The notes under the pieces: generated by a model
Databases searched by the model: none
The model's input: the letters and a program-made list of their open reading frames with translations, nothing else
Told to the model about the DNA's origin: nothing
Shown: piece by piece, positions 1-64,000 of the stretch
Position numbering within the stretch: the first letter of the stretch is position 1
Layout: every line of letters starts with the position of its first letter
Translations under genes and position numbers: made by a program
DNA from: Vulcanimicrobiota bacterium
Lineage (GTDB): Bacteria; Vulcanimicrobiota; Vulcanimicrobiia; Eremiobacterales; Eremiobacteraceae
Direction: 5' to 3'
NCBI GenBank assembly: GCA_963805945.1
Contig: CAWDVP010000006.1
Location: 1-64,000 of the forward strand
DNA length: 64,000 nucleotides

Positions 1-542
1 GACCAGTTCGCCGCTGCGCCTGGTCGGCGTAACCGCCTTGTCGTTCTGCGAGGCATGCGCGCCTTGCGTCGAGTCATTCGCCGCACTCTGGCGGAAGCCG
101 GCATCGTAAACGTCAAATCCGCGATCGAAGCCCGGCGCCAACCCTCACGGGGATCGAGCTGGACTGAGCCGACGAAGGCAGCGGTGCGGTAACCCTGAGA
201 GCGGAGTAAGTCCGGCAGGAAGGGAAGCGCCGTTGCTAGCGGCGCTCCCAGTTCGCTGGCGTGATTGGTCTGCGGATAGGTTCCCGAGAGGATGACTGCG
301 TGCGAAACCACGGTGCCCGGCGCTTGCGCGTATGCGCGCTCAAAGACGATGCTTTGCCGAGCGAGGGCATCAAGATTGGGAGTGAGTTTGTCGTGCGCGC
401 CAAGGAAGCCCATGCGGTCGGCCCGCGTCGAGTCAAGGGTGATCAGGAGGATGTTAGGTTTCGTCGCCCCCGAAGAATGGGCCGGGAGAAGAGCCGAGAT
501 CAGGAGGCCGAAAAAACACCAGAAAAGCGCCCGACGAAGCAT
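1..542 (-). CDS. Sulfatase-like / alkaline phosphatase superfamily protein, N-terminal part (runs off the window; probable 1-nt frameshift near 140)
   Basis: Manual translation: signal peptide, then KPNILLITLDSTRADRMGF...TPNLDALARQSIVFERAYAQAPGTVVSHAVILSG...GYRTAAFVGS...GFDRGFDVYD; lacks the C/S-x-P-x-R formylglycine motif. Confidence 0.8.
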   Translation of the reverse strand, partial: MLRRALFWCFFGLLISALLPAHSSGATKPNILLITLDSTRADRMGFLGAHDKLTPNLDALARQSIVFERAYAQAPGTVVSHAVILSGTYPQTNHASELGAPLATALPFLPDLLRSQGYRTAAFVGSVQLDPREGWRRASIADLTFTMPASARVRRMTRRKARMPRRTTRRLRRPGAAANW

Positions 543-553
543 AGGAGAGAAGT

Positions 554-958
554 CTAATGCCTGGCGGCGGCAGTCTGGAAGGACGGAGGGAGCAGCAGCA
601 GGCGACGGTCACTGCTGTGGGCGTCATGACAATCCACGCATTGTCCTTTGACCACCGGCGAGTGCTGCAGTAACGCCGTGGACTTCTGGTGGCAGGCGAA
701 GCAGATCTGTTCCTTCGGCGCGGCCAGATTCAAGGTGGTCATGTCGCCTTGGGTCTCCGCCACATGGCAGACGGTGCACGAAATCGTCATGGCGGAATGC
801 ACCGACTTACCCCTGGTTTTCGCCGCGTGGCAGGAGGAACAATTGTCATCCTTGTGGAGGATACCTGGGTGTTCGGCGGCTGAGGCTGGCATGGCCGCCA
901 GCAGCAGAAACAAGCCGATAAACACTAATGGCATATTCTTATGAAAGTCGGTGGGCAC
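554..958 (-). CDS. Exported tetraheme c-type cytochrome (doubled-CXXCH type); start may be 934
   Basis: Signal peptide plus four CXXCH motifs (CSSCH, CTVCH, CFACH, CVDCH). Confidence 0.85.
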   Translation of the reverse strand: MPTDFHKNMPLVFIGLFLLLAAMPASAAEHPGILHKDDNCSSCHAAKTRGKSVHSAMTISCTVCHVAETQGDMTTLNLAAPKEQICFACHQKSTALLQHSPVVKGQCVDCHDAHSSDRRLLLLPPSFQTAAARH

Positions 959-994
959 AGGGGGCGTAGATTATCCGCGAGGCAGCGGGAAATC

Positions 995-1010
995 TGTGAT
1001 TGGGCTCACG
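995..1010. promoter_or_regulatory. Candidate CRP/FNR-family box
   Basis: TGTGA-TTGGGC-TCACG, 1 mismatch to TGTGA-N6-TCACA, in the divergent intergenic region upstream of the cytochrome. Confidence 0.4.
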
Positions 1011-1119
1011 GGCCTGAGTGATGCCGGAAAATGAAGTTCCTGCACAAGTCACCTCACTCATAAGGCTACAATCAACAACTCCAGATTAAGCCGCTGTCGT
1101 TTGGGGTGACGGGAGAGGG

Positions 1120-1536
1120 GTGATGGGGAAAATCAATTGGGCAAGGGTTGTCCTTTGCGGAATTGTCGCAGGTCTCACCTGGACCGTCCTGTCGTCCCTT
1201 ATCACCGCCTTCGTCGCAAAAGATTTCGTGGCTGCGGTGCCCGGCGGGAGATTGTCCGCACCAGGCGGCAGTCTGGTCGCGTTTCTGTTTGTCCTGAACC
1301 TGGTGATGGGCGTTTGGGCCATGTGGCTTTATGCGGCCATCCGCCCGCGCTACGGTCCGGGGCTGAAGACCGCCGTGGTGACCGGATTTTCGTGGTGGAT
1401 CATAACCAGCCTTGTAGATGCCACGTGGGGCTCTTTCGGATTCGTCGCCCCCAACGCCGTTCTGCCACCGATGGCGGCATCGCTTCCCGCCATCATTATT
1501 GCGGCAGTGGTGGGGGCATGGCTTTATCGGGAATGA
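1120..1536 (+). CDS. Hypothetical 4-TM membrane protein
   Basis: 138-aa ORF with four hydrophobic segments and a purine-rich RBS. Confidence 0.7.
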   Translation: MMGKINWARVVLCGIVAGLTWTVLSSLITAFVAKDFVAAVPGGRLSAPGGSLVAFLFVLNLVMGVWAMWLYAAIRPRYGPGLKTAVVTGFSWWIITSLVDATWGSFGFVAPNAVLPPMAASLPAIIIAAVVGAWLYRE

Positions 1537-1606
1537 AGGTGAAGGAATCAACTCGCACGTGTGGAGAAATATGTCCGCAATTGAAGCTCGACGCAAACGA
1601 AAGCCT

Positions 1607-2149
1607 ATGAAAACCTCTTTGCTGTTCTTCTTCTTGCTTGGCTCACTTTGCGTGAGCATCACGACCTTTGCGCAGAACGGCGCAAGTGCTGGTACAGCGC
1701 ATGCAGAGCCGGGTGCGCGTGAACGCCTGATCGGCACCTGGAGGCTGGTGGCCGCCGGGACCTTCCGCGCAGATGGCACGTTCGAAACTTTTTCCGAGTA
1801 CGGCCCGAATCCGAAGGGCTATCTCATGTACGACACGACGGGCCACATGTGCGTATCGCTCTCGAATGCCAATCATCCCCGCTGGGCGAAACCGGAAAAA
1901 CCGACCGACGCCGAGAGGCTGCGCTCCTTCGACGCTTTCTTCGCTTATTGCGGCGGCTACGAGGTGCTGGAGAAAGAAAGTCGAGTGATTCATCGGCCGG
2001 AGGTGGGCTCGTGGCCTCACTACATCGGAACCGATCAGAGCCGCAACTTCCGGTTCGAAGGCGACCGGCTGATGCTCTCGAGCGAGGAGACGCCTCCCGG
2101 CGGTGAGCACCGTCGCTACCTGATCACATGGGAGCGGGTAAGGCCGTGA
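1607..2149 (+). CDS. Exported lipocalin-like domain protein
   Basis: Signal peptide; LIGTWRLV...YGPNPKGYLMY...FFAYCGGY...GTDQSRNF...ITWER. Confidence 0.75.
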   Translation: MKTSLLFFFLLGSLCVSITTFAQNGASAGTAHAEPGARERLIGTWRLVAAGTFRADGTFETFSEYGPNPKGYLMYDTTGHMCVSLSNANHPRWAKPEKPTDAERLRSFDAFFAYCGGYEVLEKESRVIHRPEVGSWPHYIGTDQSRNFRFEGDRLMLSSEETPPGGEHRRYLITWERVRP

Positions 2150-2287
2150 GGCGGTCGACGGTCCACAGAGCATCGTGACACGAAGTGGGACAACTGTGGT
2201 GGTTGCTACGTCCTTTCAAATAGTACTAGTTACGCTGTCAAGGTCGGCTATTGCGTCCGGAGAGGTACATGCCTGTCAATCTCCCTT

Positions 2288-2610
2288 TTAGTCGGATATT
2301 GGGTTCTGTAACTCTCCGCGAGAACAGCGGTTTGCTAGTTCCACAAATTCAATGACACATCGTTCCGCAAGAGCAGAGGAGGACAGGAAACCAGTTGCGT
2401 TGTCTTTCCTCCAGCCGTACTCGCGCGCACGCGACCAATGGGGTGAGTACCGGGTTTCGCTTAGCTGGTCCGGTTGTTTGACGTATGCGCGGAGGCCTGT
2501 CCCGGTATCAAAACTCAGTCCGCCGCTGAACTCGCGGATGATTAGCGAACTCTTGTCCAACGTGTTTGCGTATCGCTGATACCATGTAACAATCAATCCC
2601 ACTCGACCAT
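2288..2610 (-). CDS. C-terminal fragment of a hypothetical protein, 5'-truncated at the junction
   Basis: Lower-GC ORF; upstream it runs directly into unrelated activase coding sequence. Confidence 0.5.
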
Positions 2611-2904
2611 GAGTCGGATATCATGGCGTATCTGGCACAAGGGAAGAAGATCCCCGACATCCTCGGCGGGATCCACAGCGCGATCGCAGCACGCACCATT
2701 TCGCTCGTGCGGCGCGTGGGTCTCGAACCCGAGATCACCTTCACCGGCGGCGTGTCGCTCAACGTCGGCATGGTGCATGCCCTCGAAGAGAAGCTCGGCG
2801 TGAAGATCAACGTCTGCGAGGATTCGCATTACATGGGCGCCATCGGCGCGGCCGCATTCGCTCTCGAGCGCGCTCTCGCGAGCGCCGCCGAACACGTCGC
2901 ATAA
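2611..2904 (+). CDS. C-terminal fragment of an acyl-CoA dehydratase activase / BcrAD-BadFG family ATPase
   Basis: [28 protein letters not shown]...FTGGVSLN...GAIGAA; begins mid-domain. Confidence 0.85.
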
Positions 2905-2913
2905 GGAGCCGTC

Positions 2914-3705
2914 ATGGGTCTCATCGCTGGTATCGACATCGGATCGCGCGCGACGAAGATCGCGCTCATCGAGCGGGGCGGCGCGCTGCGCGGCTGGCAC
3001 CTCGCGCGCACCAAGCCGCCGTTCGAGGACTTGGTGGATGCCGCGCTCGCCGAGGCGCTCGCCGCCGTCGGTGCGTCGCGCGCCGATGTCGACTACGTCA
3101 TCACGACCGGCTTCGGGCGCGCGAGCTACCCGGAACGCGACACGCAGGTCACCGACATCAGCTCAGCCGCCTTCGGCGCCACGGCGATGTTCCCGAACAC
3201 GCGCTGCGTCATCGACATCGGTTCGCAGAGCTCGCGCGCGATGCGTGTGGACGAGATCGGGCGCGTGAAGGAGTTCAAGTCCAACGACAAGTGCGCCGCC
3301 GGCGCGGGCGGTTTCGTCGAGCGCGCCGCGCGCTATCTGGAGATCGGACTCGAAGACGTGAGCGACCTCTCGTTGGCGGGCGGTGACCCGGTGACGATAT
3401 CCAGCATCTGCGCGGTGCTGGCCGAGTCGGAGATCATCAACCACGTGAGCCAAGGCCGCACGGTCGAAGACATCCTGCGCGGCGTCCACAACTCGCTCGC
3501 CGATCGTGCGGTGGCGCTGCTCAAACGCGTCGGCGTCGAGCCGGAGATCACGCTCGTGGGCGGCATGGCTCGACAGGCGGGCATGATCCGCGCGCTTTCG
3601 GAGATGCTCGAGATGCCGGTGAACGTGCCGGACACGCCGGAGATCGTCAACGCGTTAGGTGCAGCGCTGCTGGCCAAGCGAAGGCTGGAAAAGGTCGCCG
3701 CGTGA
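2914..3705 (+). CDS. Acyl-CoA dehydratase activase / benzoyl-CoA reductase subunit-like ATPase (BcrAD-BadFG family, [4Fe-4S])
   Basis: GIDIGS, TTGFGR, DIGSQ, NDKCAAGAG, SICAVLAESE. Confidence 0.9.
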   Translation: MGLIAGIDIGSRATKIALIERGGALRGWHLARTKPPFEDLVDAALAEALAAVGASRADVDYVITTGFGRASYPERDTQVTDISSAAFGATAMFPNTRCVIDIGSQSSRAMRVDEIGRVKEFKSNDKCAAGAGGFVERAARYLEIGLEDVSDLSLAGGDPVTISSICAVLAESEIINHVSQGRTVEDILRGVHNSLADRAVALLKRVGVEPEITLVGGMARQAGMIRALSEMLEMPVNVPDTPEIVNALGAALLAKRRLEKVAA

Positions 3706-4178
3706 TGGGCGCGCTCGATACGCTCCGCCACGAGCACGAGGTCATCCTCGACGTCGTGGATCGCATGGAAGAAGAGACAGATCGGCGCGCGGGCGAGCTG
3801 CCCGTGGCGTTCCTGCGGGGCACGCTGGAGTTCTTGCGCGTGTTCGTCGAAGAGAACCACCACGGCAAGGAAGAACGCGCACTGTTCCCGATCATGCGCG
3901 AAGATCCGGCGTTGGCGGGAATGGCCGCGGTCCTGGCGGAGGAGCACGAGGAGGCACGCCGCCTGGTGGCGATCATGGAGCGTTCGCTCGCCGACGTATC
4001 GGCAGGCGTGGCGTTCGCGGCGGCGCTGCACGAGTATGCCCGCCTCATCCGGGATCACATCTTCAAAGAGAACGAGATGATCTTCGTGGCCGCGGAAGCC
4101 GCCTTCAGCGCCGCAGACGCGGAGCGAGTGGGCCGATCCTTCGCGCTCGTCGAAAAAGAGGTCAGCTCAGGATATTGA
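3702..4178 (+). CDS. Hemerythrin HHE-domain protein
   Basis: EH...HHGKEE..LFP...EEHE...HIFKEN. Confidence 0.85.
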   Translation: MMGALDTLRHEHEVILDVVDRMEEETDRRAGELPVAFLRGTLEFLRVFVEENHHGKEERALFPIMREDPALAGMAAVLAEEHEEARRLVAIMERSLADVSAGVAFAAALHEYARLIRDHIFKENEMIFVAAEAAFSAADAERVGRSFALVEKEVSSGY

Positions 4179-4833
4179 CGGCGCGCGCCGCGACCAGCGC
4201 GATCGTCAGCAATGAGATCAGCGCCTCGATGGTCATCAGCGTCTTCGCCCATGTGGTGAGCGGCATGGTGTCGGTGGGGCTGAACGCAGTCGCGTTCGTG
4301 AAGCCGAGATACAGGTAATCCATGAAGCTCGGCAGCCAGCCGGCGGGCGCGTTATTGGGAGAGAGCATCTGCGGGAAGAGGAAGTCCGCGTCGCGGATCG
4401 ATGTGATCAGGCGCGCCTGAGGGCCGCCGCGGTCGAGCTCCCAGAACCACAGCGCGAACACCAAGATGTTGGTGGACCAGATCGCCGCCGCCGCATAGAG
4501 CAGGCCTAGGCCGCTCTCCTTTGGGGAGCCGGTCACGAGCGCGTGCACGAGCAGCACGAGGGACGCGATATTCGCCGCATTCACGATCGCGAACATCACG
4601 ATCGCCGCGATGCGCCGGACTTTGATCGACTCGCTGATGCGGATCGGCCCCGACACGAGCAGCGGGATGTCGAGCAGGACGATCAGCATAGGCATGAGCC
4701 AGGGCGGCCCCAGCGTGAGGTGCGGCGGCAGGCTCAAGTACAGCAGTGCGGCTGCGAAGACCGCGACGCCAGGCGGCCAGCGCGCCTCCGAGCGCTCGAT
4801 CTCGCATAATGGATGCTGGGCCGTCTTCGTCAC
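4162..4833 (-). CDS. DUF1345-like membrane protein
   Basis: WFWELDRGGP, DFLFPQM, DYLYLGFTNATAFSPTDTMPL. Confidence 0.75.
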   Translation of the reverse strand: MTKTAQHPLCEIERSEARWPPGVAVFAAALLYLSLPPHLTLGPPWLMPMLIVLLDIPLLVSGPIRISESIKVRRIAAIVMFAIVNAANIASLVLLVHALVTGSPKESGLGLLYAAAAIWSTNILVFALWFWELDRGGPQARLITSIRDADFLFPQMLSPNNAPAGWLPSFMDYLYLGFTNATAFSPTDTMPLTTWAKTLMTIEALISLLTIALVAARAVNILS

Positions 4834-4836
4834 CCG

Positions 4837-6315
4837 TTAGTGCCCGCTGTCGGAGACCGTGCACGGCGCCATCACCGCGGTGGACATGCCGTGGATGAGG
4901 CGTTTGTCCGAGGGCACGATCGTCGCGAGGACGCCGGAGAGCTTCGCCTCGTCGCCGCTGACGAAGTAGTACGGGCATAGCCGCACGCGGCCGTCCATCG
5001 TCTTGATGTCGCCGGATGCGATGTCGAGGTAGGGGATCTGCACGCGCCGGCCTTTGTGGAAGCGCTGGAGGATGTGCGGCGTCTTATGGAAGATCGCCAA
5101 GCCGCCGTCGATCACCGCCATCCATTCGTCTTTGGTGAGATCGTCGCCGACGTAGACGCCCTTGCTGCCCCACGACAGCTCCGAGAAGCCGGATGGCTTC
5201 ACGACATACTGCCGCTCGGACTTCGAGAGGCCGTACAGCTGGCTCCAGTAGTACAGCGGATGGCCTTCGGGCGTCAGCCCGGAGACGACCGCCTGCGGCG
5301 GCATGGGGCGTGGATCCAGGATCCAGGTGCGCGGGAACAGATTGAGCGTGCGCTCGTACGCCTCGGCGCCCATCTCCTGACGCCACAGCGGCTCGAGCGT
5401 GCCGTGGTGGAGCAGCGCGAACGTCAGCTTCTCTTCGAAGAACGATTTCGGCGGCGGCGTCACGACGACGCGTTTGTGGCGCGCGGCGTAGAAGAAGAGC
5501 TCCTGCTTGGGGATGTTGAGCAGGTCGAACAGCTCGAAGAAGCGGTAGAGCAGGTCGACGGTGCGCCGCCCGTTGGGCGTGTCCACGACGAGCGCTTCCT
5601 CGGTGAAGACGACCTCTTCGGCCTTCACGGTGACCGCCTCGGCGAGCCCGGCGCGCGCGAGCGCCGCCGCGAGCCACACCATCTCGCCGCGATAGTCCTC
5701 GGATTCGGCGGAGACGACGATCGCGATGACCGGCTTCTCCTTGCCGGTGAGCGAGCGCGCCATAGCGGCGAAGCCGCGCACGATGCCGTCGAACTCGCCG
5801 ACCTGATCGTAGCCGAGCTCGCAGTACGTCTCGCCCATCGCGCCGACGAAACCCATGCCGCCCGGCACCGCGTCGAGCTCGACGGCGATCATGCCGTCGT
5901 CGACCACCTTTTCGGTGAGGATGATGTCAGGCCTGATGATCGAGGGCGTGTCTTGCTTGAAGCGGTTCTGGCGCTGCAGCCGGACGATCTGTTCGGGCTT
6001 GCCGAGCTCGAGATACTCGTGCACGAAGCCGGGAGCAGTGCCGCGCACGCTCTGCATGTAGATCTTGTTGAGCGCGCGATAGAACTTGAGGAGGTCCGCG
6101 CCGATGGTCTCTAGTCTGGCGACGGTCGCGGGAGCGAGCGGGAACGGTTCGGGGGTGATGCGCCAGGCGATCTGCGCGGCCTCGGGGGCCGCCTGCCCGG
6201 CGACGCTGCGGAACAGGTTGGGCGAAAGATGTTCTGCGATGTAATGCGCCCGGTCCGCGGGGGACCTGGGTGCCAGAACATTGGCGCTACATGGCATGGA
6301 GCGCATGTACCCCAC
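4837..6315 (-). CDS. Uncharacterised ATP-grasp-like protein (glutathionylspermidine-synthase-like); start uncertain
   Basis: IRPD, ELDAVPGGMG, LYRFFELFD, VKPSGFSELSWGSKG, RVRLCPYY. Confidence 0.55.
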   Translation of the reverse strand: MGYMRSMPCSANVLAPRSPADRAHYIAEHLSPNLFRSVAGQAAPEAAQIAWRITPEPFPLAPATVARLETIGADLLKFYRALNKIYMQSVRGTAPGFVHEYLELGKPEQIVRLQRQNRFKQDTPSIIRPDIILTEKVVDDGMIAVELDAVPGGMGFVGAMGETYCELGYDQVGEFDGIVRGFAAMARSLTGKEKPVIAIVVSAESEDYRGEMVWLAAALARAGLAEAVTVKAEEVVFTEEALVVDTPNGRRTVDLLYRFFELFDLLNIPKQELFFYAARHKRVVVTPPPKSFFEEKLTFALLHHGTLEPLWRQEMGAEAYERTLNLFPRTWILDPRPMPPQAVVSGLTPEGHPLYYWSQLYGLSKSERQYVVKPSGFSELSWGSKGVYVGDDLTKDEWMAVIDGGLAIFHKTPHILQRFHKGRRVQIPYLDIASGDIKTMDGRVRLCPYYFVSGDEAKLSGVLATIVPSDKRLIHGMSTAVMAPCTVSDSGH

Positions 6316-6465
6316 ACCGCGGCGCCTGGCATGTACACGCCGGCGGCAGCTTAGGCTGGCGATGGAATCTGAAAAGATGTCTGATCATCGTTGGGACGCA
6401 AAACTTTGGGCCGTCCCGGGTCGCACTCCTGCAAAAGCCAGGGGCGGCGTGCCGCAATCGCAGAA

Positions 6466-7404
6466 ATGAAGCGGGCTATGCCAGGCACAGAGGCGGCGGT
6501 CGTCGCGCGAGGTCTGACGAAACGCTACGGCGAGGTCGAAGCGGTTCGCGGCATCGACTTCACGATCGCGCCGCAGGAGTGCTTCGGTTTTCTCGGCGTC
6601 AACGGCGCCGGCAAGACCAGCACGATGAAGATGATCTATTGCCGGACGACCAAGTCCGCCGGCGAGCTGCGCGTGCTCGGCATGGACGCGGCGACCCATC
6701 CGGCGCACATCAAGCAGCGCATCGGCGTGGTGACGCAGGAGAACGCGCTCGATCCGGAGCTCACCGTCGCTGAGAACATCCAGCTCTACGCCTCGTTCTT
6801 CGGCATCCGCGGTCCGGCGGCGCGCACGAAGTGCGACGCGCTGCTGCGCAGCATGAGCCTGGAAGGCAAGGCGGGCGCGAACATCCGCGAGCTGTCAGGC
6901 GGCATGAAGCGCCGGCTCGCGATCGCGCGTGCACTGGTGAACGAGCCGGAGATGCTCATCCTCGACGAGCCGACGACGGGTCTGGATCCGCAGGCGCGCT
7001 TGATGGTGTGGCAGCAGCTGCTCGAGTTCCGCGACCGCGGCATCACGCTCGTGCTCACCTCGCACTATATGGAAGAAGCCGCGCGTCTGTGCGACCGGCT
7101 CGTCATCATGGACGAGGGCACGATCTTGGCGGAGAACACGCCGGCGGGGCTGGTGGAGCAGTTCGCTGCGCGCGATGTCTTGGAGCTCGTCGGCGTGGAG
7201 CGCGAGCTCGAGGGGTTGGCGCTCGATGGCTTGGTGCGCCGGCGCGAACGCCATGGCGACACGGTCTACCTCTATAATGATGACAACCGCGCGCTGCTGC
7301 GCAGGCTCGGCGAACTCGGACTCGACGCGCCGCGCCACGTCGCGCGCGCCGCGAGCCTCGAAGACGTGTTCTTGAACATCACCGGCCGGGAGCTGGCGGA
7401 ATGA
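6466..7404 (+). CDS. ABC-2 exporter ATP-binding subunit (NodI-like)
   Basis: GVNGAGKT, LSGGMKRRL, ILDEPTTGLDPQAR, SHYMEEA. Confidence 0.9.
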   Translation: MKRAMPGTEAAVVARGLTKRYGEVEAVRGIDFTIAPQECFGFLGVNGAGKTSTMKMIYCRTTKSAGELRVLGMDAATHPAHIKQRIGVVTQENALDPELTVAENIQLYASFFGIRGPAARTKCDALLRSMSLEGKAGANIRELSGGMKRRLAIARALVNEPEMLILDEPTTGLDPQARLMVWQQLLEFRDRGITLVLTSHYMEEAARLCDRLVIMDEGTILAENTPAGLVEQFAARDVLELVGVERELEGLALDGLVRRRERHGDTVYLYNDDNRALLRRLGELGLDAPRHVARAASLEDVFLNITGRELAE

Positions 7405-8177
7405 GCCCGCTCGCAGCGTTCTTCCGCCCGAACACGTGGAACGTGTTCCGCCGCAACTACATCGCCTGGCGCAAATACGCGATGTCATCCGTGGCGATCA
7501 ATCTGGTGGAGCCGTTCGCGTACTTCTTGGCGATCGGCCTCGGGCTCGGCGCGTACCTCACGCTCGGCTCGGGCAACTCGCTGCTGCAGTTCATGGCGCC
7601 CGGCATGCTCGGGCTGGCGGCGTTGAACGCGGCGACCTTCGACGCGTGTTGGGGCTCGTTCGAGCGCTTGAACTTCAACGGCGTCTACGAAGCGATGGTC
7701 ACCGCGCCGGTGGATCCGCTGGAGATCGCGGCGGGCGAGTATCTGTGGGAAGGCTTTCGCGCCGCGCTGTACGGCGCGCTGTTCTTGTGCGTCATCGTGG
7801 TGCTGGGGCTGGTGCACTCGTGGTGGGTGCTGCTCTCCATCCCGCTGCTGTATCTGTGCGGCATCATGTTCGCGATCCCAGCGCTCGCGGTGGCGATGAT
7901 GGTGAAGACGCAGGAGCACCTGTTCTATTACTTCTCGCTCGTCGCGACGCCCATGGTGATGATCAGCGGCGTGTTCTTCCCGCTCGACAAGGTGCCGCAC
8001 TGGTTGCAAGTGGTGGCGTGGTGGTCGCCGCTGTACCACGCGGTGAACATCTTCCGCGGGCTGGTGCTCGGGCATCTGAGCACCGGCATCGCGCTGGATT
8101 TGCTATGGCTGCTGGTGGCAAGCGCGCTGCTGGCCTACGTGCCGATGCGCTTCTTGCGCGACAAGCTCGCGCGCTAA
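7401..8177 (+). CDS. ABC-2 exporter permease (NodJ-like)
   Basis: Six TM segments, FMAPGM, SGVFFP, SPLYHAV; overlaps the ATPase stop. Confidence 0.9.
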   Translation: MSPLAAFFRPNTWNVFRRNYIAWRKYAMSSVAINLVEPFAYFLAIGLGLGAYLTLGSGNSLLQFMAPGMLGLAALNAATFDACWGSFERLNFNGVYEAMVTAPVDPLEIAAGEYLWEGFRAALYGALFLCVIVVLGLVHSWWVLLSIPLLYLCGIMFAIPALAVAMMVKTQEHLFYYFSLVATPMVMISGVFFPLDKVPHWLQVVAWWSPLYHAVNIFRGLVLGHLSTGIALDLLWLLVASALLAYVPMRFLRDKLAR

Positions 8178-8179
8178 GA

Positions 8180-8207
8180 TGTAGGGGTCGATCTTCAGAT
8201 CGACCCT
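8180..8207 (+). repeat. GTAG-type REP hairpin (family A)
   Basis: TGTAG-GGGTCGATC-TTCA-GATCGACCCT between convergent genes. Confidence 0.8.
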
Positions 8208-8210
8208 CGT

Positions 8211-8756
8211 CTACGTCTGGCTCGTCGTGGGCATGCGGCGCACACCCCCGGGATACGCGCCGCTCGGGTGGCGAGCGGCCCAATCCTCTGAGAGCACCGC
8301 CAGATACTCGAAATTCTCCCACAGGGCGCGGGCACCGGCGCGCTGCCGTCTCGACATCGTCACGGGAAGCAGCAGCGTCCACGTGCTGAGCACGACGCCG
8401 CCCCAGAGATCGCACGCGATGACGGGGTCGATGATGCGATACTTCACCAATGCGCCGAGATTCTCGAAGATATCGCCGACGAAGCCGGCCGGCTCCAAAC
8501 TCTTGTCGAAGAGCGGCGCCGTCTTCAAATCGTCCGCGAAACCGGGTTTCTTCACGAGATCCGGCAGATCGTCGACGATGAAGTGGCGCGCGGCGGCGAA
8601 CTTGTCCGACTCGATCACCTCGCGGATCTCGGTGAGCGCGACGATCTGGTTGCCGCCGCGCAGGTGGTGTAGCTGGATAACCGCGGTGATCGCCGTCGCG
8701 GCGATGACGATGAAGGTGCCGACGGACGCGACCGCGGTGAGCAGCTCGAGGCTCAT
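8211..8756 (-). CDS. DUF4760-like protein with N-terminal TM helix
   Basis: MSLELLTAVASVGTFIVIAATAITAVIQLHHLR...FENLGALVK...WENFEYLA; ATG overlaps the upstream stop. Confidence 0.7.
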   Translation of the reverse strand: MSLELLTAVASVGTFIVIAATAITAVIQLHHLRGGNQIVALTEIREVIESDKFAAARHFIVDDLPDLVKKPGFADDLKTAPLFDKSLEPAGFVGDIFENLGALVKYRIIDPVIACDLWGGVVLSTWTLLLPVTMSRRQRAGARALWENFEYLAVLSEDWAARHPSGAYPGGVRRMPTTSQT

Positions 8757-10348
8757 CGCGCGGGCGTCGCCTGCAGCTCCTTCGCGTAGGAGTCGCGCAG
8801 TTCGCGCTTGAGGATCTTGCCGGTGCCGCCCTTGGGCAGCGCGTCGACGAACTTGACGTGTTTGGGCACCTTGAAGTGCGCCATTTTGGTGCGGCAGTGC
8901 TCGACGAGCTCCGCCACGTCCAGCGTCGCACCCGGCTTGCACACGATGATCGCTGCCGGCACTTCGCCCCACTTCTCGTCGGGCACCGCGATGACCGCGC
9001 ATTCCAACACCGCGGGGTGGTCGTAGATGACCTTCTCGATCTCCTGCGACGCGACGTTCTCGCCGCCGGTGATGATGATGTCCTTCTTGCGGTCGACGAT
9101 GGTCAGATAGTCCTGGTCGTCGATCGAGCCCATGTCGCCGGTGTGGAACCAGCCGTCCACGATGAACTTGGCGGTCTCTTCCGGCTGATTCCAGTATCCT
9201 TTGAAGACGGTGTTGCCGCGCGCGCAGATCTCGCCGACGGCGACGCCGTCGTGCGGGAGCGGCCGGTTCGCTTCGTCCATGATCTCGACCTCGACGCCCG
9301 GCAGCGGCAAGCCCGCCGTCGTGCGTATGCCCAGCGAGCCGGCGCGGTCGGTGCCCGCGCTCGCTTTGGTGAGCGCGGAGGTCATCACGGGCGTCGTCTC
9401 GCTGAGGCCGTAGCCGCAGTGGACGTGGCACTCGGGCAGACGTTCGTCGAGGGCTCTGATGACGGCCGGCGGTGATGCCGCGCCGCCGAGCATGACGCGC
9501 CGCAGCGAGCTCAAGTCGCGGGTCTTCCACGACGGCGCGCTCATGAGCGCGATGGCCATCGTCGGCACGAGGAACGCTAGGCTGATGCGCTCGCGCTCGA
9601 TGACTTCGAGCACGTGCTCCGGATCGAAGCGCGGCACCATGATATGGCGGCCGCCGACCACCGTCAGGGTGTGCGGCGTGCCCCAGCCGTTCACGTGGAA
9701 GAGCGGGATGCTGTGGAGCACCGCGTCGGTGTCGTAGCACGGTGCGCACACCAGGCCATACAGCGCGTGGGTGTACAGGTTGCGATGCGTCAGCATGACG
9801 CCCTTGGGCCGCGCCGTCGTGCCGCTGGTGTAGAAGAGCTCGGCGACATCATCTTCATCGAGCGCGGGCGGGTCGAACGCCGCCGGCGCTGCGGCGAGCA
9901 TCTCTTCGTAGTCGAGGCCTTTGACCGGCAGGTCTGCGCGTGGATCGCCGCCCATGAGCACGATCGTCTTGACCTTGGGCAGCGAGGGCAAGCACGGCGC
10001 GAGCAAGCCGACGAGCGCGCGATCGACGACCACTGTCTTCGCCCCCGCGTCGGCGAGGATGTACCCGATGTCCGCGGGCGTGAGGCGGATGTTGATCGGC
10101 AGCAGGATCGCGCCGAGCTGCGGCACGGCATAGTACGCTTCGAGCAGGCGGTGGCAGTTGAACGACAGATATGCGACGACGTCGCCGCGTTTGACGCCGG
10201 CCTTCAAGAGCGCATTGGAGAAGCGATCGATGCGCGCGCCGAGCTGGCCGTAGGTGAGCCGCTCCGCGCCGCAGACCACCGCGAGCGAATCGCGATACAC
10301 GGTCCGGCCGCGACGGAGGAAATCGTTGACGAGCATGGGCGTCTTCAT
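8753..10348 (-). CDS. Long-chain fatty-acid--CoA ligase (AMP-binding enzyme)
   Basis: YTSGTTARPKG, GYGLSET, WFHTGD, DRKKDIIITGGENV, GKILK. Confidence 0.92.
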   Translation of the reverse strand: MKTPMLVNDFLRRGRTVYRDSLAVVCGAERLTYGQLGARIDRFSNALLKAGVKRGDVVAYLSFNCHRLLEAYYAVPQLGAILLPINIRLTPADIGYILADAGAKTVVVDRALVGLLAPCLPSLPKVKTIVLMGGDPRADLPVKGLDYEEMLAAAPAAFDPPALDEDDVAELFYTSGTTARPKGVMLTHRNLYTHALYGLVCAPCYDTDAVLHSIPLFHVNGWGTPHTLTVVGGRHIMVPRFDPEHVLEVIERERISLAFLVPTMAIALMSAPSWKTRDLSSLRRVMLGGAASPPAVIRALDERLPECHVHCGYGLSETTPVMTSALTKASAGTDRAGSLGIRTTAGLPLPGVEVEIMDEANRPLPHDGVAVGEICARGNTVFKGYWNQPEETAKFIVDGWFHTGDMGSIDDQDYLTIVDRKKDIIITGGENVASQEIEKVIYDHPAVLECAVIAVPDEKWGEVPAAIIVCKPGATLDVAELVEHCRTKMAHFKVPKHVKFVDALPKGGTGKILKRELRDSYAKELQATPAR

Positions 10349-10351
10349 GAT

Positions 10352-11084
10352 CTATGTCTCCCCGAGCAAGCCGCGCAGCGTCGAGAGCAGATTCACCGCT
10401 GCCGCGTCGCGGTCGCGCTCCAGATCCTGCGCCGGCGGCGCGCCGAACGCCGTGTTCCACGCATGGACGAGCGCGGCCGTCCGGTAGCTGGACAGCGCGG
10501 CGGCGGCGAGCGCCGTCGTCGCCGACTCGGCGCCTGCGATATCGGTCGGCAGCGCCGCTGCGCGGACGAGACGCAGCCCTGCCGGGCGAGGCGTGCGGCG
10601 CACGGTGTGCTCGACCGCGGCGATATCGTCCGCGCTGAGTGTGACGTGCAAGGTCGGAACGCCTTCGGGCTTGGCCGGCAGCGTCAGCGGCAGCACCGCG
10701 ACCAGGCTTTGCTCAAAAGTGCGCGCGGCCATGCCGTGGCCGACCGGACAGCACACGATCGCCGTCTGCAGCGCCTCGTGGTCCACCGTCGCGCTCCAGT
10801 GGAGGGCCGCGACGCTGATCTGGCCGAGCGGACGGTAGAGCACGAGCGCGGGGCGGACATCCGCATCGGGCCGCTTCGCTTCTGCGATGAGCGCGTCGTC
10901 GAGCAGATCCTCTGACGCCGTCTCGGCGAGCGGCGCGTGCGCGAAGTCCGCCGCTGTGCATCTCCTCGGTGCTGGCGGGTATGGCCGGCTGTGCGCCCAT
11001 GCGTCGTCTGCGCTCGGCGAGTAGCAGCATGTCTGCGGGTAGTTGCGGCGTGTCGCTCACGGCGCCGTCTTCCATATCTGCCAC
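10352..11084 (-). CDS. Hypothetical protein (probable frameshift near 10950)
   Basis: ORFs 10713-11084 and 10352-10843 join into one plausible operonic gene. Confidence 0.45.
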
Positions 11085-11956
11085 CAGGGTCGTGCCGATC
11101 GAATGAATTCGACCGCTCCATACGCCGTGGTGTCGTGCATCGGGGGCAGGCGGCGCGCGGCGTCAGCGACGTCCGCGAGCGAGACGCCGCGCGCCGCGCG
11201 TTCTGCGGCGACCTCCATCGAGGCGCGCGCGAGCGCGCCCAAGCGGCGCGGCAGACCCGCGGAGCGCGCCCACAGATCGTGCATCGCTTCGGCGTTGAAG
11301 GGCGATCGTTCGCCGGCGTAGCCGGCGCAGCGCAGCCGATGATCGATGAGACCGGCTGCCTCGGCTTCGCTGAGCGGCCCGAGGTCGAGCCACAGCGCGA
11401 CGCGATCGCTCAGATTCGGCCGCCGCGCTATCGCGGCGGCGATCTCCGCCTGGCCCGCGAGACCGATCGCGAGCAGCTTGCGTTCGTCGAGCTGGAAGTT
11501 GAGCAGCGCGCGCAACGTCTCGAGCAGCGGCTCGGGCAACAGCTGCGCTTCGTCGACGAGCAGGATCGCCTGGCGTCCGGATGCCGCGGTGCGTTCGAAC
11601 AGACAGCGCTTCAGGTGTTCGCGGCGCTCGCGTGCGCCGGTGCCGTCGACGCACGGCGGGAAACCGAGTGCCGCTGTCGCAGCCGCGAGCAGCTCCGCCT
11701 CGCTCTCGAACGTCGGGTCGAGGATGAGCCCGACGATGCAACGCCGGTCGTCGAGCAGGCGCGCGGTGACCGCGTTGCACAGCGACGTCTTACCGGCGCC
11801 GACCGGTCCGAGGACGACTGCTAGGCCGCGCCCCTCCGCCAGACATTCGAACAGGCGCCGCCGGTTGCTGGCGGTCGCCATCGTCTCGTAGAAGAACGCA
11901 GGGTCGGCGGTGTCCATAAAGGGGTCGCGCTGCAGACCGAACGCCTCGAGCAGCAT
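11057..11956 (-). CDS. ExeA/GspA-like AAA ATPase
   Basis: FGLQRDPF..TADPAFFY, GPVGAGKT, LLVDEAQ, LAGQAE, GLPRRL. Confidence 0.85.
   Translation of the reverse strand: MLLEAFGLQRDPFMDTADPAFFYETMATASNRRRLFECLAEGRGLAVVLGPVGAGKTSLCNAVTARLLDDRRCIVGLILDPTFESEAELLAAATAALGFPPCVDGTGARERREHLKRCLFERTAASGRQAILLVDEAQLLPEPLLETLRALLNFQLDERKLLAIGLAGQAEIAAAIARRPNLSDRVALWLDLGPLSEAEAAGLIDHRLRCAGYAGERSPFNAEAMHDLWARSAGLPRRLGALARASMEVAAERAARGVSLADVADAARRLPPMHDTTAYGAVEFIRSARPWWQIWKTAP
11096..11120 (+). repeat. Intragenic REP-like palindrome (family B)
   Basis: CGATCGAATGAATTCGACCGCTCCA; read as GAVEFIRS in the ExeA C-terminus. Confidence 0.8.
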
Positions 11957-12052
11957 GCGCGATGGCTTCCAGCGTTTCGCCAGGCGAACCTCTGCTACGC
12001 TCGGCACACGTCACCAGAGGTCCGCGCGCGGGCGCGGGCAGAAGCCGCTCGC

Positions 12053-13006
12053 ATGTCCATCCAGATCAAGCCGCAATTCCCGGACGAGCAGTCGCCAGAC
12101 GGCAGCTTCGTCCGGCAGCCGGATTATTTCCGCGAGTGCGTCACCGCCGACGGGAGCAGCGGCTATCCCGCCGTTGCGGGGCGTTATCATCTCTACGTGT
12201 CGCTCGCCTGCCCCTGGGCCCATCGCACCATCATCATGCGGAAGCTAAAACGCTTGGAGGACGTGATCGGCATGACGGTCGTCGATCCTATCCGCGACGA
12301 CGAGACCGGCTGGGCGTTCCGCGACGGTCCGGGCTTCTCGAAAGACCCGATCAACGGCTTCCATTTCTTGCGCGAAGCGTACCTGGCGACCGATCCGCAG
12401 TACCGCCGCCGCATCACCGTGCCGGTGCTGTGGGATACGCAGACGAAGAAGATCATCTGCAATTCCGACGACGACATCCTGCGCGTGTTCGAGACCCAGT
12501 TCGATGCGCTCGCCGACAACAGCGTGGACTATTTCCCGGAGCGCTTCCGCGCCGAGATCGACGAGCTCAACGAGTACATCTACCAGAACGTCAACGACGG
12601 CGTCTATCGCGCGGGGTTCGCCACCGCGCAGAACGTGTACGAGGCGGCCGTACGACAGGTGTTCGAAGCGCTCGACGTGCTCGAGCAGCGGCTCTCCACC
12701 CGCCGCTACTTGTTCGGCGCGTCGCCGGTCGAGACCGACTGGCGGCTCTTCGTGACGCTCGTGCGCTTCGATCCCGTCTACTACGGGCATTTCAAGTGCG
12801 ATCTGCGGCTCATCGCGCAGTATCCGAATCTGTTCGGCTATCTGCGCGACCTCTACCAATTCAAGGATGTCGCGAGCACGGTGAACTTCGACCACATCAA
12901 GCGGCACTATTACATCACGCACGATGACATCAACCCGACCAAGATCGTGCCGCTAGGCCCGCTGCAGGACCTGACGGCGCCCGCGGGGCGCGAACATCTA
13001 TCATGA
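12053..13006 (+). CDS. yqjG: Glutathionyl-hydroquinone reductase (YqjG/ECM4-like GST)
   Basis: GRYHLYVSLACPWAHR, TVPVLWD, VNDGVYRAGFA, TLVRFDPVY, HIKRHYY. Confidence 0.9.
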   Translation: MSIQIKPQFPDEQSPDGSFVRQPDYFRECVTADGSSGYPAVAGRYHLYVSLACPWAHRTIIMRKLKRLEDVIGMTVVDPIRDDETGWAFRDGPGFSKDPINGFHFLREAYLATDPQYRRRITVPVLWDTQTKKIICNSDDDILRVFETQFDALADNSVDYFPERFRAEIDELNEYIYQNVNDGVYRAGFATAQNVYEAAVRQVFEALDVLEQRLSTRRYLFGASPVETDWRLFVTLVRFDPVYYGHFKCDLRLIAQYPNLFGYLRDLYQFKDVASTVNFDHIKRHYYITHDDINPTKIVPLGPLQDLTAPAGREHLS

Positions 13007-13010
13007 CGTA

Positions 13011-13087
13011 TGTAGGGGTCGATCTTTAGATCGCCCTGCGCACCCGAGATACGTCGCAACGGGCCGACCTAAAGGTCGGCCCCCACA
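13011..13087. repeat. Inverted REP doublet (REPIN-like, family A)
   Basis: TGTAGGGGTCGATCTTTAGATCGCCCT ... GGGCCGACCTAAAGGTCGGCCCCCACA. Confidence 0.8.
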
Positions 13088-13098
13088 TCACGAGGGCG

Positions 13099-13128
13099 TT
13101 GCGTCCCGCAAGCGCCCTATGGTAAGAT
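13099..13128 (+). promoter_or_regulatory. Sigma70-type promoter of rpsB
   Basis: TTGCGT-N18-TAAGAT with extended -10 TG. Confidence 0.55.
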
Positions 13129-13263
13129 AGCCAAGCGCAACTTTAGGACCGAGCGTGGCCCCGCCACGCGACCCGCGCAGATAGGGATGGTCCTAGTGAA
13201 CAGTCGCCTCGGCGACCGTTGGGGTTTGTCCGTCGGGCAGGCCTAGAAAGAGGGTCCTTCACC

Positions 13264-14121
13264 GTGTCTTCCATCATCACCATGAAGCAGCTGCTCGAAG
13301 CGGGCGTCCACTTCGGGCACCAGACGCGTCGTTGGAATCCGAAGATGTCGAAGTACATCTTCCAGGAACGCAACGGCATCTATATCATCGATCTCCAGAA
13401 GACCGTGCTCAAGCTGCGTGAGGTCTATGGCGTCGTCAAAGAGATGGCGCGCCAAGGCAAGACCTTCTTGTACGTCGGCACGAAGAAGCAAGCGCAGGAA
13501 GCGGTGAAAGAAGAAGCCGACCGCGCGGGCATGTTCTACGTCAACCAGCGCTGGCTCGGCGGCACGCTCACCAATTTCCAGACGATCCAGAAGCGCGTCT
13601 CGCGTTTGCGCGAGCTCGAGCGGCAGCGCGACACGGGCGTCTTCGAAGTGCTCACGAAGAAAGAGGTCGGCCGGCTCGAGGACGAGCTGCGCAGGCTCGA
13701 CCGCTTCTTGGGCGGCATCAAAGATATGCCGAAGCTGCCGGACGCGATCTTCATCGTCGATCCGCGCAAGGAACGCATCGCGGTGCTGGAAGCGCGCAAG
13801 CTGAAGATCCCGATCATCGCCGTGATCGACACGAACTGCGATCCCGATGAGATCGACTACGCGATCCCGGGCAACGACGACGCGATCCGCGCGGTCAAGC
13901 TCATGACGGGGAAGATCACCGACGCGATCCTCGAGGGCAAGACCGAAGCCGAATCGGCCGAGTATCTCGGCGCGCCGACCGACGCGAGCGCAAGCCCGAC
14001 ACCGCCGAGCGAGGCGACGCCGGCCGCCGAGGCAGTGCCCACGGAAACAGCGCCGGTGGTGGAGGCAACGACAGTGGTGGAGGCAGCCGCCGTCGCACAG
14101 GAAACACCAGCCGCGACATGA
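13264..14121 (+). CDS. rpsB: 30S ribosomal protein S2
   Basis: [42 protein letters not shown]-rich tail. Confidence 0.98.
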
Positions 14122-14166
14122 CGCCGGTCCCGCGAGCGAAAACGCGGGAACGTAATAGGTGCAGAA

Positions 14167-14190
14167 GGCGGTCGCGAGGCCGCCCTTTGT
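14167..14190 (+). terminator. Hairpin between rpsB and tsf (possible attenuator)
   Basis: GGCGGTC-GCGA-GGCCGCC followed by CTTTGT. Confidence 0.45.
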
Positions 14191-14238
14191 ATGGCCGAGA
14201 GGGAACAAAGGTGATTCGAGGAAATGGGACACGTTGAA

Positions 14239-16097
<1,859 letters not shown>

Positions 16098-16126
16098 TCG
16101 CACTGGCGCACGAGGACCTCATCAAC

Positions 16127-16348
16127 TTGCCCTATGCGCTCGCGCTCGAGCGGCTTAAAGAGCGCGACGTATACGTGCGCGTCCTCGCGCCGCCGTACGC
16201 CGGCGTGGGCGTGGGCGAGCTGCGCGTCGTGCGGGCAGAAGAGCGGGGCGACGCGATCGAGCTCGTCGTGACCTACGCCGACTACGAACGCATCGAGCCG
16301 CCGCCGAAGAAACCCGACGGCAGCGCCGGCCCATCAGGGACGGCATGA
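16127..16348 (+). CDS. Small hypothetical protein (start may be further upstream)
   Basis: ORF fills the frr-cdsA gap; its stop overlaps the cdsA ATG. Confidence 0.65.
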   Translation: MPYALALERLKERDVYVRVLAPPYAGVGVGELRVVRAEERGDAIELVVTYADYERIEPPPKKPDGSAGPSGTA

Positions 16349-17202
16349 CCACCGCGGTGGCCGGGCACGTGGATTCCGGCGCGCGGTTGCGACAAGAGCT
16401 CTCCGGCAAACGCGTCGCCATCGGCCTGGCCATGGCGGTCGTCGGCATCGGCTGCGTGTTCTCACCGCCGCTGTTCGCGCTGCTCATCCTCACCATCGGC
16501 GTCCTCAGCGCGATAGAATTCGCGCGTCTCACGCAGCGCGCGGGCGCGACGGCGTCGCTGTGGGTGGCGATCCCCGCGGTCGCCGCCTACATCGTGGCGT
16601 CGTACTTCCGCGTCAGCGACGATTTCGAGTCGGGCATCCTCGTCGTCGTCATCGTCACGTCGATGATCGCCGCTCTGGCCGGCGGCGTGGACCGTTTTGC
16701 GGTGCGCTGGGGCATGACCGTGATCGCCGCGCTGTATCTCGGCAAGATCGGCTCGTACCTTGTTTCGGTGCGCCAGCTGCCCCACCACGGCGGCGCGTAC
16801 ATGCTGTGGCTCATCGTGATCGTCGGGCTCACCGACGTGGTGGGCATGATCGTCGGCCTGCGCTTCGGCAAGACGCCGCTGGCGCCGCGCATCTCGCCCG
16901 GCAAGACGTGGGAAGGTGCGATCGGGGCGTTCGTCGTCGCCACCGCGGCGGGCACGCTGCTCGGTTTGATCCCGCGCGTCGGCGCGCCATGGTATCTCGG
17001 GCTCACCTTCGCCGGCGCGGTCTCGATCGCCGCACAGCTCGGCGATCTCGTCGAATCGGCGCTCAAGCGCAACGCGCAGGTCAAGGACTCGGGCCGTCTG
17101 CTCGTGGCGCACGGCGGCGTGCTCGACCGCTTCGACTCGTACATCCTAGCCGGCGTCGTGGCATACGCCGTGCTCCTATGGTTCGGCCGCGCCTCGGGCT
17201 AG
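16345..17202 (+). CDS. cdsA: Phosphatidate cytidylyltransferase
   Basis: ISPGKTWEG, GDLVESALKR..QVKDSG..HGGVLDRFDS. Confidence 0.95.
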   Translation: MTTAVAGHVDSGARLRQELSGKRVAIGLAMAVVGIGCVFSPPLFALLILTIGVLSAIEFARLTQRAGATASLWVAIPAVAAYIVASYFRVSDDFESGILVVVIVTSMIAALAGGVDRFAVRWGMTVIAALYLGKIGSYLVSVRQLPHHGGAYMLWLIVIVGLTDVVGMIVGLRFGKTPLAPRISPGKTWEGAIGAFVVATAAGTLLGLIPRVGAPWYLGLTFAGAVSIAAQLGDLVESALKRNAQVKDSGRLLVAHGGVLDRFDSYILAGVVAYAVLLWFGRASG

Positions 17203-17206
17203 ACGT

Positions 17207-18418
17207 ATGCGGCGCATCGCCATTCTGGGTTCCACCGGTTCGATCGGCTCCCAAGCGCTCGATATCATCGGGCGCTATCCGGAGCGCTTCGCCGTCGCCG
17301 GTCTTGCCGCCAACACCAACGTCGCAGCGCTCGCGGCGCAGGCCGGACGCTTTCGGCCGGCGGTGCTCTCGCTTGGATCGGCGTCGCTCGCCGAAGAACT
17401 GCGCGGCAAGCTGAGCTATGTTCCGCGTGCGATCGGCTGGGGCGCCGAGGGCCTCGCGATGGTGGCGGCTGCTTCGGACGCACAGCGGGTGCTCGCGGCC
17501 AGCGACGGCATCGCGGCGCTCGACGCGGTGATGCTCGCCCTCGCGGGCGGCACCGACGTCGCGCTGTCCAACAAGGAACTGCTCGTCGCCGCCGGCGAGC
17601 CGCTGCTCGCGGCCGCGCGAGGATCAGGCGCGCGCGTGCTGCCGGTGGATTCAGAGCACAGCGCGGTGTTCCAATGCCTGCTCGGCGAACGCGTCGAGGA
17701 CGTCGCGAGCGTCGTCCTGACCGCGAGCGGCGGGCCGTTCCGGGAGCTGTCGCTGCTCGACATGCGCGACGTGACGCCGGCGCAGGCGCTCGCGCATCCG
17801 ACATGGGTGATGGGCCAGAAGAACACGATCGATTCGGCGACCATGATGAACAAGGGGCTTGAGGTGATCGAGGCGAGCCGGCTGTTCGGCTTGACGCCCG
17901 AGCAGATCGAGGTCGTCGTGCACCGCCAAAGCGTGGCGCATGCGTTCGTGCGCTTCAAGGACGGCAACGTGAAGGCGCAGTTGGCGGCGCCCGACATGCG
18001 CGTGCCTATCGGCTATGCGCTCGCGTATCCGGAACGGCTGCCCGATGCGGACGCAGGCAAGACCCGTGCGGCGCTCGGTCTCGGGTCCGCGCCCGCCGAG
18101 TTGACGTTCGAACCGCTCGACAATAGTCGCTTCCCAGCAGTGCAGCTGTGCTATCGCGCGCTGCGCGCGGGCGGGACGTGTCCGGCCGTGCTGTCGGCGG
18201 CGAACGAAGAGGCAGGACGCGCCTTTTTGCAAGGGAAAGTGAAGTTCACCGAGATTTGTGCGCTCGTCGAACGCGCGCTGGACGCTCACTCGGCCGAGGC
18301 GCCGACGCTCGAGGCGATCCGCCGGGCCGATGCGTGGGCCCGCGAGGCGACGCTCGAAGAGATCGCGCGACTCCACGGTCGAATAAATTCGACCGCTCCA
18401 GCAATCACTAAAGGATAG
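17207..18418 (+). CDS. dxr: 1-deoxy-D-xylulose 5-phosphate reductoisomerase
   Basis: LGSTGSIG, LPVDSEH, HPTWVMG.KNTIDSATMMNKGLE. Confidence 0.97.
   Translation: MRRIAILGSTGSIGSQALDIIGRYPERFAVAGLAANTNVAALAAQAGRFRPAVLSLGSASLAEELRGKLSYVPRAIGWGAEGLAMVAAASDAQRVLAASDGIAALDAVMLALAGGTDVALSNKELLVAAGEPLLAAARGSGARVLPVDSEHSAVFQCLLGERVEDVASVVLTASGGPFRELSLLDMRDVTPAQALAHPTWVMGQKNTIDSATMMNKGLEVIEASRLFGLTPEQIEVVVHRQSVAHAFVRFKDGNVKAQLAAPDMRVPIGYALAYPERLPDADAGKTRAALGLGSAPAELTFEPLDNSRFPAVQLCYRALRAGGTCPAVLSAANEEAGRAFLQGKVKFTEICALVERALDAHSAEAPTLEAIRRADAWAREATLEEIARLHGRINSTAPAITKG
18376..18400 (+). repeat. Intragenic REP-like palindrome (family B)
   Basis: CGGTCGAATAAATTCGACCGCTCCA, encodes GRINSTAP in the Dxr C-terminus. 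Confidence 0.85.
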
Positions 18419-18479
18419 GCTCCCCATCCACACCATCCTGGCCCTCATCGGCGCGCCGAATCTGACGACCCTGTGGCAG

Positions 18480-19520
18480 GTGGCGCTCTTCTTGCTCACC
18501 CTCGGCGTGCTCGTCGTGTTCCACGAGTTCGGGCACTTCGTGTTCGCCAAGCTCTTCGGCGTGCGCGTCACCGATTTCGCGGTGGGCTTCGGCCCGTCGC
18601 TGTTCTCGCACAAACGCGGCGACACCACCTATCGTCTCAATGCATTGCCGTTCGGCGGCTACTGCAAGATGGTCGGTGAGGACGAAGCCGACGATGGCAG
18701 CGCCGATCCGGGCAACTTCCAGCATAAACCGGTCTGGCAGCGCCTCATCATCATCCTCGCCGGGCCGTGCTTCAACCTCGTGCTCGCCGCGTTGCTGTTC
18801 GCGTATATCGCGATCTTCATCGGTTCCCCGATCGGCCGCACGAACATCGTCGACGTCGTCAATCCGAACACGCCGGCAGCGCAAGCGGGTTTCCAGCCGG
18901 GCGACCAGATCGAGATGCTCGACGGACAGGCGTTCAAGAGCGGCGAGGATATCGTCGATTACATCCACGCGCGGCCGAACACCACGATCGGCGTCGACCT
19001 CCTGCGCGACGGCGAGATCGTGCACGTCCAGGTCACGACGACGACGCAGGACCAGGGCGGCAAGGTCGTCGGCATCTTCGGCTTCTTGCCGCGACCGGTG
19101 GTCGAGAAGCTCGGTCTGCTGCCCGGACTGGCATTCGGCTTCACCAACGTCTTCACCACGATCGCGGTGCAAGCGGTCGGCCTGACGCAGGCGCTGCTGC
19201 ACCTCGACGCATCGGTGGTCGGCGGACCGGTCGGCATCGCGCGCGTGTTCATCAGCGCGGAGCAAGCCGGTCTTTATGCGGCGCTCACGTTGGCGGCGAC
19301 GATCTCGGTGCTGCTCGGGTTCTTCAATCTGCTGCCCATCCCGGCGCTCGACGGCGGCCGGCTCGTCTTCTTGCTCGTCGAAGCGGTGCGCGGCCATCCG
19401 GTGGATCCGGAAAAAGAAGGCCTCGTGCATCTCACCGGTTTCGCGGTGCTCATGGTGCTGGCGCTGTTCGTCACGTACCATGACATCGCGGTGTGGGTGA
19501 GCGGTAAGGGCGGCTTATGA
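18480..19520 (+). CDS. rseP: RseP-like M50 intramembrane metalloprotease with PDZ domain (start possibly 18426)
   Basis: HEFGH, FNLLPIPALDGGR. Confidence 0.93.
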   Translation: MALFLLTLGVLVVFHEFGHFVFAKLFGVRVTDFAVGFGPSLFSHKRGDTTYRLNALPFGGYCKMVGEDEADDGSADPGNFQHKPVWQRLIIILAGPCFNLVLAALLFAYIAIFIGSPIGRTNIVDVVNPNTPAAQAGFQPGDQIEMLDGQAFKSGEDIVDYIHARPNTTIGVDLLRDGEIVHVQVTTTTQDQGGKVVGIFGFLPRPVVEKLGLLPGLAFGFTNVFTTIAVQAVGLTQALLHLDASVVGGPVGIARVFISAEQAGLYAALTLAATISVLLGFFNLLPIPALDGGRLVFLLVEAVRGHPVDPEKEGLVHLTGFAVLMVLALFVTYHDIAVWVSGKGGL

Positions 19521-20665
19521 GCTCAGACATTTTACCGCCGGTGCCCGAATGGTCGGGCGTCCAAGAGCGCGTGCCCGCTCCGCCGCCGCTCGCGCCGCGG
19601 CGCGTGACGCGAGCGGTGAAGGTCGGGACCGTCACCATCGGCGGTGGCGCACCGATCTCCGTGCAGTCAATGACCACGACGAAGACCGACGACTGGGCGG
19701 CGACCCTCGAGCAGGTGCACCAGCTCGCCGAGGCGGGCTGTGAGATCGTGCGCATCTCGGTACCGGACGCTAAAGCCGCGGCCGCATGTAAGAAGATAAA
19801 AGACGGCGCGAAGGTGCCGCTCGTCGCGGACATCCATTTCGATCACCGCTACGCGCTCGCCGCGATCGACGCCGGCTGGGACAAGCTGCGGCTCAATCCC
19901 GGCAACATCCGCGATCCGCAGAAAGTGCGCGAAGTGGTCTCAGCGGCGAAGGACCGCGGCATGCCGATCCGCATCGGCGTCAACCTCGGCTCGCTCGCGC
20001 CGGACATCGTCGAGCGCTACGGCCGCACGCCTGGCGGCATGGTGGAGTCGGCGTTGCGGCATATCAAGATCCTCGAAGAGCTGGATTTCCGCGACATCGT
20101 CGTGTCGCTCAAGGCGCACGACGTGCGCGTCACCGTCGCCGCCTATCGCGACATGGCTAGGCGCGTCGACTACCCGTTCCATCTGGGCATCACCGAGGCG
20201 GGGACCACGCGCACCGGCACGGTCAAAAGCAGCGTCGGGCTGGGTATGCTGCTCGCCGAGGGCATCGGCGACACTATCCGGGTCTCGCTTGCGGCCGATC
20301 CAGTCGACGAAGTACCGGTGTGCTGGGAGATTCTCAAGTCGCTCGGCCTGCGCGAGCGCGGCGTCGAGATCACCGCGTGTCCGTCGTGCGGCCGCGTCCA
20401 GGTGGACATCCTGAAGCTCGCCGACGCGGTGGAGAAGATCACCGCGGAATACAAAGCGCCGGTGAAGGTGGCCGTGATGGGCTGCGCGGTGAACGGCCCA
20501 GGCGAGGCTTCGATGGCCGATGTCGGCATCGCCGGCGGCAAGGGCATGGGGTTGCTCTATCGCGACGGCGTCAAGGTGCGCTCGCTGCCCGAAGATAAAC
20601 TCTTGGATGGCCTGCGGGAAGAAATCGAGAAGGTCATCGCCGAGCGCTATCCCCAGTATCTCTGA
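19517..20665 (+). CDS. ispG: HMBPP synthase
   Basis: ISVQSMT, LVADIHFD, RLNPGNI, CPSCGR, MGCAVNGPGE. Confidence 0.97.
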   Translation: MSSDILPPVPEWSGVQERVPAPPPLAPRRVTRAVKVGTVTIGGGAPISVQSMTTTKTDDWAATLEQVHQLAEAGCEIVRISVPDAKAAAACKKIKDGAKVPLVADIHFDHRYALAAIDAGWDKLRLNPGNIRDPQKVREVVSAAKDRGMPIRIGVNLGSLAPDIVERYGRTPGGMVESALRHIKILEELDFRDIVVSLKAHDVRVTVAAYRDMARRVDYPFHLGITEAGTTRTGTVKSSVGLGMLLAEGIGDTIRVSLAADPVDEVPVCWEILKSLGLRERGVEITACPSCGRVQVDILKLADAVEKITAEYKAPVKVAVMGCAVNGPGEASMADVGIAGGKGMGLLYRDGVKVRSLPEDKLLDGLREEIEKVIAERYPQYL

Positions 20666-20744
20666 TCCGCCAGAGGTCAATGCAGTACCGCGCTCTTGAG
20701 CGCCGGCGACTGCTGATTCACGGCCTCTCGAGGCCGGGACTGCA

Positions 20745-21041
20745 TTGTTTAGAGATGTCGATGCGTTTAGGGATGTCGAAATGAACGAGTATCAATCTGC
20801 TCGGCTGGAGCTGACTCGAAATGCGATGGCGACAGGTTGGACCGAATCCGACGTCGCGAGCGTAGTCGCCGCCGCCGACGCCCCATTTCGAGAGTTCGCC
20901 GACAAATGGGACCGCATCGCCGACGAAGCACTAGCGGATGGCGGACCGATCACCAAACATGGGGTAGCCTTGAGCGCCGCCGATATCTTGAAATTATGTG
21001 CGGGAGATATTCGCAGAACCGTCATGCCGGACACGAAATGA
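20745..21041 (+). CDS. Hypothetical protein between ispG and proS
   Basis: 98-aa ORF with more AT-ending codons than its neighbours; TGA overlaps the proS ATG. Confidence 0.5.
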   Translation: MFRDVDAFRDVEMNEYQSARLELTRNAMATGWTESDVASVVAAADAPFREFADKWDRIADEALADGGPITKHGVALSAADILKLCAGDIRRTVMPDTK

Positions 21042-22474
21042 AAGACAAACAACAGGTCAAGAGCATTCCGCCCAAAGCGGATGACCTCTCCGAGTGGTAC
21101 ACGCAGGTCTGCCTGCGCGCGCAGCTTGTGGACTATACGCCTGTGCGCGGCTGCATCGCACTGCGGCCGTACGGTTTCGCGATCTGGGAACTGATCCAGG
21201 CGGAGTTCGACAAGCGCTTCAAAGCGACCGGTCATCAGAACGCCTACTTCCCGCTGCTGATCCCCGAGAGTCTGCTCGTCAAAGAGGCGGAGCACGTCGA
21301 GGGCTTCGCGCCGGAGGTCGCCTGGGTGACCGAGGGCGGCGGCGAAAAGCTCAGCGAGCGGCTGGCGATCCGTCCGACGTCGGAAGTCATCATCGGCACG
21401 ATGTACGCGCGCTGGATCCAGTCGCACCGCGACCTGCCGGTGCTCATCAATCAATGGGTCAACGTGGTGCGCTGGGAGAAGGCGACGCGGCCGTTCCTGA
21501 GGACGCTCGAGTTCTTGTGGCAAGAAGGTCATACCGCGCACGCGACCGAGCGCGAGGCGGCAGAAGAAGTGCAGCGCATGCTCGAGGTCTACCGCGAGGT
21601 GGCTGAGGACGTCGTCGGCCTGCCGGTCATCAAGGGGCGCAAGAGCGACAGTGAAAAATTCGCGGGTGCGGTGGCGACATATGCGATCGAAGCGCTGATG
21701 CCCGATGGCAAGGCGCTGCAAGCCGGCACCTCGCACGAGCTCGGCCAGCATTTCGCCAAGGCGTACGACATCACGTTCACCGACGTCGACGAACAGGTCA
21801 AGCACGTCTGGACCACGTCCTGGGGCGTCTCGTGGCGCATCCTCGGCGGGCTGATCATGGCGCACGGTGACGACCACGGGCTCGTGCTGCCGCCGGCGCT
21901 CGCGCCGCATCAGGTCGTCATCGTGCCTATACTAAAGAAGGGCGACGACAGCGTGCTGCCGGCCGCTCGTGCGCTCTACGAGACGCTCGCGCCGCTGGCG
22001 CGGGTCAAGCTCGACGACCGCCCGGAGCAGAGCGCGGCGTGGAAGTTCAACGAGTGGGAGATGCGCGGCGTGCCGCTGCGCATCGAGATCGGTCCACGCG
22101 ACGTCGCCGCCGGCACGGTGACCGTCGCCCGCCGCGACACGCTCGAGAAGTCCACCGTGCCCGCGGATTCGGTCGTGGCGGCACTTCCCGGCTGGCTTGC
22201 GGATATCGGCACATCGCTCTATGCGCGTGCCAAGAAATATCAGGACGAGCACACGGTGCAAGCGGCCGACCGTGCGACCTTCGTCGAAGCGCTCAAGCGC
22301 CAAGACGGATTCGTGCTCGCCCCCTGGTGCGAGAAGGCCGCGTGCGAGCAGGCGATCAAGGCCGAGACGAGCGCGGTCACGCGCGTCATCGCGGGCCCGG
22401 CGCCGGCCGGCTCGGTCTGTGCGTACAGCGGCGACCCGGCCACCGTCACCGCATATTTTGCGCGCTCGTACTAG
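21038..22474 (+). CDS. proS: Proline--tRNA ligase (archaeal/eukaryotic type)
   Basis: EAEHVEGFAPE, IRPTSE, FLWQEGHT, QAGTSHELGQHF, C-terminal FARSY. Confidence 0.96.
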   Translation: MKDKQQVKSIPPKADDLSEWYTQVCLRAQLVDYTPVRGCIALRPYGFAIWELIQAEFDKRFKATGHQNAYFPLLIPESLLVKEAEHVEGFAPEVAWVTEGGGEKLSERLAIRPTSEVIIGTMYARWIQSHRDLPVLINQWVNVVRWEKATRPFLRTLEFLWQEGHTAHATEREAAEEVQRMLEVYREVAEDVVGLPVIKGRKSDSEKFAGAVATYAIEALMPDGKALQAGTSHELGQHFAKAYDITFTDVDEQVKHVWTTSWGVSWRILGGLIMAHGDDHGLVLPPALAPHQVVIVPILKKGDDSVLPAARALYETLAPLARVKLDDRPEQSAAWKFNEWEMRGVPLRIEIGPRDVAAGTVTVARRDTLEKSTVPADSVVAALPGWLADIGTSLYARAKKYQDEHTVQAADRATFVEALKRQDGFVLAPWCEKAACEQAIKAETSAVTRVIAGPAPAGSVCAYSGDPATVTAYFARSY

Positions 22475-23762
22475 CCGAGGCCGGTTCGCGGCGTTCGGCG
22501 CGGCGTTGTGCGCGGCGTCCCTGTTCGTATTCCCGAGCTTCGCTCGGGCACTACAGACTCCGGGCCCAGCTGGCGGTCGAATAAATTCGACCGCTCCAGC
22601 CGCGGCCTCCGCTCCATTGGCTGCAATTCTCATGTACCATCACGTGTCGGCGACCGTCCAGCCCGGGCGATGGGCCAAAGCTCTCACACTGCAGCCCCAG
22701 GAGTTCGCGCAGCAGCTCTCGTTCCTGCAGGCCCACGGCTGCGAGACCGTCACCGTCGACACGCTGGTCTCGGACGTCCGCGCCGATGCTGTGCGCGGCT
22801 GCGAGATCGCCATCACCTTCGACGACGGTTATGCGGACAATGCGAGCGTCGCCGCACCGCTGCTGAGCGCCGCCGGTGACACCGCCACATTCTATGTCAG
22901 CTCGGGCTTGGTGGGTGCGCCGGACCACGTCAGCGCGCAGGCGCTGCGCGCGCTCGCAGAGGCCGGCTTCCAGATCGGCGCGCACACCGTCAACCACGTC
23001 GACTTGACACTCCAGACCGACGCCGTCGCGCGACACGAGATAGAGGGCTCGCGGGCGGCGCTGCGCGCCTGGACCAGCACGCAAGTCAGCAGCTTCGCCT
23101 ACCCGGCCGGCCAGCACGATGCCCGTGTGGAGCATCTCGTCGCGGCGGCCGGATTCCGCAACGCCATCACGACGCAACCGGGTCTGCTGACCGCGAACGC
23201 GATGGCAGATCCATACGCGTTGCCCCGTTATCGCATCGAGCGCGACACCGGCAGCGCGCTGCTGGCGCGCATCGTCGGACCCGGAGGAACGCCCGGCATG
23301 AGCGCGCCAGAGCGCAGCGCCATCGCGCGCGAGCGCGCCGAGGGGAACGACGCTGCGCTCGCCGAACGAATCGGCGCCGCTTTTCTGAACGCCGGCTATC
23401 CGGAACAGTTGCTCAAGGTGCGCGTGCTGCGCACCGCGGAGTCGACGGTCGTCGGGCTTATGCTCTCGGGGGTGAAGTTCCACGCCGAGGTCGACCGGCA
23501 GCAGTTCGAGCGCGACGTCGGCGGCATGATCGAGCGGGCTTTCGATGCCCGCCCTGATATCGCCGAAGTCGATGTGTGGGCCGAGGTGCCGCTGGCGAAC
23601 CCGCCGACCAGCGACGTCTCGGGCGATACCGCCGAGCCGACGACGCGGACGGTGTTCTCCGCGGCCGTCACGCGCGCCGCGCGCGAGTCGGAGGAGTCGC
23701 GGACCTCGATGCTGGGGACGATGTACTGGGAGAACGGATTCTTGACGAAAGTGCGACCGTGA
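22458..23762 (+). CDS. Exported polysaccharide deacetylase (NodB domain) with extra C-terminal domain
   Basis: TTG start and signal peptide; ILMYHHV, ITFDDGY, GAHTVNH, FAYPAG. Confidence 0.85.
   Translation: MRARTSRGRFAAFGAALCAASLFVFPSFARALQTPGPAGGRINSTAPAAASAPLAAILMYHHVSATVQPGRWAKALTLQPQEFAQQLSFLQAHGCETVTVDTLVSDVRADAVRGCEIAITFDDGYADNASVAAPLLSAAGDTATFYVSSGLVGAPDHVSAQALRALAEAGFQIGAHTVNHVDLTLQTDAVARHEIEGSRAALRAWTSTQVSSFAYPAGQHDARVEHLVAAAGFRNAITTQPGLLTANAMADPYALPRYRIERDTGSALLARIVGPGGTPGMSAPERSAIARERAEGNDAALAERIGAAFLNAGYPEQLLKVRVLRTAESTVVGLMLSGVKFHAEVDRQQFERDVGGMIERAFDARPDIAEVDVWAEVPLANPPTSDVSGDTAEPTTRTVFSAAVTRAARESEESRTSMLGTMYWENGFLTKVRP
22532..22555 (-). repeat. GTAG-type REP hairpin (family C), intragenic
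   Basis: Reverse complement TGTAGTG-CCCGAGC-GAA-GCTCGGG; a near-identical copy lies at about 26543-26564. Confidence 0.65.
22574..22598 (+). repeat. Intragenic REP-like palindrome (family B)
   Basis: CGGTCGAATAAATTCGACCGCTCCA, encodes GRINSTAP. Confidence 0.85.
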
Positions 23763-25043
23763 CGAAAGCTGAACCCGTCTACACGAAGTCGACGCTGCCC
23801 AACGGACTGCGCGTCATCACCGAGAAACTGCCGCACGTCCGCAGCGCGAGCATCGGCCTGTGGGTCGGCGTCGGCTCGTCGCACGAGAGCCCGGCGTTGC
23901 GCGGCATCAGCCACTGCATCGAGCATATGCTGTTCAAAGGCACGCGCACGCATTCCGCGCACCAGATCGCGGAGCTCATGGACTCGGTCGGCGGCAATCT
24001 CAACGCGTTCACCGACAAGGAGACGACGTGCTACCATGCCCGCGTCGTCGATAGCGCACTGCGGGTGACGGTCGATCTGCTCGGCGACATGTTCTTGGAT
24101 TCAGCCTTCGATCCGGGCGAGCTGCGCAAAGAGCAGCAGGTCATCTTGGAAGAGATCCGCATGTACGATGACTCGCCGGAGGAGGTCGCGCACGACCTGT
24201 TCATCCGTTCGGTCTGGGCGGGCAGCCCGCTCGGCGAGCCGACGATCGGCTACGAGGACACGGTGCGCGCGGTGACGCCCGATGCCATCGGCGCGTACAT
24301 GCACGAACGCTACACGCCTGATTCGCGTCGTGCTCACGGCAGCGGGCAACGTCGAGCACGACGCGCTCGTGGCGCAAGCGCAGTCGCTCTTCGGCGGCAT
24401 GCAGGGATCGCGCGCCGGCGGCGATCCGCCGCACCCCGATTTCTCGCCGGTGTCGGTGGTGCGCACCAAGGATTGCGAACAGGTCTACGTCCTCTTCGGC
24501 GCGGAGGGGACGAGCGCGAGCGACGACCGCCGGTATGCGCTCACCGTGCTCGACACGATCCTGGGCGGCGGCATGTCGTCGCGGCTGTTCCACGAGATCC
24601 GCGAGCGGCGCGGCCTCGCGTACAGCGTCTACTCGAGCCACAACCCGTATCGCAGCGCCGGCCTCATGACGATCGCGGCGTCGACGTCGCCGAAGAACGC
24701 GCGCGAGGTCGTCGGTCTGGTGCGCGAAGAGCTGGCGCGCTTGGTCGCCTCCGGCGTGAGCGACGCCGAGGTGGTCCGTGCCAAGGAGCACATCAAAGGC
24801 GGCGTGCTGCTCTCGCTCGAGAGCACGAGCACGCACATGCTGCGGCTCGGGCGCAACGAGCTCAGCGTCGGCAGGCACGTGCCGGCGGCCGAGCTGCTCG
24901 AGCGGGTCGAGGCGGTCACCAAAGAACAAGTGGACGAGTGGGCCCAGACGATGTTCGCACCTGGTCGCGTCGCGCTGACCGTGGTCGGTCCGGTGGACGA
25001 GGGATTCGCCGACGACGCGCAGCCGGTGTCGCAATCGGCTTGA
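23759..25043 (+). CDS. M16 family zinc peptidase (frameshift near 24322)
   Basis: HCIEHMLFKGT, NAFTDKE, LGGGMSSRLFHEIRE. Confidence 0.9.
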
Positions 25044-25065
25044 GCGCGGCCGCGGAACCGGCCGC

Positions 25066-25891
25066 ATGAATCCCGGTCTCTTCCTCTCCGTCACCGCCTT
25101 GCTCTACATGTTCTCCACTGCGCTGCAGATGGGGACGAATGCCGCGCGGTTGGCCGGCGTGCGCACGAAACGCGTCGCGACCGGGCTGACGCTCTTCAAC
25201 CTCTTCGCCACCACCGGCCGCTTCTTGTCGCTGTTCTACATGCCGCTCATCGGCAGTCTCGCGGACAAGTCGGAACGGCTGCAGGATCCGAACATCTTCC
25301 GCGACGATATGCGCTTCGTCATGGCCGCCTCGACCGTCGGCATCCTGCTCGGCGGCGCGCTCGTGCCATGGGCGACGCGGCTGCTCGAGCGCGGCATCGT
25401 GTCGTTCGAACGCCGCCATTCGCTCTTGCGCGCGGTCGGCGCAGCTGTTGAAGCCGCGGGTGGCGCTCTCCGCTCTGCGCGACTTCCGTCTGCCGCGGTT
25501 CTCGATGCTGCGCTATAGCCCCGCGAATCTCCCGAAGGGATTCTTGTGGAGCAACGTCGTCGTGATGGCGTTCTGGGTCGCAGGGCCGCTTGCGGCCTAC
25601 TATGCGGGCGTGCTCATACCGGCGGATCGTCTCACCGCAGTCTCGCTCTCCGGCTTGATCACCGGCGTGTCCACCTTGACGCTCACGTACATCGTCGACC
25701 CGACCGCGGCGCTCGTGACGGACCAGACCGCGCACGGCATCCGCCCAGAGTCGGACCTCAAGGCGATGATCCTCTATCTCATCCTGTCGGCGGTCATCGG
25801 GACCGTCGTCGCGCAGCTGCTGCTCGTCCCGGCAGCGGACATCATCAGCATGGCCGCGAAATGGGTCAACGATGCGCATATCCATGTCTAG
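25066..25891 (+). CDS. Amj-like lipid II flippase family protein (DUF2837; frameshift near 25440)
   Basis: RLAGVRTKRVATGLTLFN, SLSGLITG..T.....VDPTAALVTD. Confidence 0.75.
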
Positions 25892-26540
25892 GCTCGCGCT
25901 ATGCGCCGCGCTCTTCGCGCTGGCGACCGCATTGGCGGGCTGCACGCATGCGTTCCGGGACCGCATCGTCGATCTGCGCAATGCGCAGGGCGATGCTGCG
26001 CTCGACGCCGGCAACGTCGTGGAGGCGGAAAAGGAATACGGGCTGGCCATCGCGCTCGCTCCCAACGACGAACATGCGCGCGCCGGCTATGCCAAAGTGC
26101 TCTACCTGCACGCCAAGGCGAACTATCTGAGCGGCGACATCGACGACGCCTCTGTGGAGATCCAAAAGGCGCTCAAGTATGCGCCCAAGGACGCCGCGAC
26201 GCTCGACCTCGCGTCGGCGATCGACCAGGCGGCGATCCGCCGCGACGTCGTGGTGCAGAACTTCCCGTCGTATAAGGCGACGAGCGACGCGATCTCAGAG
26301 CGGCTCAAGGCCGACGCGCTCGCCATCAAAGACATCCAGCTGCAGATCCACGCGTTCCACACCGACTACGACGTGTCGCATCTGCGCAAGGCGATCGCGC
26401 TCTCGAGCGATCTCGAGACCGAGCAGCATCTCGTGACCTGGCGTCTGTCGGCGTACAAGAACCAGATCGAGGCGGGTGCGCCGGGCGAGACGCGCGCGCC
26501 GTCGGAAGTGGACGCGCCGGGACTGTTGCCTATCCCGTAG
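25872..26540 (+). CDS. TPR-containing lipoprotein
   Basis: Lipobox LAGC and TPR-like helices. Confidence 0.7.
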   Translation: MRISMSRLALCAALFALATALAGCTHAFRDRIVDLRNAQGDAALDAGNVVEAEKEYGLAIALAPNDEHARAGYAKVLYLHAKANYLSGDIDDASVEIQKALKYAPKDAATLDLASAIDQAAIRRDVVVQNFPSYKATSDAISERLKADALAIKDIQLQIHAFHTDYDVSHLRKAIALSSDLETEQHLVTWRLSAYKNQIEAGAPGETRAPSEVDAPGLLPIP

Positions 26541-26542
26541 AC

Positions 26543-26596
26543 CGCGAGCTTCGCTCGGGCACTATCCAAGGGCCGAACTGAAGTTCGGCCCCTACA
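26543..26596 (-). repeat. Adjacent family C-like and family A REP hairpins between convergent genes
   Basis: CGCGAGCTTCGCTCGGGCACTA then AGGGCCGAACTGAAGTTCGGCCCCTACA. Confidence 0.75.
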
Positions 26597-26603
26597 TAAC
26601 GAA

Positions 26604-28077
26604 TTACAATGGGTGGGCCAGATCGTAGACGGGCCAGCCCGTGTTCGTCGGCACCTGCGTGAACTGCTGCAGATAGGCGTAGAGCTCGGCGTTCGCTTTC
26701 AGCCGCGCCGGCTCGACCGCCACGTAATAGCGCGCGCCTTTGCTGATCGCGCTCTTCATGTCGAAGGGCGTCCACTGCAGCGGATCCTCTTCCCAGCCCT
26801 TGCGGTTGATGAGATACAGCACGTCCGGGCCGTAGTGCCCCATCACGATGAGCCCGGGCGCAAGCGTCTTATTGAGCTCGGTCGCCGACGCGAAGACGCG
26901 CGGGTTCCACTCGTAGTACGGGGCGATCTGCAGCATGCCGACGTATGCCGCGACGAAGATCGCCGACCGCGACGGCGACGCAGTGGCGCCAGGAGAGCGA
27001 CGTCGGCGCGACGCGCCGCCACACGCCGTCCAGCGCGACGCCCGCGACGAGCGCCGCGAGCGGCAGCCACGGCAGCAAGTAGTAGTCGACCCGCTCGACG
27101 TTGACGACGACGAACGCGTACAAGCACAGCACCGCGGTCCACGCGACGAAGAGCCAATCCCGCATGCGCCGCTGCTCGCAATCCGGCAGCACGAGCGCGC
27201 CGATGAGCGCGAGGGTCAGCAGCACCGGGCCCAAGATCGTCGTCGCCAGCATGCCCAACAGCGCGAGCGTGGTGCCGAGGCCGTTCCAGAACGCGCCGAA
27301 CGACGACAGCTCGCCGTGCAGCGCCGGCAGCACGTGCTTTTGGGTGATGCCGCTGAACCAATGCCATTCGGCGATCGCGTGCACGTGGTTGAAGTACAGC
27401 ACGAACGGCGTCAGCGTCAGCGCGAGGAAGAGATAGAGCGACCAATCGGCGAGCGCGCGCCAGCCGCGCGCCGCGAAGAGCATCGCGAGCAGCGGCGCCA
27501 GCACGAGCAGCGCGGGCGGTTTCGCGAGCCAGGCGAAGGCGCCCAAGACGATCGCCGCGATGAGATCGGCAGGCAGCCGTCGCACGCACCAGCGCCACCA
27601 GAACAGCAGCGTCGCGGTGGAGAAGAAGACCATGACGCTGTCGGGCGTCAGCGTGCGGCCGTAATACACCGCGCCGGGAGCGATGGCGAAGAGCAAGGCC
27701 GCGAGCAGCCCCGCGCCGCGCGAGCCGAGCTCGGCCCCGAAGAAGTACAGCACCACGATCGTGGCCAGGCTGAACAGCATGACGATGAGCCGGCCGAACA
27801 CCGTGTGGATGCCGGCGATATGGTAGAGCTGCGCGGAGATGAACGGCACGATCTGCAGCTCCAGCTCCACGTAATTGGGCGGCGGGCCGTCGTAGTCGAC
27901 TTGCGGATAGCCGATGTCGTCGTGCAGTTGCGCGAAGTTGCGCGCGATCGCAGCCTGGTCGCCTTGGCGCCAGCCGGGATGATCGAGGATCGGGTCGCGG
28001 ATGTGGGAGAGGCGCAGGCCAAGCCCGAGCAGCACGCAGACGGCGAGCGCGATGGCGCCGAGGCGCGCGGGGTTCAC
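26604..28077 (-). CDS. GT-C fold glycosyltransferase (ArnT/PMT-like; frameshift near 26960)
   Basis: WRQGDQAAIARNF, multi-TM, YYGRTLTPD, LAKP, DYYLLP. Confidence 0.8.
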
Positions 28078-28514
28078 GCTTGTCCTTCGACGGCCTGATG
28101 AGTGTGACGAAACGTCCAGTACTTATTGGCGAAGAAGTTCCAGCCCATGCCGACGAGCGTCGCCGCGAGCCACGCGCTCGAGTTGCGCAGCGGCATCGCC
28201 TCGGGCAGCAGGCGCAGCGCGCCCCACAGCACGAGCTCGCTGATGCCCAGCGCCACGGTGGAGACGCTGATGAACTGCGCGAGCTCCTTGCCGGCGTGCC
28301 CGGAGGAACGGAACGTCCAGCGCCGGTTCCACCAGTAGTTGTTGACGCCGCCGAGGATGAAGCCCGCGGCGTAGGCGAGCCAATGCGCGATGCTGACGTG
28401 CAGCAGCAGCGAGTAGATGACGTAATTGACGAGCGCGCCCGAGACGCCGACGATGCCGAACTTCACGAATTGGCGCACGCCGCGGCGCGCCATGAAGCGC
28501 TGCGGTGCGCTCAT
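28074..28514 (-). CDS. GtrA family flippase-like protein
   Basis: QFVKFGIVG, NNYWWNRRWTF, WNFFANKYWTF. Confidence 0.88.
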   Translation of the reverse strand: MSAPQRFMARRGVRQFVKFGIVGVSGALVNYVIYSLLLHVSIAHWLAYAAGFILGGVNNYWWNRRWTFRSSGHAGKELAQFISVSTVALGISELVLWGALRLLPEAMPLRNSSAWLAATLVGMGWNFFANKYWTFRHTHQAVEGQA

Positions 28515-30052
28515 GCCAGCCAATACCAATCCGCGAAGAGCACCGTGAACAGCCCGAGCAGCGGCAAGAACAGCGAGACGATGGCGGAGTTCACCACCGC
28601 CCTGCGCCCCCACAGCGCGAGGAGCATGAACGCGGGGAAGACGACGAGCACGAAGCGCGGCATGCTCATGAGGCTCGAGGTCGACATCGGCACGAGCAGC
28701 GAGGCGGCGAAATACCACGCGTACGACGGGCGCAGCGTGCGGAACGCGATGACCATGAGCACCAAGAACAGGCCCGTGAAGATCAGCTCCATGAGCAGGT
28801 TCACATCGGCGGGCGAGGCGAGCGGGTGCAGCGTCATCTGGTGGATCGTGTTGCCGATGCTCACCCAGGGCGGCGAGAGGTGCCTGTTCCAATTGGCCTG
28901 GACCTTCTGGAAGGCCATCGGGTCGCCGACGAGCGCGTACAGATACCCCATGTAGACGGCGAGTCCGGCGGGGATCAACCCCAGACCGATCGCGCCGCGG
29001 ACGAGCGCGGTGCGTTGGCCGTCGCGCCATGCGCGCCAGATCTCGTATAGCAGCGGCAGGGCGACGAGCACGCCTTCAGGGCGGGTGAGCGCTGCGAGGC
29101 TGCCGACCACGCCGCTCGTGATGAAATTGCCGCGCCGCGCATAATACACGGAGGCGACGGTGAGCGCGAGGAACAGCGATTCGGTGTAGACCGCAGAGAA
29201 GAAGATGGCCGTCGGGAAGATCGCGATGTAGAAGACGGCGTGGAACGCCGTCGAGTCGTCGCCGAACTCCAGCTTCGTGAGCGCGTACAGGTATCCCAAG
29301 GCCACGAAGAAGGCGGCATTGGATATGAGCAGCCCTGCGACGAGCGGATCGCCGAGCAGCTTGCCGACGAGGTGGATGAGGAACGGATAGAGCGGGAAGA
29401 ACGCGATGTCCTTGCCGTGATAGCCGAGCGTCGCGATGTCGAGATAGTGCTGCGCGTCCCAGCGGCTCCACACGTCGAGCATGATGCCGTGCGCCGGGGA
29501 CCAATGATGTCCGACGCGCTGACCGATGACGACCGCTGCGAGCGACGAGATGATGATGAGCGGGATGCGCGTCGCGAGGAACACCATCGTGACCATGCGC
29601 ACCGGGCGCAGGAAATAGGCGAGGAGGACGATCTTGATCGCCACCGCCGCCATGACCGCCATCGAGAGCACGAACGACGCGGAACCGACCGACCCCGGCA
29701 CCTGCAGCACATAGAGCCACACGGCGAACAGCGGCAAGTAGCTGAGCGCATCGGTCTGCAGCATGACGTCGTAGTCGATGCCGGTCCAGTCGCTGACGAT
29801 GCCGCAGTACAGCACCCACAGCGCGAGCGCCAACAGCGCGCCGACGACGGCGAACCCGAACAGCGCCACGTCCGCCGCGGGGAGGCGACCGTGCGAGGCG
29901 GCGACGTACCAGGCGAACAAGCCCGCGCTGCCGCCGGCCGCCGCGGTGACCATGGCGGCGTAGCGCGCGACGGCGGGAATGAGCGCGGGGCCTGCGGCGT
30001 AGCGCGAGCCCCGCAGCGCGGGTCGAGCGGCGTAATGCACTACAGCTTGCAT
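28511..30052 (-). CDS. Mannosyltransferase (PIG-V-like, GT-C)
   Basis: WSRWDAQHYLDIA, AFFPLYP, FSAVYTESLF, TRPEG, SMPRFVL. Confidence 0.85.
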   Translation of the reverse strand: MQAVVHYAARPALRGSRYAAGPALIPAVARYAAMVTAAAGGSAGLFAWYVAASHGRLPAADVALFGFAVVGALLALALWVLYCGIVSDWTGIDYDVMLQTDALSYLPLFAVWLYVLQVPGSVGSASFVLSMAVMAAVAIKIVLLAYFLRPVRMVTMVFLATRIPLIIISSLAAVVIGQRVGHHWSPAHGIMLDVWSRWDAQHYLDIATLGYHGKDIAFFPLYPFLIHLVGKLLGDPLVAGLLISNAAFFVALGYLYALTKLEFGDDSTAFHAVFYIAIFPTAIFFSAVYTESLFLALTVASVYYARRGNFITSGVVGSLAALTRPEGVLVALPLLYEIWRAWRDGQRTALVRGAIGLGLIPAGLAVYMGYLYALVGDPMAFQKVQANWNRHLSPPWVSIGNTIHQMTLHPLASPADVNLLMELIFTGLFLVLMVIAFRTLRPSYAWYFAASLLVPMSTSSLMSMPRFVLVVFPAFMLLALWGRRAVVNSAIVSLFLPLLGLFTVLFADWYWLA

Positions 30053-30122
30053 TCGCCGCCGCCGTCGCCGCTTCCGGCCGCCGTTCCAGGGTTTGGCCGC
30101 CTTAGGGTAAAGCAGGGCGGGC

Positions 30123-30959
30123 ATGCTAGTGCCCATCCTGGTGACTGTAGCGGTCGACTTTAGCCGACCGTCCGCGTCCCCCTCACCCACACCGGTCCCC
30201 AACGGCATCCACGGCACGTTCGTCAGTCTCGCCGAGACCGCGGCGGGGACGCAGGTGACGTTCGAGCATGCCGGCACTGTCAGCGCACTGCCCTTGCGCA
30301 GCGATGCGCTGATACGCGACCGGCCCCTCGGCGGCGATTGGAAGGTCATCGCCGCGACCGGGCTGCATGCGGGCGCGCCGGTGGTGGTGTTCGTCGGCAG
30401 CGGCGGCGTCACGCAGATCGATTCGCTCTACGAGCAGGTCGCGACGCGCTTCGTGCTCGTCAAGAACGGCTACGGCGTGAACCCGGCGGGTACGATATAC
30501 AAACTCGAAGGCCAAGCAGCGACCACGGGCGCTTCGCTGCCGTCAGGCGCATACGTGCTGCTGCGCGTGGATCCAGGGCGTTCGCTTGCCTACGATCTGA
30601 TCGCATCGCGCACGCCGTTCGCGCAAGCCGGCGGCCCGCCGAAGGTCAACGTCACAGTCGTGGTGCTGGTGCCCGTCAACACCGGGCAGCTCGACACCAT
30701 CTACATGTCGACGGATGCGCTGAGCTGGACGCCGAACGCCATCCGCATGTCGCCGCTGCCGGGCAATCGCTGGACGGTCACGTTGTCGGTGACAGGCGGT
30801 ACGTTGCTGAAGTACAAATACACGCGTGGGTCCTGGTCGAGCGACGAGCGCGATCTGGCGGGCAACGAGATCCCGAACCGGACGCTCACCGCGAATCCTA
30901 AAGGGCCGACGCAGACCGTGCAAGACGTGGTCGCTCGCTGGGCGGACCGTTCGAGCTGA
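30123..30959 (+). CDS. Exported protein with C-terminal CBM20-like domain
   Basis: VPVNT...IY...W.PNAIRM...YKYTRGSWSSDE....EIPNR...QDVVARW. Confidence 0.7.
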   Translation: MLVPILVTVAVDFSRPSASPSPTPVPNGIHGTFVSLAETAAGTQVTFEHAGTVSALPLRSDALIRDRPLGGDWKVIAATGLHAGAPVVVFVGSGGVTQIDSLYEQVATRFVLVKNGYGVNPAGTIYKLEGQAATTGASLPSGAYVLLRVDPGRSLAYDLIASRTPFAQAGGPPKVNVTVVVLVPVNTGQLDTIYMSTDALSWTPNAIRMSPLPGNRWTVTLSVTGGTLLKYKYTRGSWSSDERDLAGNEIPNRTLTANPKGPTQTVQDVVARWADRSS

Positions 30960-30996
30960 CGGCGTCGTGGCATGACGTCGCACGAGGGGAACTACG

Positions 30997-31953
30997 ATGG
31001 ATACGCTTGACTTCGTCAAGGTGACCGAGGCCGCCGCGCTGGCGTCATCGCGTTGGATGGGCCGCGGCGAACGCGACGCCGCCGATCAAGCCGCCGTCGA
31101 ACGGATGCGCGAGACGCTCAATGAGATGGCCATCAAAGGCAAGATCGTCATCGGCGAAGGCGAGCGCGACGAGGCGCCGATGCTGTTCATCGGCGAGGTC
31201 GTCGGCCGCGGCGGCGTCGAGGTGGACATCGCCGTCGATCCTGTCGAGGGCACCAATCTCGTCGCCAACGGACTGCCGAACTCGATCGCCGTGCTCGCGG
31301 TCACCGCGAAAGGCGGCTTGCTCAACGCGCCGGACACGTACATGGCCAAGCTCGCGGTGGGACCGAAAGCCGCGCCCTTCGTGCACATCGACGCCACCGT
31401 CACCGAGAATCTGCAAGTCGTCGCGAACGCGCTCGAGCGGCCGATCGGCGACGTCACCGTGGTCATCCTCGACCGTCCGCGCCACAAAGAGCTGATCGAA
31501 GAGGTGCGCCGAGCGGGCGCCAAGATCAAGCTGATCTCCGACGGCGACGTCGACGCGGCGATCGCGACCGCAATCGAGGGCACCGGCATCCAGGTCGCGA
31601 TGGGCACCGGCGGCGCGCCCGAAGGCGTGCTCGCGGCAGCGGCGCTCAAGTGCCTCGGCGGCGGTTTCATGGGCCGGCTCAAGCCGCGTAACGAGGACGA
31701 GATCAAGCGCGCCAAAGAGATGGGCTTCAAGAACGTCGAGAAGGTCCTCACTATGGACGACCTGGTGAAGACCGACGACGTCACCTTCACCGCGACCGGC
31801 ATCACCGACGGCGACCTGTGCAGAGGCGTGCGCTTCTTCGGCAACGGCGCAAGGACGCATTCGATCATCATGAACAGCCAGTCGCGCACGGTGCGCTTCA
31901 TCGAGACGGTCCATCAGCTGCGCGCCGAGCCCTTCAAGATGAAGCAGCACTAG
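30997..31953 (+). CDS. glpX: Class II fructose-1,6-bisphosphatase
   Basis: VIGEGERDEAPML, DPVEGT, ISDGDV, GGAPEGV. Confidence 0.96.
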   Translation: MDTLDFVKVTEAAALASSRWMGRGERDAADQAAVERMRETLNEMAIKGKIVIGEGERDEAPMLFIGEVVGRGGVEVDIAVDPVEGTNLVANGLPNSIAVLAVTAKGGLLNAPDTYMAKLAVGPKAAPFVHIDATVTENLQVVANALERPIGDVTVVILDRPRHKELIEEVRRAGAKIKLISDGDVDAAIATAIEGTGIQVAMGTGGAPEGVLAAAALKCLGGGFMGRLKPRNEDEIKRAKEMGFKNVEKVLTMDDLVKTDDVTFTATGITDGDLCRGVRFFGNGARTHSIIMNSQSRTVRFIETVHQLRAEPFKMKQH

Positions 31954-31974
31954 CATGCGGCGCCGCTGCCGCGC

Positions 31975-32472
31975 ATGAGACTGCTCACCCCCGATGCCAT
32001 CGTCGAGCGGGTGGAGGATATCTCGCCCGCGATGCTCGCGCGCCTCGGCGTGCTCGGCGTCGCGCTCGATCTCGATAACACCATCGTGCCGTGGCACACG
32101 GCGGATCTCACGCCGAGCGTCGTGCGCTGGGTCGCGGACGTCTTGGGCTCCGGCGTGCGCGTCTGCCTGATCACCAACAACTACGCGCAGCAAGCGCTCG
32201 ACGTCGCGCGGCAACTCGAGGTACCGATCGTCGCCGGCGCGCTCAAACCGGCGCCGGCGGCGTTCCGCAAAGCGCTGCGTGCGCTCGCGGTCGCCGCGCC
32301 TGCGAGCGCGGTGATCGGCGATCAGCTGTTCACCGATGTGCTCGGGGGCAAACTGCTCGGCATGCACGCGATCCTCGTGCAGCCGATCGGCGCGCGCGAG
32401 TTCTTCACCACCCGCTTCATGCGCATGGTCGAGCGCCCGCTGCTGGCGCGGATGCGCCGCTCGCAGACGTAG
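31975..32472 (+). CDS. yqeG: YqeG family HAD IIIA phosphatase
   Basis: DLDNT, KP, IGDQLFTDVLGG. Confidence 0.88.
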   Translation: MRLLTPDAIVERVEDISPAMLARLGVLGVALDLDNTIVPWHTADLTPSVVRWVADVLGSGVRVCLITNNYAQQALDVARQLEVPIVAGALKPAPAAFRKALRALAVAAPASAVIGDQLFTDVLGGKLLGMHAILVQPIGAREFFTTRFMRMVERPLLARMRRSQT

Positions 32473-32481
32473 CGGCGCACG

Positions 32482-33255
32482 ATGACGCAGCGCTACGCCA
32501 TCATCGGCGATCCCGTCGCGCACTCCCGCTCTCCCGCCATGCACAACGCCGCGTTCGCCGCGTGCGGCATCGACGCGACGTATGAGGCGTTTCGCGTGCG
32601 CACCGCCGGTCTCGAAGCGTTCGTCGTCGAAGCGCGCCGCTTGCCGCTCGCGGGCTTCAGCGTCACCACGCCGCTCAAAGAATCTATTCTCACATATCTG
32701 GACGAGGTGAGCGACGGAGCTGCGGCGATCAAAGCGGTCAATACGGTGCGCGTCGACAATGCGCGCTGGATCGGCGACAACACGGACGGGGCTGGTTTCG
32801 TCGCCGGCCTCGCGGACATGTGGCAGTGGACGCCTGCCGGCGCGAGCGCGCTCGTCGCGGGTAGCGGGCCGGCGGCTCGCGCCATCGCGCAAGCGCTGCG
32901 CTCGGCCGGCGCCGTGACGCTCTCATGCTGGGCGCGCGATGCGAACGCCGCTCGGGCGATCGGGCCGCCGCCGCAAAGGCCGCCAGACATCTTCGTCAGT
33001 GCGCTGCCCGCCGTCGCGGAGCTGCCGGATGAAGTACTGGAGTTCATCGGGCCGGCCACCAAGGTCGTGGACGTCAACTATGCGGCGGCGCGGTCGCCGG
33101 TGCCGGTGGGCCTTGGAAGCGCTCGCAGCGACGGCCTCGCCATGCTGCTCCATCAGGGCGCGCTGGCGTTCACCTGGTGGACCGGCCTGCCCCCGCCGCT
33201 GGCCGCTATGCGCCAGGCCCTCGGGGCGGTCGAATCGGGAGGGTCGGTCGAATAA
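32482..33255 (+). CDS. aroE: Shikimate dehydrogenase
   Basis: GDPVAHSRSPAMHN, SVTTPLKE, AVNT, GDNTD, DGLAMLLHQG. Confidence 0.92.
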   Translation: MTQRYAIIGDPVAHSRSPAMHNAAFAACGIDATYEAFRVRTAGLEAFVVEARRLPLAGFSVTTPLKESILTYLDEVSDGAAAIKAVNTVRVDNARWIGDNTDGAGFVAGLADMWQWTPAGASALVAGSGPAARAIAQALRSAGAVTLSCWARDANAARAIGPPPQRPPDIFVSALPAVAELPDEVLEFIGPATKVVDVNYAAARSPVPVGLGSARSDGLAMLLHQGALAFTWWTGLPPPLAAMRQALGAVESGGSVE

Positions 33256-33269
33256 ATTCGACCGCTCCA
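33245..33269 (+). repeat. REP-like palindrome (family B) supplying the aroE stop codon
   Basis: CGGTCGAATAAATTCGACCGCTCCA; the TAA at 33253-33255 ends aroE. Confidence 0.85.
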
Positions 33270-33313
33270 TGCCCGTCACACCAGGCCCCAGGGGCGGGGT
33301 ACCGGCCCCGAGA

Positions 33314-33341
33314 TAACGAACCGCGCTGTCCCTGCCGATAC
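33314..33341 (+). promoter_or_regulatory. Candidate sigma28-like promoter of pilT
   Basis: TAAC-N16-GCCGATAC. Confidence 0.5.
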
Positions 33342-33400
33342 AGTACTGAGGGCGGGTATTAGGCCCTATTCGGCTATGGGTGCGAGGCGGTAACGGGACA

Positions 33401-34489
33401 ATGGCTGCAAATGTAAGCGACCTGCTCGGTCTACGGATGGACGAGCTGATGCGCGTGACGATCGAACGCGGCGCATCGGACCTCCACATGAGCGTCGGTC
33501 TACCACCCACCCTGCGCATCGACGGGCGGCTCGCGCCGACGGAATTCCCGAAGCTTTCGCCCGACGATACCAAGCGGTTGGTCTACAGCATCCTGACAGA
33601 CCAGCAAAAAGAGCGCTTCGAGAAGAACCTCGAGCTCGATTTCTCGCACGGCCTCAAAGGCTTCGGCCGCTTCCGCGTCAACGCGTTCAAGCAGCGCGGC
33701 GTCATCGGCGCGGCCTTCCGCGCCATCCCGTCGACCGTGCCACCGCTTTCGACGCTCAATCTGCCAACCGTCATGGCGGACCTCACGACGCGCCCGCAAG
33801 GTCTCGTGCTCGTCACCGGGCCGACCGGCTCGGGCAAGTCGACGGCGCTCGCATCGATGCTCGACGTCATCAACTCGAGCGTGGCGCGGCACATCATGAC
33901 GATGGAAGACCCGATCGAGTATCTCCACTTCCATAAGATGTCGATCGTCAACCAGCGCGAGGTCGGCCAGGACACGCATTCCTTCCCGAACGCCTTACGC
34001 TCGGCGCTGCGCGAAGACCCGGACGTCGTGCTGGTCGGCGAAATGCGCGACATGGAGACCATCGCGGTGACGCTGACGATCGCCGAGACCGGTCACCTCG
34101 TGTACGCGACGCTGCACACCTCGGACGCCGCGCAGACCATCGACCGCATCATCGACGTCTTCCCGGCCCACCAGCAGCAGCAGATCCGCGTGCAGCTCGC
34201 CTCGGTCATCGAGGCGGTCGTGTGCTTGCGGCTGCTGCCGCACGCCTCGGGGGTCGGCCGCGTGCCGGCGGCCGAGGTCATGGTGGCGACGCCGGCCATC
34301 CGCAACCTCATCCGCGAGAACAAGACCCACCAGATCCACAATTCGATCGTGACCAGCCGCGGCATGCACATGCAGACCTTTGACATGTCGCTCCGCGACC
34401 TGGTGCGCAAACACATGATCACGCCTGAAGAGGCGTTCAACGCGTCCATGCACCCCGAAGAGCTGCGTAAGCTCATCGAGGGTGTCTAG
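33401..34489 (+). CDS. pilT: Type IV pilus retraction ATPase
   Basis: ASDLH, GPTGSGKST, EDPIEY, LREDPDVVLVGEMRD, AIRNLIRE. Confidence 0.96.
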   Translation: MAANVSDLLGLRMDELMRVTIERGASDLHMSVGLPPTLRIDGRLAPTEFPKLSPDDTKRLVYSILTDQQKERFEKNLELDFSHGLKGFGRFRVNAFKQRGVIGAAFRAIPSTVPPLSTLNLPTVMADLTTRPQGLVLVTGPTGSGKSTALASMLDVINSSVARHIMTMEDPIEYLHFHKMSIVNQREVGQDTHSFPNALRSALREDPDVVLVGEMRDMETIAVTLTIAETGHLVYATLHTSDAAQTIDRIIDVFPAHQQQQIRVQLASVIEAVVCLRLLPHASGVGRVPAAEVMVATPAIRNLIRENKTHQIHNSIVTSRGMHMQTFDMSLRDLVRKHMITPEEAFNASMHPEELRKLIEGV

Positions 34490-34513
34490 ACGCCAGGAGG
34501 GGGAACGTATATC

Positions 34514-34585
34514 ATGCAGATGTCGCTGTGGTGGCTGCTGATCTTAGTGGTCATCCTGCTCGTGGGCCAGCTCGTCAAGCTCTAG
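34514..34585 (+). CDS. 23-aa single-TM small protein
   Basis: AGGAGGGGGA RBS then MQMSLWWLLILVVILLVGQLVKL*. Confidence 0.55.
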   Translation: MQMSLWWLLILVVILLVGQLVKL

Positions 34586-34614
34586 ACCGCCCTATCTATA
34601 AGGACTGAAGAGAA

Positions 34615-35841
34615 ATGCCAAGCTTCGCGTATCAGGCGAAAGATCAGGCCGGCAAGTCGGTCAACGGGGTCATCGAAGCGGAGAACGAGCGCGTCTTACG
34701 CGCCAAACTCCGGGAGATGAACTATTATGTGACCGGCATCACACAGAAGCAGACCGCAGGCCTGAACGCGGACGTCGGTGCGATCTTCAGCAAATGGCGC
34801 AGCGTCAACGAACAGGCGCTGGTCGTTTTCGCGCGTCAGTTCGCGACCATGATCAACGCCGGCCTCGCGATGGTGCGTTGCCTCGATGTCTTGAGCATCC
34901 AGACCGAAGATCAGGTGCTCAAGCCCGTCATCACCGCGGTGCGGCGCGAGGTGGAGGGCGGCTCCACCCTCGCCGCGGGCCTCGCGAAATTCCCCAAAGT
35001 CTTCTCGCCGCTGTTCACCAACATGGTGCGCGCTGGCGAGTTGGGCGGTATCCTTGACGACGTGCTCAACCGGCTCGCGACCTTCCTCGAAAAGGACTTC
35101 AACCTGAAGAAGAAGGTGAAGTCCGCGATGACCTATCCCGCCGTCATCCTCGTGATGGCCGTCCTCATCGTCATGTTCCTGGTCATCTTCATCATGCCGA
35201 CCTTCGTCGAGCTGTTCAACGGCATGCAGATGACCCTACCAGTGCCCACCAAGATCCTCATCGCGTTCACCAACGGCGCGCGCAACCCGTACGTCGTCAT
35301 CCCGACGGTCATCCTTATGATCGTCGCATTTGTCATCTTCAAGCGGTACACGGCTACTCAAGTGGGACGGCGTCAGTACGACGCCTTCAAACTCAAACTG
35401 CCCGTGTTCGGCATGCTCATCCGCAAGGTCGCCATTTCGCGGTTCTGCCGCACTCTGGGCACCCTGCTGCAGTCCGGCGTCCCGATAATGCAAGCGCTTG
35501 AGATCGTGGGCAAGGCCTCGGGTAACGAAGTGGTGGCCGAAACGGTCATAAAAGTGAGGGAATCGGTGCGTGAAGGCGAGTCGATCGCCGTGCCGCTGCA
35601 GCTGTCCGGGCTCTTCCCGCCGCTCGTCACCCAGATGGTCGCAGTCGGCGAAGAGACCGGTAACCTCGACGGCATGCTTTCGAAGATCTCGGATTTCTAC
35701 GACACCGAAGTCGAGTACATGCTGGCGTCGTTGACCTCGCTGCTCGAACCGATCCTGATCCTTGCGATGGGATTCATCGTCGGCTTCATCGTCATTTCGG
35801 TGTTCCTGCCGCTCTACCAGATCATTGGGAACATCAAGTAA
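34615..35841 (+). CDS. pilC: Type IV pilus platform protein PilC
   Basis: FARQFATMINAG, SAMTYP, VGEETGNLD, LLEP. Confidence 0.95.
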   Translation: MPSFAYQAKDQAGKSVNGVIEAENERVLRAKLREMNYYVTGITQKQTAGLNADVGAIFSKWRSVNEQALVVFARQFATMINAGLAMVRCLDVLSIQTEDQVLKPVITAVRREVEGGSTLAAGLAKFPKVFSPLFTNMVRAGELGGILDDVLNRLATFLEKDFNLKKKVKSAMTYPAVILVMAVLIVMFLVIFIMPTFVELFNGMQMTLPVPTKILIAFTNGARNPYVVIPTVILMIVAFVIFKRYTATQVGRRQYDAFKLKLPVFGMLIRKVAISRFCRTLGTLLQSGVPIMQALEIVGKASGNEVVAETVIKVRESVREGESIAVPLQLSGLFPPLVTQMVAVGEETGNLDGMLSKISDFYDTEVEYMLASLTSLLEPILILAMGFIVGFIVISVFLPLYQIIGNIK

Positions 35842-35848
35842 AGGGGAC

Positions 35849-36604
35849 ATGAGCACAGCCATCGCGGCACCGCTCGTACCCGCGTCGAACGACGAGTTCG
35901 CCGCCTATCTGAAAACGCGCTCGCGCGATCTGCGCGACGAGCTCGTGGTCGCCAATATGCCGCTCGTCAAGCGCATCGCGAACCACTTCGCGAAGGATCC
36001 GAGCCTGCGCGACGATCTCGTGCAGGTGGGCTACGTCGGTCTCATCAAGGCGGTCGAGAACTTCAATCCCACGCTCGGCGTGCCGTTCGAGGCGTACGCG
36101 CGGCCGGTGATCGGCGGCGAAATGTCGCACTACCTGCGCGACCTCGCGCCCGTGCTGCGGCCGCCGCGCTGGTATCGCGGCCTCAATCGGCGCTTGCACG
36201 CAGCCCGCGAGATGCTGCTCGCGAAGTTCGAACGCGAACCCTCTGCCGAAGAGCTCGCGGAAGCGATGAACACGACGGTGGACGGCGTCGAGGAGATATT
36301 GAAGCTGCGCGCTGCGTACAATTTGATGTCGCTGTCGCCAAACGCCGAGTCGCCCGAGACGCAAGTGAAGCTCGAGGCGATCCGCAGTCGGCGCCAGGTC
36401 TCGTTCCAGTTGCCGCTCGAGGACCGCGTGACGCTCGATATGGCGCTCGACCAGCTCGCGACGTTCGAGCGCAAGGTCGTGTATCTGTTCTTCTTCATGG
36501 ATCTCACGCAGACCGAGATCGCCGAACAGGTGGGCTCGAACCAGCGCCAGGTGTCGCGCACCCTGGCCAAGACGCTGCAGAAGATGCGAGATACCATCGC
36601 TTGA
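35849..36604 (+). CDS. Group-3 alternative sigma factor (SigB/SigF-like)
   Basis: DDLVQVGYVGLIKAVENF, GGEMSHYLRD, LTQTEIA...QRQVSR. Confidence 0.9.
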   Translation: MSTAIAAPLVPASNDEFAAYLKTRSRDLRDELVVANMPLVKRIANHFAKDPSLRDDLVQVGYVGLIKAVENFNPTLGVPFEAYARPVIGGEMSHYLRDLAPVLRPPRWYRGLNRRLHAAREMLLAKFEREPSAEELAEAMNTTVDGVEEILKLRAAYNLMSLSPNAESPETQVKLEAIRSRRQVSFQLPLEDRVTLDMALDQLATFERKVVYLFFFMDLTQTEIAEQVGSNQRQVSRTLAKTLQKMRDTIA

Positions 36605-38043
36605 TGCCGCGGTCGGCGGCCGCACCGACACGCAGCTCCATCATCTGGCTGTTCATCGCGCTCGTCCTGGGCGCGCTGCTCATTTTCTGGCGGCTTAGCG
36701 CGGCGAGCCTGTTCCTCGACGAGGCGTTCACGCTGTCCGTGGCGGGGGAACCTATCCCCCGGCTGCTTGCGCTCGTCGCGCAGTCCGATGCGTCGTCACC
36801 GCTCTTCCATCTTATGACCCACGCGGCGGAGACCGCGCTGCACTGGCCGGTGTGGGACTATCGCTGGCTGGTGGCGCCGTTCGGACTCGTGACTATTTTC
36901 GCGACCTGGGCGATCGCCGGCCGCCTGTTCGGGCCGAATGCCGCGAGCGTGGCGGGCATCGTCGTCGCCAGCTCGGCGATCCTGCTCGACTGGGATCGCA
37001 TGTACCGGATGTACGGGATCTTCGTCGCCTTGAGCGTGCTCTCGTGGTGGCTCCTGCTGGTCTTGGAAGAATCCACGGGGACGCGGCGCCGCTGGCTCGC
37101 CGCGGCGTACGTATGTTGCGCCGCCCTCATGCCGCTGTTCGTCTACCTTGGCTTTGTCGTCCTAGGCAGCCAAGCAGTGTACGCGCTCGCGCGCGCCAAC
37201 CTCCGCTGGCCTGTCGGCATCGCTTGTATGGCCGCGGTAGTAGCGCTCGTCCCATGGTGGTGGGGGTTTCAAGAGCAGCTGGCGCGCGGCGGCACAGCGG
37301 TGTTGGCGCGCGAAGTGCACTGGATCGGCGTCGCGCGCAATCTGGTCGCGCAGGATCTGACCATCGAATGGTATGCGCAGCAGCCGCTCGTCGACTGGCT
37401 CATCACCATCGTCACACTCGCGCTTGTTGGCGGCGCGCTGTGGCTGGGCAGACGCACCGCGCTGCCGTTCTGGCTCTTGCCGGCGGGGCTGCAGATCGCC
37501 GCGAGCGCGGTGCTGAGCAAGAATCTGGTCAATCCGCGCTATCTCCTGTACTCGGTGCCCGCCTTCGCGGTCTGCGTCGGCGCGGTCGCGGCATGGCAAT
37601 GGCGCGGGCGCATCCTCGGCATCGTCGCAGCGCTGCTCGTCGTCGGCGTGAATATTGTGGGCGCGCAGAACCTGTTGCTCGATCCGTTGTATCAGCGCAC
37701 CGATTGGTTCGCGGTCGCCGCGGTACTCACGCGCAATGGGCAGCCGGAGGACGTCGTCGTGCTCGATCAAGGCTACACGCATTACGCGGTAGAGCAGCTC
37801 GTGGGTTTCCGCGATCGCGAGACCTTCGACATCGAGTCGCAGCGCGCCGTCGCCGCATCGAAGGCGTGGCTGCACGCCCGGCCCAAGCGGCGCGTGTGGT
37901 ACGTGGAGAATCAATTCTATTACCCAGACCCGGGCAGGGAGGTCCTCGCATATCTCACCAGCGCGCGACCGATCGTCGCGAAGCTACTTACAGCGCAGAT
38001 CGACCGTCGGCGACACGGTGAGCATCGTGCTTTTCGGTCCTGA
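36604..38043 (+). CDS. GT-C fold glycosyltransferase (GT39/PMT-like), candidate pilin glycosyltransferase
   Basis: SLFLDEAFT, SPLFH, RMY, PRYLL, multi-TM; directly upstream of the pilins. Confidence 0.78.
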   Translation: MPRSAAAPTRSSIIWLFIALVLGALLIFWRLSAASLFLDEAFTLSVAGEPIPRLLALVAQSDASSPLFHLMTHAAETALHWPVWDYRWLVAPFGLVTIFATWAIAGRLFGPNAASVAGIVVASSAILLDWDRMYRMYGIFVALSVLSWWLLLVLEESTGTRRRWLAAAYVCCAALMPLFVYLGFVVLGSQAVYALARANLRWPVGIACMAAVVALVPWWWGFQEQLARGGTAVLAREVHWIGVARNLVAQDLTIEWYAQQPLVDWLITIVTLALVGGALWLGRRTALPFWLLPAGLQIAASAVLSKNLVNPRYLLYSVPAFAVCVGAVAAWQWRGRILGIVAALLVVGVNIVGAQNLLLDPLYQRTDWFAVAAVLTRNGQPEDVVVLDQGYTHYAVEQLVGFRDRETFDIESQRAVAASKAWLHARPKRRVWYVENQFYYPDPGREVLAYLTSARPIVAKLLTAQIDRRRHGEHRAFRS

Positions 38044-38060
38044 GCGACCTTCGTCGCACT

Positions 38061-38076
38061 TGTGACCGGAGTCACT
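38061..38076. promoter_or_regulatory. CRP-type box upstream of pilin 1
   Basis: TGTGA-CCGGAG-TCACT. Confidence 0.6.
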
Positions 38077-38102
38077 TCGGCCTCGTTTCCAGCTCACAAT
38101 GC

Positions 38103-38110
38103 GCCGATAT
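38103..38110 (+). promoter_or_regulatory. Candidate sigma28-like -10 element for pilin 1
   Basis: GCCGATAT; no clear -35, CRP box just upstream. Confidence 0.45.
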
Positions 38111-38274
38111 ATGTCTATGTCAGACGATTCTTGGGCAGTCGCAGTAACAGAGAAGCGGTTCCGGCGCGCACAATTGAGAGCGAATGGTTTTCGCGGCGCG
38201 TAGTCGCCTGCCGAGCGGCGGTCTTGGGATCATCAAACTTGGCATTAGGAACTCACCGAAGGAGTATTTATACT

Positions 38275-38722
38275 GTGAAGAAGCTTCAAAAGGGGTTCAC
38301 GCTGATCGAGTTGATGATCGTCATTGCGATCATCGCGATTTTGGCGGCGATCCTCATCCCCAACTTCCTGCACGCGCGCGCCGAGTCTCAGACGTCGGCC
38401 TGCGAGGGCAACGAGAAACAGCTGGCGACCGCACTCGAAGAGTATGCGGTCGACAATTCGCGGTCAGTATCCCGCGAGCTTCGCCGCGCTGATCGCGGCG
38501 AACAGCGGCGTGTACCTCAAGCTCGTCCCGCCGGATCCGGCAGGCGGCAACTACACGTTGGCGGTCCCGGCGGCAGCGCCGTGCACGATGACACAGCCCA
38601 ACACGTACATCATCACCGACGGCGGTAACCACGACACGACGACCAGCCAAAGCCTCCCGCTCGCGGTGCCCGCCACCAAGGCGATCGCGTACTGCTCGGG
38701 CTCGGGCCTCGTCGCCAACTAG
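38275..38722 (+). CDS. pilA: Type IV pilin, copy 1 (1-nt insertion near 38460)
   Basis: KG|FTLIELMIVIAII class III signal; near-identical to copy 2. Confidence 0.9.
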
Positions 38723-38744
38723 ACCACAGATCCCCAACAACTGC

Positions 38745-38781
38745 CAAGCGGGATCCCGAGTGCGTGCTCGGGTCCCGCTTG
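38745..38781 (+). terminator. Hairpin after pilin 1
   Basis: CAAGCGGGA-T-CCCGAG...CTCGGG-TCCCGCTTG. Confidence 0.6.
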
Positions 38782-38799
38782 TCATTTCCGGGCGGGAGG

Positions 38800-38815
38800 T
38801 GTGACGTGCGTCAGA
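38800..38815. promoter_or_regulatory. CRP-type box upstream of pilin 2
   Basis: TGTGA-CGTGCG-TCAGA. Confidence 0.6.
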
Positions 38816-38995
38816 CCAGCCAACCATTCCCAGGGACGCTGCCAGCGGTCTAGGGGTCGGCGCAAAATGGGCATTCTAGAGGTTGTAAGGTGCGGCGCGT
38901 TTGATAATCGGGCAATGTTAATCCCCGGCTGCGAACGGCGATCGAGACCTAAAACTCTAACACCAAGGCAGCATGCCACAGAGAGGGTTTTCACT

Positions 38996-39442
38996 GTGAA
39001 GAAGCTTCAAAAGGGGTTCACGCTGATCGAGTTGATGATCGTCATTGCGATCATCGCGATTTTGGCGGCGATCCTCATCCCCAACTTCCTGCACGCGCGC
39101 GCCGAGTCTCAGACGTCGGCCTGCGAGGGCAATGAGAAACAGCTGGCCACCGCACTCGAAGAGTATGCGGTCGACAATTCCGGTCAGTATCCGGCGAGCT
39201 TCGCCGCGCTGATTGCGGCGAACAGCGGCGTGTACCTCAAGCTCGTCCCGCCGGATCCGGCAGGCGGCAACTACACGTTGGCGGTCCCTGCGGCAGCGCC
39301 GTGCACGATGACACAGCCCAACACGTACATCATCACCGACGGCGGTAACCACGACACGACGACCACCCAAAGCCTCCCGCTCGCGGTGCCCGCCACCAAG
39401 GCGATCGCGTACTGCTCGGGCTCGGGCCTCGTCGCCAACTAG
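38996..39442 (+). CDS. pilA: Type IV pilin, copy 2 (intact, 148 aa)
   Basis: KG|FTLIE motif, GTG start. Confidence 0.95.
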   Translation: MKKLQKGFTLIELMIVIAIIAILAAILIPNFLHARAESQTSACEGNEKQLATALEEYAVDNSGQYPASFAALIAANSGVYLKLVPPDPAGGNYTLAVPAAAPCTMTQPNTYIITDGGNHDTTTTQSLPLAVPATKAIAYCSGSGLVAN

Positions 39443-39467
39443 ACCACGTCCCAATCCGTTAGGAGCG

Positions 39468-39506
39468 AAGCGGGACTGTGAGGAGTACTCAGGGTCCCGC
39501 TTTCTT
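39468..39506 (+). terminator. Intrinsic terminator-like hairpin after pilin 2
   Basis: AAGCGGGAC...GTCCCGCTT-TCTT. Confidence 0.6.
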
Positions 39507-39546
39507 GCCTCCCGCTGACGGTATGTGGAGGACGCAGAAGGTCAAT

Positions 39547-40006
39547 ATGCAGACGCGAAGACCGGCGCGAGGTTTCACCCTCATCGAGTTGATGATCGTC
39601 ATCGCCATCATCGCCGATGCTCGCTGCCATCCTCATCCCGAACTTCATGCACGCCCGCGCCGAGGCGCACACGTACAGCTGCGAGGGCAACCTCAAGCAA
39701 CTGGCGACAGCGATGGAAGAATACGCGGCAGACAATGCAGGGTCATATCCAGCGTCGATCGCGGTGCTGCAGGCCGCCAACAGCGGCGTCTACTTGAAGA
39801 GCGTGCCGCCGGATCCGGGCGGCGGCGCTTATACGATAACCAATACCGCCGTGGCGCCGTGCGTCTCGGTCGGTGGCGGGCCCACATACACGATCACCGA
39901 TGGGGATCAGCACGATCCAACCACGGGCACCGGCATTCCAGGCTGGGTCGTGGGGAATAAAGGGGTCGATTATTGCGCGGGTACCGGGCTCATTTCGGTT
40001 CCGTGA
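39547..40006 (+). CDS. Type IV pilin, divergent paralog (1-nt insertion near 39615)
   Basis: RG|FTLIELMIVIAII...IPNFMHARAE...CEGNLKQLATA; same Cys pattern as copies 1 and 2. Confidence 0.88.
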
Positions 40007-40015
40007 TCGCCTGAC

Positions 40016-40783
40016 GTGACGGCGATCGAACTCATCCTCGTGAGCGCGTTCGGCCTGGCGATCGGCTCGTTCCTCAACGTGGTCATCTACCGTCTGCCGC
40101 GCGGCGAATCGCTGTCGTTCCCGCCCTCTCATTGCACCACGTGCTCGCACCGGCTGAGCTGGTTCGACAACCTGCCGGTGGCGTCGTGGCTCGTCTTGCG
40201 CGGGCGCTGCCGCTATTGCGGCGCGAGCATCTCCCCGCGCTATCCGCTCGTCGAGCTGATGACCGCGGCGCTGTTCATGGTGAGCCTGCTCGTCTTCGGC
40301 GAGAGCGCGGCCGCCGTCACGGCGGCGTTGCTCGGCGCGCTGCTGGTGGTCATCGCGTTCATCGATCTCGACCATCTGCTCGTCCTCGACGGGACGACGA
40401 TCGCCGCCGCGGTGATCGGGCTCGCGGCGGCAGCGGTCACGCATCAACTGCTTGCCGCGCTCGAGGGTGCGGCGTGCGGCGTCGTGCTGTTCGGGGTCAT
40501 CTATCTCGCGACGCGCGGCGCCGGCATGGGGTTGGGCGACGTAAAGCTCGCGGCGGTGCTCGGTCTTTTCTTGGGATTCCCGCTGAGCCTAGCGGCATTT
40601 CTCGCCGCCTTCGTCATCGGAGCCGCGCTCGCGATCCCTGTGGTGGTGGCGCGGCGCCGCTCGCGGCGAGACGCACTGCCGTTCGGGCCGTTCCTGGTGA
40701 TGGCCGCGACGGCGGCCACCTTCGCCCCGGCCCTGTTCGCAGGCGCGCTCCAGGCGTACCGGGGTCTTTTCCCCGGCTACTGA
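40016..40783 (+). CDS. pilD: Prepilin peptidase
   Basis: GSFLNVVIYRLP, two CxxC, ISPRYP, GMGLGDVK, PFGPFL. Confidence 0.95.
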   Translation: MTAIELILVSAFGLAIGSFLNVVIYRLPRGESLSFPPSHCTTCSHRLSWFDNLPVASWLVLRGRCRYCGASISPRYPLVELMTAALFMVSLLVFGESAAAVTAALLGALLVVIAFIDLDHLLVLDGTTIAAAVIGLAAAAVTHQLLAALEGAACGVVLFGVIYLATRGAGMGLGDVKLAAVLGLFLGFPLSLAAFLAAFVIGAALAIPVVVARRRSRRDALPFGPFLVMAATAATFAPALFAGALQAYRGLFPGY

Positions 40784-40805
40784 TGCGGCCGGCACGTGCC
40801 GATAC
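40778..40805 (+). promoter_or_regulatory. Candidate sigma28-like promoter of crp
   Basis: TACT-N16-GCCGATAC. Confidence 0.4.
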
Positions 40806-40829
40806 ACCGGAATGAGGCGGTGATCAGAC

Positions 40830-41531
40830 GTGCAAAGAACTTCCGACAAACCACTCGATGCGGTGCTGCTCAAGAAAGTGCCGCTCTTCAGCGAATTCTC
40901 AGACGAGGACCGCGCGACGGTCGCCTCGCTGATGATCGCGCGCCACTATCCCAAACATGCGGTGCTCGTGTACGAAGGCGACCCCGGCGATGCGCTGTTC
41001 ATCGTGGTGGACGGCAACGTTGCGGTGACGCGCGTGAGCAACGACGGCAAAGAGACCATCCTCACCATCTTGCGTGAAGGCGACTTCTTCGGCGAGATGG
41101 GCGTGCTCGACGGCTCGCCGCGCTCGGCGACGATCAAGTCGCTGCGCGACGTGGACGTGGCCATCTTGCCGCGCAGCGATTTCCTGAATCTGCTCGCGAA
41201 GAGCCCGGCGATGAGCCTGTCGCTCATCCTGGCGCTGTCCTCGCGCCTGCGCGAGACGAACCAAGCGATCCAAGCCGCGTCGTACCAGGATATCCGCACC
41301 CGCCTCGCCTCCTTGCTCATCCACCTCAGCAAGAACTTCGGCGAGGACGCCGAGAACGGCACGCGGCTGACCCTGCGGCTCACGAACCAAGAGATGGCCA
41401 ACATGATCGGCACCACCCGTGAGACCGTCAATCGCATGCTCAACCGCTTCTGGGATGAGAAGCTCATCGACATGCGCACCGCCAACATCGTGATCACGGA
41501 GATGGACAAGCTCAAGGCGATCGTGGCGTAG
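40830..41531 (+). CDS. Crp family cNMP-binding transcriptional regulator
   Basis: FFGE...PRSA cNMP pocket; LTNQEMANMIGTTRETVNR HTH. Confidence 0.93.
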   Translation: MQRTSDKPLDAVLLKKVPLFSEFSDEDRATVASLMIARHYPKHAVLVYEGDPGDALFIVVDGNVAVTRVSNDGKETILTILREGDFFGEMGVLDGSPRSATIKSLRDVDVAILPRSDFLNLLAKSPAMSLSLILALSSRLRETNQAIQAASYQDIRTRLASLLIHLSKNFGEDAENGTRLTLRLTNQEMANMIGTTRETVNRMLNRFWDEKLIDMRTANIVITEMDKLKAIVA

Positions 41532-41558
41532 GACGGTCGATGGCGGCCACGATATCTG

Positions 41559-41588
41559 AGGCGTCCCTATGAAGGGGACGCCTTTCTT
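41559..41588 (+). terminator. Intrinsic terminator after crp
   Basis: AGGCGTCCCT-ATGA-AGGGGACGCCT-TTCTT. Confidence 0.65.
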
Positions 41589-41621
41589 GTCCCCCAGGAG
41601 GCCTGGGGCGAATGAATGTTC

Positions 41622-41649
41622 TAAATCCCCGTCCCGGCTTTGCCGATGA
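41622..41649 (+). promoter_or_regulatory. Candidate sigma28-like promoter of pilMNOPQ
   Basis: TAAA-N16-GCCGATGA. Confidence 0.55.
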
Positions 41650-41725
41650 TAGATGCGTGAGGTGATTGTTCCGGTCACCTTGCCTTTACTAGATTCGGGA
41701 CTCGCGGGGATTGGATAGGACGTCC

Positions 41726-42838
41726 ATGTCGTTCCTCGGTCGTTTTTTCTCCCGAGGCGGGAGCCATCACATCGGCGTCGATTTCGGATCGTCCGAGATC
41801 AAGGCCGTGCAATTTGGATTTTCCTCACATGGCCCGACCCTCGAGCACGTGTATCGCATCCCGACGCCGGTGAACGCTGTCAAAGACGGAGTCATCGTCG
41901 ACCCGCCGGCGGTCGGCGAGGCGCTGAGGCAGCTGGTGGCCGACGGCGCGTTCACCGCGCGACGCGTCGTCTCGTCGGTGACGGGTCCGACGGTGGTGGT
42001 CCGTCAGGTGACGATGCCCGTGATGAGCGAGCGCGAACTCTTAGAATCCACGAAATACGAAGCCGAGCGCTTCTTGCCGTATTCGGTCGACGAAGCGCAG
42101 ATGGACGCGAAGATCCTCGGCAAAGCGGAAGATGGGCAGAACATGGACGTGCTTATCGTCGCCGCGCAGAAAGAGATCGTGCTTGCGCAGCTGTCGGCGA
42201 TGCAGGCCGCGGGCCTGCAGGCGGCAGTGGTCGAGATCGAGCCATTTGCCATGGTGCGCGCCATGTTGTCCCCGGAGGACCCAGCGTTCGAACAAAATGT
42301 CGCGATCATCAACATCGGCGCGTCCTCGACGAGCATCAACATCACCAAAGGCGGCTTCGTGCCGTTCACCCGCTACGTTCCCATCGGCGGCGACGCCCTG
42401 ACGAAGGCTATAGCCGGCGGCATGAACATCTCCATGGATGAAGCGGAGAAGATGAAGCGCGAGAAGGCGGCGATCATCACCCAAGGCTCGACCGACCCAG
42501 TGGCGCCGACCGTGACGCGGCTGTTCAACATCATCACGCCGCCGCTGACGGAGCTCGTCTCCGAGATCCACAAGTCGCTCGACTACTTCCGCACCCGTTT
42601 CCGCGGCGAGGTGATCGAGTCGGTCATCTTGGGCGGCGGTTCGGCGCGACTGGCGAACATCGAGGCGTTCTTGAGCCAAGAGCTCGGACTGCCCGTCACC
42701 ACCGCGGATCCGTTGGATCGTTCGAACTACAACGCGGTCGACTTCCCGGCCGAGTACCTGCGCGATATGAGCCCGGCGCTGATCGTGGCGGCCGGTCTCG
42801 CGCGCCGCGATCTCACCGAGTCCGGCAGGGCGGCATAG
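41726..42838 (+). CDS. pilM: Type IV pilus assembly protein PilM
   Basis: IGVDFGSSEIK, INIGASST, IPIGG-like VPIGG, LGGGSARL, AAGLARR. Confidence 0.93.
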   Translation: MSFLGRFFSRGGSHHIGVDFGSSEIKAVQFGFSSHGPTLEHVYRIPTPVNAVKDGVIVDPPAVGEALRQLVADGAFTARRVVSSVTGPTVVVRQVTMPVMSERELLESTKYEAERFLPYSVDEAQMDAKILGKAEDGQNMDVLIVAAQKEIVLAQLSAMQAAGLQAAVVEIEPFAMVRAMLSPEDPAFEQNVAIINIGASSTSINITKGGFVPFTRYVPIGGDALTKAIAGGMNISMDEAEKMKREKAAIITQGSTDPVAPTVTRLFNIITPPLTELVSEIHKSLDYFRTRFRGEVIESVILGGGSARLANIEAFLSQELGLPVTTADPLDRSNYNAVDFPAEYLRDMSPALIVAAGLARRDLTESGRAA

Positions 42839-42871
42839 TCGCATGGCACGAGTGAGCAGAGGGCGACGGCA

Positions 42872-43450
42872 GTGATCAATATCAACCTACTCCCGTCAGC
42901 ACAACGGCCGACGGTCGTCATCTTCGATCGCACGCTTGCGATCGGACTGACGCTCATCGCGCTGGAGCTGCTGGGGATCATCGGTTTCGCGCTGTATGAG
43001 AACAACATCATCCGCGGCCTGAACAACCAATACGCGGACCTGTCGCAGCGCGTGCTGGCCGAGCAAGCCGCGGTCAAGGAAGTAGACGACCTGCGCGATC
43101 AGGCGCAGCAGCTCCAGGCGAAGGCCGAGCTGCTCGAGCGGATCAAGCAGAGCCCGATCCAGTTGGCCGAGATCCTGACCGATTTGCGACATCAAGACCC
43201 GCGCGGCGTGTGGTATACCAACCTCGCGATCAGCCACAGCACCGCTGGCGGCTCCGTGAACATCCAAGGCAAGAGTTCGAGCTACCGCGATATCGCAGAC
43301 CTCATGTTGAACCTCGACGGCTCCGTGCTCTTCGGCGATTCACAGCTGGCCACGGCGGCGCAGCAGCTGCCGCAAGGTCAGCCGGTGCCCGGCGGCATCA
43401 CGTTCACCATGACAGGCCTGCTGAGCGCGGCGGTGGTCGGCCAACAATGA
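42872..43450 (+). CDS. pilN: PilN
   Basis: INLLP motif, TM helix, coiled coil. Confidence 0.88.
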   Translation: MININLLPSAQRPTVVIFDRTLAIGLTLIALELLGIIGFALYENNIIRGLNNQYADLSQRVLAEQAAVKEVDDLRDQAQQLQAKAELLERIKQSPIQLAEILTDLRHQDPRGVWYTNLAISHSTAGGSVNIQGKSSSYRDIADLMLNLDGSVLFGDSQLATAAQQLPQGQPVPGGITFTMTGLLSAAVVGQQ

Positions 43451-44323
43451 ACATACAACTGAGCACCTTCAACCGCATCCTCATCGTCGGTGGCCTGTTC
43501 CTCGTAATCGCGCTGCTCGGTTTCTTCTTCGTGGTGCAGCCGAAGAAGAACCAAGAGGCGTCGACGATCGCACAGATCAACGACCTGCAGGGCCAGTACG
43601 ACGAGCTCAAGCGGGTAGCCGACCAAAAGCCGCTCTACCTCGCGCTCAACGAGCAGATCCGCAAGCGGCTCACCGGCGTCGAAGTGACCGCTGACCCGCG
43701 CTCGTACATCCCGTCATACTTGAAGCAGATCGAGGACCTCGCCAAGCGCGACGGCCTCATCGTCACCAGCGTCTCACCGCAAGCGACGCCGGCGCCGTCT
43801 CCGGTGCCTTCGGGCGCCCCGACGCCTGCCGCTGGGCCGCCCGTCACCAATCTCCCCGTCGTCGGCCAGCCCCTTAAGCAGGCGTCGCACGCGCTCGGCG
43901 CCGAGAACGCGCGCAGCCAGACGACGAACGAAGTCGATCGGCGGACCTAGCACCGCACCGCGCGGTCCGACGCCGCTGCCCGGACAGGCGCCCGGTACGA
44001 ATCCGCCCGGCGTCGAAGCGGGCTCGGCGCGCGCGGCCGCGTTGGCCTACCTCAACCAATCGTTCACCCAGGTGCCTGTCAATATGGAGTTCGAGGGCCG
44101 CTACGAACAGTTCGAGACCTTCTTGCGCGACCTGAGCAAGTTCCCGAAGCTGCTCGGCGTGGGCGACGTCACGCTGGTTCCGCTAAATACGGTCGCTGGC
44201 GTCGGGGTGAGCCCGCCTTTGAAGATCACGATGCCCGTCACCGCGTATCGGCTGAGCCCGAACGCGGCGCAGGCGCCTGGGCCTGTCACGCCGGTGGCGA
44301 GCCCGCGGCCCGGAGGTAAGTGA
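43447..44323 (+). CDS. pilO: PilO with Pro-rich insertion (frameshift near 43945)
   Basis: TM and coiled coil; VPVNMEFEGRYEQFETFLRDLSKFPKL. Confidence 0.82.
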
Positions 44324-44838
44324 TGAAGACGCTCACGCTCGTATTCGTCCTCTGCGCGTCCGTCGCGATCGCCGCATGCGGCGCGCCGCCGCCGGCCGCT
44401 CAGGGCCCGGTGGCCATCGTAAAGCACCCGAACGACGCGCCGCCGCCGGTGCTTTCCACGCCGGTGCCGGTGGTGAAGTCGAAAGTGAACCCCAACGCTG
44501 GCCGCAGCGATCCGTTCGCGGCTCTGTACGGACAGGGAGCCGCTAGCGGCACGCCGCGCCGCCTCGCAGCGAACGCCTATCCGAAGATCCCCACGCTGCC
44601 GGGATTCGAGGGCGCGCCGGGCGGCGGCAAAGTCGCTTCGGTGTGGGACGGCGTCCGCGTTAGCGGCATCGTGCAGGCCAATGGGTATTCAGCGATCATC
44701 GAGGCAGACGGCAAATCATACGTCGTCCGCGAGGGCGAGTCGATCGCCAACAACAGGATTCGCGTCACGGCCATCGGGCCCGGATACGTCACGCTTTCGT
44801 CCGCCGAGGGCGTGCGAAACTTCTCGTTAGGGGGATAA
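44320..44838 (+). CDS. pilP: PilP-like lipoprotein
   Basis: Lipobox IAAC, GRSDPF, VSGIV...SAII...YVVREGE. Confidence 0.75.
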   Translation: MMKTLTLVFVLCASVAIAACGAPPPAAQGPVAIVKHPNDAPPPVLSTPVPVVKSKVNPNAGRSDPFAALYGQGAASGTPRRLAANAYPKIPTLPGFEGAPGGGKVASVWDGVRVSGIVQANGYSAIIEADGKSYVVREGESIANNRIRVTAIGPGYVTLSSAEGVRNFSLGG

Positions 44839-44840
44839 CC

Positions 44841-46780
44841 ATGCAAGGGCATTTTAGGTCGTCTACGGCCTGGCTGATGGGAGGAGTGCTCGCGTTGAGC
44901 TTGCTCCCGCTCCCGCAGCAGGGTCGAGCCGCCACGAATCCGGTGACCGACGTGCGCTACGGCAGCCAGGACGGCGCTTTCCACGTGACCGTGGTCGCCG
45001 GCAGCACGGTCAGCACGAGCGTGCACAAATTCTCCATCGACTCCACAAAGGACGTGCAGGACTTGGTGGTCGACGTCGCTCCGGCGACCTACGACGGGCG
45101 CACCAAGGTCATCGCGTTCTCGGACGGACCGATCCGGCAAGTCCGCGTCGGCCAGCTGTCGGATTCGCCGGCGGTCATGCGGATCGTCGTGGAGTCCAAC
45201 GGCGCCGCTAAATACGACCTCCACCAGGGCAACGGTCAGACCGTCACCCTCGCGCTTGCGACGACGCAGCAGGGCCACGCGCTCGATGCCAGCGACGCCG
45301 CTACGGCGGCTCGTGTCGCCGCGGCACGGCCGGCTCAAGCGATCGATAGCGGCTCCGCTGCTCCCGCCCCTGTCACACACACGGCGAGCGCGCCCGCCCC
45401 CGTCGCGCACGCCGCAGTCGCCCCGCCTGCTCCAGCGCCGAAAGTCGTCGCGGCAGCGGCACCGCTGGTCACGGCCCGCGCGACCCCGAATCCGTGGCTG
45501 CCGGGCGGCAAGTACTACTGCAAGGTTCCCGGTGCGCATAACAACGCCACGACGACAAGTGCGGTCTCGCCCTCGACGGCTTCGTACCCGGCAGCGCCGG
45601 CGGGCGGATCGGTAGGCGCGACGCATCCGTCGGGCACGGTTTCCATCGACGTGAAGAACGGTGACCTGCTCGACACGATCCGGCTGCTCGCGCAGGAGAG
45701 CGGCCAGAACATCGTCACGACGTCGAGCGTCAAGGGCACCGTCTCCGTGAGCCTCCACGACGTGCCGCTCCGGCAAGCGCTCGATCTGATCGTGCGCACC
45801 AATGGCTTGGAGTATCGCGAGGTCGGCAACGTCTACGTCGTCGGCACGCCGGACGAGCTGACGAAACAGTTCGGCTCGGCCGGACAAGCGACGCAGACGG
45901 TCGCGTTCCCAATCCGCTATTCCACTCCAGCTGGATCTGGCCAAACAGCTCAACACCGTGCTGCCGCAGAGGCTCCTTCACGGTCGACGCCCGGACGGAT
46001 ACGCTGCTCGTCAACGGCACGCCAGAGGTGATCCAATCGGCGCGCAATTTCCTCGCGCTCGCCGACGTGCCGGCGCCGCAAGTGATGTTCGAGGTCAAAG
46101 TTCTCGAAGTCATCAAGAACAACGATAACAGCAACGTCGGCGTCGCCTTCGACGGCTCATCGCGGCTGGGGCTGTTCGAGAACTGCATCACCTGCAGCGG
46201 TCCGCAGACCTTCCCGACGATCCCGCAGAGCGGCAACCCGATCGCGCCGCAGCCGTTCACGCGCAGCGCGATCACGGTCGGCGCGACCATCAACTACCTC
46301 ATCACGCACAACCAGGCGCAGACCCTCGCGGATCCGCGCGTGGAAGCGCTCAACAACCAGCAGGCGAAGCTGCTCGTCGGCCAGACCTATCCGATCGTGT
46401 ATTACAGCTCGCAGGCGGGCCAGTTCCAGGTGCAGTACATCGACGTCGGCGTGATCCTCAACGTGACGCCCGTGATCAACACGGACGGCTACATCACGAC
46501 GGTGCTGCACGTCGAGCGCAGCACGATCGCAGGTCTGGTGCAGAACCAATACCCGATCCTCAACAACCGCAAGATCGACAACACACTGCGCGTCAAGGAC
46601 GGCGACACCATCGTCATGGGCGGTCTGATCGACGACCAGACCACCAAGACCATCACGAAGGTGCCGCTGCTCGGCGACATCCCGATCCTCGGCGTGCTGT
46701 TCAAGAACGTCGAACAGACGAAGATCCACGGCGAGGTCGTCTTCCTGATCACCCCGCACATCGTCGGAGAGCGGATCTAG
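44841..46780 (+). CDS. pilQ: Secretin PilQ (AMIN, STN/N0, N3, secretin; frameshifts near 45925-45970)
   Basis: QVRVGQ...[47 protein letters not shown]. Confidence 0.9.
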
Positions 46781-46839
46781 ACGAGCGCGGAAACGGCGAA
46801 GCGGGGGCGGCTACGGCTGCCTCCGTTTTCATTCGAGCG

Positions 46840-48014
46840 ATGATACGCTACCTCACCGCAGGCGAATCGCACGGGCCGGCGCTCGTCGGCATCATCGACG
46901 GGCTGCCCGCCGGCATGCGCCTCGACATGGCCGCGCTGTCCGATGAGCTCGCGGCGCGCCAATCCGGCTACGGCCGCGGCGGCCGCATGAAGATCGAGCG
47001 CGACGCGGTGGACATCCTGGCGGGGGTGCGCGGCGGCATAACCTTAGGCTCGCCGGTCGCGCTGGTCATCGTCAACAAGGACTTCGAGAACAACCGCGCC
47101 CTGATGGATCCGCTCACGGGCGCGGGGCCGCCGATCACGCGGCCGCGGCCGGGCCACGCGGACTACGCGGGCGCGCTGAAGTTCCGCCACCGGGATCTGC
47201 GCAACGTGCTCGAGCGCGCCAGCGCGCGCGAGACGGCGATGCGGGTGGCGCTCGGCGCGATTGGCGCGCCAGTACCTGAGGTGTGTTCGGCGTCACAATT
47301 TCCGGCCACGTCACGCAAATCGGAGACGTCGAGTCGCGCGGGCAAGCGGACCCGCCCGATAAAAAGAGTATACAGAGATCACCGGTGCGGTGTCCTGACG
47401 CGGAAGCGTCGGCCCGCATGGTCGAGCGCATCGACGCCGCACGGCGCGACGGCGACACGCTCGGCGGCGTTTTCGAAGTGAGGGCGAGCCGCATGCCGGT
47501 GGGGATCGGCAGCAATCGCCAGCCGTGGGAACGCCTGGACGCGCGCATCGCGGCCGCGATGATGAGCATCCAGACGGCCAAGGCCGTGGAGATCGGCGCT
47601 ATCGCGCGCGATCTCACCGGCAGCGGTTCCCACGACGTGTTCGAGAAGCGCGGCGACGCGATCGCGCGCGGCTCGAACCGGGCGGGCGGCATCGAAGGCG
47701 GCATGTCGAACGGCGAGGACATCGTCGTCCGCGTGACGGTGAAGCCCATAGCGACGCTGATGCGGCCGCTCGCGTCGGTGGATCTGAAGACAGGTGAGGC
47801 GGCGCCGGCCGCCGTGGTGCGCAGCGACGTCTGCGCGGTGCCGGCGGCGTCGGTGATAGGCGAGGCGATGGTGAGCCTCGCGTTGGCGGAGGCGTTCTCC
47901 GAGAAGTACGGGGGCGATTCCGTCGAAGAGGTCAGGGAGAATTTCCAAGCGTCGCAACGAGGAGCGGCGCGCGTGTTCGGTGAGGAAAAGCCGGCGAGCC
48001 CGCTAGAGCAGTAG
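46840..48014 (+). CDS. aroC: Chorismate synthase (frameshift near 47270)
   Basis: [44 protein letters not shown]. Confidence 0.93.
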
Positions 48015-48029
48015 AAAAAGGCGTGCATC

Positions 48030-50721
48030 GTGGCACAACCAGGCGCGACTCCGGGCGACCCGTCCGCCAGCCAAACGGCTGCCGGCGCTGCGGCGTTTCT
48101 CGATGAGGCGCGCGACAAGCTCAACGGCAATGATCCAGCCGGCGCGCTGATCTGCCTGAAGACCGTCGCCGGGCTGGCCGGCTGTCCGCCCGATCTCTTG
48201 ATCGAGGCGGCGAAACTGTTGGTGCAGGCGGGCGATTCGCAAGGCGCGATCGAGAGCTATCTGCAGGCCGGCACCGCCTACATCCGCGGCAAAGAGTTCG
48301 CGAAGGCGCGCCAGGCTTTGCAAGCGGGGCATGCGCTCGACGCGCACAACCTCGACGTCATCTTCATGCTCGGACAGGCCGACGTGAGCGAAGGCCGCAT
48401 CCAGGACGGCCTGGCGAAATTCATCGACGTGCTGCGCAAGTCGAACCTCAAGCATATCCCGGCGCTCTTCGAAGCGGGCTGCATCTACCAGCTCAACGGC
48501 CAGTACGATCAGGCGATGCTCGCGTTCAAGAAGGTGCTGGACCGCGATAAGACCCACGTCCAGGCGACGGTGCGCATCGGCCAGCTCTTCCAGAGCAAGG
48601 AGCACATGGGCGACGCGATCGCCTACTACATCCAAGCCGCCCAAGTCGCGCGCGAGTGCGAGCATTGGAGCTCCGCGCGCCAGATCGCGAGCATGGTGCT
48701 CGCGCTGGATCCGCAGAACCAAAAGGCGCGCTTCATCCTCGACGATCTCGAGGAACAAGGCCACGGTGCGGACGAGGCAGAGCCGGCCATCTCCGCCGTG
48801 CCGCCCGTTCCGGTGAAGGCCGCTGCTGCGGCCGACCCTCGAGCCAAACCGGTGCCGCAAAATCCGATGGCGGCCAAAGCGCCGCTCGGCAAAGCGCCGC
48901 CACCGCCGGCTCCCGCGGCCGCGCCGAAAGCCACAGCCCACGCCACCGCCTGCGGCGCCGCAGCCGGCAGCCGCGGAGGCGAAGAAGCCCGCGCCGCTGC
49001 AGCCCAGGCCCACAAGCCAGCCGCCGCCCACGCCTGTCGTAGCGCAGATGGCCGCGAAAGGCGCCGCGGTGCGCCCGCCGCAGCCGGAGCCGGAGAAACC
49101 GGCCGCGCCCCAGCCTGCGCCCGCCGCCACGGCGTCGCAGCCGGAGCCGGAGAAGCCGGCCGCAGACGCGACCGATGCGGACCTGGAGCGTGCGCGCCAG
49201 ATGCTGAACGCGATCGAGATGCAGCGGCAAGCGGCGCAGGCCGACCTGCAGATGCTGCTCACCGCGCGCGAAGAATTGCAAAAAGCCCTGGCGGAGCAGC
49301 GGACCATTCTCGAGTCCGCGGCGATGCGCAAGACGGAGCTCGATGCGCAAATAGCCGCGAGCTCGGCGACGCTGGAAGAAGGCAAGGCGGCGGTCGAAGC
49401 GGACAGCGCGCAGGGCGCCGCACGCGATGAGGCGAGAGCCGGCCTTACGGCGGAGCGCGAGAGCCTCGAGAAGGCGGTCGCGCAGCTGCGGGCCGACGCC
49501 GAAGCGCTCGCGCAGCAGAAAGCCGCCGACGAGAGGACCATCAAAGAGCTGATCGGGCTGCGCGACACGACTGCTGCGGAAGTGGCGGCATTCACGGCCA
49601 AGATGCAGGACGCGAAACGCCTCACGGATGAGCTCGAAGCGGCCCATGCCGCTGCCGCGGCCGATCCGAACGCGCAGGCGCGCACGCGGGCTGAAGCTGA
49701 GAGCGTCGAGGCGGCACTGGCCGCGCTGCAGGCGAAGATCGCCGAAGCGTCGCGCCAAGCCGCAGAGGCCGACGCGATCCGCGCGCAGCGCCAAAGCGAA
49801 GCGGACGCGCTCACGCAGCGCGTCGGCGCGCTGACCGCGACCGTCAAGGATCTCGAGCAGCGAGCCGCCGCACCAGCGGCGTCGGCTGCAGCGCCCGTGA
49901 GCCAGCCCAACGTCGGACCGCAAGGCGCACATGCGCGCGCGGCGGCGCATCTCGCGGCGGGCGAGTTCGACAAAGCGATCGCCGCCTACGCTCAGGCTTT
50001 CGAGACGAACCCGCAGGACGCCGGCGCCGCGTATCAGGCCGGCGCGTTGATGGCCGAACACAGCGCAGACCTGGAAGGCGCGGAGCGCCTGCTCCAGCAG
50101 GCGGCCGATCTGCGGCCGGACCACGCGGCGACCCGCTATCAGCTCGCGGTGGTGAAGGCGCGGCGCGGCAATGTGGTCGAGGGCGCGGAGCTGCTGACCT
50201 CGCTCGCGCGCACCGACGCCAATAACGGCGACTTCGTCGATCAGTTCGTCGAGCGGTTGGAGAAAGAGGCGCAGCCGGGCGACCTGGGCGCGCGCTACCG
50301 CCTCGGCGTGGCGTATCGCGAACTCGGCCGCATCGAAGAGGCGCTCGTCATGCTGCAGTCGATCCAGCACGAGACGGAGTTCGTCGTGCCGTGCCTCATC
50401 GCGATCGGCTTGTGCCTGCGCCGGCAAGGCCTCGACGGCGCGGCCGCCAAGCGCTTCGCGAAGGCGATCGAGACGCCCGGCTATCCCGAGCCGCTGTACC
50501 TCGAGGCGCTCTACAATCTCGGCGATCTATACGAGGCGAAGGGCACACAAGAGTCGCTCGCCCTCGCGCTGTCCTCGTTCGAAGAGCTGTACGCGCGCGA
50601 TATCGCCTATCGCGACATCGGCGAGCGCGTGCGCGTGGTGAAGACCAATCTGAGCTCCGCCGAACGGCAGAAGATCAAACGGCTGCCGACGCGGCTCGCG
50701 GACAGCCAGGGGAACCAATGA
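48030..50721 (+). CDS. Large TPR / Pro-rich / coiled-coil / TPR protein, SgmX-like (frameshift near 48930)
   Basis: N-terminal TPRs; C-terminal RYRLGVAYRELG...CLIAIGLC...LYNLGDLYE...YRDIGER. Confidence 0.7.
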
Positions 50722-51512
50722 GCGCGCGACGGAGCACTGCCGACGAGCTGCGCAAGAAAGCGGAGCAGAAGCATCGGCGCAAAGGCATCGCAGAGGCCGC
50801 GCCGCTGTACCGGCAAAGCGCGCTCGCCTTGCTCGCCGACGGCCGCGAGCACGATGCGGCGGCGATGCTGCAAGCGGCGCTGTCGGATGACGGCAACGAG
50901 AGCTCGTCGCAGCAACGCGACCTGCGCAAGCTCGCCGCGGAGACGCTTGCATCCATCCACAATATGCCGGCCGCGATCAGCGAGTACGAGGAGTACGTGA
51001 AGTCGGGGACGCCCGAGGCCTCCACCTTGCGCGCGCTTGCAGAGCTCTACGTGACGGCGGGCAAGACGAACATCGCCATCGAGCGCCTGCGGCGCGCGGT
51101 GGAGCGAGGCATCGGCGAGGGTGACATCGTCGAAGCGGCGACCGCCGCCGGTCGCGTCGCCGATCTCATGCCCGAGTCGACCGACGCGGCGGTGCAGCAG
51201 GTGGTGCTCCTGCGGAACATCGCGGACGAGCGGCTGGAGAGGGCGCTCGACCATTTGGCGGCGCTCTATCGGGCGCAGGAGAAGCTCTCCCAGGAGGTGG
51301 CCGTCGGCGAGGAGTTGCTCGCGATCGCGCCGAGCCGCGACGATGTCCGCCACCGGCTCGCCAGCCTGTATACCCGGATCCTCGAGATGGACCCGCATGA
51401 CGACGCCGCCTGGCAGGGTCTGCGCAAGGTGGACGGCGAGCTCTCCGAGCAGTTGGCCGTGCTCCTCATGGACGAACTCGCGGACAAGCAGACTCGCACG
51501 AAAGCGAGCTGA
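50718..51512 (+). CDS. TPR-like protein
   Basis: Helical repeats; ATG overlaps the upstream stop. Confidence 0.7.
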   Translation: MSARRSTADELRKKAEQKHRRKGIAEAAPLYRQSALALLADGREHDAAAMLQAALSDDGNESSSQQRDLRKLAAETLASIHNMPAAISEYEEYVKSGTPEASTLRALAELYVTAGKTNIAIERLRRAVERGIGEGDIVEAATAAGRVADLMPESTDAAVQQVVLLRNIADERLERALDHLAALYRAQEKLSQEVAVGEELLAIAPSRDDVRHRLASLYTRILEMDPHDDAAWQGLRKVDGELSEQLAVLLMDELADKQTRTKAS

Positions 51513-51565
51513 TTTTGGCGCGCGTTGCGGGACTCCGGTGCCGCACGAGAGAACCGGGCTGACGA

Positions 51566-52150
51566 GTGTACGCGAAGCGGAAAAGACCATTTTCCTCGCT
51601 CCAGTTCGCGCTGACCGTCATCTTGGTCGCGCTCCTGTTCGTGCTTGCGCTCGCCGCGATCACGCGCGAAGCGGTCGGCGAGCCGGTCGTGCCGCCGCAG
51701 GTCGTCGACTTGTTCCACAAGCAGACCCCCGTGCTGCCGCAAGGCTTCAACTACGACTTCGAAGTGCTCGATCCGATGACCCAAAAGCCGATATCGCAGA
51801 TCCCGCCCGCTGGACAAGTCGAACTGCGGCTCGCGGTCACGAACGATTCGCCGCTGCCGAAGACGCTGGATTTTCCCACCTCGCTGCAGGCCGAATTCAT
51901 CGCGCGGCGCGTCGAGACGTTCCTCGGCGGCTTGTTCGTGTTGCCGCTCGAGGTGTGGCGCTCGTCGTACTTCCATAACATCTCGCACACGCCGACCTCG
52001 CTGATCTTCACTCCGGGTGAGACCAAGGTGTTCACGTCGCTGTGGACCTTCAAGCAGACCGGCGACGAGAGCGTGCCGGTGGGCGACTACCGGTTGCTGG
52101 CGAAGTTCTACGGCGCCACCATCCTTGTCCGTATCTCCAAGCCGGAGTGA
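51566..52150 (+). CDS. Membrane-anchored BsuPI-like (Ig-fold) domain protein
   Basis: N-terminal TM; LAVTNDS...LDFPTS...EVWRSS...PGETKVF...W...VPVGDYRL. Confidence 0.6.
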   Translation: MYAKRKRPFSSLQFALTVILVALLFVLALAAITREAVGEPVVPPQVVDLFHKQTPVLPQGFNYDFEVLDPMTQKPISQIPPAGQVELRLAVTNDSPLPKTLDFPTSLQAEFIARRVETFLGGLFVLPLEVWRSSYFHNISHTPTSLIFTPGETKVFTSLWTFKQTGDESVPVGDYRLLAKFYGATILVRISKPE

Positions 52151-52685
52151 TCCCCGACGCGGGAGCGTCGCCCTCACGGGCTTCATGGGCGCCGGCAAGA
52201 GCACGGTCGGGCGCCGGCTCGCCAAACTGCTGGCGTTGCCCTTCGTCGACACCGACGCGGAGATCGCGCGCGTGCACGGGCCGATCGAGGCCATCTTCGC
52301 ACAGCACGGCGAAGCGAAATTCCGCGAGTACGAACGCGAGGCGCTGCTCCAGCTCGCCGCACGCGCGCCATGCGTCATCGCCGTCGGCGGCGGGGCGATC
52401 GTCGCGCCTGAGAACCGCGCGCTGCTTCGCGCGCACGGCGTGATCGTGCATCTGGATATCTCGGCTGCCGCGGCGCATCGGCGCGTGTTGCGCCGCACGC
52501 ATCGGCCGTTGCTCGGTGCGACTCCGGAGTTCTCAGTCGTGCGGACGTTGCTCCGGCAGCGCGCGCCGGCATATGCAGATAACGACTTCAGCGTCGCGGT
52601 CGAAGGCAAGAGCCCGGGGGCGATCGCACAGCTCATCGCGGCGTGGTACAACCGCAGCGATACGGCGAGCAAGGGCGGGAAATGA
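52147..52685 (+). CDS. aroK: Shikimate kinase (probable indel near the start)
   Basis: GFMGAGKSTVGR, FVDTD, GEAKFREYE, VGGG, RPLL. Confidence 0.9.
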
Positions 52686-53770
52686 CGGACGCGATCGTCG
52701 GCGGGCTTCCCTACCCGGTGGTGGTCGGCGGCGAAGCAGCGCGACACGTGGCGGCGGCCGCGATGGGCGCCGAAGGGGTCGCCGTGCTGTACGACCGTCG
52801 CGTCAGCACGCGGGCGAACGCCATCCGCCGAAGTCTCACGGCGGCAAGGCTGCCGGTCTTGGGCGAGCTGGCGATCAGCGGTGGCGAACGCTGCAAGAAC
52901 GCGGCGACGCTGCAGCGGGTGTGGCGCTGGCTGGTGCGATGCGGAGTCGGACGGCGAGCGGTTCTTGTCGCCATCGGGGGCGGCAGCATCACGGATCTGG
53001 CAGGCTTGGCGGCCGCGACCTATCTCCGGGGCATCGATTGGATCGCGGTCCCCACGACCGTCCTCGGCATGGCGGATGCGGCGATCGGCGGCAAGACGGC
53101 GATCGATCTGCCCGAGGGCAAGAATCTCGTCGGCGCCTTCTGGACGCCGCGCATGGTGGCGGCGGATCTGCCGGCACTGGCCACGTTGCCGAAACGAGAA
53201 CGCAGCGGCGGCTGCGCTGAGATGATCAAAGCGGCTGTGATCGGCGATCCTGAGCTCCTCGAGGCGCTCGAGCGCTTGCCGTTCGGACGGTCCGACGCGC
53301 GGCCGTGGGGCGGCGCTATCGCAGCAGCGGCAGCGGTGAAAGCGCGCATCGTCGCCGCCGACCCGCGAGAAGCGGGCATGCGCGAGATGCTCAACCTCGG
53401 GCACACCCTCGGCCACGCCTTCGAGCATGCCTCGCGCGGTCGCCTGACGCATGGTTTCGCCGTGTCGATCGGCCTGCGCGGAGCCGGTCTGTTGGCGCTG
53501 CGGCAGGGCCTGTTCTCGCCACCCGAGCATGCGCGCGTGCTGCGGTGCCTCAAACGCGCCGGCTTGCCGCTGTGCGACAACGCGGCCGACCTGCGGGCCG
53601 TGGAGCGCGCCCTGGCGGTCGACAAGAAGCGGCAGGCCGCCGCGCCGCGCTTCGTCCTGCCGGTGCGCATCGGCGAGGTACGGATCGGGATGACGGCCGC
53701 GCCTGATGACGTGCGCGACGTGATCGCGCAATGCACTCGGCCTCCCTCGGCCGAAGAACTCGGGCGGTGA
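52682..53770 (+). CDS. aroB: 3-dehydroquinate synthase
   Basis: GGGSITDLAG, VPTTVLGMADAAIGGKT, NLGHTLGHAFE. Confidence 0.93.
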   Translation: MTDAIVGGLPYPVVVGGEAARHVAAAAMGAEGVAVLYDRRVSTRANAIRRSLTAARLPVLGELAISGGERCKNAATLQRVWRWLVRCGVGRRAVLVAIGGGSITDLAGLAAATYLRGIDWIAVPTTVLGMADAAIGGKTAIDLPEGKNLVGAFWTPRMVAADLPALATLPKRERSGGCAEMIKAAVIGDPELLEALERLPFGRSDARPWGGAIAAAAAVKARIVAADPREAGMREMLNLGHTLGHAFEHASRGRLTHGFAVSIGLRGAGLLALRQGLFSPPEHARVLRCLKRAGLPLCDNAADLRAVERALAVDKKRQAAAPRFVLPVRIGEVRIGMTAAPDDVRDVIAQCTRPPSAEELGR

Positions 53771-56158
53771 GCGAGAGCCGATGCGTTGACGTCGTCGTCG
53801 ACGTCCATGCCGCGAACGTCGATCGAGCGTATACCTATCTGACCAACGGCGAGACGCCGGCGTTAGGGGCACGCGTGCGCGTGCCATTCGGCGGACGGAT
53901 CGTCGCCGGGTGGGTGGTCAGCGAGCCCGCGGAACTGCCGAACGGAGGCGAGGGCCTCAAAGCGATCGCCTCGATCGAGGACAGCGAAGCGCAGTTCGGC
54001 GCGGAAGCAGTGCATCTCGCCTCGTGGCTGCGCCGTCGCTACGCCTGCACGTTTCGGGAGGCGCTCACCGCGGTCGCGCCGCGTGCGACCGCCGGCGGAT
54101 CACGCGCGCTCTTCGCGTTCGCCTCCGCGCCGCAACCGGGCGACAGGCTGGCGGGGGCGCTGCAGCGCGCTTTCAAGAGCACGCCGTTCACGACCCTTGC
54201 CGCGGCGCGCGCACTGGCGAGGGTTGGTCAGCGCACGCCGTCCGCGCGGCTGCAGCAAGAGCTATCGCGCCTCGTCCGCGCCGGGATCCTCTCCAGAGCT
54301 GCCGGTAAGGAGACCGCGGGCGTACGGCCGACGGCTCGACCGCAGATCGCCGTGCTGGTCGATGCCGCTGTCGCTAAGGGCGCGGTGCAGCGCCAGCTGG
54401 CAGCGGCGCTCGCCGATAGCGGCGGCTCGCTGCCGCTGCCAGAGGCGCGCCGCCGCGCCGGTGCGTCGGCTGCCGTCGTGCGGCGTGCGCAGCGAGCGGG
54501 GGTGCTGCGGGTAGAAGAAGAGCGAGCGTCGCCACAGGCGTCGGTCGAGCTGCGATCGCGTGCGTTCACCCCGACCGAAGAGCAGCGCACCGCGATCGAG
54601 CGTATCGACGAGCTGGCGCGAGCGGGCGGTGGCGCTGCGCTCTTGCACGGCGTCACCGGATCCGGCAAGACGTTCGTCTATTCGCGGCTGGTCGATCGCG
54701 TGCGCCGACGCGGCGGCGCCGCGATCGTCATGGTGCCGGAGATCGCGCTCACGCCGCAGACCGCCGCGCGTTTCGAGGCGATCTTCGGCTCGAAGGTCGG
54801 CGTCATGCACAGCGGTTTGTCCGCCGGCGATCGCGCGCGCGTATGGCAGGATGCGGCCGCCGGTTCGCTCGACGTGATCGTGGGCGCGCGCTCGGCGGTG
54901 TTCGCGCCGCTGTCGCGGCTCGCGCTCATCGTGGTGGACGAAGAGCACGAGCCGTCATACAAGCAGGATGTCGCACCGCGCTACGACGCGGGTGCGGTCG
55001 CGCGCGAGCGGATGCGCCACGCCGGCGGCGCGGTGGTGTTCGGCAGCGCGACGCCGAGCCTGGAGATCTACGCCGAGGCGATGGCCGGCGGCGTGCTCTA
55101 CGTGCCTATGCGCACGCGCGCGACAGCCGCGCCGATGCCGCCGGTGGAGATCGTCGACATGACCGGTCAGCGCGCCGGCGGCGGGCGCCATGCGATCGGA
55201 CCGGCATTGCTCGAAGCGATGGAATCGGCGCTCGGGCGCGGCGAAAAAGTGCTGCTGTTCGTCAACCGGCGGGGCTATGCGGTGCTCTTGCTGTGCCGGG
55301 TGTGCGGTTTCGCGCCGCGCTGCAAACGTTGCGCGGTGTCGTTGGTGATGCATTCGTCCGACGGGTCGCTGCGCTGCCATATCTGCGGCGACGCGTTCCG
55401 CGTGCCCGCGACCTGCCCCAAGTGCGGCGCAGCCGATCTCGCGCCGTATGGCTTCGGTACGCAGCGCGTCGAGGAAGAGATCGCACGGCTCTTGCCCGAC
55501 GCGCGGATCGTGCGCATGGATGCGGACACCACCGGCGGTCGCGGGTCGCACGGGCGCCTCTTGCACTCGTTCGGCAACGAGGCCAACGTGCTCATCGGCA
55601 CGCAGATGGTGGCCAAAGGGCTCGACTTTCCGACGGTCACCGTCGTGGGCGTCGTCTCCGCGGATCTAGACCTCAACCGGCCGGACTTCCGCGCCGCCGA
55701 GCGGACCTTCCAACTGCTCACACAGGTGGCCGGTCGCGCGGGCCGCGCGGCCCCGGGCAGCCGCGTGGTGGTACAGACGTATTCGCCACAGCACTACGCG
55801 ATACAGTTCGCGGCGCAAGCACGACTACGAAGGCTTTGCGAACAAGGAGCTCGGGCTGCGACGCGAGCTGCGCTACCCGCCGTTCGGGCGGTTGGCGTAT
55901 GTGGTGATCGCAGGCGTGGACCGCGCGGCGGTTGCGACCGCGGCGCAGAAGCTCGCGGTCTCGCTGCGCGCACACGCGGCCGATGTCGAGACGCTGGGCC
56001 CGGCGCCCGACCCGCTGCCGAAGGCTCGCGGCGAATACCGGTTGCGGCTCGCGCTCAAAGCACAGAGCGAGGAGGCGCTGCTTGCGGCGTGCGCGCACGT
56101 GCAAGCGCAGCGCAGGAGCGATGACGCGCGCGTCAGCGTGATCGTGGACCCGCGTTAA
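53767..56158 (+). CDS. priA: Primosomal protein N' (frameshift near 55820)
   Basis: GVTGSGKT, VPEIALTPQ, DEEHE, four CxxC, QVAGRAGR, VDPR. Confidence 0.93.
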
Positions 56159-56164
56159 GATGTA

Positions 56165-56233
56165 TGTAGGGGCCGATCTTCAGATCGGCCCTCGCGCCGT
56201 CGATCAGAGTCGATCTAAAGATCGACCCCTACA
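56165..56233. repeat. Inverted REP doublet (REPIN-like, family A)
   Basis: TGTAGGGGCCGATCTTCAGATCGGCCCT ... AGAGTCGATCTAAAGATCGACCCCTACA between convergent genes. Confidence 0.85.
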
Positions 56234-56234
56234 T

Positions 56235-57007
56235 TCAGAAGGAAGCGCCCAGACCCAATTGGATGCCGCCGATCGAAGTCGGCGCCACTCCCGGGTTGGC
56301 GTACGATTGATGGTCGTAGCCGATCTTGAACAGCACACCCGAACGTTTCAGTCTAAGGATGGCGCCGGCCTGAGCGGTGGTGATCGAGGCGGAGACGCTC
56401 TGCGAGGTCGCAGACGGATAGAAGAAGATATTCACATAGGGCGAGACGGTCTGCCGGAAGTCGGGCAACAGCGACGCGCCGATCCCGAGCGCATTGGCCG
56501 ACGCGTTGAAGGTGGAGCTTTGCATCGAGATCAGGCCGACGCCCAGCGCGAGCACCCCGCCGCCCGGCGTATAGTAAAGCGCGCCTTCGGTGCGCGTCAG
56601 CACCGGATTGCTGCCGCCGTGCACGGCATAATCGTTGAAGCGCAGCATCGCCGCGTAGCCGGCGGACAGCCGGCCGGCGATGTCGACGAAGAAGCCGGTC
56701 GCGTTGGACGAGGGGAAATTGGGAAGCGGCGTGGCCGTGCTCGATGGCGATCACACCGCCGGTGCCGTTGCCGCTATTGTAGCCGACGATGGCGAAACCG
56801 TTGCCGATCGGCCCGGGCGAACCTGAAGGCGTGGGACTTCCGAATGGGCTGGGAGCATTAGGGGCCGTTGGGCCGGCCCCCGGCGCAGGCGTGGGAGTTG
56901 CGATAGGCGTGCCCTGTCCGCGCGCTGCCTTGACCGACGCCCGCGCGCGCCCATGCCGGCGCGAGCGCGACCATGACTGCGAGGCATAGGACGACCCGCA
57001 GCCGCAA
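56235..57007 (-). CDS. Probable outer-membrane beta-barrel protein with P/T/S-rich linker (two frameshifts)
   Basis: Reassembled: signal peptide MRLRVVLCLAVMVALAPAWARA, linker TPIATPTPAP...SPTPSGSP, C-terminal QLGLGASF. Confidence 0.65.
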
Positions 57008-57009
57008 GG

Positions 57010-57258
57010 CTATTTCTTGGCGGCCGCCGCGACCCGCTTCGCCATGCGCGACTTCTTGCGGTTCGCCTTGTTCTTATGGATGATGCCGCGCGCGGCCGCC
57101 TTGTCGTGCGCCGCCGCGGCCGCCCGGACATCCTCTTTGGTCAGCGTCTCGCCGGCCTTCTTGTACTTGGACTTGAGGGTGCTCTTCACTGCGAGATTGC
57201 GTTTGCGCCGCTTCTCGGAAGCGCGCGCCCATTTCTTCGCGGATTTGATGTTCGGCAA
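57010..57258 (-). CDS. rpsT: 30S ribosomal protein S20
   Basis: PNIKSAKK...DKAA..GIIHKNKANRKKSR. Confidence 0.96.
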   Translation of the reverse strand: MPNIKSAKKWARASEKRRKRNLAVKSTLKSKYKKAGETLTKEDVRAAAAAHDKAAARGIIHKNKANRKKSRMAKRVAAAAKK

Positions 57259-57296
57259 AACGATGACTCCCTTACGTCTATTGCAAAAGCCAACAA

Positions 57297-57326
57297 ATCA
57301 TAGCACGAACGGTCGAAATGAGGCAA
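57297..57326 (-). promoter_or_regulatory. Sigma70-type promoter of rpsT
   Basis: TTGCCT-N18-TATGAT with extended -10 TG. Confidence 0.55.
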
Positions 57327-57355
57327 GGGCGCGCGCGGGGACTTGAGGCTTCTCT

Positions 57356-58189
57356 ATGGAAAACATCGCTGTGAACGCTTCCTTCGTGCGCGTTTTCGTC
57401 GTGCCGGCACTGCCGGCAGGCGACTTTCGATGCGCTCCTCGACGCCTGGCGACCGCTGGGCGAGGTCGATCCGGTCGTCCACGACCGCGATCTGGACTGC
57501 ATCACCGTCGGGATCCGCGTTGGAGAAACGCCGCTCGAAGGCGTCCTGCGCGCATGCGCGGCGCTCCGGGGAGCAGACATCCTTCTTATAGATGTGCAGA
57601 CCGCAGACGGGTCGATGCCGGCCGATGCAGCCGCGCTCGGCGCTGTGGTAGGCGACGCGCTCGACGCGCCGGTCCACGTCGTGCACCGGATCAAGCCCGC
57701 GTCCGCCTGGGCAGCCGCACGCCCGGTCTCATGGGGCGTCGACGGCTTGCGCGTGCGCTTGCACGAGCCGACGCATCCGCGGCCAGGCATTCGCGCACCA
57801 GCGTCGTCGCGTTGGAGTTCGGCGGGCCGACGATCGTGATGAAAGCGTCGCTGCACGGCGTGCCCGCGATGCAGTGCGTCGCATCTGCGACGCGACCGGC
57901 AGTGCCGGCGCAGGGCTGGCGCACATCGGCGCATACCCGGCGATCTCGGTCGCGACCGGCGAGCCGATGATCGTCCTCGAGTGCAGCGATCCGGCGAAAT
58001 CGCCGCTGCATCGAGCCCTTGCGCTCATCGACATCGAAGCGGCGCGCGTATGGCGGCAGCCTCGGCGCCACGACGTTGCTGTCGCAGATACCCTTGAGCG
58101 CGCTGCTCGAGACGCTCTCCGCGCACATGGGGCTCGAGGCCCAGCCGGCGCAGATCATCGAGACGCATCTCGAAAGGCCGGCGCGATGA
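57356..58189 (+). CDS. Divergent glutamate-formiminotransferase-like protein (several frameshifts)
   Basis: Reassembled C-terminus KSPLHRALALIDIEAARYG.....LLSQIPL resembles the FTCD C-domain; stop overlaps glmM. Confidence 0.4.
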
Positions 58190-59520
58190 ACGAGCTCTTC
58201 GGCACCGACGGTGTGCGGGGCGTCGCGAACGAGTTTCTGACCCCGGAGTTAGCGCTCGCCCTCGGCAGGGCCGGCGGTTTCGTGTTGGCCGAGCACGGCG
58301 CGCGCCGGCCAGTGCTCGTCGGGCGCGATACGCGTCTGTCAGGGCCCGTGCTCGAAGCTGCGCTGTGCGCGGGCCTGGCATCGGTCGGACTCGACGTCTG
58401 GAAGTTGGGCATCGTGCCGACACCTGGCGTCGCCTACCTGACGCATCACCTCGACGCCGCCGCCGGCGTCATGATCTCCGCCTCGCACAACCCGATCGAG
58501 GACAACGGCTTCAAGTTCTTCGCAGCGGACGGCACGAAGCTGCCGGATACGATCGAGGATGAGATCGCAACCGCCGTGCGGACGCATGCCGAATTGCCGC
58601 GGCCGACCGGCGGCGACGTCGGCGAGATCCTCGACCGCCGGCGCGTGGTCAGCGCGTACGAGCGGCATTGCGTCTCGCTCGGCCAGTCGCTCGCGGGGAC
58701 GAGCGTAGTGGTGGACGCCGCGTTCGGCGCCGCTTACACGCTCGGGCCGCGCGTCCTATCGGCGCTCGGCGCGCACGTCATCCCCCTGCATTGCAAGCCG
58801 GACGGCTGGCGCATCAACGTGCGTTGCGGCGCGACGAATCTCGAGCCGCTGCACGCTGCCGTGGCGGAGCATCCCGGCAGCGTCGGCGTGGCGTTCGACG
58901 GCGATGCCGACCGCGCGCTCTTCGTGGACGAGTCCGGCGGGGTCGTGACAGGCGATCACGTGCTCGCCATCTGGGCCCGCGAACTGGCGTCGCGCGACGA
59001 ACTGCCGCAGCGCAAGATCGTGGCGACGGTGATGAGCAACGTCGGGCTGGAGCACGCGTTGCATGCGGCCGGCGTCGGACTCGTGCGCACCGCGGTCGGG
59101 GATCGGTACGTGCTCGAAGCGATGCAGCAGGGCGCGTATCGGCTCGGCGGCGAGCAATCGGGGCACATCATCGACCTGGCGGCGAACACCACCGGCGACG
59201 GCATCGCGACGGCCGTACGGCTTCTGGGCTTGCGCGCGCGCGCGGGCTCGCTCGCGGCGCTCGCCGGCATCATGCACGTCCATCCGCAGGTGCTGCTCAA
59301 CGTCCGGGTCGCCGACAAGCAGGCGTACGAGAAAGACAAGGGTGTCCAGACGGCGATCGCGGAGGCGCAGCGCGCGCTCGGCGATGCAGGGCGGTTGCTC
59401 GTGCGGCCCTCGGGAACGGAGCCGCTCGTCCGCATCATGGTGGAAGGCCCGGATGAGGCCCAGATCCGGCAGATCGCCCAAACCGTGGCGGCCCGCGTCG
59501 AGGCAGCCTCGTCCCGCTAA
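58186..59520 (+). CDS. glmM: Phosphoglucosamine mutase
   Basis: LFGTDGVRG, MISASHNP, FDGDADR, GGEQSGH, RPSGTEP. Confidence 0.96.
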   Translation: MNELFGTDGVRGVANEFLTPELALALGRAGGFVLAEHGARRPVLVGRDTRLSGPVLEAALCAGLASVGLDVWKLGIVPTPGVAYLTHHLDAAAGVMISASHNPIEDNGFKFFAADGTKLPDTIEDEIATAVRTHAELPRPTGGDVGEILDRRRVVSAYERHCVSLGQSLAGTSVVVDAAFGAAYTLGPRVLSALGAHVIPLHCKPDGWRINVRCGATNLEPLHAAVAEHPGSVGVAFDGDADRALFVDESGGVVTGDHVLAIWARELASRDELPQRKIVATVMSNVGLEHALHAAGVGLVRTAVGDRYVLEAMQQGAYRLGGEQSGHIIDLAANTTGDGIATAVRLLGLRARAGSLAALAGIMHVHPQVLLNVRVADKQAYEKDKGVQTAIAEAQRALGDAGRLLVRPSGTEPLVRIMVEGPDEAQIRQIAQTVAARVEAASSR

Positions 59521-59745
59521 GGGGTCAGCTGCGACCCCGCTCACAGCGCCTGGGGAGGGTGCGTGGGGCGTCGGGCGAAGGCTCAGGCTAGCGGGCGAGA
59601 CGCGCATTGGACGCGGCGCCTTGAAGATTTCCCCTCTTTTGCTCCCCGTGCGCGCCGCAGAACGCGCTGAACCGACAATCAAGCCTACCGAGGACGCTAC
59701 GCGCGGACGTAGAGAGCCCTTGGCACCGCTTTTGTTGAGGTATTC

Positions 59746-60588
59746 GTGCGACCCAATCTTGCTGTGGTGTTTTCGCTCGTCTTCGCGCTGTGCGCCGCAT
59801 CGGCGCAGGCTGATTCTCTTTCCCACACCGTCGTCTCCGGCGACTCACTCTCAATGATCGCCTCGCATTACGGCGTCTCCGTCGCGGCGCTGGAAGCACG
59901 CAACCATCTTTCGGATTCGAGCGTGCTCTCGCTCGGCCAACGCATCGTGATCCCCGGAGCGGTGGTCGCAGCACGGCCGGCAGCGCATAAGAGCGTCGCC
60001 ATCACCGCAAAGCATTCGGCTGCGACGAAGCATTCGGCTGAGGTCGGCGCCGCGCTCTACGCAGCCCGCGTCGGCGCCGCTCGATCGCATCGTGGGCTCT
60101 CCCCGGCTTCGCCCGCGGGTGCCGTGATGGCGAACATCGCATTGTGGCAGGCGACGCATGCCGGCAGCACCGCGCCGCCGCTCCTGTTCATCGACCCATC
60201 GTCCGTCGCCGGGCACATGCTGGCGATAGATGCCAAGATCCGGCACACCGCGCTGCGCTATCTCGGCGTGCCATACTCCTGGGGCGGGACCGGCTTCGGC
60301 GGCGTGGACTGTTCCGGCTTCGTGCAGTCGGTGTTCGCGTCGAACGGCATCCACTTGCCGCGCATGGCCGACGAGCAGTTCGCGGTGGGCAAGCGCATCG
60401 CGATGAGCCTGCTGCTGCCGGGCGACCTGGTGTTCTTCGAGACCTATACGAGCGGCGCGTCGCACGTCGGCATCTATATCGGCGGCGGCAAGTTCATCCA
60501 CGCATCCACGCGCGGAGTCGTCATCGACGCGCTGTCCATGGACTACTATTCAAGCCGCTATCTCGGAGCGCGCCGCCTCGTCCAATAG
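59746..60588 (+). CDS. LysM + NlpC/P60 cell-wall endopeptidase
   Basis: Signal peptide, HTVVSGDSL..IA, GVPYSWGG...DCSGF, HVGIY, HAS. Confidence 0.93.
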   Translation: MRPNLAVVFSLVFALCAASAQADSLSHTVVSGDSLSMIASHYGVSVAALEARNHLSDSSVLSLGQRIVIPGAVVAARPAAHKSVAITAKHSAATKHSAEVGAALYAARVGAARSHRGLSPASPAGAVMANIALWQATHAGSTAPPLLFIDPSSVAGHMLAIDAKIRHTALRYLGVPYSWGGTGFGGVDCSGFVQSVFASNGIHLPRMADEQFAVGKRIAMSLLLPGDLVFFETYTSGASHVGIYIGGGKFIHASTRGVVIDALSMDYYSSRYLGARRLVQ

Positions 60589-60608
60589 CCGCTGAGGGCA
60601 GGGCACCA

Positions 60609-61794
60609 ATGGCGACCACTCACGTGCCGCTGCTCGTCATCGGAGCCGGGCCCTATGGTCTCGCCACCGCCGCATGTGCGAAGGCCGCGGGCATCGATGC
60701 CCTCGTGCTGGGCGAGCCCATGGGGTTTTGGCGCAACTGCATGCCGGATCGGATGCTGCTGCGTTCGGGCCCGCAATGGCAGCTCGACGCCGCTAAGGTC
60801 CACACCATCTTCGCGTATCTAGAGGCTCGCGGCATCGATCCGGCGGATGTGACGCCGCTGCCGGTCAGCCTCTTCATCGCCTACGCGCAATGGTTCTGTG
60901 AGACGACCGAGATCCGAATGTCGCCTCGCATGGTGAGCGAGCTACAGCGATCGGACCAGGGGTTTCGAGATGCTCCTCGACGACGGCGAGCGGCTCACCG
61001 CGAACGCGGTCGTCGCCGCCCCCGGCATCGCGAGCTTCGCGAACATCCCGACGTGGGCTGCCGAAGCGCTATCTCCAGCGCGCTACTCTCACACGCGCGA
61101 TCTCAGCGCGGTTCGAAGGCGCTGCGCGGCTCGCGCTGCGCGATCTTCGGGGGACGCATGAGCGCTTTCGAATGGGCCGCGCTGCTGGCGGAGGATGGTG
61201 CCGAAGCTGTGCACGTCGTCTATCGTCACGACACGCCGGCCTTTGCGACGAGCTACTGGGACTTCGTCGAGCCGCTGATGATGCAGACGCTCGAGAACCC
61301 GGGGTGGTATCGCGGTTTGCCGGCCGCCGAGCGAGATGCCGTGGCGAACCGTTTTTGGGCCGAGGGCAGGCTGAAGCTGGAGCCGTGGCTGACGCCGCGA
61401 CTTGCGACGCCGACGATCCGCCTCCACCCGCACGCGGAGGTCCGCGACTGCCGGGAACTGCCGTCCGGCGTGGTCCAGATCGATCTCACGGACGGCGAGA
61501 GGCTCGTCGTCGATCACGTCATCCTCGCCACCGGCTACAAAGCAGAGTATCGAAGGTGCCATATCTGCGCGGCGTGCTCGCTCGCGCTTGCCGTGACGGA
61601 CGGCTCGCCGCGAGCTCGACACGCATTTCCAGTCGAGCGTGCCCGATCTCTACGTGACGGGTTTTGCGGCAGCGCGGGATTTCGGACCGTTCTTCGGGTT
61701 CGTGCGGGGATGCACGACCGCCGCGACCCTCATCGTCGACGCGCTGCTATCGCGCGCGCAAGGCGATGGACGGGATTCGCGCGGACAGCGCTAG
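60609..61794 (+). CDS. FAD/NAD(P)-dependent oxidoreductase (several frameshifts)
   Basis: IGAGPYGL, GGRMSAFE, ILATGY, DFGPFFGFV. Confidence 0.75.
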
Positions 61795-61815
61795 AAAAAG
61801 CCTCGCTGACGTCGA

Positions 61816-61888
61816 TGGGGCGTCGCCAAGTTGGTAAGGCACCAGCCTTTGGAGCTGGCATTCGAAGGTTCGAGTCCTTCCGCCCCAG
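61816..61888 (+). tRNA. tRNA-Gln(TTG), CCA not encoded
   Basis: Acceptor TGGGGCG/CGCCCCA, anticodon arm CCAGC-CTTTGGA-GCTGG, T-loop GGTTCGAGTCC. Confidence 0.95.
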
Positions 61889-61891
61889 CAC

Positions 61892-61917
61892 GCATCCGGC
61901 TCTTCATCCCACGCGTA
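61892..61917 (+). promoter_or_regulatory. Candidate autoregulatory ECF promoter
   Basis: GCATCC-N16-CGTA about 20 nt upstream of the SigK-like gene. Confidence 0.45.
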
Positions 61918-61936
61918 CCTATATCCGAGGGATATA

Positions 61937-62509
61937 GTGACGACGGCTCAGACCGACGATCAACTGCTCGCGGCGCTCGCCTTGGGCGAGCTAGCGGCAT
62001 TGGACGGCCTGTACGAACGGTATGCCAGGACGGCGTACTCGCTCGCCTATCGCATCGTCGGCGAGCGCGGGGCCGCTGAAGACGTCGTCCAAGACGCCTT
62101 CCTCTCTGTGTGGCGGCAGGCGAAATCATATCGGCGCGAGCGCGGCAACCCGCGCACGTGGCTCATGGCGATCGTGCATCACCGCGCGATCGATAGGCTG
62201 CGCGCGAGCGCCTCGAGTGGCGTCACCATCCCGCTCGACCAGCTGCCCGACGGACCGGCTGAAACCCCAGGCGTGTGGCAACAGGTCTGGACCGGCCTGC
62301 GCGGAGATGCGGTGCGCAGCGCCATCGAAACCTTGCCGCCGGAGCAGAAGAAGAGCATCGAGCTCGCCTACTTCTCCGGCTATACGCATGTCGAGATCGC
62401 GGAGCTGATGGGCGTGCCGCTGGGCACGGTGAAAGGACGATTACGGCACGGCCTGCACAAGTTGAAAGCATTCCTCGAGGGGCCTGGCATGGAGATGTCA
62501 GGCACATGA
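61937..62509 (+). CDS. ECF sigma factor (SigK-like)
   Basis: AEDVVQDAF..VWR, HHRAIDRLR, LAYFSGYTH.EIA...PLGTVKGR. Confidence 0.92.
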   Translation: MTTAQTDDQLLAALALGELAALDGLYERYARTAYSLAYRIVGERGAAEDVVQDAFLSVWRQAKSYRRERGNPRTWLMAIVHHRAIDRLRASASSGVTIPLDQLPDGPAETPGVWQQVWTGLRGDAVRSAIETLPPEQKKSIELAYFSGYTHVEIAELMGVPLGTVKGRLRHGLHKLKAFLEGPGMEMSGT

Positions 62510-63315
62510 ACAACGGCATGCACGTAACCGATCTCTCCGCGTCGTACGCGCTCGGCGCGCTGACGCCCGGCGAACAGGCGCTGGTAGCGCAGCATTGCGC
62601 GGGCTGCGCCGCATGCCGCGCCGACGTGCTTGAGATGACGCAGATCGCGAGCGCGTTGCCGCTCGCCTGCGAAAGCGTCGCGCCGGCAGCCGCCTTGCGC
62701 GATCGCATCATGGAAGCGGCGCGGGCCAACGAAGTTCTCGGTCGAATGAATTCGACCGCTCCATCCAACGTCAGGCCACTCCCACGTCCGCAAGGGCAGA
62801 ATTGGGTCGCTGGGCTTGCCGCCGCAGCAGCCATCGTGATGGGCGTCGTCGCGATGCAGGCATCGCAGCAGCGCGACGCGCTCGCCACGCGGATCGCCTC
62901 CATGAACGACCAGCTCGCGACGCTGCAACAGGCGAACGATCAGCTTTCCGTACAGGCCGAACAGGGGCACGCGGTTATGACGGCCCTCGCGAGCGGCACG
63001 TACTGGACGATGGGTCCGCAAGCGGATCGTCACGGCGGTATGTGGCGCTATGCGGTCGTGCAGCCACCGCAACGCGGGCACAACGGCATGCTGCTGGCGA
63101 CCGTGCCCGAGGTGCCGCGCGGCATGGCGTATCAAGTGTGGGTGGTGCGCGGCGGGCGGCCGCATCCGGCGGGCGCGGTGATGCACGGCGGCATGACGAT
63201 GATGGATATGAAGATGCCGCTGCTCAAGGGCGACGTCGTCGCCTTCAGCATGGAGCCGATGCCGGGCAACAGTCCCGCCCCCACCTCGCCGTACCTGGTG
63301 CGGATGCCCATTTGA
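62506..63315 (+). CDS. Anti-sigma factor (zinc finger + RskA-like)
   Basis: YALGAL...HCAGCAAC, TM helix, AYQVW, SMEP...PT. Confidence 0.88.
   Translation: MNNGMHVTDLSASYALGALTPGEQALVAQHCAGCAACRADVLEMTQIASALPLACESVAPAAALRDRIMEAARANEVLGRMNSTAPSNVRPLPRPQGQNWVAGLAAAAAIVMGVVAMQASQQRDALATRIASMNDQLATLQQANDQLSVQAEQGHAVMTALASGTYWTMGPQADRHGGMWRYAVVQPPQRGHNGMLLATVPEVPRGMAYQVWVVRGGRPHPAGAVMHGGMTMMDMKMPLLKGDVVAFSMEPMPGNSPAPTSPYLVRMPI
62739..62763 (+). repeat. Intragenic REP-like palindrome (family B)
   Basis: CGGTCGAATGAATTCGACCGCTCCA, encodes GRMNSTAP in the anti-sigma linker. Confidence 0.85.
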
Positions 63316-63386
63316 GAAGAGTGCGGCATCAGTCGGACGCGCTAGAGGTCGGCCGCCACACCGGTGTTGAAGGGCGATTAGTCTGA

Positions 63387-64000
<614 letters not shown>

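What the first reader, a model, noticed from the sequence alone, without database searches (positions are those of the whole stretch)
11096..62763. A 25-nt palindromic element sitting inside five unrelated protein-coding genes (peptide GR[I/M]NSTAP)
Seen: CG(G/A)TCGAAT(A/G)AATTCGACCGCTCCA occurs at 11096, 18376, 22574, 33245 and 62739, always in the same chromosomal orientation and always overlapping a CDS. It is read as GRINSTAP in the Dxr C-terminus and the deacetylase N-terminal linker, GRMNSTAP in the anti-sigma linker, and GAVEFIRS on the opposite strand in ExeA; it also supplies the aroE stop codon. On the minus strand it reads TGGAG + 8-bp stem + TT(T/C)A loop, the same layout and loop as the intergenic TGTAG REPs in this window. 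Known: REPs are normally extragenic and spread by RAYT transposases; coding palindromic insertions are best known from Rickettsia RPEs. Inference: a REP sub-family with a GGAG foot that colonises tolerant termini and linkers of proteins.
Basis: partly seen in the sequence, partly recalled or inferred. Interest (0 to 1): 0.8.

Follow-up and report, generated by a model that had tools for sequence, protein, structure and literature searches.

The report
Mobile-type DNA hairpins translated inside genes
A 25-base hairpin repeat of the REP type, present about 160 times in this soil bacterium's small genome, often lies in frame inside real genes and adds a short floppy peptide to protein loops, linkers and tails; the same kind of thing has already been described in other bacteria.

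Summary
The 25-mer occurs 5 times in the window, with 0 expected, and every copy touches a real CDS.

It belongs to a genome-wide REP-type hairpin family that I call family A. There are 160 copies at up to 3 mismatches on both strands: 88 intergenic, 31 at least 90 nt inside predicted genes, and 41 at gene edges.

Pfam and ortholog alignments show the deep copies are read in frame in ValS, CarB, RibH, an AddA-like helicase, RodZ, RskA and others. They always lie in variable loops, linkers or tails.

Congeners without the family lack these peptides. The family was found in one genus of 100 sampled in the phylum Eremiobacterota/Vulcanimicrobiota.

- Copies are still about 3-fold enriched in non-coding DNA.
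- The GGAG foot is not what admits them to genes. Five of six frames are stop-free, and a GTAG-footed family with the same property is also genic.
- The shared orientation of the five copies is local chance.

Intragenic REPs, including ones that supply stop codons, are in print (PMC3733652). This is therefore a new member of a known kind. No RAYT flanked by this family was found.

The parts
11096..11120 (+). Family A REP copy. It has 1 mismatch (G to A in the left stem arm). It is read on the minus strand as YGAVEFIRS.
   Evidence: It lies in a variable linker of the ExeA-like ATPase, before a conserved C-terminal RPWWQxWKxA(R/P) motif. G002 has a REP at the same place.
11057..11956 (-). ExeA-like AAA ATPase CDS (299 aa), host of the first copy.
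   Evidence: Pfam AAA_22 at residues 42-173. Orthologs at 68-74% identity in 6 congeners. Its stop overlaps the next gene's start: GTGA here, ATGA in the congeners (read from the alignment).
18376..18400 (+). Family A REP copy, exact. It encodes GRINSTAP in the Dxr C-terminal tail.
   Evidence: Pfam homology ends at residue 380. REP-derived tails also occur in G002, G005 and G006, but not in G001, G003 or G004.
17207..18418 (+). dxr CDS (403 aa).
   Evidence: Pfam DXP_reductoisom, DXP_redisom_C and DXPR_C. tblastn relatives match residues 1 to about 388 only.
22574..22598 (+). Family A REP copy, exact. It encodes GRINSTAP in the linker after the signal-peptide-like segment of a polysaccharide deacetylase.
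   Evidence: G006 has a stem-variant copy (GRVNSTAP) in the same linker. Five other congeners have none.
22532..22555 (+). Family C REP copy (CCCGAGCTTCGCTCGGGCACTACA). It encodes FPSFARAL(Q) at the end of the signal-peptide-like segment.
   Evidence: It folds at -7.9 kcal/mol as DNA.
22458..23762 (+). Polysaccharide deacetylase CDS, with the start revised to TTG 22458.
   Evidence: The in-frame TTG is conserved in all 7 species and is followed by a hydrophobic segment. Changes upstream of ATG 22632 are synonymous third-position changes. Pfam Polysacc_deac_1.
33245..33269 (+). Family A REP copy, exact. Its loop TAA (33253-33255) is the aroE stop.
   Evidence: G000 AroE carries an 8-residue extension (AVESGGSVE) compared with the GL/RL ends of four congeners. 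A half-REP (GCGGTCGAAT) lies just upstream.
32482..33255 (+). aroE CDS (257 aa).
   Evidence: Pfam Shikimate_dh_N and SDH_C.
62739..62763 (+). Family A REP copy, exact. It encodes GRMNSTAP at residues 79-86 of the anti-sigma factor.
   Evidence: It lies between zf-HC2 (7-38) and RskA_C (104-261). The G005 and G002 orthologs have no REP in this variable linker.
62506..63315 (+). RskA-type anti-sigma factor CDS (269 aa).
30146..30170 (-).
   Evidence: It lies 23 nt inside the predicted start of gene 30123-30959. Whether it is coding was not resolved.
13011..13087 (.). Intergenic inverted doublet of family B REPs (REPIN-like).
   Evidence: It folds at -11.4 kcal/mol as DNA.
56165..56233 (.). Second intergenic family B inverted doublet.

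Best explanation
Family A is a REP-type short interspersed repeat. It is an 8-bp hairpin with a T(A/G)AA loop and a 5-nt foot (CTCCA, less often CTACA; TGGAG or TGTAG on the other strand). It arose or expanded in one lineage of a single Eremiobacterota genus.

Copies land all over the genome and purifying selection decides which survive. Five of the six reading frames through the element have no stop, and the encoded 7-9 residues are small and polar (GR[IM]NSTAP, ERSNSFDR, RSNKFDRS, GAVEFIRP). Copies that fall in frame in variable surface loops, inter-domain linkers, the stretch after a signal peptide, or C-terminal tails are therefore near-neutral. They persist and are translated as part of the host protein. 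Copies in the sixth frame survive only at the very 3' end, where the loop TAA/TGA becomes the new stop codon.

Shown here: the family, its hairpin, its genus-restricted distribution, its in-frame position in real genes, and the absence of the peptides in REP-free congeners.

Inferred: the copies spread as single-stranded hairpins cut and pasted by a RAYT-type (HUH Y1) transposase acting in trans, and the selection filter explains where they are found.
For: Family and structure:
- There are 170 non-overlapping copies at up to 4 mismatches, of which 73 fit the consensus exactly.
- Among 308 anchor hits (each locus is read on both strands), 276 keep Watson-Crick pairing at the two inner stem pairs. 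Three compensatory types occur: AG/CT 45, AC/GT 16, GA/TC 6.
- The hairpin folds at -8.5 to -8.9 kcal/mol as DNA, z -4 to -5.

Real genes, read in frame:
- 31 of 160 copies lie at least 90 nt from both ends of predicted genes. For nearly all of these, coding potential is best in the same frame on both flanks.
- I scanned 26 deep host proteins plus the window's RskA, 27 hosts in all. In 17 of them Pfam-matched residues lie on both sides of the repeat. Examples are ValS residue 594 between tRNA-synt_1 and Anticodon_1, CarB residue 477 inside CPSase_L_D3, and RibH with two copies.
- At 12 of 13 aligned sites the REP-free congeners (G001, G003, G004) lack the peptide, and the site is a variable-length region.

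Frames:
- Of 64 fully genic copies, 63 use the five open frames and 1 uses the stop frame. That one is a loop variant without a stop.
- 8 further copies in the stop frame end their gene at the loop stop.
- Family B has only 3 of 6 frames open (my reading of its consensus) and has 3 of 151 copies deep in genes. Family C has 5 of 6 open and 19 of 70 deep.

Distribution:
- G000 has 102 copies, G002 52, G005 123 and G006 110. G001 and G003 have 1 each and G004 has 0.
- Matches occur in 6 of 301 genomes and 1 of 100 genera of the phylum.
- The REP-bearing species lie on one side of a branch with 98/98 support.

Age structure:
- 8 of the 13 aligned G000 sites are occupied in G000 only, and these are mostly exact copies.
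- The sites shared with other species (ExeA, ValS, CarB) carry diverged copies.

RAYT link:
- The same genome holds a Y1_Tnp gene flanked by family B REPs, which have the same foot-stem-TTYA-loop layout.
- For a group 3 RAYT, passages of PMC8266576 report that only the last two positions of GTAG were strongly selected, and that its REP loop is TTTA. GGAG keeps that AG.
Against: - No RAYT is flanked by family A. The only Y1_Tnp gene in G000 is flanked by family B.
- Neither PF01797 nor the G000 RAYT protein finds a match in G002, G005 or G006, which are 97-98% complete and hold 52-123 copies, many of them exact.
- Most copies carry GGAG, not the canonical GTAG: 105 CTCCA against 19 CTACA among anchor hits with a clear foot.
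- No empty-site and filled-site pair was clean enough to define the inserted unit or a target site. Net length differences were +21 nt (ValS, DUF885) and +12 nt.
- ValS and CarB carry the repeat in the same loop but in different orientations and frames in sister species. Random insertion plus selection does not predict this by itself.
- The genic and intergenic counts rest on my own codon-model gene calls, which mis-set at least one start.
- Translation is inferred from reading-frame continuity, not observed.
Confidence: 0.75

Rival explanations
1. The hairpins inside genes are kept by positive selection because they do something. Examples would be an mRNA or DNA structure that pauses translation or transcription at domain boundaries, a binding site for a host protein, or a useful surface peptide.
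For: - 25 of 36 deep copies keep a perfect 8-bp stem.
- Several copies sit exactly at domain boundaries: ValS, AddA-like, RodZ, MocR-like, RskA.
- The same loops of ValS and CarB are occupied in all REP-bearing species examined.
- Among the five open frames, use is uneven: 29, 13, 12, 7 and 2 of 63. By my arithmetic chi-square is about 33 with 4 degrees of freedom.
Against: - Perfect stems are somewhat less frequent in deep copies (25 of 36) than in intergenic ones (76 of 92).
- Orthologous intragenic copies decay. The ValS stems are mismatched in G000 and G002, the Dxr copy in G006 is truncated, and the CarB copy has 3 mismatches.
- REP-free congeners do without them in every gene examined.
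- Hosts are functionally unrelated.
- Uneven frame use is also expected from plain tolerance of the most linker-like peptide.
Confidence: 0.1
2. The family is REP-like in shape only and is not moved by a RAYT. It would multiply by another route, such as an unrecognised enzyme, or copying between hairpins by recombination or gene conversion at existing palindromes.
For: - No Y1_Tnp was found in 3 of the 4 species that carry many exact copies.
- The foot is mostly GGAG.
- Copies are mostly singletons: 26 of 160 are in pairs, against 45 of 151 for family B, which forms 18 inverted doublets.
- The same sites are re-occupied in other orientations or by another family: ValS, CarB, and DUF885 with a family-C-like insert in G005 and G006.
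Against: - All of these are metagenome-assembled genomes, and repeat-flanked genes are often left unassembled. G000 itself is 82% complete.
- RAYT-less REP families are on record. [quoted passage not shown]
- The layout matches a family that does flank a RAYT in the same genome.
- G002 copies often carry the canonical CTACA/GTAG foot.
Confidence: 0.2
3. The overlaps with genes are artefacts. The ORFs would be spurious or mis-started in a 66% G+C genome, and the repeats would in fact be extragenic.
For: - High-GC genomes have many long spurious ORFs: 239 ORFs of at least 100 aa in 64 kb.
- My caller mis-placed one start.
- 4 of 26 deep hosts have no Pfam family.
- Copies within about 25 nt of predicted starts (10 'edge5' and 4 'partial5') may lie upstream of the true starts.
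Against: - Pfam domains lie on both sides of the repeat in 17 of 27 hosts.
- Conserved protein sequence continues in the same frame after the repeat in all 13 ortholog alignments. Examples are the ExeA C-terminal WWQxW motif and the ValS anticodon domain.
- The repeats occur at orthologous sites in four independent assemblies.
Confidence: 0.03

Closest known systems
GTAG-tagged REPs, including the intragenic ones catalogued by Di Nocera, De Gregorio and Rocco 2013 (PMC3733652). I read the abstract, passages and part 1 of 3 of supplementary file 3.
   Same: - A 20-40 bp stem-loop with a conserved terminal tag, in many interspersed copies, with sub-families that have compensatory stem changes.
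- Several families can share one genome.
- Most copies lie downstream of ORFs, and some supply the stop codon.
- A minority lie wholly inside ORFs, encode 7-8 residues per single element, and sit in linkers, loops or ends.
- Hosts listed there include tRNA synthetases, UvrD/Rep helicases, pseudouridine synthases, E2 subunits and, in Opitutus terrae, Dxr. The same protein classes are hosts here.
- The paper notes that the tag can be degenerate (GYAG, GTRG, GTGG and others).
   Different: - A different sequence and phylum (Eremiobacterota/Vulcanimicrobiota).
- The tag is mostly GGAG, a variant not among those named in the passages I read.
- No RAYT is flanked by this family.
- By my calls the genic share is high for a 2.3 Mb genome: 72 of 160 copies touch a CDS.
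- Here the insertions could be checked against REP-free species of the same genus.
Rickettsia palindromic elements (RPEs). Known to me from the passage of PMC3733652 that cites Ogata and colleagues; the rest is recalled.
   Same: Palindromic repeats inserted in frame into genes that remain functional, adding a peptide segment in tolerant places.
   Different: RPE-1 elements are much longer (about 100-150 bp, recalled). The short RPE-4 and RPE-6 are classed as CGTC-type REPs in that paper. The sequences are unrelated. The hosts are obligate intracellular Alphaproteobacteria.
REPtrons and REPINs: a RAYT (TnpA-REP) gene with its flanking REPs, often as inverted doublets. From PMC8266576 I read passages. 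The REPIN concept is recalled from Bertels and Rainey.
   Same: Family B in this genome is a textbook case. A single Y1_Tnp gene carries two copies on each side, there are 18 inverted doublets, and 120 of 151 copies are intergenic. Family A shares its foot-stem-TTYA-loop design. The group 3 REP of Marinomonas described in that paper also has a TTTA loop and depends mainly on the last two tag positions.
   Different: Family A does not flank the RAYT and is mostly single. It persists, with many exact copies, in three species where no RAYT was found.

Membership tests
REP (repetitive extragenic palindrome), GTAG superfamily | Short (20-50 nt) palindrome able to form a stem-loop as a single strand | tested here: met
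   An 8-bp stem with a 4-nt loop, -8.5 to -8.9 kcal/mol as DNA; 0 of 200 shuffles fold as well. 276 of 308 anchor hits pair at the inner stem positions, with three compensatory types.
REP (repetitive extragenic palindrome), GTAG superfamily | High copy number, dispersed over the chromosome on both strands | tested here: met
   160 copies at up to 3 mismatches, 85 + and 75 -, on all 8 contigs.
REP (repetitive extragenic palindrome), GTAG superfamily | Conserved GTAG tetranucleotide next to the stem | tested here: inconclusive
   The foot is CTCCA (GGAG) in 105 anchor hits and CTACA (GTAG) in 19. Many G002 copies carry CTACA. The AG of the tag is kept. Degenerate tags are accepted in PMC3733652, but GGAG is not named in the passages read.
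REP (repetitive extragenic palindrome), GTAG superfamily | Predominantly extragenic, near the 3' ends of ORFs | tested here: inconclusive
   88 of 160 copies are intergenic, a 3.3-fold enrichment over the 16.7% non-coding share. Another 27 are at or across 3' ends, and 31 are deep in genes. These are my own gene calls.
REPtron / REPIN-RAYT system | A RAYT (Y1_Tnp, PF01797) gene flanked by copies of the same REP | tested here: not met
   The only PF01797 match (C3:119708-120025, 33.3 bits) is flanked by family B copies. There was no PF01797 match and no homolog of that protein in G001-G006. All genomes are metagenome-assembled, and G000 is 82% complete.
REPtron / REPIN-RAYT system | Copies mostly organised as inverted doublets (REPINs/BIMEs) | tested here: not met
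   26 of 160 family A copies have a neighbour within 80 nt, and 7 pairs are in -+ orientation. For family B the figures are 45 of 151 copies and 18 -+ pairs.
Rickettsia palindromic elements (RPE) | Sequence membership in one of the described RPE families of Rickettsia | not tested
   No RPE sequence was compared. Phylum, length and sequence context differ. The resemblance is in behaviour only.
Intragenic REPs in the sense of PMC3733652 | REP wholly inside an ORF of a known protein, in frame, with the protein otherwise intact | tested here: met
   Pfam domains lie on both sides in 17 of 27 hosts. Frame and homology continue after the repeat in 13 of 13 ortholog alignments.

The most novel reading that the evidence does not exclude
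Family A keeps multiplying in species that have no RAYT at all, and it is site-directed. It would re-enter or flip within the same few protein loops (ValS, CarB, DUF885, the deacetylase linker) in different orientations and frames in sister species. That would point to an unrecognised hairpin-targeting insertion or in-place inversion mechanism acting inside essential genes.
Probability: 0.15. Interest if true: 0.6.

Novelty: new member of a known kind. Interest (0 to 1): 0.35.

Why it matters
It extends in-frame REP colonisation of housekeeping proteins to an uncultivated soil phylum. It does so in a setting with a natural control: three species of the same genus lack the family, so each insertion can be compared with an empty site.

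That makes the genus a good place to ask how much small-peptide insertion essential enzymes tolerate, and how REP families spread when no RAYT is visible.

There are practical consequences too. Such repeats mislead start and stop calling. They create new C-termini and stop codons (8 genes end in the loop stop). They can also look like conserved 'motifs' shared by unrelated proteins.

Tried and rejected
- My first hairpin pattern had the arms set wrongly and found nothing. It was replaced by scripts.
- Replication-linked orientation in G000: I binned GC skew, gene strand and repeat strand in 40-kb bins. There was no bias for any of the three families, so the five + copies are a local run.
- Orientation relative to genes: 45 same and 27 opposite for genic family A copies. 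I drew no conclusion.
- Expression: no RNA holder was listed for window 62300-63400, and only three DNA runs held small shares of 0.07-0.10. I did not lay reads.
- The insertion unit and target site could not be defined, because flanks between species are 25-30% diverged.
- I suspected that a repeat split the E2-like gene at C6:278414-279250. The frame change lies about 150 nt downstream of the repeat and is unrelated to it.
- I considered whether the family behaves like DNA uptake sequences, which are also frequent in coding DNA (recalled, not checked). I set this aside because copy number is low and compensatory stem changes point to a hairpin.
- Literature: searches. The search for 'Eremiobacterota' plus 'palindromic' listed 10 papers. 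None was on REPs judging by title and abstract start; I did not read them.

Full report
**Observation**

The 25-mer CGRTCGAATRAATTCGACCGCTCCA occurs at 11096, 18376, 22574, 33245 and 62739. All five copies are on the + strand, and no further match appears at up to 3 mismatches. None was seen in 100 dinucleotide-preserving shuffles. Each copy is an 8-bp hairpin with a T(A/G)AA loop, followed by CTCCA. As single-stranded DNA it folds at -8.5 to -8.9 kcal/mol, and 0 of 200 shuffles fold as well.

The window is contig C6:1-64000 of a 2.31 Mb, 8-contig genome of 66% G+C, estimated 82% complete. The best named relatives of its Dxr are MAGs labelled Vulcanimicrobiota or Eremiobacteraceae, at 60-69% identity.

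**The family**

A fuzzy search of the whole genome gave 188 raw hits. After removing palindromic double hits, 170 loci remained at up to 4 mismatches, and 73 of them fit the consensus exactly. At up to 3 mismatches there are 160 copies, 85 + and 75 -.

I anchored on the outer stem and read each locus on both strands, giving 308 hits. Of these, 276 are Watson-Crick at the two inner pairs, and three compensatory types are present: AG/CT 45, AC/GT 16, GA/TC 6. The foot is CTCCA in 105 hits and CTACA in 19.

A 14-mer census showed two more hairpin families with the same design:
- Family B: GGGCCGA(T/C)CT(A/G)AAG(A/G)TCGGCCCCTACA.
- Family C: CCCGAGC...GCTCGGGCACTACA.

**Are the five window copies in genes?**

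Yes, all five.

1. *RskA-type anti-sigma factor (62506-63315).* GRMNSTAP is residues 79-86, between zf-HC2 (7-38) and RskA_C (104-261). The G005 ortholog aligns on both sides and has a different, longer linker there.

2. *ExeA-like ATPase (11057-11956, minus strand).* YGAVEFIRS lies in a variable stretch, and a C-terminal motif RPWWQxWKxA(R/P) conserved in all seven species follows it. The frame must therefore run through the repeat. G002 has a REP at the same place.

3. *Dxr.* Pfam homology ends at residue 380, and the last 13 residues are REP-derived. The tails of G002, G005 and G006 are also REP-derived, whereas those of G001, G003 and G004 are not.

4. *AroE.* The protein has an 8-residue extension and ends at the loop TAA. 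The orthologs end GL/RL/SR* or, in G005, GIAAP*.

5. *Deacetylase.* My caller started it at ATG 22632, which left the repeat outside the gene. However:
   - The codons upstream of that ATG differ between species at synonymous third positions.
   - All seven species have an in-frame TTG followed by a basic then hydrophobic, signal-peptide-like segment.
   - In the window that TTG is at 22458.
   - The family A copy then lies in the linker after the signal-like segment.
   - A family C copy (22532-22555) encodes the end of that segment.
   - G006 has a stem-variant copy (GRVNSTAP) in the same linker.

**Genome-wide position**

No gene finder was available. I trained a codon log-odds model on long ORFs with GC3 > GC1 > GC2 and selected 2203 non-overlapping genes covering 83.3% of the genome. 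Positions by family:

| Family | Copies | Intergenic | Deep (≥90 nt from both ends) | Within 90 nt of 3' end | Within 90 nt of 5' end | Across 3' end | Across 5' end |
|---|---|---|---|---|---|---|---|
| A | 160 | 88 | 31 | 17 | 10 | 10 | 4 |
| B | 151 | 120 | 3 | 0 | 1 | 25 | 2 |
| C | 70 | 36 | 19 | 4 | 3 | 6 | 2 |

Family A is thus about 3.3-fold enriched in the 16.7% of DNA called non-coding. It is depleted in deep coding DNA (19% of copies against 64% of the genome), but far from excluded.

For the fully genic copies, the flanks score best in the host frame on both sides in nearly all deep cases.

**Independent check of the deep hosts**

I scanned 26 deep family A hosts and the five window proteins against Pfam. 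Twenty-two of the 26 have families. Counting the RskA protein as well, 17 of 27 hosts have Pfam-matched residues on both sides of the repeat:
- ValS: residue 594, between tRNA-synt_1 (ends 567) and Anticodon_1 (starts 613).
- CarB: residue 477, inside CPSase_L_D3.
- RibH: two copies inside DMRL_synthase.
- AddA-like helicase-nuclease: between UvrD_C and PDDEXK_1.
- RodZ and a MocR-like regulator: in their inter-domain linkers.
- RqcH/NFACT: three family A copies and one family C copy.
- Also penicillin amidase, DUF885, a GT4 glycosyltransferase, PMT, RluD-like, CoxM-like, amine oxidase and Cu-oxidase_4.

**Comparison with relatives**

The family was found only in the window's genus:

| Genome | Copies (≤1 mismatch) |
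|---|---|
| G000 | 102 |
| G002 | 52 |
| G005 | 123 |
| G006 | 110 |
| G001 | 1 |
| G003 | 1 |
| G004 | 0 |

No copy was found in 34 other genomes of the family and class. Across a sample of the phylum, matches occurred in 6 of 301 genomes and 1 of 100 genera.

In a tree of three concatenated proteins (1111 gap-free columns), the four REP-bearing species lie on one side of a branch with 98/98 support. The tree is unrooted. A few REP-coded columns may be included.

I fetched syntenic DNA from the congeners and aligned 13 G000 sites at protein and DNA level:
- At 12 sites at least one REP-free congener aligns. None has the peptide, and the site is always a variable-length region.
- For RskA only G002 and G005 were recovered, and neither has the repeat there.
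- Five sites are also occupied in another REP-bearing species: ExeA, Dxr, the deacetylase, ValS and CarB.
- Eight sites are occupied in G000 only, mostly by exact copies.

This pattern fits continued insertion after the species split, followed by decay of older copies.

**Frames**

By my reading of the consensus, only one of the six frames through the element has a stop: GTC GAA TAA/TGA. Frame use among the 64 fully genic copies was as follows:

| Peptide | Copies |
|---|---|
| GR[IM]NSTAP | 29 |
| GAVEFIRP | 13 |
| ERSNSFDR | 12 |
| RSNKFDRS | 7 |
| WSGRI(H/Y)ST | 2 |
| Stop frame (a loop variant without a stop) | 1 |

- Eight more copies lie in the stop frame at gene ends and supply the stop codon.
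- Two opposite-strand genes overlap the element by 5 nt at its foot end. For the CTACA-footed copy (C6:419864) I read the stop as the TAG of the TGTAG foot.
- Two genes stop 3 nt after the element.
- Family B, by my reading of its consensus, has stops in three frames and is almost never genic. Family C has one closed frame and is often genic.

The simplest account is that selection removes disruptive copies and leaves those that add a short polar peptide where the fold allows it.

**How it spreads**

This step is inferred. G000 has one Y1_Tnp gene (33.3 bits, cut-off 23). Two family B copies flank it on each side, making a classical REPtron. Family B occurs only in G000: 96 copies at up to 1 mismatch, and 0 in six congeners.

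No PF01797 match and no homolog of that protein was found in G001-G006. Yet G002, G005 and G006 hold many exact family A copies. Three possibilities remain: a RAYT is missing from these assemblies, the family is moved in trans by something else, or it is no longer mobile there.

Passages of PMC8266576 report that one group 3 RAYT depends mainly on the last two tag positions, and that its REP has a TTTA loop. GGAG and the TTYA loop seen here are compatible with that.

**What remains odd**

- In ValS the same loop holds the element in one orientation in G000 and G002 (DGRLNSTAP, DGRVNSTAT) and in the opposite orientation in G005 (HGAVDFIRP). The total length is the same in G002 and G005.
- In CarB the same loop reads RSAEVDRS in G000, ERSNSFDR in G002 and WSGRI(Y/H)ST in G005 and G006.
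- In DUF885, G000 has a family A copy where G005 and G006 have a family-C-like insert.

Possible explanations are an ancestral inverted doublet resolved differently in each lineage, repeated insertion next to existing hairpins, or very few permissive sites. I could not tell these apart.

**Prior knowledge**

Di Nocera et al. 2013 (PMC3733652; I read the abstract, passages and part 1 of 3 of supplementary file 3) describe GTAG and CGTC REP families. They report:
- REP termini that supply stop codons.
- REPs wholly inside ORFs in several species.
- The most GTAG cases in Opitutus terrae, with about 70 rows in the part I read.
- Hosts that include Dxr, E2 subunits, helicases and tRNA-related enzymes.

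They argue for tolerance in linkers and loops. They equate the short Rickettsia RPE-4 and RPE-6 with CGTC REPs.

I found and checked that doublet independently.

My searches found nothing on REPs in Eremiobacterota.

**Verdict**

Noticed in passing
G000 contig C3:119549-120181 (locus L001 about 1340-1975): A classical REPtron. The genome's only Y1_Tnp (RAYT-like) gene (127 aa, HIHVVM motif region) has two family B REPs on each side. Family B (96 copies at up to 1 mismatch) occurs in this species only, among 7 of the genus.
   Followed up: partly
Sister genome G005, contigs C2, C3, C4 (listing): Strong strand bias of family A copies: 25 forward against 98 reverse. Every listed copy on C3 and C4 is on the reverse strand. 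G002 is also skewed (41 against 11). G000 shows no such bias. A link to replication direction is possible but was not examined.
   Followed up: no
window 22532-22555: A family C REP (TGTAG foot) encodes the end of the signal-peptide-like segment (FPSFARAL) of the deacetylase. That protein's N-terminus therefore carries two different REPs 18 nt apart.
   Followed up: partly
G000 contig C6:278414-282551: An OdhA/Kgd-like E2-E1 gene appears split by a frame change near 279250, inside the E2 catalytic domain. This is either an assembly error or a pseudogene. Its Pro/Ala-rich linkers hold a family C copy and two diverged family A-like copies in tandem (AVEQTRPQQ, PVEQVRPLQ).
   Followed up: partly
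G000 contigs C3:93708, C6:295751, C7:8792: Three predicted genes begin inside the repeat, on the strand opposite the + form (MERSNSFDR... or VERSNSFDR...). I did not test whether these starts are real. I also did not test whether the GGAG of the foot acts as a ribosome-binding site for downstream genes.
   Followed up: no
window 11057-11060: The ExeA-like gene's stop overlaps the start of the next minus-strand gene (GTGA here, ATGA in six congeners), which suggests translational coupling. My gene caller did not call that downstream gene (ORF 10713-11084).
   Followed up: no
window 33256-33440 and the congener loci: Synteny downstream of aroE differs between G000 and the congeners. The break coincides with the REP and a half-REP at the aroE 3' end.
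   Followed up: no
window 61816-61888: One tRNA gene (Rfam RF00005, 64.5 bits). It was the only Rfam match in the window at gathering threshold.
   Followed up: no
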